DNA of 64,000 nt from Zootoca vivipara (taxonomy: Eukaryota), in NCBI RefSeq assembly GCF_963506605.1, contig NC_083288.1:41788001-41852000 (forward strand), read 5' to 3'. A program made the position numbers and the translations under genes. Below, one piece after another: positions 1-64,000 of the stretch; the stretch's first letter is position 1; every line of letters starts with the position of its first letter. The notes under the pieces were generated by a model. The model worked only from the letters and a program-made list of their open reading frames with translations. It was not told the DNA's origin and made no database searches.

Positions 1-557
1 TGCAGAACATACTGATGAAATCCTGGTGGGTTTCTGAAGTGAATTTCTAAGGTTATAGCGCCATTGAATATTCCTGAATCCCAATACCTTTGAAAGACAA
101 ATGAAGCAAACTCAACCTGGGCTGTTGTTATCCATACTTTACTTTTTACATTCTTTGTTATGTCATCATGGTTTGATATGTATGAAAGGACCATAAAAGT
201 TGCCATGGAATAAGATTCTCCAGAGGCAACCACTACATTAGCTTTGCTGCTAAAAATTTTATTGCTTATTATTGCCCCCTGTGTTACCATGCCAAAAATT
301 TCAGAAATAAAAGTAAAATTGGGGATTCTTTCTAGGAATGCAAAGCAGACACCATTCTTGGTAAACATTGGGGAAATGGTTTGCACAAATCTTTCTCCAT
401 TGTCATTGTCTGTTGCAATGACTCCAATCCACGTCCACCTGAAATGCAGAAGCAAAGAGAGAATTCCCTTATACTGAAGGGCTTCTGGGGCTGCCATCTG
501 GTAGAAGCGAAGCCCTGGGCTTTTATCATTCATCACTGGAGCAGAGCCGTAAATGAG
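1..557 (-). CDS. V2R-A exon 3 (partial, truncated by the window edge)
   Basis: Manual translation LIYGSAPVMNDKSPGLRFYQM...LLHFRWTWIGVIATDNDNGERF...KVWITTAQ is open to position 1; acceptor tttag|CTC. Not in the ORF track because it has no stop in the window. Confidence 0.9.
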
Positions 558-832
558 CTAAAGCGGGAATGGAGGAAGAGAAGAGACAAAGTAATAGTTG
601 CAGAATTCTTTCAAACTACTCATATACATTATGTAGTGAATCCTGTTAGTCAGATATGCCCTTGGCCACCCACCAGGCATTGCATGCCCTCTCTCATTTA
701 CATAAATGACAAACATGCATATGGTCTGGAAATTGGGATCATCTCCCATTCCTGTTTTTTACACATTTGTTCTGTTGACCCGAAATGGGCATACTTTCAA
801 AATTTGGCAGGGTCTTGTACGATGGATATAAT

Positions 833-1195
833 GGACCCAGGTGGCGCTGTGGTTAAACCACTGAGCCTAGGGCTTGCTGATCAGAAGGTTGGCGGTTCGA
901 ATCCCTGTGACAGGGTGAGCTCCCGTTGCTCGGTCCCAGCTCCTGCCAACCTAGCAGTTCGAAAGCACGTCAAAATGTAAGTAGATAACTAGGAACCGCT
1001 ACAGCGGGAAGTTAAACCGCGTTTCCATGTGCTGCTCTGGTTTGCCAGAAGCGGCTTTGTCATGCTGGCCACATGACCTGGAAGCTGTACGCCGGCTCCC
1101 TCGGCCAATAATGTGAGATGAGCACGCAACCCCAGAGTCGGTCACGACTGGACCTAATGGTCAGGGGTCCCTTTACCTTTACCTTTACCTTTACC
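833..1195 (+). mobile_element. Sauria SINE (full length)
   Basis: tRNA-like head ggacccaggtggcgctgtggttaaacc, B-box ggttcgaatcc, (ACCTTT)n tail, and a degenerate ~15-bp TSD cttgtacgatggata / cttgtataatggata. Confidence 0.92.
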
Positions 1196-1902
1196 TTGTA
1201 TAATGGATAAAACTGATTGGAGGGACACACCATACCCTAAACAGAGGATTGCCTACCCCTACATGAGACATTATTTACTGTAGCCATGTCAGAATTGCAA
1301 CTTGGGTTGGATACAAATTCCTTCTCTCAAGCTTCTTTTGTCTTCACTATGCACATACCCCAACTGACACGACTTCCATTTCTGCTCCTCCTCTCCCAAG
1401 GCTTCTCAGACTTCACTTATGAACATTTATTTCACGATTTCATTTCTGCCTCCTCTTTTTCAAGACTTCTTAGACTTTGTCTAGGAACACTTATTTCACT
1501 TTGTAACCAGCTGCTCAAAACTATTGATGTTCTCCTGCAGAACTGGACGGTATCTGCAATTTGCCATAACTCCAGAGTATGTTTAACTTGAAAGCCCTTT
1601 CCCCCTAAAGATTCACATTTTGGGTGTGGTGTTCTGAAGAGGAATAATAATTCTTCTTGGACTTCCTTGTGAATTTTTATCCTGTAAGCAATTCCCCCGC
1701 TTCCCCTGCAACTCAATTCAGTTACCGTTTTCATTAAGCAGGAAATGCTTCATATCCAAAACTGGCTGGTGAGGGTGGAGTGCATGGTTCTGCCCCCAAT
1801 TTCATCCTCGCCCTGAAGTGGGAATACACTCTGAACTGGTGCTGTGAATTCAGCCTCATTCTCTATGCAAGCTAAGAGAGGTATTGTACATGGGTGTCTT
1901 AC

Positions 1903-2194
1903 CTGTGGAATCTTATAGATATCCAACACTGTTGCCACATAAAAGGAGATTTCAGAATCAAGTCCCCCAACGACCCCAGCCAGATTATTTTCAACACCAC
2001 ATATATAATTTGGGACAAATTTCTTCACCCTGGATAAAAGCAGCAGTGTGGCAAGATACGTGCTCCTTGCATTTTTATAGCTGTCATATAAGTGAAACCC
2101 CAAGGTGATATTGGGTAAGATGTGAGGGTCTTCATTGATCTCCTTGACTGCAAATGCCAAGGCCACGATGTGCTGGTAAAGCTTAGGCACCACC
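1903..2194 (-). CDS. V2R-A exon 2 (292 bp)
   Basis: [33 protein letters not shown]...YKIPQ; ttctag| acceptor and |gtaaga donor. Confidence 0.93.
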
Positions 2195-2276
2195 CTAGAA
2201 TGAGATTTGAAAACAGTATCAGAAGGAACAGATATGATTAGGAATAGTTAATCTTACAGAGTTCAGTGGAGTTAAC

Positions 2277-2860
2277 TCCCTGTCCATTCCACTGCTGAAC
2301 AGTTCTAATAATCAGCAAGTACTTCCTGATATTTACACAGAATCTCCTTTCTTGCAACTTGAATCCATTGGTTCTGGTCCTACCCTCTGCAGCAAGAGAA
2401 AACAAGCTTGCTGCATCTTCCTGGTGACAGCCCTTGTGATATTTGAAAATGGCTATCCTATATCCCCTCAGTCTTCTAATTTCATAGCTAAATATATCAA
2501 ACCCACTCAACTTTTCCTCATAAGGATTCGCTTCCAGACCCTTGATCATATGTGGCCGCCTCTTCTGCACATGTAGCTTCTCAGTATCCTTCTTAAATTT
2601 TGCTGAGCACAACGAAACACAATACACTAGGTGTGTTCTGCGCAATGCAGAAGAGATCTCTTCTGGGTTTTTTGTTTTGTTTTATTGAGGCACTATGCTT
2701 CTGTTGATGCAGACTCGACCCTTTTCAGAGGTACTACTGGCAAACCAGGTGTTCCCCATCTTATATTTGTGCAGCTGGTATTTCCTGCCTAAGTGCAGAA
2801 CCTGACATTTGTCCCTACTGAAATTCATTTTGTTAGTTTTGTCCCAGTTCTCCATTCTGG
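2277..2860 (-). mobile_element. CR1 LINE 3' fragment
   Basis: Translated pieces FSRDKCQVLHLG, RRLRG..IAIFKY and RTRTNGFKLQERRF are typical of the CR1 ORF2 C-terminus. Confidence 0.88.
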
Positions 2861-3442
2861 TAAGGCCAATGGTTTCTAGACCAAGGGTTGCTAATGTGGT
2901 GCCCGTAGGAACTTTGAACTCCTGGGGTCTTTCCCTGAAACATCTGAAGACTTTTTCTGACATTTACAAAGTTTCTGAGCTCTCTCCTGCAATGACCCCT
3001 TCCTTACTAATGAGGCAGAGATGGTGGTTGCAATTCACAGAATTCTATACTTCATATTATAAGCCTAAGATCAGGAAATGAAACAATATGAGCATTCAGC
3101 TTCTATAAAGCTTTTTAATTCATTCTCACTAACACTCCTGTTCAGATAAAGTCTATCAAAATTGGCTGTTTAAAAGGGCTATCTCAGACACATAGATATG
3201 TACCAGTATACATTTCAATACATTTATATTCATTTCCCTATCAATAAATGGGATCTTCTAGAGTATTCTCTTAATTCAGAAGACATTCCTATGTATTTTT
3301 ACATCAGCATATGTCCCAATGAAATCAAAAGTGGTTATCCCTAGGTCAATCGGTAGAAGCTTGCAGTCTAAGTTGTTATGCTGAGGCTGCAATTCTACGT
3401 GATCATTTCTCTGCAGTAATAAATGAGTGACTTAGTTCTTAC

Positions 3443-3660
3443 ACAAGCTCTTCAGGCAGCGCTGGTGGAGGTTCCTCAGTCAATGTTGCTGGAGAGGAGA
3501 TGAAGCCACCATGGAAAACAATGCCACCAATGAGGAACTCTCCTGGCTGATGATACATGTGAAGTGGACGGTGTGGACTTTGGAGCCTGCATTTTGCTAT
3601 GTGAGTTTGACATACATTGTAAGAAATCAGTTCTAGCAGCAAGACGATTAAAAGCAGCAT
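3443..3660 (-). CDS. V2R-A exon 1 (signal peptide)
   Basis: MLLLIVLLLEL...YHQPGEFLIGGIV...; 218 bp, phase-2 donor |gtaaga compatible with exon 2. Confidence 0.88.
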
Positions 3661-4557
3661 CCATACAAGGGCAACTGTTTGTTCTACACAGAAACCATGA
3701 TTTCTCTGGCAATAGTATTATCAGCTTCTCCACGATAAAAATTGTCTCATTTGGATCGTAGTTAAGTTTCCTGAGAGGATGCAATCTGGGAGTATCCCAG
3801 ACACTATTTAAGTAATTCTGGTTAAGTTGCAGTATCCTTTGTGTTATGTTGCCAGTTGCCAGTGAGATCACTTCTCTCTTGTTGCTGGGGGATTTTTGAG
3901 GAGGAGCAGATTTAATCATAGACCTGTTAATAACCAAGGAGAAATCTACCGTAGGTACAGTATTTCATGCTAGGGATTCCCTGTGGAATTGCTGAAGGAA
4001 ATGTGTTTGTCACATATTCAGGACTGTTATTTTTAATTTCCTTAATTAGATAATAAGTGACCAGTGGTGTATTGGTGAAGTTTGAAGTTCTTCATAGAAG
4101 ACCTTGCATCCAAAGGAGATCAAGATGTGTAGTATGGTGTAGTCAGGTTCCTGGAATTTGGCTGAGCAGATCTGGATTTACACCAGCCACGTGACATGAC
4201 TGCAACCCTACACGTAGTAGTTACTTGGGACTAAGCTTCCATGGTTTTTTAAATCACTTGTGAAATATGGTGAATTTTACAACAACATCTTTAGTAGTCT
4301 GAAATGAAACCTTTCACTTTTAATTCAAAATTTAAATTATTTGTTCCTAAGGGTTCCTTTTTAAACTTTAGTATGGGGGGGACATTAAATTCAGAGAAGA
4401 ATGAAGAGTGACTCTGCTATGGTTCATGCCCACATAGCTGTCTGTGTTCCTTGTTGGTATCAGAGTACTTTGTCAGGGGAAAGTCCAGGGAGACAAGCTA
4501 CATGGGCTGCTCTATGGACTTTGGGGGACAGTTTTGTCAAATAGACTTCTTCATGCT

Positions 4558-5459
4558 TTAATTCTTTCTTATGATAAGCTGCCCCCTGCTGTTTAACTCC
4601 GGCCTCAGCAAAATGATATAACATTTGGGGGAAAAGATGCAGCCCAATAATCCAAAACTAGAGGCCAAAATAGAAAAGATCTCCACAGCCACCATGTACT
4701 TTCCCTTGGTACTCAGGTAGGTAGGAACAAATGACAGCCACACACTGCAAAAGACCAACATGCTGAAGGTGATAAATCTGGCTTCATTAAAACTTGCTGG
4801 TAACTTCCTGGCTAGGAAGGCTACACTGAAACTGACAATGGCCAGCATTCCCATGAAGCCTAGGACACAGTAGAACATTGTGACTGACCCTTCATTACAT
4901 TCCAGAACAATTTCTTTAGTTACAGATTGCATATCCAAATCTGGGAATGGGGGAGATGTTGCCAGCCACACACTACAAAGAATGGCTTGAATCAAGCAGC
5001 AGAAAAGAACAATGGAGGTGGCTTGTTGTTTCCCCACCCATCTCCTCATTCTGGACCCTGGCTTGGTAGCCATGAAAGCTAGAACCACTATAGTTGTTTT
5101 TGCTAAGATGCAAGACACTGCTACTGAGAAGATCATTCCAAAAGCAGTTTGTCGAAGAAGGCAGGTCATTTTTGTGGGCTGGCCAATGAATAGTAAAGGA
5201 CAGAGGAAGGAGAGAAGGAGGGCTAGGAGGAGAACATAGGTGAGGGTCCGATTGTTGACTTTTACAATGGGAGTTTCTTTGTGCTTGATGAAGATCCTAA
5301 GCACCGAAGCTGTAGTGAAAGTCAATAAAAGAGCAAAAGTGGCTAAACTGATTCCTAGAGGCTCATTGTAAGACAGGAAGCTTATATCTTTTGGAAGACA
5401 TATATCCTGGCCAATGTTTGGGTACTGATCTTCTGAACATTGAAAACAATCATCCATGT
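4558..5459 (-). CDS. V2R-B exon 6 (end of cysteine-rich domain plus 7TM domain)
   Basis: DMDDCFQC...[11 protein letters not shown]...SCILAKT...ECNEGS...[18 protein letters not shown]...VEIFSILAS...PKCYIIL: the class C GPCR/V2R 7TM signature. Confidence 0.96.
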
Positions 5460-5856
5460 CTGAAAACAAAAAACAAAAACATGTTTACTGAAGACTTTTA
5501 GAGTCCATTGGTGGTAGGGGGAAAGGCTTTTTTGTTTTATATCCCATTTTTATTTGACTCTTCAAAGCATTCAACAATATTTAGAAAACAAGGCAAAACT
5601 ACCAGCCCCTTGAAACAGCAGCGAGCACCAGATATTTCTTCAGTGAGCTCTGTCTTTAGCCAACTGAACCAGGCCCTGATGTGGTCTTTTGCTCTGTTAT
5701 TAATTCCCACAAGGCAAGTGTCTGTTGGCCCTAGACCACATTTTCCCCCTCACATCTCTCATTTAGTGTCATATTTGTGGAAATAATGCAGATAGCTGCA
5801 CACTTCATAAGCTACTTCAATATTTTGGTGGAATGCAATTAAATCTCAGCAGACTA

Positions 5857-6201
5857 CAACCCTCCAAGTGTCCGTATTTTCCAGGGATGTCCTGATTTGA
5901 TCCCCAAATGTCCCACATTTAGGATGTCCCTATTTTCATTGGTAAAATGTTGGAGGGTATGGTGGGATCAGCCTATTTTCGTCAGAGTAATGTTGGAGGG
6001 TATGGAAAAATCTGAAACTCGAGCCTTCTGAAGGCAGCCCTAAATAGGGAACTTTTTAAATATCTAATGTTTTATATATATATTGGAAGCTGCACAGAGG
6101 GCAACCCAGGTAGATGGATGGGGTATAAATAGTAAAATTATTATTAGTACTATTATGAAATAGGACATCCTTTTTTGATCAGAGAAATGTTGAAGGGTAT
6201 G
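5857..6201. mobile_element. Non-autonomous DNA transposon (hAT-like) relic
   Basis: Ends caaccctcca...ttgaagggtatg; aatgttggagggtatg is repeated internally; both flanks contain agacta. Confidence 0.55.
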
Positions 6202-6428
6202 AGACTAAAATTTGTTTTAATGATAGGAAGGGCTCTGTTTGCTTGGACCTGGTCTTTGGTAAGGCTTTAGCTGAGCTGAGAGCATATACAGATTAAAGAA
6301 AACACAAGACTCATTAACAGCCCGGAGTGACCTTCTTGAACGTTTGTATACCCTAGGGAGGGTCAAAATCATGTTTCAATAAGGAAGCACACATACATCT
6401 CTATTTAACATTTTATAACTTTCCTTAC

Positions 6429-6555
6429 CTTTCTGGTTGGAGATCTTTCCTTCTGGACATGGAATGCAATCATAGCAACAAAATGGTTTCCCTTCCTTCT
6501 TGGTCCGACTATAACCTGAACCGCAATGATCATTACATATAGAAATGGGCCGGGT
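6429..6555 (-). CDS. V2R-B exon 5 (cysteine-rich domain, 127 bp)
   Basis: TRPISICNDHCGSGYSRTKKEGKPFCCYDCIPCPEGKISNQK; tacag| and |gtaagg. Confidence 0.94.
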
Positions 6556-7639
6556 CTGTACATAAATATTAGAATATAATGTTTTAGGTAATATCATGAG
6601 AGAGTATTGTGAATGCAGTGGACTTTTAGAACCTCCACCATGACTTGAGTCCCTGGCTCACATTATGGCACAGTATGGTTTATTTATATAACACTTTTTA
6701 GATCATCACCAAAGACCACCAAACCGGTGAGCAACATAAATGCAGCTGTATATATGCCATTAAATCAAATCATAAATTGTCATTAAAATCTACAACACAT
6801 GTTAAAACAAACCAAAGGAATGTACATCAAACAAAAGAGGTGGTCTTAATTGTCATTAATTGCATCTTCACCAATCAATAGTAACTATAAAATGAGGATG
6901 TTTGACATGCCTCTGTGGGGAAGGGGACATATTTTGGGAGCTGCCACAGAGGAACCACAGAGAGACTGCCATGCCCTAGGTTTCTGAACATGGCAGAAGT
7001 ACCCAGAGGGACCTTTTGCCTATCTTTATACCCAAAAGAGTCCTTATGGAAAGACACAGGCCTTCAGATATGTAGGGCCTCAATAACCTCATAAATAAAT
7101 ACTTTATTTATTTATTTATTTATTTATTTGATCACTGAGGCCTGGCATACTTTATTTATTTATTGATAAATTTACTTGCCACCTTTCTGCAAAAGGTCAA
7201 AAAATGGTTAACAACAGAAAACAGCAATCGTGCAACACAAAGACTTAAAATAATTATTTTAATCAAATTCAAAACAAAAGTAAATGTATATTGGAATAAG
7301 TGTGTCGTCACTTGTTTCATTTACACTTCTACAGCCAGCTTATTAGGGGTTTGAATTCCAGCTTATTAGGGGTTTAAATTCCAGTGATAGTTTGTGAAGC
7401 TAAAATTGCACATAATCAGAACATATTGGATTCAATGGTGGGTGGGATCCCCCCCCGACTTCCACCCCCTTTAAATATTTTATTTATTAATTTTGCCGAG
7501 CACATAAAGCTGAATGACCACAAGTTAAATGTGTGATGTAAGTAGTGAGCTCTCCTGCGCTGTGCCTGCCTGCCCGCACCACGGCGCCAGGGGCGCTTAA
7601 GACGGCCCTGTTCTAGTGCAACAGAAAACCTTGATGGAA

Positions 7640-7826
7640 GCCAGAGTGCACGGAAACACCATTTACCTTCCCACCACAGTGGTAGTTACCTGTACTGGTA
7701 TGCTTTCGAACTACTGCATTGGCAGAAGCTGGGACCGAGCTACAAGAGCTCACCCCATTGCATGAATTTGAACCACTGATGTTTTGATCGGTAAGCCCAA
7801 GTGGTTTAGACCACAGTGCCATCCAC
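7640..7826 (-). mobile_element. Older, partial Sauria SINE
   Basis: Reverse-complement similarity to the SINE head and core (gctttcgaact, gctgggaccgagc, gagctcacccc). Confidence 0.75.
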
Positions 7827-8152
7827 TTCATTCAGCTGACAGTAGTGTTCAATATGGAGAGATATTGGTACTTACCTATCCTGCCATCACATGCTTAATG
7901 AAAAGGGGTTTTAGCAAAAAAAACAAACCAAGAACCAAGAAACAAACAAACAGTGAAGGATCATGCCTAATGTTAATCGGGAGTGGGTTCTAGAGTGTTG
8001 GTGCTACTGCTCTGAATGAATGATTCCTTGTAAGTGCAGAAGGAACATTAAGTGGCACATGAATGTTCAGATTGAAGAAGGCTCACTATATTTACAGAAT
8101 ACTGAGAAACAGCAGGTGATGGAATGAACCCTGAAAAGTGCAGAGAACCCAC

Positions 8153-8380
8153 CTGGTTAAATTGGCTGGGCCATACAATGGCATCCTCATGAATGGTGAA
8201 CGATTTTTCCTCGGTACCCACAGAGTCTATCTTCCCAATTTTGACTCTAAGAAAGGACTGATTTGGAAACATGAGCCAGTTTATAATGTCAAAGTCAGCA
8301 ATTAATTTGCCATTTTCGTCAAAGTGCACCCTTTCTCCAGCACTGTTGTTAAATGAAATACTTCTGAGAATGTGATTGAG
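8153..8380 (-). CDS. V2R-B exon 4 (228 bp)
   Basis: LNHILRSISFNNSAGERVHFDENG...FDIINWLMFPNQSFLRVKIG...WPSQFNQ; GT/AG flanks. Confidence 0.94.
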
Positions 8381-8613
8381 CTAAATAATAAAAACAAGAA
8401 GGAAAAAAATATATAAATGTTCCAATTACGTTATCATACAACATGGTGAAAATACATCCAAGGTCCGTGATTATGATCCCATGAAAGCTTTGTGCAAGCT
8501 AATGTTAGAAACAGCAAAAGGTCACATAAAACCCTACATCATAGAACATAGGCCACATCTGCACCACTACTTTAACTTTCACTGTTTTGGCTTACACTAA
8601 GGAACCTTATGAA

Positions 8614-8978
8614 GGGGACCCAGGTGGCGCTGTGGGTTAAACCACAGAGTCTAGGGCTTGCTGATTAGAAGGTCGGCGGTTCGAATCCCTACAATGGGGT
8701 GAGCTCCCGTTGCTCGGTCCCAGCTCCTGCCCACCTAGCAGTTCGAAAGCACATCAAAGTGCAAGTAGATAAATAGGCACCGCTCCGGCAGGAAGGTAAA
8801 TGGCGTTTCCCTGTGCTGCTCTGGTTCGCCAGAAGCAGCTTTGTCATGCTGGCCACATGACCCGGAAGCTGTCTGTGGACAAATGCTGGCTCCCTCAGAC
8901 TATAGAGCGAGATGAGCGCCGCAACCCCAGAGTCGGACACGACTGGACCTGATGGTCAGGGGCCCCTTTACCTTTACC
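8614..8978 (+). mobile_element. Sauria SINE
   Basis: Same family as 833-1195; TSD taaggaaccttatg / taaagaaccttatg. Confidence 0.92.
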
Positions 8979-9016
8979 GTTAAAGAACCTTATGCATTGT
9001 AGGCTTATCAATGCAT

Positions 9017-9159
9017 AATCTCCTTCTTTGGAGGTCTTTAAGCAGAGGCTTGACAGCCATATGTCAAGAATGCTTTGATGGTGTTTCCTGCTTGGCAGGG
9101 GGTTGGACTGGAGGGAACTCGTGGTCTCTTCCAACTCTATGATTCTATGATTCTATGAT
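9017..9159 (+). mobile_element. CR1 LINE 3' end
   Basis: tctccttctttggaggtcttt...ccaactctatgattctatgattctatgat (ATTCTATG tail); reverse-matches 40160-40295. Confidence 0.88.
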
Positions 9160-9358
9160 CAAGAAAGGTTAAGATTTTTCCTTCAAGAGACCTCTACTAC
9201 ATTTAAAAGACCACAGTCCCCATGGTTTAAGTCTGTGGTATGGATGTATCTATTGTGGAGTGAGATATCACTCTGTTGCTGCAGCCCTGTTGCTGCTTCC
9301 GGTATTTGCAAAGCTGCAAGGAAAGGGCAGTGCCTTCTCCTTCTCCAGTAAGGCACCT

Positions 9359-9635
9359 GGGGAAGGGCATTGGCTCACTGGTGACTTATGCTTTAAATGC
9401 AAATGGTTCTAGGTTCAATCCCCAACAGCTCCATGTAGGGCTGGGAACATAGCTGCCAAGTTCTCCCCCTTTTTAAGGGAAATTCCCTTATGCTGAATAG
9501 GCTTCCTCGCGAGAAAAGGGAAAACTTGGCAGCTATGGCTGGGAAAGGTTTTTGCCTGAAATACTGGGGAGTTGCTGCCAGTCAATGTAGACTATGCCAA
9601 TCAACATGGACCAGTGGTATAAAGAAGCTTTCTAC
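9359..9635 (+). mobile_element. tRNA-derived SINE (Squam3-like), interrupted by a MITE
   Basis: ggggaagggcattggctcactggt...ggttcaatcccc...gtagggctgggaa...cctgaaa...gctgccagtcaatgtagac; a related copy is at 37421-37625. Confidence 0.6.
9448..9537. mobile_element. 90-bp hAT-type MITE
   Basis: TIR catagctgccaagtt; perfect 8-bp TSD gctgggaa. Confidence 0.9.
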
Positions 9636-9676
9636 GCAATGTAAAACACTCTGGAGAAATATTTGATACCCTAGCC

Positions 9677-9812
9677 CAGGCACCCCCAAACTGCGGCCCT
9701 CCAGATGTTTTGGCCTACAACTCCCATGATCCCTAGCTAACAGGACCAGTGGTTGGGGAAGATGGGAATTGTAGTCCAAAACATCTGGAGGGCCAAAGTT
9801 TGGGGATGCCTG
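9677..9812. mobile_element. 136-bp palindromic hAT-type MITE
   Basis: caggcacccccaaact...agtttggggatgcctg; perfect 8-bp TSD ccctagcc. Confidence 0.9.
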
Positions 9813-10264
9813 CCCTAGCCCCAACTTGGTTATTTATTTTGTTTTGTTTTTTTAAAACATCTTTCAAGCCCACTCCACCAAAGAACAGATGAACTTAAAA
9901 CTAACCAAAGTTTTAATCAAATAAATGAGGCTAACATCTACTCCCATCCTTCTCAAGGAATGGTTGAATTACATACTGGACAACATATCAGAGCAGCACA
10001 ATGTTTTGAAACTCCCTCCACAAAAAAGCTGCAAAGCTGCACCTGTTTCTTGACTGTGAAAGGGTGGAAAGGGATTATTTTACAAACTAAGAGGGGTTCT
10101 GTTAATTTCTGCTGCCCAGGCAAAATAAAAGGCTAGATGTATGGTAAAGTTTTTCTATGAGATTAACTTACTTGTTAATCTCATGGAAGGTTGAGAAAAC
10201 TCACCCATCATTTTTGCCAAAAAAGATATATAGGTATCTTCATTTTATCAGATCAAGAAATTAC

Positions 10265-11125
10265 CTGCCATGGTTGTTGATTTGGAAGCCCCCTTCCTAC
10301 TCCCATCGTCATCCCCCTGTGCTTTAGTTGGGATAAATGTCTGATGTGCAAAGCATGTGCCACCGCATAGACTGCATTGTAGATGGTGTAGCTATGAGCA
10401 GTCATTCCCATTTCAAAAACAGACATGGGAAGTGCCTCCATCTTCTCCTCCCCAGTGCAAATTTGCCCACCTATATGATCTGCCACAGAACTGGGGAATG
10501 AACAGTCAAATGACTCTTCCCAGAAGTCCTTGATAAAACCATCTTCTTTTCCTGTGGTTGGGTTCTTGATCTGAAGGAACTTCTGGAAAGGTAACAGGTC
10601 CACTGAATGAACTGCAAGGGACAGAGAACCATGAAGGAAACCTATGTCCCAATTTCTTTGAAATGGAAAGGATGTGATATCCACCTGGGCTGTCATGAAC
10701 CAGACTTTACCCTTGGTCCTCATTGGTATATGCTCAAAGTTTAAAACCTGGGGCACCATTTTCAGTGCCATCATGGTCTGAATTTCTCCATGTACAACCA
10801 CAACATTGGTAGTGCTTCCCATAAGAACACTGATAGTGTGAAAGCCCTCCTCCACCATGTCCGTGACACCACTGGATGTTGTTTGTTGGGGGAATTTTTC
10901 TATGAAGTCAAAGCAGATGCCGCTCTGAGAAAACATTGGAAGTACATTCTCTATAAACCCTTCTGTATTTTCCCCATCTTGAGAAACCACTCCAATCCAT
11001 GTCCACTGGAAATGCAGCAATAACTGGATAATTCCTCTATATTGATGGTCCCCATCTGGGAACATCTGGTGGAAGAAAACTCCTTCAGATTGTTTATTCA
11101 TGACTGGCGAAGAACCATATATGAG
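10265..11125 (-). CDS. V2R-B exon 3 (861 bp)
   Basis: LIYGSSPVM...HFQWTWIG...FWEESFDC...CTGEE...IYNAVYAVAHALH...PWQ; GT/AG flanks. Confidence 0.95.
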
Positions 11126-11573
11126 CTAAGGATTTTTAAAAAGAAGTAAGAGGGAGAAAGTGATTTTCAATATAAAACATTTGCTTGTGCGTATTTGTGT
11201 TCTGTGTTTGAATTTTTCATGATAGGCTTGTCATATTGTTGTGATTATATCCAAACATCTACAGAAATCCAATCCACCCTTCAATGCTTATATAAGGGGG
11301 ATTAATGCGAATGAAGGCCCATTGCTTCTATCAGTGAGAGGCAATATCACACAAAGGCACGGCTGAACTACTACTATGACACTGCAGACAGCAGTAGATT
11401 CAGTCCTGTTGGAAACTGTTTTGCCAACACATTCCCTGGAAGGAACATATTTATTTGACTAGTGATTTTGAACTAATATTCCCCATTGCCTTCCAAACAG
11501 AGACAGCTGCGCATTTTACAATTTGTGTTGAAGGAACAAATTTTTATCTTGAAGCTGCTCACAATAATGACAG

Positions 11574-11575
<2 letters not shown>

Positions 11576-11623
<48 letters not shown>
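11576..11623. repeat. (ATT)n microsatellite
   Basis: Direct reading. Confidence 0.95.
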
Positions 11624-11624
<1 letters not shown>

Positions 11625-12531
11625 AATCACAATAACAGTGCAAACTCACAGTGATTCAAAATATCAGAAATAGCTGCTGCAGGAGTGAATTCTCCAATGA
11701 TGAGTAGAGGATACAATCCTGCTAGGGTCACCTCCTTTTGTTCATTTTTAGCAGAGACCATACTGGTGAAGCAGATCCTACAGATTGCAGGATTGAATTC
11801 TCTGCTTACCTGCCAGGGTCTACTTTCCCTGTGCATTCCCTGCAAAGAACACACTGGTGAAGCAGGCGCCTGCAACTATCAGGACTGAATCCTCAACTCA
11901 CCAGATGCTCTGCCTAGGGGATTCCATCTGACTGTGTGTTTCAGTCAACTGCTTGCTACAATCACGTGCTGACAAATCTTCCTACCCAAGACCCTGCCCC
12001 TGAAAGCCTGGGAGCACTCCTGGGGGGGGGGGGAGACTGAATCTGGGACTGTCTCTACCTAGCTCATCTCATTCCACCCAAATTGGCCAAATTTATTTCA
12101 GGATCTGGGCTTTGACTGAATCTGATGCAAAGTCCTTGCAACTCCTTCTTGACTGCTCTCTCCCTGTGTTTGATGTGTGCATGGATCTGTCAATATTTAT
12201 CCCAGTTTTGTGTTTTTAAATCTTATGTTTAATTCTCCATACAATCACATCAACTAGCATTTTTTAAAGCCTCATGAAAATTCATCACTGACTAAATACA
12301 AATCTTATATACTATTTTTGCCTTATATGCACATTTTTGCAAATACACCAAAATAATGTTATTTTTTTACAAACGTGCATTTTTTAATGCACACTTTACT
12401 TTAATCTGTGCATTTTGGGACACATTATTTGACTGAATACATGCTTTGCACAATTTGGGGAAGTTTGAATTTCAGAGAATGGTTGCATGTGAATTCTGTG
12501 AAATTCTGATGTGAATGCATTTAGATCTTAC

Positions 12532-12823
12532 TTGTGGTATCTTGTAGGTAGACAGGATGGGTGCCATATGAAGACAGACATTAGAGTTAGGTCCCCCAAT
12601 GACTGCTATTGGAGTGTTCTCAGCATCACATTTATAGTTCGGGATGACCTTGGTCCTTCTGGAGAGAAGCTCTATTGAGGCTTCATAGGTCCAGCTTGCA
12701 CTGAAATGGCTGTTATATATGTGGAAGCCCAGGGTGACATTGGGCAAGATCTGGGGAGTTTCATTGGTCTCCTTTACAGCAAATGCCAAGGCTAAGATGT
12801 GCTGGTAGAGGTGAGTCAGCACC
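12532..12823 (-). CDS. V2R-B exon 2 (292 bp)
   Basis: [33 protein letters not shown]...YKIPQ. Confidence 0.94.
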
Positions 12824-13687
12824 CTGTATTGAGAGTTACGTATCACATTACAGTTCATTTGCTTCAGACCATAACATTGACTACTTTTCAGTTCAGTATC
12901 CCATTCAAAAATAGTTTGTAATCTCACATTTCACAGGTGTGTAAAAGAAGACTAGATCATGAAACAGTATGTGAATCAGTAGTATATGTGGTCACCCTAA
13001 ATATGCATGAACACACACACATACTGTATACACACAAGCAGATCACAGACCCTCTCCCCACATTTCCATTGACTTGATCAGGTTAGCATGTGTTCAAGCA
13101 AGAATCCCTATAAGCAGAAAAATTGCTCCCTCTGTATTCATCAAATGATTAATATCAGCAGTGAACGTGCCCCCCCCCCACTGCCACAACTACTTAGACT
13201 TTAGTGAAGGGGGGGGGGGCTAAAAAAAAGTAATTGAACTTGGTTTATGGGTAGCTGCTCTGTCCTAGGAAATACACTATATCTTTCAAGATGCATTATA
13301 CCTCCACTTTTCCTTACGAAATTAAATAAGAAATGCCAATTTAAAGAGCGTCTTAAAACTTAATGATCTGTTTACAATACCCCTATTTAAATCAGTTCCA
13401 GGAGTTCTGTCAAACCTCCCAAAGTGAAATGGAGAGAGAACACAAATATGATCTTGCCTAACACACTGTTTATTGCCATCTTGAGTTTACATAACTTCCA
13501 GAGGATGGGTTTAGATACCAGATTGCTGTCTGTATAAATGTAAGATCAAATGCAGTGCATGTAAAGAAATGAGGATCTAATGATTTGTCAGACCACTGGA
13601 ATTAAATCCAAGTGAAGTCCAACAGGTTATAAATTTCCTTAGGGTATAATTTGTTTGTTTGTTTGTTTTCTAAATTCAGGTACTTAC

Positions 13688-13908
13688 ATATGGTCATCTG
13701 AAAATTCCTGAGATGGGTGTTTTTGAAAGGATAGGGTCTCTGAAAATATGTAGATCTGAGAAATAATGCCAGCAATGATGAGGTCTCCTGACTGATAATA
13801 TTTGTGAAGAATAGGAACAGGTTCTCTGATGGAACATTGAGGAATATGAAGAAAATTGCACATTCCCTGAACCAACAGTAAGAGCACTAGCAACCGAAAC
13901 ACTAACAT
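13688..13908 (-). CDS. V2R-B exon 1 (signal peptide)
   Basis: MLVFRLLVLLLLVQG...HKYYQSGDLIIAGIISQ; 221 bp, phase-2 donor |gtaagt. Confidence 0.9.
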
Positions 13909-14149
13909 CTTGCAAGGGATTGGTCATTTAGGCACAAGTTCGCCTCTTCTGTTACTGCCATTCCCATGATCCTGATCAGCAAAGCCTAACTCGAATGGTC
14001 ACTCACACAGCTGATTCAAAGCCAGACTGATGAATGAGTCTCTGTATATCTATAGACCCAACCATGTATAGTTCATAGTTATTAATAAGACCCTCCAGTC
14101 TTAGTCTTAGTTTCATCATTTTGCATTTGGGCCGAAGAGATCCCTAAGG

Positions 14150-14227
14150 AAGAGGAGAAGATGTAATTCTGAATTAGCTGGTAATTACAGCTAAGGTAAT
14201 CACTTGCTTTGAATTACAGATGCTGTG
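14150..14227 (-). promoter_or_regulatory. Conserved TAATT-rich block upstream of V2R-B
   Basis: Minus strand cacag...tgtaattc...gtgatta...taatta...taatt...attacat.cttct aligns with 25323-25408, at a similar distance from the ATG. Confidence 0.55.
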
Positions 14228-14651
14228 CAATATTTTAAAGAAAACTTGTTTATCATATCTCAGTTAAAGCCTTTTCTTAAGTGGGAGAGATAGATGGTAG
14301 GCCCTTTCTTCTTTTCTTCTTTTTAGTGCACTATTGATATTTAGAAAAAATTAGAAAACTGAAGAAATTCAAAGCAATAAAAATTATGATTTACTGTCAT
14401 ATTATTCTTAGAGGGTGATGTCCAGTCCAATTCATACTGAGAGCACACCCATTAGTTGTGAATTATATTTCTGTGCATCTACTCTGATTATGAATAACAT
14501 TGGTGTTAAGAACTCCATATTTATATCACTCATGTTGCAACTTAAAACACACCATTGAGAATTGTAATGTGTCAATCATTAATTTTGATGCAATTGAAAT
14601 CAATAGGTTTTCATCACAGATCTGTGTGGGTTGACTTGATGAGGCACTTGA

Positions 14652-15549
14652 TTATTCTTTATTTCTCAGTATTAGTTGTCCCATGCTGTTCAGTTCTGGC
14701 CTCAACAAAATGACAAAGCATTTTGGGGAAAAGATGCAGCACAGCAAGCCACCACTAGAGGCCAAGATGGAGAAAATCTCCACAACCACCATGTGTTTCC
14801 TTTTTGTGCTCAAGTAAGTTGGGACAAAAGACAACCACACACTGCAAAAGACCAACATGCTGAAAGTGATAAACTTGGCTTCATTAAAACTATCAGGCAA
14901 CTTCCGAGCTAGGCGAGCCAAAGTTAAGCTGGCAATGGCCAGGAAAGTAATGAAGCTCAAAACAGAGCAAAACATGATATTTCATTGCATTCTATTACAA
15001 TTTCTTCAGTGATTGAGTGCATGTCAACATCTGGGAATGGGGGACAGGTTGCCAGCCACACAGTAATAAAAACAGTCTGAACAAGGAAGCTGGAAAGAAC
15101 AATAAAGGTTGCCAGTTGTTTCCCCACCCATCTCCTCATCCTAGAGCCTGGATTGATAGCCATGAAAGCTAGAACTACAATTGTGGTTTTGGCTAATACA
15201 CAGGAAACTGCCACTGAGAAGATTGCACCAAAAGTAGTTTGTCGTAGGAGACATGTCAGTGAATCTGGTTTGCCAATGAATAGCAAAGCACAAAGAAAGG
15301 AGAGGAGGAGAGAGGAGAGGAGAACATAGGTGAGGTTCTGATTATTATTTTTGACTATGGGAGTGTCCTGGTGCTTGAGGAATATTCCAAGAACCAAAGT
15401 TGTGATTAAAGAAAATAAAACTGCAAATGTGGTCAAGATGATCCCCAGAGGATCATTGTAAGTCAGGAAGATTATGTATTTTGGGAGGCATCCATCTTGG
15501 CCAATGTTTGGATAATGATCTTCTGAACATTGAAAACAATCATCCATGT
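14652..15549 (-). pseudogene. V2R-C exon 6 (7TM) with a frameshift
   Basis: Two overlapping ORFs (14957-15559 and 14652-14975) encode the two halves of the 7TM. Only 5 nt (atatc) lie between ECNE and MFC, against 12 nt in paralogues: a net 7-bp deletion near 14976-14980. Confidence 0.92.
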
Positions 15550-16798
15550 CTGAAATCAAATGTGAAAAATAGATATAATATGATATTTAAGTGTGGCATT
15601 CTGTTCCTGAATGAGGGTAGTGAACTTGAAATATCAAATGTTAATTTTTAGTAATTATTATAGGAAATTCTACTTCCTGCATAATCTGAGATCAATGGCA
15701 TCAAGGGCCTTCTTTCTCATGGGTTCCAAGCAAATCCAGAAATATAAACAAATCTCCACCATCCTGCTAGCAGCTGAAGGTGTTATATGTTGTGATTTGT
15801 GTGATTTGTGTGTTTGGGGCTGGGGCTTGCACAGTCTTTTTGTTTCAACTGATGCAACCCACTAGTATTCTTATCCTCTATGAATTTATCTGATATTCTG
15901 TTCAGGCAACCAAGTTACCTCATGTGAAGGATGTGGAAGACAGCCCTGGATCGTTCGACCCTTTTATTAGTTCTCTTTTACCTCCTATAAAAAAACTACA
16001 CAAGACACTCTGTGTTTGAAGTTTTAAGAACAAATAACTTTGTCTTAGTATTCTTGAAGTTGCAGATTATTATAGTGAATGCAGATAGGCGGTAGTTAAA
16101 TTGCTAATACGTTTTACATAGATTAAACATGCCACAGGCTGACAAACTCCTAGGCAGACAGCCACCACACAACAAACAGTTAAAAGTGTTCAACTTGTTG
16201 CAAGCCAAAAAAAATGGCTTATCTTCTGTGTTAGGCCAATAAAACTCACGAGACAAGAGGAGTTAGGAGTCCACTTAGTTTATTGCAAAGCAATAAGGCT
16301 ACAGTTGAATCATTTCGCAAAACTGCGAAACCTGTGTTTCGTGTGGATGTAACAATTTATGTTCAATTTATGAATTGCTTCTTTGACGTATTAGCTGACA
16401 TTCTATCCCAGTGGGAACGGCTTCTTGCTGAATCATCAGTTCCTTTAAAGCATCAGGTTACCATAACTCTTCTAATATAAGCATATGCCAAGATTCATAA
16501 GGATTTACGTTTTCACCTTATTTGTGGCCCTTTGGGCCCCTCCTACAAACTAACTGCCATAACTGCCACAGAGTGTGACATCCCAGAGTTCTTCAGTTCT
16601 TGCCATTAACCCTTTAAATATGCTTTGTGGGTGCTAATATTTCACAATTTTGAATGTTAGAGCAATTAGTTTAAGCATTTGAAACGCTGATAGGAGCAAG
16701 CTGGATTGTAGTGGATCTATTTATAAAATAGAAGGTATCAATCTATTAAATAGGTGGCAACTGTCAAATAGAACATGTCTACTTATGACATTCCTTAC

Positions 16799-16870
16799 CT
16801 CCTTCTTTTTTTTAGCTCTTTTATAACCTGAACTGCAGTGATCATTATACATATGGAAATGGGACATATT
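16799..16870 (-). pseudogene. V2R-C relic exon 5 with an internal deletion
   Basis: ttccttacct...tataacctgaactgcagtgatcatta...gaaatggg matches both ends of V2R-B exon 5, but about 60 bp (the CCYDC-CPEGK part) is missing. Confidence 0.75.
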
Positions 16871-17507
16871 GTATCTGTTAGTAAATGATAAAGTAGTTTG
16901 TTTGTTTTTAATCCAAAAATAGGTTTTGGAGTTTTATTTCATTTTTATTTCTCTGCAGTGAAGGAATTGGTTGATACTGCCATAAGGAAATATAATGAAT
17001 TCTTGAGTGTATTTATGTGGTGAACTTCCCTATAACTGGAGTCCTTCACCCACAATAAGAAAAGAAGAGACAAAATACACATTACGACAGTGTTGTTTAT
17101 ATTCAGTACAATTGTCTTCAGCATTTTAACAGCCACTTCAAAATCAGGAGTAAATGTGACTTTTTCAACATTGAGGAAATTATTCAATATATCCCAAAAT
17201 GAGGCAAGATGTTGGTTCTTCTACTCATAAGTTTCTTAACTATGTCAGGATTCCTGGGAGCTGACAGCTTCTTAATTCCCCAACACAGAAAATGACTTTT
17301 TCAGAGCATCAGGGGTTAAACCTATCCAGAGAGAATTCAATAGACAATATTTACGATTGGCTAACATTAATGACCATGTCTAGAAAAATATATATAACAC
17401 AACTGGTGAACATGTGTTTGCAAATATTCTACTGCACACAAAAAGAAAAGCACAAAATACAGCAAAGGGCAGGATATTATTTCTTTAATTTTTATTCCTT
17501 ATTAACT

Positions 17508-18357
17508 GTATCTGCAATTTGCCATAACTCCAGAGTGTGTGTAATTTGAAAGCCCTTTCCACCTAAACTTTCACACGTTGGGTGTGGTGTTGTGAAGAGG
17601 AATAATTATTGTACTTCGACTGGGACCCCAAACTAAGGCCTGGGGGCCAAATGCGGCCCAATCGCCTTCTAAATCCGGCCCATGAACCGGGAATCAACAT
17701 GTTTTTACATGAGTAGAATGTGTCCTTTTATTTAAAATGCATATCTCGGTTATTTGTGGGGCATAGGAATTCATTCATATTTTTTTATATAAAATATAGT
17801 CCAGCCCCCCACAAGGTCTGAGGGACAGTGGACCGCCGCCCCCTTGCTGAAAAAGTTTGCTGAACCCTGGACTTGGACATACTTGTGAATTTTTATCCTG
17901 TAAGCAATTTCCCCGCTTCCCCTGCAACTCAATTCAGATACCCTTCTCATTAAGCAGGAAATGCTTCATATCCAAAAATGGCTTCATCATAGAAGACCTT
18001 GTAACCAATGGAGATCCCAAAATGTAGTATGGTGGAATTTGGCTGAGCAGACCTGGATTCCCACCAGCCATGTGGCATGACTGCAACACTACGCATAGTA
18101 GTTACCTGGGGCTAAGCTTCCATTGTTTTTTAAATCACTTGTAAAATATGGTGAATTTTACAACAACATATTTAGTAGTTTGAAATGCAACCTTTAGCTT
18201 TTAATTCAAAATTTAAAATATTTGTACAGAAGGGTTCCTTTTTAAACATTAGTATGGGATGGGACATCAAATTCAGACAAGAATGAAAAGTGGTTATGGT
18301 TCATGCCCTAATAGCTGTCTGTGTTCCTTGTTGATATCAGAGTACTTTGTCAGGGGA
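17508..18357 (-). repeat. Paralogous copy of V2R-A non-coding sequence (intron 2 segment fused to upstream segment)
   Basis: 17508-17983 (minus the MITE) matches about 1550-1767; about 17987-18357 matches about 4091-4480. Confidence 0.88.
17620..17869. mobile_element. ~250-bp hAT MITE (same family as 32838 and 48425)
   Basis: Ends ctgggaccccaaact...gtttgctgaaccctg; degenerate TSD tacttcga/gacttgga; the empty site is at about 1654-1661. Confidence 0.85.
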
Positions 18358-19394
18358 GGAGTTAATTGTAAAACCAAAGGACAAAGATATTTCCCAAGCT
18401 ATTAAACTCCTGCAAGCACAAATTTTCATGTTAATTAATCAAGAAATCAAGCAGAAAATTAAATTAATGAAATTTTTTGAATTTGCTAATAAAGCTGGTA
18501 AACTGCTAGTATGGCAGCTTTAAAAGGAAAGAAAGAATAAGACAATAAACAATATTGTAGATGAGGATAAGAATTTGACTAGCCCAAAAGAAATAAGGAA
18601 AGCGATTGAATTTTTTTTATACTTCACTATATCACTGTGAGAAAGAGGACTTTGATAAAATGGAATCTTATTTGAGTGACTATAACATACCCCAAGTATC
18701 TAAGGAAAATCGACAAAGCATGAATGCACCGATATCAATATTGGAATTGCAAATGGCTATAAACAGAATGAAGATGGGAAAAGCACCAGAGCCAGATGGA
18801 CTTACTGCAATCTATTATAAAAAGTTCCAGGATGCACTTACAGAACCACTTATGGACACCATGAGTAGAATTTGGGTGATTGGAGTAATCCCAGCATCAT
18901 GGAAGAATGCATTTATTACACTGATCCTCAAAGAAGATAGTGACTTAACAAAGACTAAATATTACAGACCTATTTCATTACTGAACAGTGTTTCTAAACC
19001 ATTTGCTATAATTTTAGCTAGTAGATTGAAAAGGACATTGACTGAGTCAGTCCACAGAAATCAAGCCTGGTTTTTACCAGGCCAAAAAATGAAGGACAAT
19101 ATAAGAAACATAATTAATCTGATAGAGTATTTCTACGTAAGAAATGAACAACAGGCTGCACTAAAAAATTTTTAGATGTGGAAAAAGCCTTTGATAATAC
19201 TACATGGTCAATCATGATTAAGGTATTAGAGAAAATGGAAATAATTCTTTCCTAGCAGGAATTAAAGCAATGTATACTGACAAATGTCAAATAGAAAAGG
19301 AACGAGACAAGGCTATCTCTTATCTCCATTGTTATTTATCATGACATTAGAAATATTACTTCAGAATATAAGGAGAAATAGGGAAATTAAAGGT
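18358..19394 (+). mobile_element. L1-clade LINE ORF2 (reverse transcriptase) fragment, degenerate
   Basis: GKAPEPDGL, AFITLILK, YRPISLLN, HRNQAWFLPG..DNIR, followed by frameshifted DxEKAFD and GTRQGxxLSPLLF motifs. Confidence 0.9.
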
Positions 19395-19592
19395 ATTATG
19401 GTGGGATGTAGAGTGCAACGAGACTGAGTGTTTGGGTGGGTGGGGAGGCTCGTTCAATTTCATTGTACACAGGTTGTACAATGACAATAAATGTATTATT
19501 ATTATTATTCAAGATATGTAAAATGAACCATGAAAAGAGAAGAAGGGAAGTCATTGGAAGTTTGTAAAATGTTAATTTGAAATTGTAAAACA

Positions 19593-19594
<2 letters not shown>

Positions 19595-19658
<64 letters not shown>
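19595..19658. repeat. (AT)n microsatellite
   Basis: Direct reading. Confidence 0.95.
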
Positions 19659-19661
<3 letters not shown>

Positions 19662-19771
19662 ATAGGAAACCAAACCTAGTAGATTTGTTCATTCTTATAT
19701 GTAGATGTTTCAAAGGGGATGTTTCAAAGGGGAGGAGGAAAAGAATAGATAAACACTAGCCTTCCTACCAT

Positions 19772-20104
19772 GGACCCAGGTGGCGCTGTGGGTTAAACCA
19801 CAGAGTCTAGGGCTTGCTTATCAGAAGGTCGGCAGTTCGAATCCCTACAACGGGTGAGCTTCCATTGCTCGGTCCTAGCTCCTGCGCACCTAGCAGTTCG
19901 AAAGCACATCAAAGTGCAAGTAGATAAATACGTTTGCGTGTGCTGCTCTGGTTTGCCAGAAGCAGCTTTGCCATGCTGGCCACATGACCCAGAAGCTGTC
20001 TGCGGACAAATGCCGGCTCCCTCGGCCTCTAGAGCGAGATTAGCGCCGCAACCCCAGAGTCGGACACGACTGGACCTGATAGTCAGGGGCCCCTTTACCC
20101 TTAC
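19772..20104 (+). mobile_element. Sauria SINE with a small internal deletion
   Basis: Perfect 15-bp TSD ctagccttcctacca. Confidence 0.92.
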
Positions 20105-20463
20105 CTAGCCTTCCTACCACTGTGTTGTCCCTCCTTTAAAAACCATTGCTTATTTTTATCTACCACCAGCAGCCCAAAAAGGAAAGATGGTGAACCAAGG
20201 GTCTGTATCCACATGAGACTCCAGGAAGGCAGACTCTTTCCCTCAGTCCCTTGTGACAGGCAACATGCCGACAATTTCTTCCTACAGGACATGATTGGGA
20301 TCAGAATGCCCCTTCTGTCTCAATTCCGTAACACACTGTATCCATTTGGTTGTTCCAACACATCCATGCTTAGGAAGCAGAACCCAGGAAAACAGCAATT
20401 ATGTGCAGAGGTTCCCCAGTGCTTCAGTATGCCAGAGGGAGGCAATAAGTGTTTCAGCGGATA

Positions 20464-20711
20464 CTAATGACATTGTTATTGAGGTACTCATTCCCATGAA
20501 CAGAAATAGATATGTGTCAGATGTATCAAAGCTATGATATGTGAACAGGAACACTTTTTATTCTTTCCATGTTGCACTGTAAGACACATAGGACAGCGCC
20601 CGCACACACACAACATGCCCGCACACACACAACATTTATGAGATGCCTTCAGGGTGATGGTTTAATGTGTTGAATGCTATGGAGGCAAAGAATCAGTCAA
20701 AGGAGACTGAG
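20464..20711 (+). promoter_or_regulatory. Candidate OR-1 promoter motif and 5' non-coding exon
   Basis: ctaatgacattgttattgaggtactcattcccatg (TAATGA plus paired O/E-like half sites) is homologous to blocks upstream of the other ORs; donor actgag|gtaaaa at 20711. Confidence 0.55.
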
Positions 20712-22220
20712 GTAAAAATGAATGAGAGACGGGTCTGAATGGGTGCAGTGCCAAAATAAAGTGAAGGTAAGAATCTGATTTGCTATAATAAACTTCTTTA
20801 CTCGCTGCTCCAGGGATCTTCCACTGATACCAGCTCACAGTTGTGTCATATTTTATGAATTTGCTGCTTCTTCATTCTGGTTTAGAAAGCTTTGTAGTTG
20901 TTTTCGTATCATATGATGGAGAAACAGGAATGTCTCTTGGCTCATCCATACTGTTGTTTAATATGGATAGCAAGAGCGTCCGTTAATTCTCCATTGTCCA
21001 TATGATGTCCTCGTCTACAAACTTCATCTACAAACTGCCTTCCCAAATATTCCCCCCCCTCCCTTAATCCAGATTTTCTCATACCTTCATGTGTTTGGAG
21101 TATTCTGGTATGAGAAAATCTTGTTTGAGGGAGGGGAAGAGTGTGAGAAAGCAGCAATTTGGGAGCGGGGAACATATGGACTATGGAGAAGTACAGGAAG
21201 AGTACTATTCACATTAAATGACTGTATGGGCTCTTCACATGGTAAAGCTTGTGGGGAGAAAGTGTTGCAGCAGTTGGGGCAGAAAGGGGTTTAGAGGCAA
21301 GTGGAGGGGCAGGAGAGAGGGAGGCAATTTTGTGATTTCTACAAAAGCCACCAGGTGAAATCACTGAAGGTTTGCTTTTTTGCAGAGGAGGAATCTGAAA
21401 GAAAACAAAACAATGAGTGTATGGTGGTTACCACTCATTTTCTCTTCCAACTGCACCCAATCCAATAGGCTGGAGTCTTAGAAAGGTCTACTCAGAAGGA
21501 AGCCCTATCTAGGACTCATGTACATTTCTGCTTGGTCTACCATTTCCCCCTAGGAAAACCAGCACTGAATGGGATCAAATGTAAATCAGGATTTCTATGG
21601 ATTGATGTTTGTTCTGGTGTAGTGCTAAAGAGTGGGTTTTCCAGGGGAAAGCATCTGGGCAAAGGCAAAACTGCTAGGACTCATGCCTAAAAAGCATGAG
21701 ACAAGCACAAAACCACTCAGACCTGTGCTTTATAGGCACAGGACAAGCAGAAGTAGGTCTCACTAAGAGCATTGCAGCCCAAAAAAGTAAGCACCACTTA
21801 ATGCAGAGGAACATGCATAGATGGACTCTTAAGCACACTTAGAAAAGGTCGAGACCACACTTTTAAAACACATCCAATGCATATTTAAAGCACATGACTC
21901 TATTGTGTAATAAAGAATCCAGAAAGGGGATGTTTCAGAAGAGTAATAATATATGGGTTGGATCCAGAGTTATGTTTAGAGTATAAGCAGTGAATTGAAG
22001 ATGTTTCCTATGAACATAACTCTGCATGCATAAATCTCTAAACCTGACTTACGGTAAGTCTGAATCCAACACTAGGATCCAAAGCACACATTTGGGAAGG
22101 AAAATGAATTATTCCGTTAACACCGCTCCCTCAAAGGGCAAACCTGCTTAGCCTATACTCAAACAGGCAAATGATACCTGCTCTTGAAATGCAAAAGGTG
22201 TTTTTGTTCTGTAATTCCAG

Positions 22221-23180
22221 ATGGAGTTGGCCAATGGGACCAATGTCACAGAATTCATTTTGCTGGGATTTGGAGGAGGGCAAAAGAAACATTTGTCGTT
22301 GCTCCTTTTTTTGACTGTTCTTTATGTGGTCACCTTGGCTGAGAACATAATCATTATCACACTGGTGGTTCTAGACACCCACTTGTCACGAATTCCCATG
22401 TATTTCCTTCTGAGCAACTTCTCCTGGCTGGAGATGTGCTACGTATCCACCACTGTACCCCGCATGCTCTTTGATCTGGTGAACAGTCATGGGGAAATTT
22501 CCTTCCAGGCTTGCTTCCTCCAGTTCTACATCTTTTTCTCTCTCGGCGGAACTGAAGGTTTCTTTCTCTCAACTATGGCTTTCGATCGGTACTTGGCAAT
22601 ATGCCACCCATTACGCTACCCACAAATTATGTCCCAAAATGCCTGCTATGCCCTTGTGGCTGCTTGTTGGATTGTTGGCTTTCTGTGGTTTATTATACCA
22701 GTGAGTTTGATCTCCAAGTTGTCCTTCTGTGGACCAAATGTCATTGACCATTTGTTGTGTGATCCTGGGCCACTTCTGTCTCTGGCCTGCCCGCCACTAG
22801 GGAATGTTCCTTTCATCCATCAGATTTTTGTGAAAACGGTGGTTTTCATCAACTTATCCTGCATCATGCTGTCCTATAGCATTGTGATTTTCACTCTGAT
22901 AAAAACTGCTAACGAAGGCAGTTGTAGGAAGGCTTTCTCCACAGTATCATTTCACCTAGTGGTGGTGACTATTTTCTATGGTTCTGTGGCAGGGGTATAC
23001 TTAGCGGATCTAGGTGAAGAAAGCCACTCAGAAGTCACAAAGGCAGCCGCACTCTTCTACACTGCCATCACACCTTTCCTTAATCCCCTGGTCTACTGTC
23101 TGAGGAATGATCAGATGAAAGAGGCAGCAAGGAAGTTGTTCAGGAGAATGAAGAAATGGTGGCGAACTGGAGAACACTGA
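22221..23180 (+). CDS. Olfactory receptor OR-1 (class II, OR6/OR11-like), 319 aa, intact
   Basis: NGT glycosylation site, EFILLGF, PMYFLLSNFS, MAFDRYLAICHPLRY, KAFST..HL, PFLNPLVYCLRN; splice acceptor ttccag immediately before the ATG. Confidence 0.96.
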   Translation: MELANGTNVTEFILLGFGGGQKKHLSLLLFLTVLYVVTLAENIIIITLVVLDTHLSRIPMYFLLSNFSWLEMCYVSTTVPRMLFDLVNSHGEISFQACFLQFYIFFSLGGTEGFFLSTMAFDRYLAICHPLRYPQIMSQNACYALVAACWIVGFLWFIIPVSLISKLSFCGPNVIDHLLCDPGPLLSLACPPLGNVPFIHQIFVKTVVFINLSCIMLSYSIVIFTLIKTANEGSCRKAFSTVSFHLVVVTIFYGSVAGVYLADLGEESHSEVTKAAALFYTAITPFLNPLVYCLRNDQMKEAARKLFRRMKKWWRTGEH

Positions 23181-23257
23181 TGGTGTGAAGATGTTGGGAG
23201 AAGAAAATGAAGCGGAAGACCCAACCAGTCATCCAAAGAGATAAAACTCATATTCTA

Positions 23258-24660
23258 TTTTTTGCTTTTCAAAAATTGTATTGATGAGTTAATTAAAAAG
23301 TGCAACATAGCGAAAAGAAAGAAAACAAACAATCCAAAGGACAAAAGTACAAAGATACGGCACTGATGCAAGGGGATGATAAAGAATTAATTTATACGGA
23401 TATTTCCTTTCCAAATAATAAAAAATTAGAAAAATAAAAGTTTTCTAAACTGTGAATTCTATTATTTTTAAGACTAAAGGTTCTATATAGCCTTAAATGA
23501 ACCAGACATTTACATATACCAATGGCACTGAGTGACCATGTGCCTCAGTATTTGTATTAAAATATAATCAGGGGCATTGCAATGGGGGCAGGGGGCAGGC
23601 TGCCCCGCACTCCACTCTTCGGGAGGCAGCGTGCCATGGCCTCTTCGTACCCAGCGACAGCAGCCGCCACGGCTGCCATCGCAGAGAGGCCGCCCTGATG
23701 CTGCTGGCTGCCATCCGCCACTCAACAGAGTGACCGGCATGGCGGGTCGGGTCGGGTCTGTGCACGGAAGCTCCAACATGGGAGCCTGTTTCCTTGGGAG
23801 TCACAGGTGGGGCCACCCTGTGACTCAGCATCGCACAACGTCTACGCAGACGTTGTACTGTGCTGACATCGTGTGACGCTGCTGCGTCGCGGGGTGGTCC
23901 CTCCCCACGACTCCCAAGCCTCGCTCGGCAAGGCGGAGGCCAGTAAAAAGAATTGTTCGCCACCAGGGTCAGCTGGAAGCCAGCTGCCGGCACGACAAAC
24001 AAGTCTTTTTACCGGGCGACGTCGCCCCGAGCGAGGCTTGGGAGTCGGGGGGGGGCACCCCACAACGCAGCATTGTACAATGTCAGCGCCACACAACATC
24101 TACACATGTACGCAGCGTTGCACAATGTTTGCGCATGCTTCGTACGTCACGGCGCATGCGTGCAATGTCACGACACCCTGTGCTCTGGTTTTGCCGCCCC
24201 AGGTGCTGCTCTAGTGCACATGCATGGGGTGCACATGCATGGGATGCCGTGCATGGGCAGTCCACATGGGGCGCCACACAGGCACCGCCCCTGCTACCAG
24301 CTGGGGTAGGAACTCCACTGAATATAATCATGCCCCCCCCCAGAGACATTAAGTCAGACTCTGCCTTTTTAGTTCAAGAAGGGCAACTTGACAAACCCTT
24401 GAATACCAACTATCCAAATGATTAAGATTAAAGGTCTTCCAGGATTTGGCAATAGAGCCCCGGACTGCTGTTAAGGGATGATAAGTGTGTTCTTTATTTT
24501 TTAAATCTCATTCTGTTACCATATACAGATACAAAAGTGCTTGGTGGAATTATTGGGTAATTGTTTGGTTGTCAAAGTGCTTTCAGTGAATACCTTATTC
24601 CAAAATTCAGCCCCCTTTGAGCAGTCCCACCACATGCACATACTTATATGTACCAACTAT
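23258..24660 (-). mobile_element. L1-clade 3' fragment, split by a hAT insertion
   Basis: Minus-strand MWWDC zinc-knuckle remnant at about 24621-24638; T-rich end near 23258. Confidence 0.55.
23569..24320. mobile_element. 752-bp GC/CpG-rich non-autonomous hAT-like transposon
   Basis: Perfect 8-bp TSD aatataat (23561-23568 and 24321-24328); ends cagggg...ccactg; internal inverted repeat. Confidence 0.85.
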
Positions 24661-24680
24661 GAGGAAGAGCCCCCCCCCCA

Positions 24681-24798
24681 CCCCAAAAATGTCCCTATTT
24701 GCCTGCTATGACTTGGTGGCTGCTTGTTGGAATGTTGGATTTTGTTGATTTCTTATCCCAGTGTCTTTGATATCCAAGTTGTCCTTCTGTGGACCCAA
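24681..24798 (+). pseudogene. Short OR fragment (ICL2-TM4-ECL2 region)
   Basis: atgtccc...gcctgctatg.cttggtggctgcttgttgg...atccaagttgtccttctgtggacccaat is near-identical to 22629-22739 and contains an in-frame TGA. Confidence 0.8.
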
Positions 24799-25322
24799 TA
24801 AAGCCATGAAAATGAGTAACCTAACGTCAACAACAAACAACAACAACAACAACATGTAAAATATTAGGTGCCTGTTCCATAGTAAATCAAAGCAGGGCTT
24901 TCAGATTTTCTTCCTCTGTTCTGAACTATGATGCACACCTGCTACCTGTTCTTTCTGAAAACAGCTAAAAAGACAATAATATAAATGAACGAACAAACAT
25001 GAATGCATAAAATGTCTGTCAAATGCAGACTTCTTTTGTGATACTCTTTTCTGAATATCTTATTATACTGAAACCCTTCATTATTGCTGTCAGCCAGCAG
25101 GGGGCTTAGTATCTCTCTCCACCCAAGAGAACTTAACCATGCAATGATATAAATGAATGAATGAATAAAATGCCCACTTTTAAGTCAAATGCAAACTTTT
25201 CCTGTGGTACCCTTTTCTTCTGAATATCTCATTATACAGAAGGTTTTTTTTTATGTGAATCAGTAGAAGCCTTGGTATCTCTTGCTATCCCGGGGAGATA
25301 CATGGTTTATTCTGCAAGGTCT

Positions 25323-25408
25323 CACAGAAATTGTAATTCTGAATAGGTGATTATCTCCCTTATAATTATCTACTTAATTGTGATTACATGCTACATCTTC
25401 TGCTCTCA
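25323..25408 (+). promoter_or_regulatory. Conserved TAATT-rich block upstream of V2R-D
   Basis: Aligns with 14150-14227 (minus strand); an O/E-like tcccggggag lies just upstream at 25288. Confidence 0.55.
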
Positions 25409-25602
25409 AGGCTGCTGTAGTAACCCTGACAAAAACTACAAGACACAAGGATTCAATAACTATCCCCCATCCAATTTGGTGTGAGGGTTTTTATAAATCA
25501 GATCATGGACATTTTAGAAGGCATAGTCTGAGCCACACATCATCGTTTGTGGGGGCATTCAAATCAGGCTGTGGGACTCAACACAGAACCCAGTAAGGTA
25601 TA

Positions 25603-25862
25603 ATGTGGAGGCAGCAGAATGGGAGTTGTGAAGGAATTCTTCTACAGAAGCTACTGCCATTGGCAGTCCTGGTCTTTTTTCCTCTGGTGGCATTCAAGAC
25701 GCCTGACATCAAATGCAGTGTCAGCAACCCTCTTCCCATTCTCCACAAGTTTTACCAATCAGGAGACTTCATAATTCCCAGCATTATATCTCAGATATAT
25801 AGATTTTCCGTTCCAATCAGTTTCACAACACTCCCTTCTGATGACATCTTTGAAGACACTGT
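25603..25862 (+). CDS. V2R-D exon 1
   Basis: ...LLPLAVLVFFPLVA...HKFYQSGDFIIPSIISQIY; phase-2 donor |gtaagg. The start codon is less certain. Confidence 0.85.
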
Positions 25863-26669
25863 GTAAGGCTTTGTTTGTTTTGCTTTTTTATTTTAAAAAA
25901 GGTTCCTTGGTAATGTCATTTATCTGTCCTAGCTATGCCTCATTTCCCTTCAGCATTTTGATGATCCTGCTGTTTTCTGCTTAGGAGCGTTAAGTATTTA
26001 AGAATGTCCAGATTGGAGGGAAGGAACTGTGAGAGAGCTGTGGCTGGAGTTGAGGATTAATTTTTAATTTTGGTCCTTTTTATTTTTGAGCAACTATGTT
26101 TACTGCTTTCTCTGGATTGTTTCTTCAATCTGGTCATATTTTCTGAGAAAGTATTGATAAGTGGAAGGTGCTGTCATTCAAAGGTGGAGCATCTTCATGG
26201 TACACAGGAGGTCACTGTTTCAATGCCTGGCATCTTGAAGTAGGGCAGGGAAGGTTTCTTTAATAGAAACTTCAGAGATCCACAGACAGCCAGTATAGAC
26301 AATATGTCAGCTTCTTGGTTTCCTAAGTTGTATTTTATTTCATCTGATTTATATCTGATCCCATTTTGAACGGCAATTCTATGGGTGATAGTCAACTAAA
26401 CCAATTGAAATCAAGAAAATTGGGTTACTTTTTTCAGTTTATTTCAATAATGTAATTAAAGACCTTCAACACCTGGAAAGATGCCCAGAATACTGTATCA
26501 GCATTGTGCAGGTCAAAACAAAAGATAAAAGTACAGATGCATTTGACACTATTTCACAATGCTTATCTAGATCAGAATGTATTCAGTAATAATGCATTTA
26601 ACTGAAGAGAAGCATTTGTCACATTCTGAAACAAATCCACTCTCACAGTGCAAGTAACTTTAATTACAG

Positions 26670-26961
26670 GATGATGACCCAGATCTATCAGCATAGCCTG
26701 GCATTGATATTTGCTATAAAGGAGATCAATGAAAACCCCCAGATTTTACCTAATATCACCTTGGGCTTTCATATCTATAATAGCTATTTTGACACAAGGT
26801 GGACCTATCAAGCAACACTGGAACTTTTCTCTACACTGGACAGATTCACCCCCAACTACAAATGTGATAGTCAGAACAATCTAGGAGCAGTCATTGGGGG
26901 ACCTATCTCTGAGGTCTGTCTCTACATGGCAGATACCCTGTGCATCTATAAAATTCCTCAG
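26670..26961 (+). CDS. V2R-D exon 2 (292 bp)
   Basis: [33 protein letters not shown]...YKIPQ; tacag| and |gtatgc. Confidence 0.94.
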
Positions 26962-27971
26962 GTATGCAAGCAGTAGGAAAGTTAAACAAACCATTTGCTC
27001 ATCTGTTTACTTGTAAAGGTTTTCCTTTTAACAGTTGTGTTTGCAATGTTTCTTCATGTGAGGCTTCCAGAAGTAAGACTATATGAAAAGTCCTACTGAA
27101 TCAGGCCAGGAACCTAACTAGACCTGAAATCTTTTCTCAAAGAGGCCAACGAACTACCTTGAGGAAGTCCACAAGGCAGGACTTGACTGCAACATCACTG
27201 TCCACATTTGCCATACCCAGCAATTGGAATTCAGTATCTAATTCAAGATGCTGTATGCTTGTACATAAGATCCCACAGTTAAGATGTATTCAAATTGATT
27301 GCCAAAACCTTTAACATTTCAAGGTACTACCTTGGAAAAATTCAGACATCTAAAATATAGAATTGAAAATGAGATCTATCATGCAACACTATCAAACAAA
27401 TAGCAAATCCCAACATATAGTGAAAAAGGATTATCCAGATGATCAGCAAATATATTGTTTCAGTAAAGTTGTGTCCAGTCAGGGTTCCAAACATGCAAAA
27501 AATAAAAGCGAACATTAACAACGAACAATATGCAAAGGACCTTAAGCAGAATCCTGTAATCCTGTAACACAACAATTAAATTGTGTTTTAGCCTGCAAAG
27601 GTACAACACTAACTTGAAGAGGAGAAAGTGAATGATATATGAAAAAATATGAACTACTTTTCCTCTGCATATTGGAAGTAAATCATATTATTCCTATGGA
27701 GTGCATGAGGAATTAACTATATTATATAAATAACTTTTTATTATAACTAACCTATCAACCAAAAGTTGCTAATTGAATGACAGCAGTGAGATAGAGCACT
27801 TGCTTTTTAGGTTTTGGAATTTAAGAAAGCTAATATTTAGATTGATGAGATACAGGGAGAAATAATTTTAATGCAATGGACTGGTGTTTCTGGGCTCTTC
27901 TCTCATTTTCCAAATGTGAGGTTCACATTTCTTAGAAGAGGGAAGAGGGTGACTTCCAACATACAACACTG

Positions 27972-28107
27972 NNNNNNNNNNNNNNNNNNNNNNNNNNNNN
28001 NNNNNNNNNNNNNNNNNNNNNNNNNNNNNNNNNNNNNNNNNNNNNNNNNNNNNNNNNNNNNNNNNNNNNNNNNNNNNNNNNNNNNNNNNNNNNNNNNNNN
28101 NNNNNNN
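27972..28107. other. Assembly gap (136 N) in V2R-D intron 2
   Basis: Run of n characters. Confidence 1.
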
Positions 28108-28576
28108 GGGAAGCCCCAGTAATATTTGCCCCAATAATAATGCCTGTAATTTCTCTGTACCAAAGTTCAGGGCCTGCCTTTTTCTCTTGCAGCAGCAGCA
28201 TTTCTGTTTTATTCCCTATTGACCACCCTTTCACTCTGACTAAAATTCTCCTCTTACATTTTAGAAAGATTAGATTCCCCACACACACACTCAGTTCTGT
28301 AGCTTCATTTGGAGTTATTTCTATTTTTTGTGTGTTTTCTGACTTGTTTTTTCTAGATGATTTTGAATAGCATTAAAGGCTTTCCCCCACTCTGTAAATA
28401 AAGAGGCGTGTGGATTTTGTTAACTGCTTCCAACATCACCAGTGTATTTGCACTGCACAAACCTTACTGCTACTTCACCCCTCCTACTTGCCGTTCTAGA
28501 ACATCACAGAATCTCTGAGCATACCTGCCCTACCCTGCTGGTCTCTTCACTCCTTAACTTTTGAAATTTCCATTAG

Positions 28577-29434
28577 ATCATATATGGCTCTCCTGTGGTG
28601 ATAGATAAGAAATCCCAAGCTGCTTTCTATCTCCAAATGTTCCCAAATTTGAAGCTTCAACATGAGACAATTCTCCACATACTGCTATATTTCAAGTGGA
28701 CATGGATTGGGATAATTTCTCGGCACGATGACAATGGAGAGAGGTTTGAACAGAGTATTATCCCCATGTTTGCCCAAAGAGGTATCTGCTTTGATTTCAT
28801 AGTAAGACTTCTCAAAGTGTCTTTTTCCAATGATATTAATGATATGGTGGGAGATGTAATTGAGAAGACTGAAATCATTATGAGGAGCACTGTCATTGCA
28901 TTGGTCATTCATGGTGAAATCGAGACCATGCTCATCATGAGGATATTCTCCAGGGCTTCAGCATATGAGCATATATCAACAAAGAGAAATGGTAAAGTCT
29001 GGATTATGACAGCCGAGATAGAGTTCACTTCCATTCCTCTTCAAAGAGATTGGGACATAGACTTCCTCCATGGTGCTATATCCTTTGCTGTTCACTCCAG
29101 TGAGGTTTTAGGATTCCAGAAATGTCTTTTGTTGAGAAATCCTTCTTCAGAGAAAGACGATGACTTCCTTAGGGTTTTCTGGGAGCAGGCATTTGGGTGT
29201 CAGTTCCCCAACTCCATGGTAGACCTACAGGATGAAAAAATCTGCAGTGGAGAGGAGAAGTTGGAGACTCTTCCTGCATCTGTTTTTGAAATGAGCATGA
29301 CTGGCCACAGCTACAGTGTCTACACAGCAGCCTATGTGGTTGCAGATGCATTGCAGGCCATGCATTCATCTAGATTCAAAGCCAGAATGATAGTAGATGG
29401 AGGAGTAAAGCTTCAGCATCAAGAGTTATGGAAG
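28577..29434 (+). CDS. V2R-D exon 3 (858 bp)
   Basis: IIYGSPVV...YFKWTWIG...FWEQAFGC...CSGEEKLE...LWK; cattag| and |gtaatg. Confidence 0.95.
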
Positions 29435-29789
29435 GTAATGTGCCATATACACCAAGAAGGATCCCACTTGATCAGTCCAAAGCCTTCCTTTACCAGCCAA
29501 CCAGATAGCAATAGTTTTCTCCCACTGTCCCCCCCCCCCAAAATGCCTGGTTTTCAGATGCATGATGTCTGTTTCTTGAGAATGTATAAAACAGCATTGA
29601 ATACTAGCAATAGATTTCCTGCTTCCTAGTACAACATTAGATCATCATTCCCTGAACTTCAGAGCATGGGAAGTCATCCAAAAGATATATAATATGGCAC
29701 TGAATAATTAGCTCTTTTGACTGTATTATAATTTGGAATGCTTTATTGTGGTTTTTATTGGGTTGTTAAATTTCTCGGCGGTGAGAATT

Positions 29790-30203
29790 CTGATAGCACA
29801 AAAGTGGAAGACTGGAGAAATTCCAACTAAAGAACAATGGCAAGAGAAATGGATGAACTATGCAGAAGTGGCAAAATTGACGGACAGACTTTGAGAAAAA
29901 GACAACAGTGACTTTGATAAAGAGTGGGAACCATTTATAACATATTTGCAGAAACAAAGGAAGACTATTGACTTGGTGGCAGGATTTAAATAAAATTTCA
30001 AATCTTTATTAACAAAGAATATTTAAAACAATATCAGAAATTATATAGTAGACTTTTTAGAAACAGCAGTATGTAATAAGAGGGAAACAAACTAGAAGTG
30101 GAAGTTGGGGAAAGCCCAGGAGGGGGAGGGAAGAAGTGATGGAACATAAACGTTATTGATATGAGGTGTACACAATGATAGAAAAAGATAAGTGAATAAA
30201 AAT

Positions 30204-30238
<35 letters not shown>
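29790..30238 (+). mobile_element. L1-clade 3' end with (AAT)n tail
   Basis: Translated MNYAEVAKL...FDKEWEPFITYL, a G-rich 3' UTR and AATAAA; homologous to 39235-39805. Confidence 0.7.
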
Positions 30239-30239
<1 letters not shown>

Positions 30240-30280
30240 GATTACTAACTCAAGGTGGTATGCGCACATCTCCCACTCTC

Positions 30281-30410
30281 TATAGCTGAAGAAGTGTGCA
30301 TGCACATGATAGCTCATACCAAGAACAAACTTAGTTGGTCTCTAAGGCTACTGGACATTTTTTTAAAAAAAATACTGTGTCAGAACAACACGGCTACCTA
30401 GCTGAATCTA
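30281..30410 (+). mobile_element. Penelope-like element terminal fragment with a degenerate hammerhead core
   Basis: ctgaaga-agtgtgcatgcacat-gata-gctcatacc...ttagttggtctctaagg...aacacggctacc. Confidence 0.7.
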
Positions 30411-30534
30411 TGTCAATGATTACTCAGCACAAAGCTTTTCAAGGGTTCTGTAATTATGTGGGGATGATCACCAGTCTTTGGCATATCCTAAAGAATTGCC
30501 TTCATTTTATTTTCTTTACACCCACTTTCTTTAG

Positions 30535-30762
30535 CTTCACCACTTTGTTAAAAGGATCGTATTTAATAATAGTGCTGGGGAAAAGGTTTCCTTCAATGAA
30601 AATGGAGAGCTAGAGGCTGGATTTGATGTTATAAACTGGGTCACATTTCCAAACCAGTCCTTTCAGAGAGTCAAAGTTGGAAAGGTAGACTCCATGGCTC
30701 CCCAAGAAGAAGCGCTTAGCATTTGTGAAGACGCCATTGTGTGGCCAAGAAGTTTTAACCAG
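30535..30762 (+). CDS. V2R-D exon 4 (228 bp)
   Basis: Manual translation LHHFVKRIVFNNSAGEKVSFNENGELEAGFDVINWVTFPNQSFQRVKVG...WPRSFNQ; not in the ORF track. Confidence 0.93.
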
Positions 30763-31075
30763 GTGAAGTCCATTCATATTTTGTAGCATATCCATTACTT
30801 TCAGAATAATATCAGTTCACATACTGACATTGCTCAGTTCTATGTTCTCCCACATCCTTAGTGTAGGTGTGGAAGAATGTTTGAAAATGTAAGTTAAGTG
30901 ACAGCCATTTGAACCACTGTTTCACCATGAAATCTTCACCTGGAAACAGGTAAAGGTATATAGATCTAAATACTTTGATAATGGAAGCCAGAAGAGGGAT
31001 CCCTTTAGTGCAACAACACTGCCTCCTCTCCTACCCACTTTTGTCCTTTACCCTCCCCAAATCTGTTGCAGAGGG

Positions 31076-31165
31076 CATAGCTGCCAAGTTATCCCTTTTT
31101 TTAAGGGATTTTCTCTTATGCTGAATAGGCTTCCTCGCGAGAAAAGGGAAAACTTGGCAGCTATG
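31076..31165. mobile_element. 90-bp hAT-type MITE (second copy)
   Basis: Near-identical to 9448-9537; perfect TSD gcagaggg. Confidence 0.9.
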
Positions 31166-32177
31166 GCAGAGGGCAGGCAGAGCACCTCAAAGAATCCTAA
31201 CATCAACCCTACCTATTGCAAATGAACTCGAGAAAGAAGAGACAGTGAGATGTAATTTGAAGTTCAATAAGGGCCAGACATTTATTAAAGTGTCTTCAAT
31301 GAGATGAGAGCTAATTCTGTTTACCTGTCTCAGTCTCTTCTCCAGGGGTGGATATTTCCCACTCCAAGCGAGTCAACAGAAAACCGTCTGCAGAGCTGTT
31401 GCATGCCGAGGTTCCAAGACATTCCCCCCAATAACTCACACTTCACACAATATTTTAAGTTTAAGGTTTTTGGCATTAATTTGGCCACAACTTTATTTAA
31501 ATACAACTGAATGTGAGTGGTTGCTTAGGCATTGGTTCTTGCCATCTGTCCCCCGCCTGGGACAGATCTGACTCCCACTAGCCTAGTAGGGGAGCCAGTA
31601 GGTAAGCACCCTCTGGGAGAGATCGGGGCAGGGGCCCACGCCCTTGACCTCATCCCTCAGATGCTCCCCTGAGGCTCATGCGTGGCCCTGGCCCCCAACG
31701 GGGATAAATGGACAAACATGTAGAGCCCCAGGATTTCAATCAATCATTTGCTACCTGCAAATTTCCCCAGCAACAGCACACCCACCAATCACACATATGG
31801 CCATCCAAACTGACCCGCCTCTTCAACCCTGGGATGTCTTGTTAACCCTTCCACAACCCATGTTCTCCTCTATGGGGAGAACCTGCTTTGTAATCCACAA
31901 ACCATAAATTGAAAGAGGTGTGGAGGAACACCAAGCCACCCAACAAATTAACTTTGGATGGGAATTGATGTGAAGATGTTGGGATTGCGTTTCCCCAGAA
32001 CCAAATTCACAGGGGTTTTTCTCATATGGAGGTTCTGGCCTTATAGTTATTTGTCTTTTTTTCCTCATTTTGGCAGCTCTGTATGAAGACAGTTCAGGAA
32101 GTTTTCCAGAATACAGTACATTGTTGCTATACAATCTTGCAAAAGAGAACACCTTCTCTTCTTTCATTTGTGGACAG

Positions 32178-32304
32178 GTGCAGCCCCTTTCTGTTTGTAA
32201 TGATAAATGCCCTTTGGGTTACCATAAAGCAAAGAAGGAAGGGGAGCCATTTTGCTGCTATGATTGCATTCTATGTCCTGAAGGGAAGTTTTCCAACCAG
32301 ATGG
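32178..32304 (+). CDS. V2R-D exon 5 (127 bp)
   Basis: VQPLSVCNDKCPLGYHKAKKEGEPFCCYDCILCPEGKFSNQM; |gtaaga donor. Confidence 0.94.
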
Positions 32305-32837
32305 GTAAGAGAAATCATGTACACAGCCTATCAAATGTACTGTCACTCACTACAGATGCACATTTTACCCTCAAATATGCATTTTGTTTAAATTTTCCTG
32401 AAATGTGCATTTTTCATATTTTAATCAAAAACAATATTTTAAAATTAAATCCGGGGCATTTTTTGAAGCAAGAACTGCTCCTCAAAATTTAGAGATGAGG
32501 TAAAATTGAAGGACAGCTGTGCTCTATCCCATACTAGACTGGGAAGTCCTGTTGGGGTGTTTTAAAATATGGAGAAAGTAAAATTCTCAAGAACCCTCAC
32601 CTTAAGTGATAACACTTGGTCTCCAAATCCGAGTTAAGTCCTAAAATCTTGCATGCAATGTGTGGGGTGGCAATTGTGGGGGTGACAGTCGGGGGTGAGG
32701 GTTGGGTGGAGGCAATCAACCATCCCTGAATATGTCACCTTGGTTATATGAGAAGAATGCAGAAGTGTCCTTCAGATTTAAATATGGCAAGTCATAGTTA
32801 GTATTTTGTTTTTAATTTTGTTTTGAATATTTTACAA

Positions 32838-33088
32838 CAGGGGTCAGCAAACTTTTTCAGCAGGGGGCCGGTCCACTGTCCCTCAGACTTTGTGGGGGGT
32901 CGGACTATATTTTTTGGGGAAAATATGAACAAATTCCTATGGCCCACAAATAACCCAGAGATGCATTTTAAATAAAAGGACACATTCTACTCATGTAAAA
33001 ACATGCTGATTCCTGGACCGTCCGTGGGCCAGATTTAGAAGGCAATTGGGCCGCATCCAGCCCCCGGGCCTTAGTTTGAGGAACCCTG
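32838..33088. mobile_element. ~250-bp hAT MITE
   Basis: caggggtcagcaaact...agtttgaggaaccctg; TSD ttttacaa/ttttagaa. Confidence 0.9.
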
Positions 33089-33157
33089 TTTTAGAACAAC
33101 ACAAATTCTGCTGCAAGATATAGAAACCTGATCATGTTGTTTGTTGTTTGTTTTCAG

Positions 33158-34059
33158 ACATGGATGAATGCCTTCCGTGCCCACAAGATCAATACCCAAA
33201 CATGGAACGGGATTCATGTATTCCAAAGGACATAATTTTCTTGTCTTACGGAGAACCTTTGGGGATCACTTTGACCGTTTTTGCTCTTTCTCTTTCTTTC
33301 ACCACAGCTTTGGTGCTTTGGGTCTTCATTAAACACAGAGACACTCCCGTAGTCAGAGCCAACAACCGGAACCTCACCTATACTCTCCTCACCTCCCTCT
33401 TTCTCGCCTTCCTTTGTGCTTTGCTATTCATTGGTCGACCTGAGAAAGTGACATGTCTCCTTCGACAAACAGCATTTGGCACCATCTTTTCAGTGGCAGT
33501 TTCTTGTGTGTTGGCCAAGACAATCATTGTGGTCCTTGCTTTTAGGGTCACCAAACCAGGGTCCAAGATGAGGAAATGGACGGGTAAACAACAGGCCACC
33601 TCCATTGTTCTTTCCTGTTCCTTGATTCAAGCCGTTCTTTGTTGTGTATGGCTGGCTACGTCTCCCCCATTCCCAGATTTAGACACACACTCTATGACTA
33701 AAGAAATTGTTCTGGAATGTAATGAAGGCTCAGTCACCATGTTCTACTGTGTCTTGGGCTTTATGGGCTTGCTAGCCATTGTCAGCTTCACTGTAGCCTT
33801 CCTAGCCAGGAAATTGCCTGACAGTTTTAATGAAGCCAAGTTCATCACCTTCAGCATGCTGGTTTTCTGCAGTGTGTGGCTGTCCTTTGTTCCCACCTAT
33901 CTGGGCACCAGAGGAAAATATATGGTGGCTGTGGAGATTTTTTCCATCTTAACCTCCAGTGCTGGTTTACTAAGCTGTATATTTTCCCCAAAGTGTTATA
34001 TTATTCTGGTGAGGCCTCAGCTGAACAGCAGGGAGCAACTAAGAAGAAGAAATGATTGA
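33158..34059 (+). CDS. V2R-D exon 6 (7TM)
   Basis: DMDECLPC...[11 protein letters not shown]...[18 protein letters not shown]...PKCYIIL; 902 bp, the same size as V2R-B exon 6. Confidence 0.96.
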
Positions 34060-34224
34060 CGTATCTAACATTCTGTAGCCCTTATACATCTTAAATCAGC
34101 TGTGGTAAAGCAATGGGATATTTGCAACTATTTTTATTCCCTCAATAAAATGTAAATGGAATGCAATCTGTATGCTTACTTGAGGAGCAATTATTTATAA
34201 ATCTGTGGTATATTTTTGTTAAAT

Positions 34225-34389
34225 TCCTCTGTTTCAACATATCTGAGCACATAAGGATGATATACAGAATGGCTGCTGTGGAGATCCTGGCCTCCACTGC
34301 TGGGCTTCATATGTTCCCCCAAATGTTTTCTTATTGTGTCAAGGACTGAACTGAACAAAAGGCAGCAACTTAGAAAAATAAAGAATTGA
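34225..34389 (+). pseudogene. Degenerate fragment of a V2R 3' terminus (TM6-TM7-C tail)
   Basis: tatctgagcac...atggctgctgtggagatcctggcctccactgctggg...cccaaatg...gaactgaacaaaaggcagcaactt...aattga resembles 33883-34059. Confidence 0.75.
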
Positions 34390-34605
34390 CGTAACTTTCC
34401 ATCATCATGTTATATTTTAATTGGAATTGAGGTCTAAATCACTGTTTGGATTTTTCTGCCAATTCTGAATATTTGAAAAACAATGACTTTCCCTAGAGGC
34501 TTGGATCTTTCAAGTTACCCAACACTATTTCGGTCACATGGTGCCTGAACTGGTATACTTGATTGAAGTGTATGGCCTGGTAAATCTATAGCCAGCTGCA
34601 GGGTA

Positions 34606-34807
34606 CAGGGCCATCTTAAGTGTATCTGGCGCCCTGGCGCCGTGGTGCAAAGATCCCTCTGGCGCGTCCCCCCACCCCGATTTGCAGCGCGGCTGTCTGA
34701 TGGGCGCAGCGCGGCTGCCGCAAGCACAGCAGCGCAGCACAGCGCCCCCTGGCGGCCCGGCGCCCTGGCGCCTTGTGCCACCCAGCCTTGCCTTAGAGCC
34801 GGCCCTG
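34606..34807. mobile_element. 202-bp GC-rich hAT-type MITE
   Basis: TIR cagggcc...ggccctg; perfect TSD gcagggta; a related end fragment is at about 7575-7610. Confidence 0.88.
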
Positions 34808-35188
34808 GCAGGGTATGTCACCCAATATAAAGTTAATTTCTGGAGCTGTGAGGTTTTGTTTTTGTTTTGCTTTTTAAAAATCATTTAATTTGTAAATTAA
34901 CATTGATTCCAATCTGGTGGTTCCATTGATTCCAATCTGGTGAATAAGCATGATCTACTTGCTCTGCAGAATTAGAAGTTTTTAATTATTGGGAGCAGGG
35001 GTGCATCAATAGGTAGTAGTTTTGCCTTCCATTCTTTCCATACCATCAAATCTGACTTCAAAAAGGTTGATTATGCCTTCCAGTACATGGCTGTGTTTTT
35101 TGTAAAGGGAGTGATTGTAGAAAATCTCAAACTCTACCACGTTCCATTTTAAACTATGGAACCCGAAGCTTGCAGGTTCAAAAGAATA

Positions 35189-35615
35189 CAGTCATACCTT
35201 GGTTTAAGTATGCTTCAGTTTGAGTACTTTCAGTTTAAGTACTCCGTGGACCCGTCTGGAATGGATTAATCCACTTTCCATTACTTTCAATGGGAAAGTT
35301 TGCTTCAGGTTAAGTATGCTTCAGGTTAAGTATGGACTTCCAGAACCAATTACACTCATTCTTTGGGTTAAGTACACTTCAGGTTGAGTACTCCGCGGAC
35401 CCATCTGGAACGGATTAATCCACTTTCCATTACTTTCAATGGGAAAGTTCGCTTCAGGTTAAGTACGCTTCAGTTTAAGTACTCCGCAGACCGTCTGGAA
35501 TGGATTAATCCACTTTCCATTACTTTCAATGGGAAAGTTCACTTCAGGTTAAGTAGGCTTCAGGTTAAGTAGAGACTTCTGGAACCAATTGTGTACTTAA
35601 ACCGAGGTACCACTG
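35189..35615. mobile_element. Tc1/mariner (Tigger-like) MITE with internal tandem repeats
   Basis: TA|cagtcatacctt...cgaggtaccactg|TA; three internal copies of ggattaatccactttccattactttcaatgggaaagtt. Confidence 0.85.
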
Positions 35616-36029
35616 TATTATGTAAATGAGCAGACTCTCTATGCCACTTAAGATTAGGTACTGTAAATCTTTAAGAAATTGACCGTTTTATTTTCAACCC
35701 CTTTCCAGACGATCCCTAACATGAAATTAATTCACAGCTGCCACACATGGCTCCACAATTTCACCAAGCTGTGTATGTGAAGTTAGGATTTTTGGTCCCA
35801 ATGTACATCAATTTACTCTTATTTACACTGAGTTACAACCCCCCCCCCCAATTTAATGCACATTTATGCATTGGGGAAAGACTCTTTTGGAGCTCCTCAC
35901 AATCCCCTTTTGTTTTTACCACCCTGAACAGTGTCTTCAACTCAAAATAACAATTGCCTGTGGAATTACCCATGTTTCACTATAGCAAATGAAGATGTTC
36001 CATCCCAAAAGAGAATTTGTTTTAGTGGA

Positions 36030-36236
36030 TAATGAGAACATTCCTTAGAGACCCGTCTCCAAAGGCTGTTGAATATTTAACACCAGCATTCAAGCGTTAT
36101 TCCAGATAAGTCTACCATCTCTTTCTAAAAGACACGGGAAACAACTATATATTTCTTTTGCACAATCTGTGAACTCCAACACAGCCAATGTGGTGAGCCT
36201 TCTGCTGGAGGGATTGACTCCTTGCATGCTACTGAG
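36030..36236 (+). promoter_or_regulatory. Candidate OR-2 promoter motif and 5' non-coding exon
   Basis: taatga-gaaca-ttccttagaga-cccg-tctccaaagg; donor ttgactcc...ctactgag|gtacat at 36236. Confidence 0.5.
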
Positions 36237-36451
36237 GTACATAAATTGATACCTTTAACAAGGCAAAGGAGATTGTGGTAAGAGACCAGAGGGGATCTAT
36301 TTCAATGGGTGGCCCTATTCAGAAATAAGATTATGGGCAAGGAAATGTTGACACACCAATATGGAGCATCATTTGAGACAAAGAGGAAAGTAGGAGAGAA
36401 AGATCTTTACTTACTTACTTAACTATTTATACCTTTTCTACCACACTAATA

Positions 36452-36800
36452 GGGGACCCAGGTGGCGCTGTGGTTAAACCACAGAGCCTAGAGCTTGCTG
36501 ATCAGAAGGTCGGCGGTTCGAATCCCTGTGACGGGGTGAGCTCCCGTTGCTTGGTCCCAGCTCCTGCCAACCTAGCAGTTCGAAAGCACGTCAAAATGCA
36601 AGTAGATAAATAGGAACCGCTACAGCGGGAAGGTAAACGGCGTTTCCATGTGCTGCTCTGGTTTGCCAGAAGCGGCTTTGTCATGCTGGCCACATGACCT
36701 GGAAGCTATACGCCGGCTCCCTTGGCCAATAATGCGAGATGAGTGCGCAACCCCAGAGTCGGTCATGACTGGACCTAATGGTCAGGGGTCCCTTTACCTT
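36452..36800 (+). mobile_element. Sauria SINE
   Basis: Very close to 833-1195; TSD taccacactaata/taccacactcata. Confidence 0.92.
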
Positions 36801-37420
36801 ACCACACTCATAATCTAAAAAAGATCCCAGAGAAGCAGCAGCAGCAGCAGCAACACTATCATCAATAACATCATCACCATCATCATCATAATGCAAGAGG
36901 GTCTCTGTCAGAGGGAGGGAGGGAGAAACAAGTACAGGGCTCTCAGATGAATTCCTCAGAGTTGTTATCCAACAACATACAGAGTGCTAAAACTTGTCCA
37001 CCCCTGATTTCTTACTAAATCAGGATGGTTCACACACAAAAAATATATACAAAATAAGAACACAAAATACATAATACATGAACAAACAAACAAACAATAC
37101 ACTAGCACTAGATTCCTAAACACATAAAAAGAAATGACCATGTTGATAACAACAGATGCTTAAGGAAGTCCAGTCCTATGGACTAAAAGGATGTTTTAAA
37201 GAAATAAGAACATAGGTAGTCAACAGGATGCACTTCAGATGATGATGGACTACAACTCTCATGATCCTGGACCATTGGCTATCTTGGCTGGAGCTGATGG
37301 GAGTGGGGAGTCCAACATAACCTGGGAAGTGCCATTTAGATATTCCATGTTCTCACATACCATTCTGATAATGATGTGGTGGTGCACATTTTAGCGGTCA
37401 TAGGTAAGTTTAGAATACTT

Positions 37421-37625
37421 GGGAAGGGCCGTAGTTCAATGGTAGACCAACTGCTTTGCATACAGAGGATCTCTGGGGCACCTCTCTGGAAACTTCAGAA
37501 GCTGCTGGCCATCAGTGTGGACCATACTGAGGAAAATGGACCAACAACAACAACAAATCTTTATTACTGTCAAAGACCAGAGAAATGGACCAATGGCCCA
37601 ACTTGGTATAAGGCAGCTTCCTATA
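37421..37625 (+). mobile_element. tRNA-derived SINE (Squam3-like), degenerate
   Basis: gggaagggccgtagttcaatggtaga...ctgctttgcatacaga...tggaccaatgg...ggtataaggcagcttcctat. Confidence 0.6.
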
Positions 37626-38116
37626 TTCTTCTGAAACTTTACATATTTTTGTCCTAAAATGTATAATTCAGCTATAATTTAGCTACCTATATTTCTCTTT
37701 AAGTCTTTATCTATGTGCTATTGACTACTTTATTATGTTCATAATTTAGAGATTCTTCTGATAAAGTGGCCTATATTTTCCCCCTCAATAAATAAATATA
37801 AATAAAATTGATGCAACACAATTACTTGTTATGCCTCATAACTGATATGTAATCTCAAAAATAAGTATATGTAATCTAAAATGAAGGAGGTGGACTATTC
37901 TGCTGCCTTCCTTAACCAGCATGCCTGGTTAGTCTTTGCCTTTCAATGAAAGCAGAGAGGGAGACATTGGTTTGTGGTAGTGTTTTCCTCTAAGCAAAAG
38001 GATTTATTCCCTCAGCACACACCACCCTCAAATGATAAGCTTGCTGAGTCTACAAGCAGACAGGCAGATGAGACTCGCTCTTGGTATGTGACTGTGTTTC
38101 TGTTTTGTGATTGCAG

Positions 38117-39079
38117 ATGGAGATGGCCAATGAGACTCAAGTCACAGAATTCATCTTGCTAGGATTTGGAGGTGGGCCAAAGAAGCATTTGCTGCTCCTC
38201 ATTCTTTTGACTGCTTTTTATGTGCTGACTTTGGCTGAGAACATGGCCATTATCACCTTGGTCATTCTAGACTCCCACTTGTCACGACTTCCCATGTATC
38301 TCCTGCTGGGGAGCTTCTCCTGGTTGGAGATTTGCTATGTGAGCACCACTATACCTCGCATGCTTTTTGACCTAATAACCCTTCATGGGAAGGTCTCTTT
38401 CCAGGCTTGCTTCCTCCAGTTCTACATCTTTTTTTCTCTTGGTTGCACTGAGGACTTCTTCCTCTCTGCCATGGCTTTGGATCGGTATTTAGCCATATGC
38501 CACCCACTGCACTACCCACAAATTATGTCGCAGAATGCATGCTATGCCCTGATGGCTACCTGTTGGATCCTTGGCTTCCTGTGGAACATTGTCCCAGTGA
38601 CTTTGATCTCCAAGATGTCCTTCTGTGGACCAAACGTCATCGACCATTTGTTGTGTGATCCTGGGCCACTTATGTCTCTGGCCTGCCCCCCACTAGGAAA
38701 TGCTCCTTTCATCTATCAGATTTTTGTGAATGCTGTGATTTTGGGCAACTTGTTGTGTGTCATCCTGTCCTATGGTGCAGTGATTCTCTCTCTGATGAAA
38801 ACCTCAAACCAAGGAAGTCGTAAGAAGGCTTTCTCCACCATATCCTTTCACCTAATGGTGGTGACGATTTTTTATGGTTCTGTGGGAGGCGTATACTTAG
38901 CTGCTCCAGGTGGAGAAAGCAACCCAGAGATCACAAAGGCAGCAACAGTTTTTTATGCTGCCGTCACACCTGTCCTCAACCCACTGATCTACTGTCTGAG
39001 GAATGATAAGATCAAAGAGGCAGCAGGGAGGTTGTTGAAGAGAATGGAGAAATGGTGTTGCACTGGAGAATATCGATAG
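38117..39079 (+). CDS. Olfactory receptor OR-2, 320 aa, intact
   Basis: MEMANETQVTEFILLGF, MALDRYLAICHPLHY, KAFSTISFHL, PVLNPLIYCLRN; acceptor ttgcag|ATG. Confidence 0.96.
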   Translation: MEMANETQVTEFILLGFGGGPKKHLLLLILLTAFYVLTLAENMAIITLVILDSHLSRLPMYLLLGSFSWLEICYVSTTIPRMLFDLITLHGKVSFQACFLQFYIFFSLGCTEDFFLSAMALDRYLAICHPLHYPQIMSQNACYALMATCWILGFLWNIVPVTLISKMSFCGPNVIDHLLCDPGPLMSLACPPLGNAPFIYQIFVNAVILGNLLCVILSYGAVILSLMKTSNQGSRKKAFSTISFHLMVVTIFYGSVGGVYLAAPGGESNPEITKAATVFYAAVTPVLNPLIYCLRNDKIKEAAGRLLKRMEKWCCTGEYR

Positions 39080-39189
39080 TGTAAAAATATTGCAAGAAAA
39101 GAAAAAGGAGAAGCAGAACACCAGCCTACCACAATAAAAAATTGCGGTAGGATGAGCTGTTGCACTTCTTATAGCAGATGAGTGTATCA

Positions 39190-39232
<43 letters not shown>

Positions 39233-39234
39233 TC

Positions 39235-39805
39235 TTTTCTTTTAAAAAAATAATTTTTATTGACTTTCTTTTCTCATAACAAATATCCAGTATCATTACT
39301 AAACATTCGTTTTTCAATTTCCCCCCTCCCTGTTGACTTCCCTCGACTTCCATTTCTGGTTTATTACATCCAATGATAGGTTCTGCTATTTATATATAAT
39401 ACTATGTTATCACATTGTTCTACTTTTGTTCTCTGTAAATAAAATTGTAAATGTTTATTTAAATCCTGCCAGCGAGTCCATTTTCTTTTTGTTTCTGCAA
39501 TTATATTGTAAAGGGTTCCCATTCTTTTTCAAAGTCACTATTGTCCTTTTCACACAATTTGTCCATTAACTTTGCTAACTCTGCATAGTTCATCAATTTT
39601 CTTGCCATTGTTCTTTTGATGGTACTTCTCCAGTCTTCCAATTTTGTGCTATTAAGATTCTTGCTGCTGTTGTAGCATATGTAAATAAAGTCCATTTTCT
39701 TTTGGTAACTCTTTTCCTAAAATACCTAACAGCAAAGCTTCTGTTTTTTTAACAAATGTTATTGTAAACATTTCTTCAGTTCATTGAATATCATTTCCCA
39801 ACATG
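39235..39805 (-). mobile_element. L1-clade 3' end
   Basis: Minus ORF ...LMNYAELAKL...FEKEWEPF; poly-T and tttatt at the left end. Confidence 0.72.
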
Positions 39806-40159
39806 TGACATTTTTACATGAAATTCTTGCTGCTAGAAGTATGATGCATTGGCCAGTTTATACTAGCATGGTTTTTGTTTTTGTTTTTGGGTTTTTTTAC
39901 TTAAGGAAAGATTCAAAAATGGTATTCCCTGAATGTGTCATAAAGCAAGAGGGTTAAGACAGAAACTTAGTACCACAGAGAGAAGGCACAGATTAAGGAA
40001 GGAGGCAGAGAAAGAGAATGCCAGCTGGTTTAAATGAAGCCCATCATTTTTCTATTACTCCTGCTTGATTATTCTAACATTTAATGATAACTAGCACAAC
40101 TCAAAACATTCTCTACCTCCCATCTTGCTTTCAATATGTTTCCTTCAAGTGCTGAATTT

Positions 40160-41220
40160 CGTAGAATCATAGAGTTGGAAGAGACCACAAGGGCCATCCA
40201 GTCCAACCCCCTGCCAAGCAGGAAACACCATCAAAGCATTCTTGACATATGCCTGTCAAGCCTCTGCTTAAAGACCTCCAAAGAAGGAGACTCCACCACA
40301 CTCCTTGGTAGCAAATTCCACTGTCGAACAGCTCTTACTGTCAGGAAGTTCTTCCTAATGTTTAGGTGGAATCTTCTTTCTTGTAGTTTGAATCCATTGC
40401 TCCGTGTCCGCTTCTCTGGAGCAGCAGAAAACAACCTTTCTCCCTCCTCTAGCTGACATCCTTTTACAGTGGAACCTCGATTTATGAATACCTCGGTTTA
40501 CGAATTTTCGGTTTACGAACGCCGCGGACCCATCTGGAACGGATTAATTTACTTTCCATTACTTTCAATGGGAAAGTTCGCTTCAGTTTATGAACGCTTC
40601 AGTTTATGAACAGACTTCCGGAACCAATTACACCCATGCTTTGGCTTAAGTACGCTTCAGGTTGAGTACTCCACGGACCCGTCTGGAACAGATTAATCCA
40701 CTTTCCATTACTTTCAATGGGAAAGTTTGCTTCAGTTTATGAACGCTTCAGTTTATGAACAGACTTCCGGAACCAATTGTGTTCATAAACCGAGGTACCA
40801 CTGTATATATTTGAACATGGCTATCAATCACCCCTTAACCTTCTCTTCTCCAGGCTAAACATACCCAGCTCACTAAGCTGTTCCTCATATGGCATCATTG
40901 CCAGGCCTTTGACCATTTTGGTTGCCCTCCCCTAGACACATTCCAGCTTGTCAGTATCCTTCTTGAACTGTGGTGCCCAGAACTGGACACAGTACTCCAG
41001 GTGAGGTCTGACCAGAGCAGAATACAGTGGTACTATTACTTCCCTTGATCTAGATGCTATACTCCTATTGATGCTTCCCAGAATTGCATTGGCTTTTTTA
41101 GCTGCTGCATCACACTGTTGACTCATGTCAAGTTTGTGGTCTACCAAGACTCCTAGATCCTTTTCACATGTACTGCTCTCAGGCCAGGTGTCTCCCATCC
41201 TGTATTTGTGCCTTTTATTC
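40160..41220 (-). mobile_element. CR1 LINE 3' fragment with a nested MITE
   Basis: [64 protein letters not shown]. Confidence 0.93.
40467..40803. mobile_element. Tc1/mariner (Tigger-like) MITE inserted in the CR1
   Basis: TA|cagtggaacctcg...cgaggtaccactg|TA; same family as 35189-35615. Confidence 0.9.
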
Positions 41221-41719
41221 CCCCCCCCAAGTGTAGTGTAATTTAGATTTCTACAATTTGGGATGGACTCTTCAAAAGGACAGCCGCCCATCCCGGCTAG
41301 ACCTGGCACATCACACATGATGTGACATCATGTACATGTTGGGCCCAACTTGGCGCGCCTGAGATGAAGGGAAGTATATAAATTTAAAATACTACTACTC
41401 ATCATAATAATGTTATTACAGTAATGGCTACTAGACACTGTGGCTACGGTCTCCCTACATTGTTGTGTTGCTGGAAGACAATGGTGGGGTGAATTGCTGT
41501 TGTGTTGTGTGTTTATACATAGGCATATGCTTGGTCAGTGAGAAGAGGATGCTAGTTTACATGGGCCCCTGGACTGATCCAGTTAAATTCTCATGTTCTG
41601 TGCTGTTTAACATCTACAGTGTATGAAACCACTTGTTGAGGTCATCTAAAGATATAGAGCAAATAGAAAAGAGTACGTGGCAACATTAATATGGATATAA
41701 AATCTAAGGAATAAGTAAC

Positions 41720-41721
41720 AT

Positions 41722-41764
<43 letters not shown>

Positions 41765-41765
41765 T
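41720..41765. repeat. (ATTT)n microsatellite
   Basis: Direct reading. Confidence 0.95.
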
Positions 41766-42849
41766 TTTGGTCCATCCACCTCATGATCACTTAATGTTTA
41801 CAGGTCTTGAAGCTGCTTACAATAATAAAAAAACCAACATTTTAAAATGTAATCCAAATCCATAAGTATACAATGAGCACAATTTCAAATGATTTTTTAT
41901 TAAGAAAAAATGCAAAATATTACATAATATACACAATTTTAAACCATTCATGTTTATATTGCAGCCAGATGGATCACTTCACAACAACGAAAGACCTGAG
42001 CTTGTGTGTGTGTTTGTGTGTATGTCTATATCTATATCTATATAGGCTTATAGCCATTCCAGAACAGTTAACCCACCAAAATGATTTTTTCAAGGGACAA
42101 TCAATACCAGGCTCATTCTTAGTGTGGCATGACTTTATCATTTATACAAATAAAAGAGACTCTGCAAGACACCCACCCACCACAAATTACAGTATACACA
42201 GATTTGGAACAAAGACTAATAAAGACTAAACATAAGTGATAAGAACTAGAAATTGACAGAGGTTTTCTCATCCAATAACAGATCGCCAGGATGATGCAAA
42301 GCTTCTATCTGTGTTTCCTGTTGCACCTGTTAAGAAAATCAGTGACTCTGTCTACTTTATGCCAACATCCTCACTGTTTCCATAAGCCCCCCTGGGAGAT
42401 ATGTACAAAAAGAAATCATCGTTTTTCCCTTGATGGAATGTTTCCTTGAACTTAGCTGATGCCTCTTGCTTGTTAGGCTGGAGAACAGAGAAGGATGTGT
42501 GAATGTGTGTGGAAACGAACCCACAGCACAAAGCTAGAATTCACATTTGGTGCTCTGCCTGCTTCCACCTCTGGCCCTGCCCACCGGCATGTGCTTCTTG
42601 GAAGCTTGACGAGAAGCCAACATAGAGTTCGGTCTGAATAGGCTTCCCCAACCCTGATGTTGTCAAGGGTGGTGAGATTCATTTCATTATAAGTTTAGCA
42701 ACTAGCCATCAGACAAATTGTGAAAAAATCCCAACAACTGGTTTTGGGCTTGTTCTTAAAGCAAATAACTGAACTGCGTTGTCAGGGAATGTGGTCATCA
42801 GGTAACTATGAACTCATTCCTGATTTCTCACCATACCTTAGATTTTTGC

Positions 42850-43312
42850 AAAACACATCAGCAGGGAAAGTTGCTTCTTTCTACCCATGGCAAATGAAGA
42901 TGATGGACTTTATGGAACTTGCTGAGCTGACCAGGAGACTTTGTGAGCAGGGAGAAGAGACGGTGGAAGAAGATTGGGAAAATTTTTAATTTATATCTGA
43001 AAAAAATATTGTAATATTTAATATTGTCTAGGAAAGGAGGTATAGGTTTTCGGAATTTGCTTAGGATATAGGTTAAATTTAAGATGTTTTTCACGGAAAC
43101 ATTGTATAAGAGATTAGTTATTAGAAACTGCCGAATAATATATGGAAAATGAAATTCAGAAGGGGGGAACAGGGGGAAGTCACTTACTGGTGTAAGGAAA
43201 ATGTTATGATGTTGTAAGGGAAACTTTTCTTTTTTTATTTTTTATGTATTTTTTATGTTTTCTTATAAAATGAATATTAAAATGAAATTATTATTATTAT
43301 TATTAATAAAGA
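42850..43312 (+). mobile_element. L1-clade 3' end
   Basis: WQMKMMDFMELAELT...EEDWENF, G-rich UTR and AATAAA. Confidence 0.65.
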
Positions 43313-43412
43313 AAATTGCTTCTTTCTATCCAGCTCTGTACATATCAGCTGTACATATTGGTTACATATTTGGGTGCTTTGCTTTGTTGTCGTTGTTTTC
43401 CTTCCCCACTTT

Positions 43413-44372
43413 TTAAGTTGTTTCCTTTCTCCCCAGAGACCTCACCTTTCTCCTCAGCAACCTACCCACTGCCTCTTTCACCTGATCATTCCTCAGACAA
43501 TAGATCAAAGGGTTGAGAAAGGGCGTGATGGCTGTGTAGAAGAGGGTCACTGCCTTGGTGACCTCTGACTGGCTTTCTCCACCTGGAATCAAGTACATCC
43601 CTGCGACTGAGCCATAGAAAAGTGTGACCACCACAAGGTGGAATGATATGGTGGAGAAGGCCTTCCTACGATTACCTTGGCTAGAGGTTTTCATCAGGGT
43701 GAGAATTACAGTGCTGTAGGACAGCACAACAAAGGAGACGTTGCCTATAATCAGGCCGTTGAGGCAAATCTTGCTGAAGAGGGGAGCATTTCCGAGTGGA
43801 GGGCATGCCAGGGCCAGAATTGGTCCAGGATCGCACAAGAAGTGGTCGATGGTGTTAGATCCACAGAAGGACAACAGGGAGATCAAAACTGCTGGGACAA
43901 GGTACCACAGGAAACCAACAACCCAACACAGAGCGACCAGAGTGTAGCAGAAGTGTGGGGACATTATGTGTGGGTAGCGTAGGGGGCGGCAGATAGCCAA
44001 GTACCGGTCCAAGGCCATGGTTGAGAGGAAGAAGCATTCAGTACAACCAAGTGAAAAGAAAATGTAGAACTGGAGGAAGCAATCATGGAAAGAAATGACC
44101 CTATGAGGGGAAGCCAGGTCAAAGAGCATGCGAGGCACAGTGGTGGATACGTAGCACATCTCTAGCCAGGAGAAGTTGCTCAGTAGAATATACATGGGAA
44201 GTTGAGCCAAGTGGTTGTCTAGAAACACCAGTGTGATAATGGTGATGTTCTCCGCCAAAGTGAGCATGTAGAGAATGGTGAAAAAAATGAGGAGCAGGAA
44301 CCGTTTGTGCTGTCCAATTCCAAATCCCAGCAAAATGAATTCCTGGACAGAAGTCGTATTGTCCATCTCCAT
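43413..44372 (-). CDS. Olfactory receptor OR-3, 319 aa, intact
   Basis: MEMDNTTSVQEFILLGF, MALDRYLAICRPLRY, KAFSTISFHL, PFLNPLIYCLRN; acceptor ttccag|ATG. The longer ORF start at 44429 is intronic. Confidence 0.96.
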   Translation of the reverse strand: MEMDNTTSVQEFILLGFGIGQHKRFLLLIFFTILYMLTLAENITIITLVFLDNHLAQLPMYILLSNFSWLEMCYVSTTVPRMLFDLASPHRVISFHDCFLQFYIFFSLGCTECFFLSTMALDRYLAICRPLRYPHIMSPHFCYTLVALCWVVGFLWYLVPAVLISLLSFCGSNTIDHFLCDPGPILALACPPLGNAPLFSKICLNGLIIGNVSFVVLSYSTVILTLMKTSSQGNRRKAFSTISFHLVVVTLFYGSVAGMYLIPGGESQSEVTKAVTLFYTAITPFLNPLIYCLRNDQVKEAVGRLLRRKVRSLGRKETT

Positions 44373-44954
44373 CTGGAATAAGATGGATGCACTGTAAACC
44401 ACATAGAGGTTATGTCTGTCTGTTACCACTGAAAGGCAGAGGAAAAGTGAGGAAAAGTGATCCTTCCAACTCCTCTTTCAGATCACATTTGAATCTAAAA
44501 AGTAAACATGGCAAATGTATTCAGAATAGTTTGGCTTGGGTTAGTGTAATCTTGAACATATCCAAGCTTGACCCTGATTGTGAATATTGTTCACAGTCTC
44601 AGAGAAGTATCATCATTTGTCTGCTGGAACCTGAAATGAGGCATTTAATTCATTGAACTTAAATAGCTATCCAGCAGCAAACATTTCCTAGGTGTCCTAG
44701 AAACAAAGAAGGCAAAGCTAAAAATGTAATTTATAATCATTGAAAGTTGCTATCTTTTTTTAAAAGGTAGTGAATAATCACCTATATAAAATGCCTTACT
44801 AGAGGTTTGTGCGTATGTTCTTACTCCTTAATTATTATTATTTTGCAACATGTTATCCTATCCAACATGGGATTATATATTACCTACTTCCACTGAAACC
44901 CTGTGTATCTACTTAGAAGTTAGCCCTTCTCCTAATTTTGCAATGATATTTATG

Positions 44955-44990
<36 letters not shown>

Positions 44991-45431
44991 ACTTACAAAA
45001 TGTGACACTTGGGATAAAGTATATTTAGAAATGCATCCTTTCATAAAGGATATATATTTAGAAATGTGTATTTTTCAAGAAAATCCATATAAAAATACTG
45101 TTTTAAATAGGAGTTTTCCTTTAGCTATTAAAGTACAGTTTAATGAAGACTCAAGACTGAACAGACTTATGAATGAACACCTCCAAAAGTGAAATAAACT
45201 ATAAATACACTGATCTAACTACAATTTTATTCCTAGTCTATCCCCCCTGCACCACCACCTTTTGTTATTTTGCAGATAGGTGACCCCCTCCCAAAAGCTT
45301 CTCAGCTCTTTCCTGAGACAAGGAGCAAACACAGACGTGTCAGGCACCTTGAGTGAAAGTCATCCCATCTTACATTACTAAACAATTTAAATGATACTTT
45401 TGGGTGAGATCTATTCCAAAATTCTATATTA

Positions 45432-45805
45432 GTGTAATACCTTCATTAGACCAACCAAAATATCACAAAATAGCACACAGGTCTTCATGTTCTCCAGAAT
45501 TCTTCATCAGACTAGATGTCAAGTAAAGTTGCGGGGTAGGGTGCTGGGGAGAGTAGAAGAAACTTTGGATGGCGGCTAAGCCATGAGCCTGCACCTTTTA
45601 TAAGAGCCTTAAGATGGAGCGTAGGAAGAAGGAGGAGAGATGTAGCTAACACTCTTCTCCCATGTTCCATCTTAAGACTCTTTTGAGATGCAGACTCGTG
45701 GAACAGTCAACTCCCCCCTACAACCCTTTCATTGTGTACCATCAAGCCCAATGAAGCTTCCACTTTATTTTGTGGCATTTCAGTTGACCTAATAAAACTA
45801 TTGCC
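45432..45805. repeat. Imperfect ~370-bp palindromic element with Penelope-like arms
   Basis: Outer arms attagaccaacc...cacaaaatag vs tattttgtg...gttgacctaata; inner arms aagagccttaagatggagc vs gttccatcttaagactctt. Confidence 0.6.
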
Positions 45806-46104
45806 CATGAAATTTGCTGTAGAGATTTTTAAGACAGGCCAGTGAGGTTACTTTAACTTAGTTAGTTAGTTGGTGTCAATTTGCAAGGTAAGAGGATTTG
45901 TAGGCCACAAATGATAGCAGAGAACCAAATTATTTGGTATGATTGTTAAGTAAAAATCAGGGAATGCAGCTCGGAATCCCAGAGACATCTCACAGCCCTT
46001 CCCAAGTACTCATCTATGTCTCTTTGACCACACACTTCTCTAATGATCTATCACATTTCCTTGAAGCAGCCTTCAACTCTTTCTAGAAGTCTCCATTTCT
46101 TTAC

Positions 46105-46345
46105 CTCAGTAGTTTTCGATACGTTCCTCCATCCAGCTGAAGGCTCATCACAAATGTTGTGTCAGGATTCGTAGATGGGAACATGTTGCTGTTCCCTCTG
46201 CCTTGCATGGGTGTTCAGTTGTCATATTCATGGGCTATATGAGAAGAATGAGTGAGTCTTTGTATCTACTACAGAAATCCTGAATGCTCATGTTAAATAT
46301 TAGGCGTCCATTGGGAATGTGTCCCTCAAGAACCAATGCCATTAG
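46105..46345 (-). promoter_or_regulatory. Candidate OR-3 promoter motif and 5' non-coding exon
   Basis: Minus strand ctaatggcattggttcttgagggacacattcccaatgg (46345-46308); donor ctactgag|gtaaag at 46105. Confidence 0.55.
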
Positions 46346-47529
46346 CTATTAAAAGCCAAGAGACAGGTTACTTCCTTCAACCATGGTGAAAACACAGACA
46401 ATTTCCATTGTTAAAAACCTTTGTTTTCTTTTTGGCTAAACATGGACTGAATATTCTGATTGTGTTTTGTGTGAATTTATTCTACCTATTTTTGGCTCCA
46501 CTGCTGTCTTGTATTTACCCCCAATTCATTGGACTCTGAGGCAATGTTTGGTTATTTTTAATCACCTTTGTTGAAGATTGTGGTTGCCTCAACAGATCTA
46601 TCACCCTCTTACCTGCTAACTATGTCTAAAGGGTGCCAAATCAATTGTTAAACAAAGGTTTATGGACCTAGTTTCAATGACCTTCATGGGGACCCTGTTT
46701 CCCTCAGTTACTGGGGTTACCATGCCCCCCCTGTAAAGATGGAATACCATACTTGGGATACGTAAAAAATGCCTAAATATGGCAGGGTTTTCTCTTTGGT
46801 AAGGTTTAATGTTCTCCCTTCTAATTTATTTGATGGCAGATACAATAAAACGCCAATGAACAATGGATATTTCCCTTCTAGCAACACAAAGGTGGATTCT
46901 GTCTCTCATGTCCCCCCTTTTGTCAAGGGGCTAGGAAATATCTAAAATGCCTCATTACACAACCCTTCCCTGGACACTCTTATGAGTCTTTTTGCTTCAG
47001 GACTCCAACAAATCACTCACAGGGCAAGTGGCAATGTAATAAGACCATTGTTATCCGACCACTTATGATTCCTTTATCTATTATTGTCATTGCGTGCTTT
47101 TAGTTGTATTAATGTGCATTTTTATTAATGCTATTTATTGCTAATGTTTTAAAATGTCATAATGGTGTCTTTACTGCAAATAAATAAAAAGAAGAAGAGT
47201 AATCAGATGGCTGTGTTGTGTCATGGAACAGGTTCTGTGGTGGAATTTGGAATTTGGAGCAAGATCTAAAGTCCCCACTCTCTGCTTCCTGAAGCCTGAA
47301 GCAAAACGAGGCAAACATGCAGTAATCAGTTGTGACTGAAGTCATCTGAAGCACTGATTTAGACCAGGCCTTTGCCCAAATAATCCCACAAAAATAAAGA
47401 ATATATTTCATTCACAATATTAAAATAGTAGCACAGTATGAACCTTGTTACCAGATAGGAACAAAATATTTAAGATGCTTTAATTGACCTTTTTAGCTGA
47501 AATTTCTTGCACTGCAGGGGTTTGGACTA

Positions 47530-47875
47530 GTTTATGTATTTTATTTATTAGGTTTATATACTTCCCTTCATCAAGCAATCCCAGGGCAGTTCACAGAATA
47601 AAATAAAAGATAAAACACAATTAAGTAATTAAACCGAAAGAACAAAACAATAACCACCTCCTTCCCACAGATACATTTAAAAGGCTGTGGGATATTAATC
47701 AGACAAAGGCCTGGTTGAAGAAGAACGTTTTCCCCTGGTGCCTAAGAATACATTATGAAGGCGCCAGGCGAACCTCCCTGGGGAGCCCATTCCACAAACG
47801 GGGGGCCACTACAGGAAAGGCCCATCCTTGTGTTGCCACCCTGTGGACCTCATATGGAGGTGGCACATGAAGACC
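47530..47875 (-). mobile_element. L2 LINE 3' fragment
   Basis: Translated AFPVVAPRLWNGLPREVRLAPS. Confidence 0.75.
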
Positions 47876-48120
47876 CTCCCCTCCCCTCCCTTTCCCTTCC
47901 CTTCCCTTATGAACCAAAGCTTCATCAATCAACCAATGCTTTACACACAGAGAACCTAAGTTGAAAAACAGGACCACCTTTGGGGCACAGGTCTTCCTCA
48001 GATTCTATATGTTGGCAATCTTATCAGTAAACAAGCTAGCAAGCTGCAATGAGTCAGACTTAGCTCAGTAGGTCTGAGTATAAACAGTGTTTATACTCAA
48101 TTAATAGTGGCTCCCCAGGG

Positions 48121-48245
48121 CAGGAGTCCCAACTTGAATAAGATATTGGGCCCTGGCAATGCCCATCAACCTGGGGGGGCCTGCCCCCCAAATATTTTGT
48201 TGAGGGAGCCGAAGACCCCTCAGCCCTTAGGAGTTGGCTCCTATG
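48121..48245. mobile_element. 125-bp hAT-type MITE
   Basis: Ends caggagtcccaac...gttggctcctatg; TSD ccccaggg/ccccgggg. Confidence 0.6.
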
Positions 48246-48424
48246 CCCCGGGGCTTCAGCCAGGGGTGTTCAGCCCTTTCCAGTGATGCCCTACCACTAA
48301 CCTATGACCCTTCCCCTCAAAAACTTCCCATTGGTTTATTTCTGAATATGATTTGGCCACATGATATACCACCAAACTTCCTCAATAGTTTGTGAGTTCC
48401 TCCTTAGGGTCTTTAACTCTAAGT

Positions 48425-48675
48425 CAGGGGCCAGCAACCCTTTTCAGCCGTGGGCCGGTCCACTGTCCCTCAGACCTTGTGGGGTGCCGGACTATATTTT
48501 AGAGGGGGGAAATGAACGAATTTCTATGTCCCACAAATAACCCAGAGATGCATTTTAAATAAAAACACACATTCTACTCATGTAGAAACACACTGATTCC
48601 CAGACTACCCATGGGCCAGATTTAGAAGGCAATTGGGCCGCCCCCGCCCCCCGGGCCTTAGTTTGCCTACCCATT
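48425..48675. mobile_element. ~250-bp hAT MITE
   Basis: Same family as 32838; perfect TSD ctctaagt. Confidence 0.9.
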
Positions 48676-50050
48676 CTCTAAGTGCTCCACACCTTAACCA
48701 TAGTAATACACAAAAGATTATAATCAGTGTCTTTTCTATTTCCTTTAATGAGTGATCTTGTTTTGTTTGTGATGTGTGTTTTGCTGCTTGTATTTTTAAT
48801 TTTATCTCAAAATAGAAATCCATTTTTAATTTAAAAAATTAAAAAGAAAGAGAAGCACCTTCCAATAATCCAATTTGGAGGGTTCTGGGTGTTAGCAAAC
48901 TAAGATATTATAAATTATAAGGTCTTCAGCAATCTCTGAGGAGTTCTTGCTTTGAAGAAAAACAGAATTACCCTCGATAGGGCAATTCCCGAGCGTGCTT
49001 CCTTTCTGCAATTAAAACCTATGCAAAGCTTTTGAAATAATGCTCTGAACTCAGCATGGCACCCACAACTAAGATTTCCAGACACACACCCTGCAGTGTA
49101 GTCCTTTATTTATCAGTCTCCAAACCCAGTTCTGAGCAGGTGCAATGACAGAATTAAATATCCATGGACCCTAAATACTGAGACTTTATCTGCATCAGGT
49201 CTTTGGATGGCTGGATCAGCTTTCTGTGTGCTGTTGAGTTGAACTCTTTGTTTAGCTTATACGTAAATCCGGCACTGTGTGTGATAATATAAAACGAGGA
49301 GAGGAGCATGCTTCCTTGCCAAATTCTGAGAGAGGACTTGGGGCGAGCATTTCTGACGAATGATGAAAACAAACTACTAGCTATTAAGGGACATAAACTG
49401 GATTTTTGATGGAAGCACAAGATACCTAGGTGGGAACTTGTATCAGAGCTGGAATGCCAACTCAAGAAGGAGGTCGTTCCCAGTAGATTACATGGGGCAA
49501 CCAACATACTATGCCAAACTGTGGCTCCTCAAGGACCATCATTCAACATTAAGCACCCAGGACAACAGCAGTGTCAAACAAATATCTGAGATGTTCTGAA
49601 ACCTGTTGCAGTTTAATTAATGGTATGTATGTATGTTATTTTGACACACAATATTTTGATCAAAATTAATTTAAAAACACAATCTGAAATTTAATTTCCT
49701 AAATATTCCTGTTGTTTTCAGTTAACCCAGCAAAGTAAAAAAGTTAAATGCTGAAACCTTAAGATAATTATGAGGGAAAGGAATATGATATTAAATGTAT
49801 TTACATCTAATTAAATTTGATTAAATCGAATTAATGTATATTTTAGGAGCTATTTTGTTACCATAGGGCTGTCCCTACAATTGAGCAAAGTGCCAAAGGC
49901 TATTTCAGGTGGCAAAATTAGAGGGACAAATGAAACTGTGGTCTGAATTACGCAGCAAGACTTTTAAAAGTGTCAAAAAAGGTTAGTTATGTATGCGACT
50001 ACGGCGGCTCATGTTTTGTTAGCCCCCAAATGGAAAACAAGCAATGTTCC

Positions 50051-50096
<46 letters not shown>

Positions 50097-50202
50097 TATT
50101 ATTTGTACCCCGCCCATCTGGCTGGGTTTCCCCAGCCACTCTGGGCGGCTTCCAACAGAGATTAAAATACATTAAAATATCACACATTAAAAACTTCCCT
50201 AA

Positions 50203-50556
50203 AAAGTGGCAACTTAAGTTGACAGAATATATGCAGTTTGCAGATATAGAATAAAAGAACAAGAAGAACATATGTTTAGAGAAGACTGGAAAACATTTAT
50301 TGGATATGTGGAAAATAACTGTGTACAGCCGAAAATGCTGGCAGTATTAAGATAAACTCAACAGTATGAATAAGTTATGATGGAAGTAATAATGGAATAC
50401 TGAATGGTACAGTTTCTGTAAAATATGCAGGGATTTATAATATGTAGAATGAACCATGAAAAGAGAAGAGAAGTCATTGATATCTTAAGGATGTAAAAAT
50501 GAGTACTTTAAAGTGCAAAACAGGAAATGTAATAAAAAAATTTATATACAAAATAA
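50203..50556 (+). mobile_element. L1-clade 3' end, preceded by an L2-type tail fragment (about 50051-50200, minus)
   Basis: KWQLKLTEYMQFA...FREDWKTF; UTR segment gaaccatgaaaagagaag is shared with about 19525; AATAAA. Confidence 0.6.
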
Positions 50557-50665
50557 AAGTGTTGATCCAAAGCATAGTAGCAAACAGCAAAATGTCTCAG
50601 GGCATCAATGTCCCATCCCCTGACATATTTCACTCATAACCAGATTTAGGTAAAGTATTTATCAG

Positions 50666-50667
<2 letters not shown>

Positions 50668-50746
<79 letters not shown>
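50668..50746. repeat. Compound (CT)n(CA)n microsatellite
   Basis: Direct reading. Confidence 0.95.
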
Positions 50747-50748
<2 letters not shown>

Positions 50749-50937
50749 ACCAGAACGGGTTACTTCGGGGTTTCGGTGCTCGTGCATGTGCATAAGCGCT
50801 AAATTGTGCTTTGCGCACATGCAGAAGCATTGAATTGTGACCCGCACGTGCGGAGACACAGGGCTGCAGATTGTGAACGCTGCTGGTTGCGAACGTGCCT
50901 CCCGCACAGATCACGTTCGCAACCCGAGCGTCCACTG
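50747..50937. mobile_element. Tigger-like MITE fragment (right end)
   Basis: Ends gttcgcaacccgagcgtccactg|TA; CpG-rich. Confidence 0.6.
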
Positions 50938-51384
50938 TACTATATATTGAATTTTGTTATTTGGTTTGATGCCATTTCTGGATTTAGTAGCCTTCCTCTC
51001 TCTTTATTTCTGTCTCTCTCACTCACTGTGTGTTTGTGGCAGGGCAGGTGAAAGAATTCAGTGGATTTGGGGACAAGCTGCTCATTGCAAAGTTGCTAGA
51101 ACTATTCCGAATTATATGTCCCCATAGTTGTCTGCTTTAAGTACATTTGCTCTTAATCCATTTTAAATTTATAGCTAATCAGAAAAAATAATTGCTTCTG
51201 AACACTGTTCACTTGTGATCTGATACACAGGGTGCAAGGAAGCAAAGGCCCTACTGCACTCCCTAAATTTCATAGCTGTTTAGCCTTTGTATGTTGGTAC
51301 AAACAGGCAGACAGGCTCATGGTATGTGACGAAACCGATACCTCTCCGATGGTGTATGATACTGCTTCTGTTATGTGATTCCAG

Positions 51385-52344
51385 ATGGAGTTAGTCAATG
51401 GTACCACAGTGCAGGAATTCATCTTGCTGGGATTTGGAGTTGAGAAGGAGAAGCGGTTAGTGCTCCTCATTGTTTTTACCATCCTCTACATCGTCACTTT
51501 AGTTGAGAACATCACCATTATCACAGTCGTTTTCTTAGATGCTCACTTAGCCCAGCTTCCCATGTACATCTTGCTGAGCAACTTCTCCTGGCTGGAGATA
51601 TGCTACGTGACCACAACTGTGCCCCATATGCTCTTTGACTTGGTGTCTCCTCCTGGGCTCATCTCCTTCCATGCCTGCTTCCTCCAGTTCTACTTCTTAT
51701 TCTAACTTGGCAGCACTGAATTCTTCTTCCTCTCAGCCATGGCTTTGGACCGATATTTGGCCATCTGCCACCCACTACGCTACCCACAAATAATGTCCCC
51801 AAATTCCTGCTATTCCCTGGTGGCCTCTTGTTGGGGCCTTGGATTTCTGGCCTATATCGTCCCAGCTGCTTTGATCTCCAAGCTAAACTTCTGCGGACCT
51901 AACATCATTGACCATTTTGTGTGTGATCCTGTGCCAATTCTGTCCTTGGCCTGTCCTCCTCTTGGAAATGTTCCCTTTATATGCCAGGTCATCATACATG
52001 TTTTGTTTTTAGTCAATGTATTATTTGTTGTGTTATCATATGGCACAGTCATTTTTACCCTGATAAAGTCCTCTGACCAAGGGAGTCGTCAGAAGTCCTT
52101 CTCCACCGTATCTATGCACCTCTTAGTGGTGACCCTCTTTTATGGCACAGTGGGAGCTATGTATTTAATTCCACATGGAGAAAGCCAACCAGAGGCCACA
52201 AAGGCAGCCACGCTCTTCTACACTGCTATTTCGCCATTTCTGAACCCCCTGATCTACTGTCTGAGGAATGATCAGGTGAGGGAGGCTCTGGGCAAGTTGC
52301 TAAGGAGAATATCACGCCTGCTGGTGACAAAGGGCATGGTATAA
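51385..52344 (+). pseudogene. Olfactory receptor OR-4, full length with a single in-frame stop in TM3
   Basis: ORFs 51385-51705 and 51739-52344 are in the same frame; TAA at 51703-51705 replaces the Ser of FFSLG (TCA in OR-3 and OR-5). Confidence 0.93.
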
Positions 52345-52799
52345 AAAATGCTGCTAGGAGGGGGAAATAAAGTTAAAACAAAGCAATATGCCCATTTGAA
52401 GAGATCATAGAATCATGCAGTTGGAAGGGACCCTCAGAGTCATTTTGACCAACCTCAGATCAAGTTAATTTATCCCAAGACATGCAAGCGGGGCACACAT
52501 CCCTCTTTTAAGTTAAGTCAATCAACATAGTAGTATAGGTGGAACATATCCTCTCAAAACCCTTAAGCCCCACACCTTCTAAGGGTTTTGATGGTGTTAT
52601 AGGAAGTTCCTCTGTCAAAGTCCCACCCTGAAATGATGTAGTGTAGGTGTGTAGGAGTGTGTGAAGAAATAGCAGAGGCAGAGAGAGAGGCAGAAAGGTC
52701 CATCAGGGAGGGAAGTGTAGGCTGAATGGACCTTGTGGTGCAGGGTGCCTCTCTCAGGGTTTCTGCTGTTTTGGAGGAGTGTGTGTCCTATTCTTATTC

Positions 52800-52941
52800 T
52801 TGTCTTATGCAATAAGTCTTATGCAACTTATTCTTGCATACAGTATATGGAAATAAAACAAATATTGCTAATATTGTCTTATGCAATAAGTCTTACGCAA
52901 CTTATTCTTGCATATATGGAAATAAAACAAATATTGGTAAA
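52800..52941 (+). repeat. Direct tandem duplication, unit about 74 bp
   Basis: ttgtcttatgcaataagtctta.gcaacttattcttgcata...tatggaaataaaacaaatattg occurs twice. Confidence 0.9.
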
Positions 52942-53564
52942 ATAGCACAAATGTCTGAATTCCTCTCCTCCAAACAAAACTGATTCTGGTTAAGGTGTTT
53001 CTGGAATGATTAATTGCTTGTGGAAAGGGGGGGCACACCACGATTGTAGATGCATGAAAACTGACTCCTTTTTGGAAATAAAACATTGTCAAGGCCCATA
53101 AGTTTAATTACAACTTTTACTTCCAGAACTTGCTTCATAACAAACCAGCTTGGCTGGCCTAGGGGAGAGCAAATCTGTTAATATGACAAAAGGTGTTGAT
53201 TGGCCATCTGAGAGGAACCCTTTGGCTTGGGACACAGATGTTGTCAAGGTGATGGGGTGTGTGCTTGAAGGAGCAGGAAAAGAGAGTCTTGAACAGGGGG
53301 TGCTGGGAAGAAGAAGGGTGTAAAGAGACTGGGATCTATCTTGGCTGAAGGCTGGCTGCACTTCTGTGGGGGATAAGCCCCTCTTGAAATGAACTTGATA
53401 TAAGATCTGGACTCCCTCCATGCAGACCGAATGTGTAAATAGGTAAACAAACCATATTTCTTAAAGCTACGGCAGTCTCCCACCATGTCTCAATTCTCCA
53501 AAGCAACACAGATCCTGGGTGAGTGCCTGGAGCCCCGTGGACTCTTCACAGACCACTCCACAAA

Positions 53565-54130
53565 CAGCGGCAGAGGAAGCTGGGTGTGGTAGGGGTGGTC
53601 CGCCCTGGGTGTCATTATGAGGGTGGTGACAAAATGCTCAATGCGCCCACTCCTGACCACCAGTGGCTTTAGGCAAACAACGTCACCACACTCCTTCTGC
53701 CGCCGCCGCCAGTTGCCCTGGCGGGAAAGGAGAAGCAGGGTGGAGGTGGATGTGGATGTGGAGGCTGAGGGTGGGGAGAAGTCAGAGCGAGCCCAAACCT
53801 CCAGGACACCATCACCAACCCTTGAGCCTGGTTGCGGCTCCTCCTCCTCCACCTCCTCTTCTCAGGGAGGCCATGTGATGGCCCGGCTGCGCACGCATCG
53901 CCTTGGGCCAGAGGAAGGGGGAGAAGCTGGGATATACATCTGATAGCTGCCTGCGTGGCTGTCTTTCAGGGGGGGGTGGAGGGAGGAAAGCGGAGAAGGC
54001 GGGATCTACATCAGATAGCTGCCTGCACAGCTGTCTTTGACAGGGGTGGAGGGAGGAAGGGGGCATTTCAATGTGGGGAGGTGACAAAGAATTTCTGCAA
54101 TGGGTACCATCTGGCCCTGCTACGCCACTG
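53565..54130. mobile_element. 566-bp GC-rich non-autonomous hAT-like transposon
   Basis: cagcggcagagg...gctacgccactg; perfect TSD tccacaaa. Confidence 0.85.
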
Positions 54131-54209
54131 TCCACAAAGAGAAAGAGATGCACCTAACTTTTGTAACAATATATACCAGATCTTCTTTGCAATATATGAC
54201 ACCCTAGAG

Positions 54210-54542
54210 CAGGGGTCAGCAATCTAAGGCCCATGGGATGGAAGCGGCCCGCGAAGGTCGTTTGACCGGCCACAAGCTGCCCCTGAATTGAGCTGCCCAC
54301 TCGTGTGCTGCACTAAACCGGTGCAGTGCGGTGCGGGGACTCGCTTCCGCGACACCGGAAATCGCATCTGTGCAGTCGCCGAAAATTGCGTCTGCACATG
54401 CACAGATGCCAAAAATCATGTCTGTGCACATGCAGATGCCGAAAATCATGGGTGTGCACGTTCATGCGCGAGAGATCCGGCCTACGGAGGGATCTCCGTG
54501 GGACCGAATTAGCCCAGGCAAGATAAACCTTGCTGACCCCTT
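54210..54542. mobile_element. 333-bp hAT MITE
   Basis: TIR caggggtcagcaa...ttgctgacccctt; perfect TSD ccctagag; internal ~27-bp repeats. Confidence 0.9.
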
Positions 54543-55022
54543 CCCTAGAGTAATGGCCCAGAGGAGCTGGATGTTCCATGGGAACTAAAAAGTTAGCTAA
54601 TTGCAGTGCTTTCCCTCTAGGAAAAAAAGGGTGCTGGTATACTGTAACATGAATTTGCTACAGTAAGTCCAATTACATAATTTTTTAGAACAGCTAACTG
54701 AGTTGGCCTGTTCTCCTGTTCCCTCTTCATTCCTTTTCTCCTTTAGTGTCACATCTTCTCAATTGGAAGCCTGCTGGCAGAGACAAAATTGTTTCCAATC
54801 AGTAAGCAGAATTTAGAAAATTGTAGGCACCCTATAAATTAATGACCATAATATTAAGAACAATACATCACACCGGCTCTGGTTCATGTGCTCCAAGCTT
54901 TGGCCATCCAATTTGTTCTTTAAGAAGAGCAACATTTGGAAGAGGTAGCGCTTTGGAAAACAGGAGGCGTGCATCATGCCAGAGTGGAGGGAGGCAGCCA
55001 GTGGTATAGCATTGCATCCCAC

Positions 55023-55413
55023 TCCCCAAGGGTGCTGTTTTGATAAATAAAAATGTATTGTTCCTGGGAGAGATATTCCCAAGATTCATTTCAGTTTCTG
55101 ATTAAAGCTGTAGTCAGCACTGATCAGGGGCATTTGAACTCCACTCTCCATGTACGGTATATCTGGTGATTTCCCCCCCTTTCCTCCAGAACTGCAGGAT
55201 GGTCCTTTATGTCCTTCAAACCATCTGCCTGGAAGACAACTACCAGTGCACAGAGAACACTAACCTCCATCCCAGATTCTGCTGCTGCACTTCTGATGAG
55301 CCAGTGCCGGGTCAATGTTTTAACTCCTCTTGACAACCTTTCCCCCAAATCATGTCATGAACGTCTAGTGAGTTTTTCCTGGATGACAGAGCAGCATTTT
55401 GACTCCTACTGAG
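55023..55413 (+). promoter_or_regulatory. Candidate OR-5 promoter motif and 5' non-coding exon
   Basis: tccccaaggg...attgttcctgggagagatattcccaag; donor ttgactcctactgag|gtactg at 55413. Confidence 0.55.
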
Positions 55414-55857
55414 GTACTGAGAGTGTTGTTATAGTTGTGTTGTGCTTGTGGGCTTCCCACGGGCTACTGGTTTTCCACCTGCTGGGCTAGGTGGGCCTTT
55501 GATGTGACCCAGTAAGGATCTTCTTATGGGAGTCATTGCCAGCAAAAAAGAAAAAAGAAACCTAGGTGGGAACTGTGGATTTGAATGTCATTTCTCACGG
55601 GGTGGGGGGTGGGGGTCTCTGGCTTCTTCTAGGAAATTTAAAGAAAACATTGCAAAATGATTGTGGGGAGAATTTAGAGTAAGAGGAAAGGATCGTGGGA
55701 CATGCCAATGATTCTAAGCTACATCCCGGATTTTAGACCCCAGATTTTATTAAGTCAAAGGGTATGAACCAACTTTTCCCCTTCATGCAACTTGCATGTG
55801 CATTGCTTAAAATGATGGCTGGAAACCCTCCTTTGTGTGACTGATAACTTGTAAATA

Positions 55858-56093
55858 CCCTGTTTCTCATATTTTAAGACATACCCATAAAATAAGCCAT
55901 AGCAGGATTTTTAAGCATTCAAGGAATATAAGCCATACCCCGAAAATAAGACATAGTGATAGGTGCAGCAGCAATGCCGGCCGCGGCAGGAGGAGGAGGA
56001 AAAAAATAAGACATCCCTTGAAAATAAGCCATAGTGTGTTTTTTTTGAGGAAAAAATGAATATAAGACATGTCTTATAATATGAGAAACACGG
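55858..56093. mobile_element. Tc1/mariner-type MITE
   Basis: TA|ccctgtttctcatatt...aatatgagaaacacgg|TA; repeated aaaataag(c/a)cat. Confidence 0.85.
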
Positions 56094-56459
56094 TAGGTGA
56101 AATAGGTGCACTTCTAATGGCGAGAAAATATCTATTTCGGAAGGTAATATATATCTCTTTCGGAAGGCACTGAGTTAGTTTGAATTTAAGAATCATTGTT
56201 GTGGTTTAGTTTTCTTCAGGGGACTTTGAAGCAGGAGTTCCAGTTATTTTGCATTCTTACAGGACCCTATTTATTTCCATTGTGCTTGTATACTTGTAAA
56301 TAAAGCAAATGTAGAAGCTGCAACTCAAATACCTGCTGTTCTCTCATCAAAAGGATGGGCAAGGCATTTGGGAATGCATAACAATAGAATGAAGACTAAC
56401 CACTGTAAAACAGCAGCAGCGATTGGTTCTAGGATATAATTCAAAGAACAAACTTTCTA

Positions 56460-57869
56460 TTTTTTTTTAAACATACTTTTTATTATTTTTACAGAATACA
56501 AAAAAAACAAAAAAAACCGTACATACATAAACACCTTTTCCACCTCCTTCCTACCCACCCACATGGGTCCTCCCCTGCCACAGAAGTATCCCATGTATGT
56601 GAACAGTCAGAGATGTTCCATTTTATGCTTGGATTTCTGTCCTCCTCCCCCTCCCCTGACCCCAAAGCCCCCCCCTGCCACCAGGGAGCTCCAGCAAACC
56701 AGGGCAGTACGCAGGAGGCCATCCATCCAACCATCTATTGTCATACCAAAAAAAAAAGAGAAAAATAGAAATAGGAAAAAAGAAAAAAAAGAAAGGGCAA
56801 AAAAAGAGAAAAAAACAATACAAAACAGAAAAATTTTTCTTACATTCATGATTTTAAAACCATATTTTGTGGGCTTCCCCTCCCCCCCCTTCCCCAGTTT
56901 TCATCCCTTTTTTATCATCTGCAACAGTTTCTTACTTTATAGAAATACACCTTTGTATCTTATACAACTTCAAATCACTGAAAAATCAAACTCCCATTTT
57001 ATCTTCCCGTGCCTAATTTTTTCTCCCTCTATAAGCCTCCATATTTTCACATTTTCCAAAATCCATTCACTTTTAAAACTATAACTATTCTCAATTTAAC
57101 CTTACATCCCCGATTACCGGCTCCACCCCCCCAATCCAGCAAATTCCATAATCAGCAGACCAGTTATAAACCTGTTAATCCATCCATGTAATCACAACAT
57201 CACTTTCCCTTCACCCCACCCCCTGTTTACAGTCTTTTGCCATCCAGGCCACCATACAGGGCCCCTGAATTTCTTCTCTTCTCTGCATATTTTTTCCTTC
57301 TTCCCTGTGGGCGTTCTGGAGTTCCAATAATACCAATCGTGCCCCCCTCAAAAGCGGGGCACTCCATCCAACTTTTTGTAGAGTAAAGTCATCATTTTTT
57401 CCGTGGTGTGCTTCATTTTGTGTTGAATCATCACAGTCCTCATCTTCATCTTTTCCTTCCAAATCACAGTCATCATCATTGTCATTCTCACATTCATCTT
57501 TTTCAGTGTCAAAAGCTTCATCTCCTAAAAAATCATATTCTGCCATCACCATCTGAAATTTTTTCTGTAACTCTTGCCGTCGTGTCTCCTCTTGACATAG
57601 CTCTATTCTTGTTTCCCACATTAAGGTCAAAACAGACCGCTGGAACTCAGGGGAACACTTTTTTGTTGACATAATTCAATCCTGCCAAGGTCAAAACTTG
57701 TCACGTGGGGTGGAATATGATCACAGTTTATTTTCTCGACTCCATTTTAACAAGCTGGCTGCATTCTTCAAGTCTTATTAACAATAAAGTTCGAACTCAC
57801 ATTTCACAAACATTTAAACCAGAAAAGAAATTCCACAAAGTCCAGAAATACAAAATGAAATAAAAATTG
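56460..57869 (-). mobile_element. 1.4-kb polyadenylated retro-insertion carrying an intact 153-aa ORF (57211-57672)
   Basis: AATAAA (56479-56484, minus strand), A-tail, and TSD actttcta at 56452-56459 and 57870-57877; no reverse-transcriptase motifs seen. Confidence 0.7.
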
Positions 57870-58328
57870 ACTTTCTAATGTAAATTGTACAATAAATCTC
57901 AAATATATTATTTTATCAAGGTTTTGTGCTGCTCTTGCTTTATCATTTTAAAATTAAGTAATCTCGGCACACTATCAGTTTGGTGTTATTTCTGGATTCA
58001 GTGGTGTTTGAGAGGAGTGAGACTTTCGCAAAACTGGGGATATGCTATTCACTGCAAAGCTCTAGGATATCAGAATTAAATAGCCTCAAAGCAATATATT
58101 TTAAGTGCATTATGTTATATTTTATACTTAACCAGGAAAAATAGGTGCTTTGTGTGAATAATCACTTGTGAACTGTAAAATGGGGTGGGCAGAAGAAATG
58201 TCCCACAGCATTCTGAAATGGCAAGTCTGTATAACCTTTGTTTTTCAATGCAAGCTAATGGTATTTAAACAACTGTATACCTCTTTATGCTATGCAATAG
58301 TGATTATATTATTTGACTCCAGATAGAG

Positions 58329-59282
58329 ATGGCCAATGGGACTGCAGTGCAGGAATTCATTTTGCTTGGGTTTGAAGTTGAACAGCAGAAACAATACTTC
58401 CTTCTTGTCTTCCTCGCCATTCTCTACATGCTCACTATGGCTGAGAACATCACCATCATTGCAGTCGTCTTCCTAGATAACCACCTGGCTCAGCTCCCCA
58501 TGTACATACTGCTGAGAAACTTCTCCTGGATGGAGATGTGCTATGTGTCCACCACTGTGCCCCGACTGCTCTTTGACCTGGTGTCTCCTCCTGGGTTCAT
58601 CTCTTTCCATGCCTGCTTCCTCCAGTTCTACATCTTCTTCTCACTTGGCAACACTGAATGCTTCTTCCTCTCAGCCATGGCTTTGGACCGGTACTTGGCC
58701 ATCTGTCACCCACTTCGCTACCCACAAATTATGTCCCAACATTCCTGTTCTGCTCTGGTAGGTGCATGTTGGGTTGTTGGTTTCATGTGGTACCCTATCC
58801 CAGTGATTTTGATCTCCAAGTTGTCCTTCTGTGGACCTAACATCATTGACCATTTTTTGTGTGATCCTGGGCCCATTTTGTCCCTGGCCTGCCCTCCACT
58901 CGGAAATGTTCCCCTTGTCTGCCAGATATTTATGCACGCTCTGTTTTTAATCAATGTCTTATTTGTTCTACTATTCTATGGCATTGTGATTCTCACCCTG
59001 ATGAAAACCTCTAACCAAGGCACTTGTAGGAAAGCTTTTGCTACCATATCTTTTCACCTAGTTGTTGTCACACTTTTTTATGGCTCATTAGCAGCGATGT
59101 ACTTGATTCCAAGTGGGAAAACTCATTCAGGAGTCAGTAAGGCAGTTACACTCTTCTACACAGCAATTACACCCTTTCTTAATCCCTTGATATACTGCCT
59201 GAGGAATGACCAGGTGAAAGAAGCCGTGGGCAGGTTGCTGAGGAAAAAGGAAAGATGGTTGAGGAGAAAGATGGTAGTTTAA
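58329..59282 (+). CDS. Olfactory receptor OR-5, 317 aa, intact
   Basis: MANGTAVQEFILLGF, MALDRYLAICHPLRY, KAFATISFHL, PFLNPLIYCLRN. Confidence 0.96.
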   Translation: MANGTAVQEFILLGFEVEQQKQYFLLVFLAILYMLTMAENITIIAVVFLDNHLAQLPMYILLRNFSWMEMCYVSTTVPRLLFDLVSPPGFISFHACFLQFYIFFSLGNTECFFLSAMALDRYLAICHPLRYPQIMSQHSCSALVGACWVVGFMWYPIPVILISKLSFCGPNIIDHFLCDPGPILSLACPPLGNVPLVCQIFMHALFLINVLFVLLFYGIVILTLMKTSNQGTCRKAFATISFHLVVVTLFYGSLAAMYLIPSGKTHSGVSKAVTLFYTAITPFLNPLIYCLRNDQVKEAVGRLLRKKERWLRRKMVV

Positions 59283-59898
59283 TAAGGCTGAAGGAAACAA
59301 GTGTCACAAAACACCTAAGCATGTATTCAAATTTATTAAAATGAATGTATTTACAGTTGGAGTCCATAAGGTAGAATAGAACACTTGCCTGAATTGACAT
59401 TTATTTGTATAGTGTGACTTAACCTTCCTCTCTTTCCCCTTGCATAACCCCCCAAAATCTCCTCCAGAGGAACCATTCAAAGCAGATTTTGAGGAGAAGA
59501 TGGCAAAGTCCCTTATGCGAGCAGAAGTCTGATCATAAAACAAAATAAAGCGAATAATCTGTTTTGCAAACTGATGGGAAATAGCACATAAAAAGGATTA
59601 TCTGTGGGCGTGTGTTTTTTCTCCTAAAGTGATAAACTCACTAGTGTGATTTGTGTATGTTTCTGAAATGTTATAAATGCAATAAAAAAATAATTCGATG
59701 GAAACTCCAAACAGGTGTGCCTATATAGGCAGTGTATGTGTATGTTTTAGTAAAGGGTGAACACTTCATCATTTACAATCTGAACACAAATGTAGCATTT
59801 TAATAAACAAACATGACTTCACTTTCTATGTTCTGCCATTTTCTGCTGTTTTCTGTGCACTCCCTGCCTCTAACAGAAAAAGCATCCTATACTCATAC

Positions 59899-60261
59899 AT
59901 GTTGTTGTTATTTAGTTGTTTAGTAGTGTCCGACTCTTCGTGACCCCGTGGACCAGAGCACGCCAGGCACTCCTGTCTTCCACTGCCTCCCGCAGTTTGG
60001 TCAGACTCATGTTGGTGGCTTCGAGAACACTGTCCAACCATGTCATCCCCTTCTCCTTGTGCCCTCAATCTTTCCCAACATCAGGGTATTTTCCAGGGAG
60101 TCTTCTCTTCTCATGAGGTGGCCAAAGGATTGGAGCCTCAGCTTCAGGATCTGTCCTTCTAGTGAGCACTCAGGGCTGATTTCCTTCAGAATGGATAGGT
60201 TTGATCTTCTTGCAGTCCATGGGACTTTCAAGAGTCTCCTCCAGCACCATAATTCAAAAGC
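59899..60261 (-). mobile_element. RTE-BovB LINE 3' end
   Basis: VPWTARRSN.SILKEISPECSLEGQILKLRLQSFGHLMRREDSLE.TLMLGKIEG; (CAA)n tail. Confidence 0.93.
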
Positions 60262-60804
60262 CCATAACCATTGTGTTTGGAATCACATTGTCAGGGTGAA
60301 ATAGGAAGGGGCACCATCACAGATAGAGGGTCCATGTTTCTTCTGCTTTGGACATGTAGAGGGCTGTGCCCAATAACTCTCTTCAATTTCCCCGCATTTG
60401 ACAATGAAGTGATGGTCTAAAATTAATAAATAGCAATTGCCATCAGCATTGGCATCCTGCCGGCTCCTGAAGACACACCTGTTTGGGCAAGCGCTTCCCA
60501 AAGCTGAATTCCTGATGTTATTGCTTGAACTGTTATTTCATTGTTAGGCTTTCAGTTGTTTGTTTTTATTGTATATAGACTAGACATATCACATAATTAG
60601 TTCCTGTATGGTTGCATTTAAAACTAGTAAACAAACAGCAGCCATGGCAGCAATAGGAGATGGACCCCAGATTGGGACCACGATGTTGGGGTATGGGGGT
60701 CTTTTACACTTTCCTCTGAATGAGTCCCCAACCCACACTGCCTGGTGACAATAGAACCTTTAGTCCAAGCAGCATGGGCAAAGGACAGGCACAGGGACAA
60801 TGGG

Positions 60805-60836
60805 ATAATAATAATAATAACAATAACAACAACAAC

Positions 60837-60875
<39 letters not shown>

Positions 60876-61328
60876 TTATTTATACCCCAACTACTCTGGG
60901 CATCTTCCAGCAAAATATTAAAATACAATAATTCATCAGATATTAAAAGCTTCCCTAAACAGGGCTGTCTTCAGATGTCTTCTAAATGTCAGATAGTTGT
61001 TTATTTATTTGACATCTGATGGGTGGGCGTTCCATAGGGCGGGCGCCACTACCAAGAAGGCTCTCCTCTGCCTGGTTCCCTGCAATTTCACTTCTCACAG
61101 TGTGGGAACTGACAGAAGGCCCTTGGCGCTGGACCTCAGTGTCCTGGCTGAACAATGGGGTGGGGCTGGAGATGCTCCTTCAGGTATACTGGACCCAGGA
61201 CGTTTTGGGCTTTATAGGTCAGCATCAACACTTTGAATTGTGCTTGGAAACATACTGGGAGCCAATGTAGTCTTTCAGGACCAGTGTTATGTGGTCTTGG
61301 CGGCCGCTCCCAGTCACCAGTCTAGCTG
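60805..61328 (-). mobile_element. L2 LINE 3' fragment with (TTA)n tail
   Basis: cagggctgtcttcagatgtcttctaaa, ttccatagggcgggcgccactacc: an L2-type 3' region next to an (AAT)n array. Confidence 0.7.
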
Positions 61329-62234
61329 CGGGGCAAACATTAGTCCTTGGAAGAGGCATGCCAAGGAAAGGGGGTATAGCCATGCTTCCCCCTTGACTTG
61401 TTGTTTTAGTGCAGCAACGTTTTAAAAATACATATTAATGAGCCTATGCAAGTTGCAAAAAGGGATCGGACAAATCTGCTAGTTTTGATATCTCTCAGTT
61501 CCTCTGTTTTCCAGGCAGTGCTCCACATTCCTGCATCAGTTTGCATTTTTTAAAAACGTCACCATGAAAATTCAGCAGCATTTTAGTGTTGATGTTTCCT
61601 AATAAACAGACTCCTCTATACAATTATGCCTGCCGTAAATATTTTCCATTATGCAATGCCTTTTATGTTACTTTCATGGATATGTACACTTCTCTTCAAT
61701 GCATTCTTACACACATTATTTGGTTGGAGAACTGCATCACAAAATTTTGTAAAGTGCAAATTTCAAGTGTTTGAGTTCACATATTGTTGTAGAGAATGCA
61801 GGCTGCGTAGGTTTGTGTTAAGTTTCAAACTGGATCAAATTTTTCCCCCACTCCTAATTCTAAAGCAGGGGTTCCCAAATTGTGATCCACAGACTACCAG
61901 GGGTCTGTGAGCTTCATTCAGGTGTCTGTAGAATGTGCATATTAAATATTTGTATTGATTTTAATTCTCTCTCTTTTGCGCCCCCCCCCCAATAATGTAT
62001 TTTCTTGTATTGCACTTTGAATTCTACAGAGTGGATGTTGTAATACAATAAAGTACAAGAAATAAAAGAAGCAATAAAAACACATCTAAAAAGCGTGCAC
62101 CATCTAGTCATAATGCACAATTAAAATTTCTACAGTGCTATATGTAGTTTTCCTTGCTTATTTGTTTGCTTTGTATGACAAAAAAAATCCTTAAGAAAAA
62201 CTCATTTAAAAAACTTATAATGCAGCATGCACTA

Positions 62235-62580
62235 TAATGAAGAGCTGTGAGACCTATGGGAGAATTCTGTCTCCCAAGGGATGGTGTTTCTGTGTATATA
62301 TTGCGCTGTTCTCATTGTTCTTGAGAGAGATGTTCCCAAGGTTCCTTTCAGTAAATGTTTAAAAAACTGCAGCCAGAGTTGGCCAATGGCACTGAAGCTG
62401 TGATCAGCACAGGCACATGGAATCTCCCTTCTATGAAGCTCACATTATGGTCCTTTTCCTTCTTCACGCCATCCAACCTGCATATAAGCAGCATGCCAGG
62501 GCTCAAGGAAGAATGTTCATTGCCCAAAATTCTTGCAGAGGCTTTCTGCTGAATGAGATGATGCTTTGACTCTTAATAAG
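62235..62580 (+). promoter_or_regulatory. Candidate promoter and 5' non-coding exon of a further OR whose CDS is outside the window
   Basis: taatga (62235), a perfect O/E site tcccaaggga (62272-62281), attgttcttgagagagatgttcccaag (62314-62340) and donor ttgactcttaataag|gtacat; collinear with the 55023-55413 block. Confidence 0.5.
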
Positions 62581-63227
62581 GTACATACAGTAAATGGGAA
62601 TTGTTACCAGAGCAAAAAAAGACTTGAGTGGGAACTGAGGAGGGATGAATTTGAATGTGCATCATCTTCGGGTGGGTTGGGTGGGTGCGGAACTTCTTCA
62701 TGGATATTTTCAGAATTACTATTGTAAGAGAGAGGGCTTGCAGAGAGCAGCCCACTCTGCTTACTTCCATCAGATGGGAGAGCAGCAGCAAGAGCATCAA
62801 GGCAGGAAGGAGGTTCCAGGGCTCTAGCAGCATACTGGAGCCTCAACTGCAGTTGGGAAGCAGAGAAGAAGGGGTGGAGCCAGCTGCATCAGAGGGTGGA
62901 AAGGAGAGGGAAGAATCAGTGACAGCTGAGGAGAAAGGTTTGACACAATGGGGATCCCGTAGCGCCAGTAGGAGTGGCATTTTGGGGACCAGTCTTAAAG
63001 GCTGGGTCAGAGCCTGCCAGAGGCTATTGCAGGCTTATGCCCCATGCAGAGCAGACATGATTTGAGACATCTCACCACTGTATATAGCATGCACAATAAA
63101 ACTCTGAAAATCCAGAGGAGGTGTGGAGTGCTTACTCGGGAGTAGCCAACACCCATCTGTGACAACTATTATTATTATTATTATTAGAATTTATATACGA
63201 CCCTATACCCAGGGGTCTCAGGGTGGT

Positions 63228-63228
<1 letters not shown>

Positions 63229-63264
<36 letters not shown>

Positions 63265-63505
63265 GATAGATAGATACTTTATTGTCATTGTACATAGTAC
63301 AGTACAATGAAATTGAATGCCATCCCATAAAAACAAAACAAAAACACAATTACAGCCACACACACACACACACACACACCCATCACAACTCCCCAGGATC
63401 ATATTATTTAGTTACAGCATTTAAGATTGTTACAGCTCTTGGATAGAAACTGTTTTTTAATCGATTTGTTCTTGATTTAATTGTTCTGTATCTCTTGCCC
63501 GAAGG
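63229..63505 (-). mobile_element. Rex1/Babar-like LINE 3' end with (ATCT)n tail
   Basis: PSGKRYRTIKSRTNRLKNSFYPRAVTILN; 3' UTR caatttcattgtac...tacaatgacaataaa (also present at about 19455-19490, plus strand). Confidence 0.75.
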
Positions 63506-63699
63506 TTCACAGAATAAAATCAAAATATAAAACCACAAAATATAAAACCCATCTTGTTCCCTCCCCTTAAGCTCTGGAGTATACCAGGGGGCCAAACGGG
63601 CTCCACAAAGTGTGAGAAGGGCGCTCAGGGCAGCAAAGCAAACAGTAAACCAGCAGAATCCCTAATCTGTCCCGATTGCCCAACGCCAGGAACACACAC

Positions 63700-63922
63700 T
63701 ACATTCCACCCCGTCTAGACAGAGAGCCTGAAGATAGAGAGAGAATCTTTATAGACCACAGAAACTCCCCCTCCCTGACCCTTGAGTCGGCCCTGCTGCT
63801 TCCCTGAGTACCCAGGAGGGCACAGCTGGGTGAGACCAACTCTACCCTGTTCACCCACCCAGGTTTCAGTGATACATGCCAGATCAGGTTCTTCATCCAT
63901 AATCAGATCATAGATGAGGGAG
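63700..63922 (-). mobile_element. L2/CR1-group LINE endonuclease fragment
   Basis: DLIMDEEPDLACITETW...PPGY...GGGV.VVYK: the APE endonuclease N-terminus. Confidence 0.75.
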
Positions 63923-64000
63923 ATCCATGGGCTACATCATGAAAGTCATAGTTTACATATAATAACAAAAATAAAATAAAAATGAATTTGAGGTATGATT

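What the first reader, a model, noticed from the sequence alone, without database searches (positions are those of the whole stretch)
20464..62580. A shared promoter plus 5' non-coding-exon cassette precedes the OR genes
Seen: about 1.7-3.3 kb upstream of OR-1, OR-3 and OR-5, in the gene's own orientation, is a homologous motif close to ATTG(G)TTMYTGRGDKANWYRTTCCCA (20472, 46337 minus, 55057; again at 62314; a looser version at 36030 for OR-2). It is often preceded by TAATGR and followed 200-350 bp later by a donor, usually CTGAG|GT (20711, 36236, 46105, 55413; TAAG|GT at 62580). Each coding exon begins at an AG at or just before the ATG. Established: mammalian OR promoters combine homeodomain (Lhx2/Emx2, TAATGA) and O/E (Ebf, TCCCNNGGGA) sites and have 5' UTR introns. 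Inference: this is the squamate version, a fixed-spacing homeodomain plus double O/E module conserved while the surrounding DNA diverged.
Basis: partly seen in the sequence, partly recalled or inferred. Interest (0 to 1): 0.7.

Follow-up and report, generated by a model that had tools for sequence, protein, structure and literature searches.

The report
Inherited lizard smell-receptor promoter cassette
Eight related lizard smell-receptor genes each carry, 1.3-3.3 kb upstream, the same inherited DNA block, which is likely their on-switch and first exon, built from sites resembling those mammals use; it is mostly ordinary, except that one gene likely took over the switch of a different receptor.

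Summary
It is a subfamily cassette inherited by duplication, not a general 'squamate' OR grammar. Core: TAATGR (7 of 9 copies), 6 bp, a degenerate O/E-like site, a second one 15 bp on, often a third at about -38; then a homologous splice donor. O/E-likeness beats column shuffles (0 of 5000). Constraint is moderate (identity 0.65 vs 0.51 at fourfold sites; p 0.04-0.11 without indels, about 0.005 or less with). It is not the Greek Island composite (1-bp spacing). Transcription was not shown. Corrections: OR-1's donor 20711 is a second donor, its first having lost GT, and an in-frame ATG may make that exon partly coding; pseudogene OR-4 keeps a decayed copy; OR-2 is a chimera carrying another paralog's promoter and intron. 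The scan noted similar homeodomain + O/E promoters in shark receptor genes before, on unrelated DNA.

The parts
20465..20501 (+). OR-1 core: TAATGA (20465-70), O/E-like 1 (20477-86, 4 of 8), O/E-like 2 (20492-501, 5 of 8)
20679..20711 (+). End of predicted exon 1 of OR-1. The homologous donor D1 (after 20684) reads GC instead of GT; a second donor D2, GAG|GTAAAA, follows at 20711. The ATG at 20679 is in frame with the coding exon and would add 11 residues
   Evidence: splicing inferred
22221..23180 (+). OR-1 coding exon, 319 aa, OR11G2-like; AG directly before ATG
36003..36066 (+). OR-2 core: third O/E-like site (36003-12), TAATGA (36030-35), O/E-like 1 (36042-51), O/E-like 2 (36057-66)
36229..36283 (+). 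OR-2 predicted donors D1 (CTACTGAG|GT, 36236) and D2 (GTG|GTAAGA, 36277)
37977..37994 (+). OR-2 chimera junction: remnant of the paralog-B3-type acceptor. Upstream aligns with B3's promoter and intron; the last 125 bp of intron and the CDS are OR-1-type
38117..39079 (+). OR-2 coding exon, 320 aa
43413..44372 (-). OR-3 coding exon, 319 aa
46099..46112 (-). OR-3 predicted donor D1 (CTACTGAG|GT, last exon base 46105)
46307..46344 (-). OR-3 core: TAATGG (46344-39), O/E-like 1 (46331-22, 6 of 8), O/E-like 2 (46316-07, 7 of 8); one extra base in the spacer
48933..49435 (+). Decayed cassette of pseudogene OR-4: O/E-like sites at 48933 and 48987, HD hexamer lost, D1 reads GG (after 49388), D2 GT kept (after 49429)
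   Evidence: p=0.06; nhmmer E=0.0026
51385..52344 (+). OR-4 pseudogene, one in-frame TAA at 51703
55023..55086 (+). OR-5 core: third O/E-like site (55023-32), no TAATGR, O/E-like 1 (55062-71), O/E-like 2 (55077-86)
55406..55419 (+). OR-5 predicted donor D1 (CTACTGAG|GT, 55413)
58323..59282 (+). OR-5 coding exon; first codon ATA, start at ATG 58329
62272..62343 (+). OR-6 core: perfect O/E consensus TCCCAAGGGA (62272-81), no TAATGR at the usual place (one at 62235), O/E-like 1 and 2
62574..62586 (+). OR-6 predicted donor D1 (TAAG|GT, 62580); the OR-6 ATG lies 170 bp beyond the window end

Best explanation
The block is an inherited sequence upstream of every intact gene of one OR11-like subfamily of a lacertid lizard, and is likely their proximal promoter and non-coding first exon. 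Shown: homology, orientation, subfamily restriction, O/E-like and homeodomain-type sites at fixed offsets, and a homologous donor. Inferred from mouse: Lhx2/Emx2 would bind TAATGR and Ebf dimers would bind two or three weak O/E sites in olfactory neurons; transcription would start just downstream; a first exon of up to 140-330 nt would splice over a 1.1-2.9 kb intron to the AG at the ATG. Spacing is fixed because copies descend from one promoter, and weak purifying selection likely keeps it free of indels while single sites and donors turn over. In OR-2 the whole unit of paralog B3 was likely joined to an OR-1-type acceptor and coding exon.
For: 8 of 8 intact paralogs, always sense, including held-out B1, B2 and B3; 0 of 62 other ORs (best control score 9.8); only the 9 cassettes score above 12 in 324 kb on both strands. 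Two O/E-like sites: 0 of 5000 column shuffles reach the observed score. Sites of at least 6 of 8 occur at 13.5/kb in cassettes vs 3.0-3.5/kb in control upstream DNA. TAATGR at -11/-12 in 7 of 9. Core identity 0.65 vs 0.51 at fourfold sites; with neutral indels 0 of 1000 simulations reach it. D1 keeps GT in 6 of 8 genes and both that lost it have a GT donor 27-43 bp downstream; CTACTGAGGT occurs in 5 of 8 vs 0 in 373,705 control bases. The pseudogene's copy has the longest branch. Mouse OR promoters need O/E and HD sites in about 300 bp (PMC12547500 passages; PMC3247239 passages). OR-2: each tree rejects the other's grouping (AU p 1.7e-7 and 1.8e-4) and the junction sits at B3's acceptor.
Against: No start site, junction or binding data. 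Without indels the best neutral window reaches the observed identity in 4-11% of simulations, and 21-33% by the column count. Motif columns are no more conserved than spacer columns (0.653 vs 0.649) and the gapless donor block scores only 0.45. The 18 core O/E-like sites have 3-7 of 8 letters, none perfect; site 1 has an invariant T where the consensus has C. OR-5 and OR-6 lack the HD hexamer. Predicted exons hold 2-12 upstream ATGs if transcription starts right at the core. Copies are not independent, the pitfall named in PMC3247239. The AU groups were named after the trees were seen.
Confidence: 0.75

Rival explanations
1. Neutral relic: the block is the best-surviving piece of duplicated upstream DNA and has no function; the real promoters lie elsewhere.
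For: Fourfold sites are still 0.51 identical, so paralogs are not saturated; the indel-free null gives p 0.04-0.33; spacer columns are as conserved as motif columns.
Against: Two separate blocks (core and donor) survive in all lineages while most intron DNA does not align. The surviving core is O/E-like beyond shuffles. Loss of D1 coincides with a GT at D2 in 2 of 2 intact genes.
Confidence: 0.1
2. Functional regulatory block read by other factors: TTCCCA as an Ikaros/RBPJ-type site, CATTGT as a Sox-type site, or TAAT-NNN-ATTG as a paired-homeodomain dimer site (motifs recalled, not from a call).
For: Spacer letters ATTG/AATG are as conserved as the motif letters; the right half of O/E site 2 is often poor; PMC3247239 notes O/E and Ikaros cannot be told apart by sequence.
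Against: ATTG is lost in the OR-2/B3/B1b lineage, which keeps TAATGR and both O/E-like sites; a third site is a perfect O/E consensus in OR-6.
Confidence: 0.1
3. The block is a local enhancer of the Greek Island type rather than a promoter.
For: In six copies ATTG/AATG lies 1-2 bp before O/E-like site 1, the register of the Sfaktiria composite probe; composite Ebf halves are degenerate.
Against: One copy per gene (two at B1), always sense, followed by a donor; TAATGR is 6 bp from the O/E site; the 1-bp register has 2-4 mismatches to the published composite pattern, and 17.5% of background positions have 3 or fewer.
Confidence: 0.05

Closest known systems
Mouse OR proximal promoters with O/E and homeodomain sites (PMC3247239, PMC12547500, PMC5318403; passages read)
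   Same: HD hexamer and O/E-like sites clustered in about 100 bp, upstream of a predicted non-coding exon and an intron before the single coding exon.
   Different: Lizard; start site unmapped; sites weaker than consensus; offsets fixed across paralogs, whereas mouse promoters as a set show no stereotyped Lhx2-Ebf spacing (PMC5608512 passages).
Subfamily-specific promoter homology in chemoreceptor clusters (mouse V1R subfamilies, PMC3247230 passage; MOR262/OR37 promoter work of Hoppe et al. seen only as reference entries, content recalled)
   Same: Members of one subfamily share a conserved promoter block that other subfamilies lack.
   Different: OR11-like genes of a squamate; includes donor turnover and one promoter swap.
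Greek Island Lhx2/Ebf composite motif (PMC5608512 passages and supplements 2 and 7; PMC11643329, PMC7804114 passages)
   Same: HD site next to a degenerate Ebf site; B3's O/E-like 2 begins with the same nine letters as the Sfaktiria Ebf half.
   Different: Composite spacing is 1 bp and lies in intergenic enhancers; here 6 bp, per gene, oriented, with a donor.
Mosaic OR genes from unequal crossover and gene conversion (PMC1995454 passage)
   Same: OR-2's parts have different genealogies.
   Different: The junction is in the 5' intron, at the other gene's acceptor, so a whole promoter-exon-intron unit changed receptor rather than a piece of coding sequence.

Membership tests
Mammalian-type OR proximal promoter | O/E (Ebf) motif enrichment | tested here: met
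   0 of 5000 column shuffles; 13.5/kb vs 3.0-3.5/kb; sites are degenerate; consensus string taken from the finding, no Ebf matrix available
Mammalian-type OR proximal promoter | Homeodomain site near the O/E site | tested here: met
   TAATGR at -11/-12 in 7 of 9 copies; absent at OR-5 and OR-6
Mammalian-type OR proximal promoter | Lies within about 200-300 bp upstream of the transcription start | not testable with these tools
   No reads over OR-3 in three RNA runs of unknown tissue
Mammalian-type OR proximal promoter | Non-coding first exon spliced to the single coding exon | tested here: inconclusive
   Homologous donor and AG at the ATG in sequence; no conserved upstream reading frame, but in-frame ATGs in OR-1 and B1; no junction reads
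Mammalian-type OR proximal promoter | Sequence constraint above neutral | tested here: inconclusive
   p 0.04-0.33 without indels, 0.005 or less with indels
Mammalian-type OR proximal promoter | AT-rich with a GC peak at the start; TATA usually absent | not tested
   No composition test was run on the cassettes
Mammalian-type OR proximal promoter | Lhx2/Emx2 and Ebf binding; drives punctate expression in olfactory neurons | not testable with these tools
   Needs EMSA, ChIP or reporter
Greek Island composite motif | Lhx2 and Ebf sites 1 bp apart | tested here: not met
   6 bp from TAATGR; 2-4 mismatches in the 1-bp register
Greek Island composite motif | Intergenic, not tied to one gene's orientation | tested here: not met
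   9 of 9 copies are sense to an adjacent OR
Dispersed repeat | Copies away from OR genes | tested here: not met
   Patterns and DNA searches hit only this subfamily; the DNA search is insensitive to copies under about 74% identity
General squamate OR promoter grammar | Same module upstream of other OR families | tested here: not met
   0 of 62; none above 15 in 800 kb with 66 intact ORs, partly the same genes; flat HD-O/E spacing

The most novel reading that the evidence does not exclude
OR subfamilies in squamates carry rigid, subfamily-specific HD/O-E grammars that set zone and frequency of expression, and whole promoter-exon-intron units are swapped between receptors at the 5' acceptor, as in OR-2, so a receptor can be moved to a new expression zone in one step without changing its protein.
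Probability: 0.25. Interest if true: 0.55.

Novelty: new member of a known kind. Interest (0 to 1): 0.3.

Why it matters
OR promoters are mapped almost only in mammals; five literature searches listed no study of squamate OR promoters, in a library that lacks most subscription journals. If confirmed, the Lhx2/Ebf promoter vocabulary was already used at OR genes in the common ancestor of mammals and reptiles, and these nine natural variants (HD loss, donor turnover, decay in a pseudogene, one swap) form a ready test set for which sites matter. The OR-2/B3 pair allows a direct test of whether promoter or coding sequence sets the expression zone. The basic finding is what a specialist would expect.

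Tried and rejected
RNA: no RNA holder was listed. Three raw RNA runs of unknown tissue, about 6% of each read, gave no reads over OR-3 or its cassette; this is no evidence either way, and the other three junctions were not examined. A conserved coding upstream exon was rejected: only OR-1 and B1 have an in-frame ATG at their likely donors. The Greek Island composite was rejected. A shared SINE insertion as a marker of the OR-2/B3 link was rejected: the two SINEs sit at different points of the aligned intron. Per-100-bp identities from the global aligner were uninformative, since unrelated DNA also scored about 65-70%. Footprinting of other OR subfamilies: the first try on 62 regions showed no enrichment; on 66 genes O/E sites of at least 7 of 8 were 3.1-fold enriched, 2.9-fold after restricting to pairs at 65-78% protein identity and dropping one gene with recently duplicated flanks (8 sites vs 1.3 in shuffles), but not significant with one gene per group (median p 0.29; HD p 0.27): suggestive only. 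One search showed 6 of 8 planned pairs before a script error. A second possible promoter capture at C13 about 28.65 Mb looks like a tandem-duplication junction and was not pursued. One low-depth contig of another DNA run shows 0 differences in 158 bp over the OR-3 core vs 26 in 1223 bp of six nearby pieces (p about 0.035; only 8 of 2840 pieces listed): weak. Genome DNA search with OR-2's last 477 intron bases found only itself, so it is no common repeat, but the search also missed the known B3 and OR-1 homologies. Hoppe 2003, Vassalli 2011 and Plessy 2012 are not held. No other vertebrate genome could be searched, so cross-species conservation is open.
Full report
Setting. The window holds four intact olfactory receptor genes and one pseudogene of one subfamily among V2R-like exons (the V2R label is my recognition, not tested). 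The nearest named proteins are OR11G2/11H6-like receptors of Lacerta (95%) and Podarcis (94%), so the genome is a lacertid's. A genome search scored 125 of 780 candidates and found nine genes at 67-100% identity: five in the window, OR-6 starting 170 bp past its end, and three (B1, B2, B3) about 260 kb away; the next hit is 49%.

Observation. All coordinates are right. A matrix built from four window sites alone picked homologous sense-strand sites upstream of B1 (two copies), B2 and B3. Leave-one-gene-out scores were 17.9-45.2 and were reached by 0 of 200 shuffles for each of 8 genes; 62 other OR upstream regions scored at most 9.8; only the nine cassettes exceed 12 in 324 kb. A further 800 kb with 66 intact ORs, partly the same genes, had no score above 15. 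Two cassette DNA searches hit only the subfamily. The block is real, tied to these genes and not a repeat, but it is not general: HD-to-O/E spacing in the 62 controls is flat, with 1 pair at 6 bp against 3.2 expected.

Anatomy. TAATGR lies at -11/-12 in 7 of 9 copies; 6 bp later comes a 10-mer TCYT-NN-GRGA, and 15 bp after its start YCCC-AA-GGGC; a third O/E-like site lies at about -38 to -46 in several copies and is a perfect TCCCAAGGGA in OR-6. The two core sites average 5.2 and 5.3 of 8 consensus letters, yet 0 of 5000 column shuffles give two sites that good. A second homologous block ends in donor D1, which keeps GT in 6 of 8 genes; OR-1 (GC) and B3 (AT) lost it and both have a GT donor D2 27-43 bp further on, and OR-2 has both. 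B1's distal copy has no donor block. AG precedes the first codon in 9 of 9 genes, and four models from other squamates read F-Q into the same Met, as expected if that acceptor is widely kept (inference). No upstream frame is conserved; OR-1 has an in-frame ATG at 20679 that would add 11 residues, B1 one that would add 14. OR-4, with one stop, keeps a decayed copy without HD site or D1.

Constraint. Among seven genes the 37-bp core is 0.65 identical against 0.51 at 52 fourfold columns. The best neutral window in 3.5 kb reaches this in 4-11% of 1000 simulations without indels and in none with an assumed indel rate of 0.08 per substitution; by a column-count measure p is 0.21-0.33 and 0.005. Motif columns are no more conserved than spacer columns. 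Selection is therefore likely but modest, and seen mainly as freedom from indels. Conserved upstream blocks of seven other subfamily groups hold 8 strong O/E sites against 1.3 in shuffles, but this is not significant once one gene per group is taken.

Expression. Three RNA runs of unknown tissue gave no reads over OR-3; this says nothing. Start sites and junctions are untested.

OR-2 chimera. The coding tree groups OR-1, OR-2 and B1 (bootstrap 100); the cassette tree groups OR-2 with B3 and B1's distal copy (100), and OR-1 with B1's proximal copy (97). Each data set rejects the other grouping (AU p 1.7e-7, 1.8e-4; groups named after seeing the trees). OR-2 aligns colinearly with B3 from the promoter through the intron to B3's acceptor; its last 125 intron bases align with OR-1 instead. 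Two acceptors in tandem suggest a fusion that put a B3-type promoter, exon and intron in front of an OR-1-type receptor (inference).

Mechanism. By analogy with mouse, where about 300 bp with O/E and HD sites drive OR-like expression and mutation of both abolishes it (PMC12547500 passages) and O/E sites are 2.7-3.3-fold enriched before start sites (PMC3247239 passages), Lhx2/Emx2 and Ebf would bind the core, transcription would start just downstream, and a short first exon would splice to the ATG. Emx2 and Lhx2 are reported in rattlesnake vomeronasal epithelium (PMC12400810 passage). Binding, start and splicing are inferred. Confidence 0.75. Rivals: neutral relic 0.10, other factors 0.10, enhancer 0.05.

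Comparison. It works like a mammalian OR proximal promoter; membership is met for motifs and open for start site and function. It is not the Greek Island composite, whose spacing is 1 bp (supplement 7 of PMC5608512; pattern in PMC11643329). Subfamily-restricted promoter homology is known for mouse V1Rs (PMC3247230 passage), shared paralog promoters are a named statistical pitfall, and mosaic ORs are known (PMC1995454 passage). Five searches listed no squamate OR promoter study; the word 'promoter' does not occur in two squamate OR papers (PMC3342882, PMC12400810). All papers were seen as passages only, plus two supplements of PMC5608512; motif logos in figures could not be seen. Earlier scan notes had nothing on this locus and similar HD + O/E promoters in shark receptor genes, unchecked here.

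Verdict. A real, subfamily-specific, likely promoter and first exon of a known kind, in a clade where it seems unmapped; the promoter swap in OR-2 is the least expected part. Interest 0.3.

Noticed in passing
window 28577-34056; G000:C13 41.52-41.85 Mb: V2R-like exons lie between OR-1 and OR-2, and the OR11-like subfamily is split into two groups about 260 kb apart (V2R label recalled, not tested).
   Followed up: no
OR-1 to OR-6 and P0001-P0120: The TM6 signature recalled as KAFSTCxSH reads KAFST(I/V)SFH or similar, without the Cys, throughout the printed squamate OR11-like rows (not counted).
   Followed up: no
G000:C13:41543756 and 41545528 (L028): Gene B1 has two cassettes in tandem, a distal B3-type copy without donor block and a proximal OR-1-type copy; the distal one lies head to head with B3's cassette, 2.8 kb apart.
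   Followed up: partly
L048 (-2080 from ATG) and L072 (-608): Two ORs of another subfamily share a block in which TAATTA lies 1-2 bp from an O/E-like stretch, close to the Greek Island composite arrangement.
   Followed up: no
G000:C13 about 28,645,700: An OR's 2 kb upstream region is 95% identical to DNA upstream of an OR only 61% alike in protein, up to 8 bp before its start; a young tandem-duplication junction and possible second promoter capture.
   Followed up: partly
window 24689-24799: Isolated 37-codon OR fragment, 81% identical to OR-1.
   Followed up: no
window 51385-52344: OR-4 has a single stop, while Lacerta and Podarcis proteins with matching N-terminal and TM6 stretches are full length (P0060, P0063, P0091, P0116), so loss may be recent although its cassette is already strongly diverged.
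   Followed up: partly
window 58323-58331: OR-5 has ATA in place of the subfamily's first ATG and would start two codons later.
   Followed up: partly
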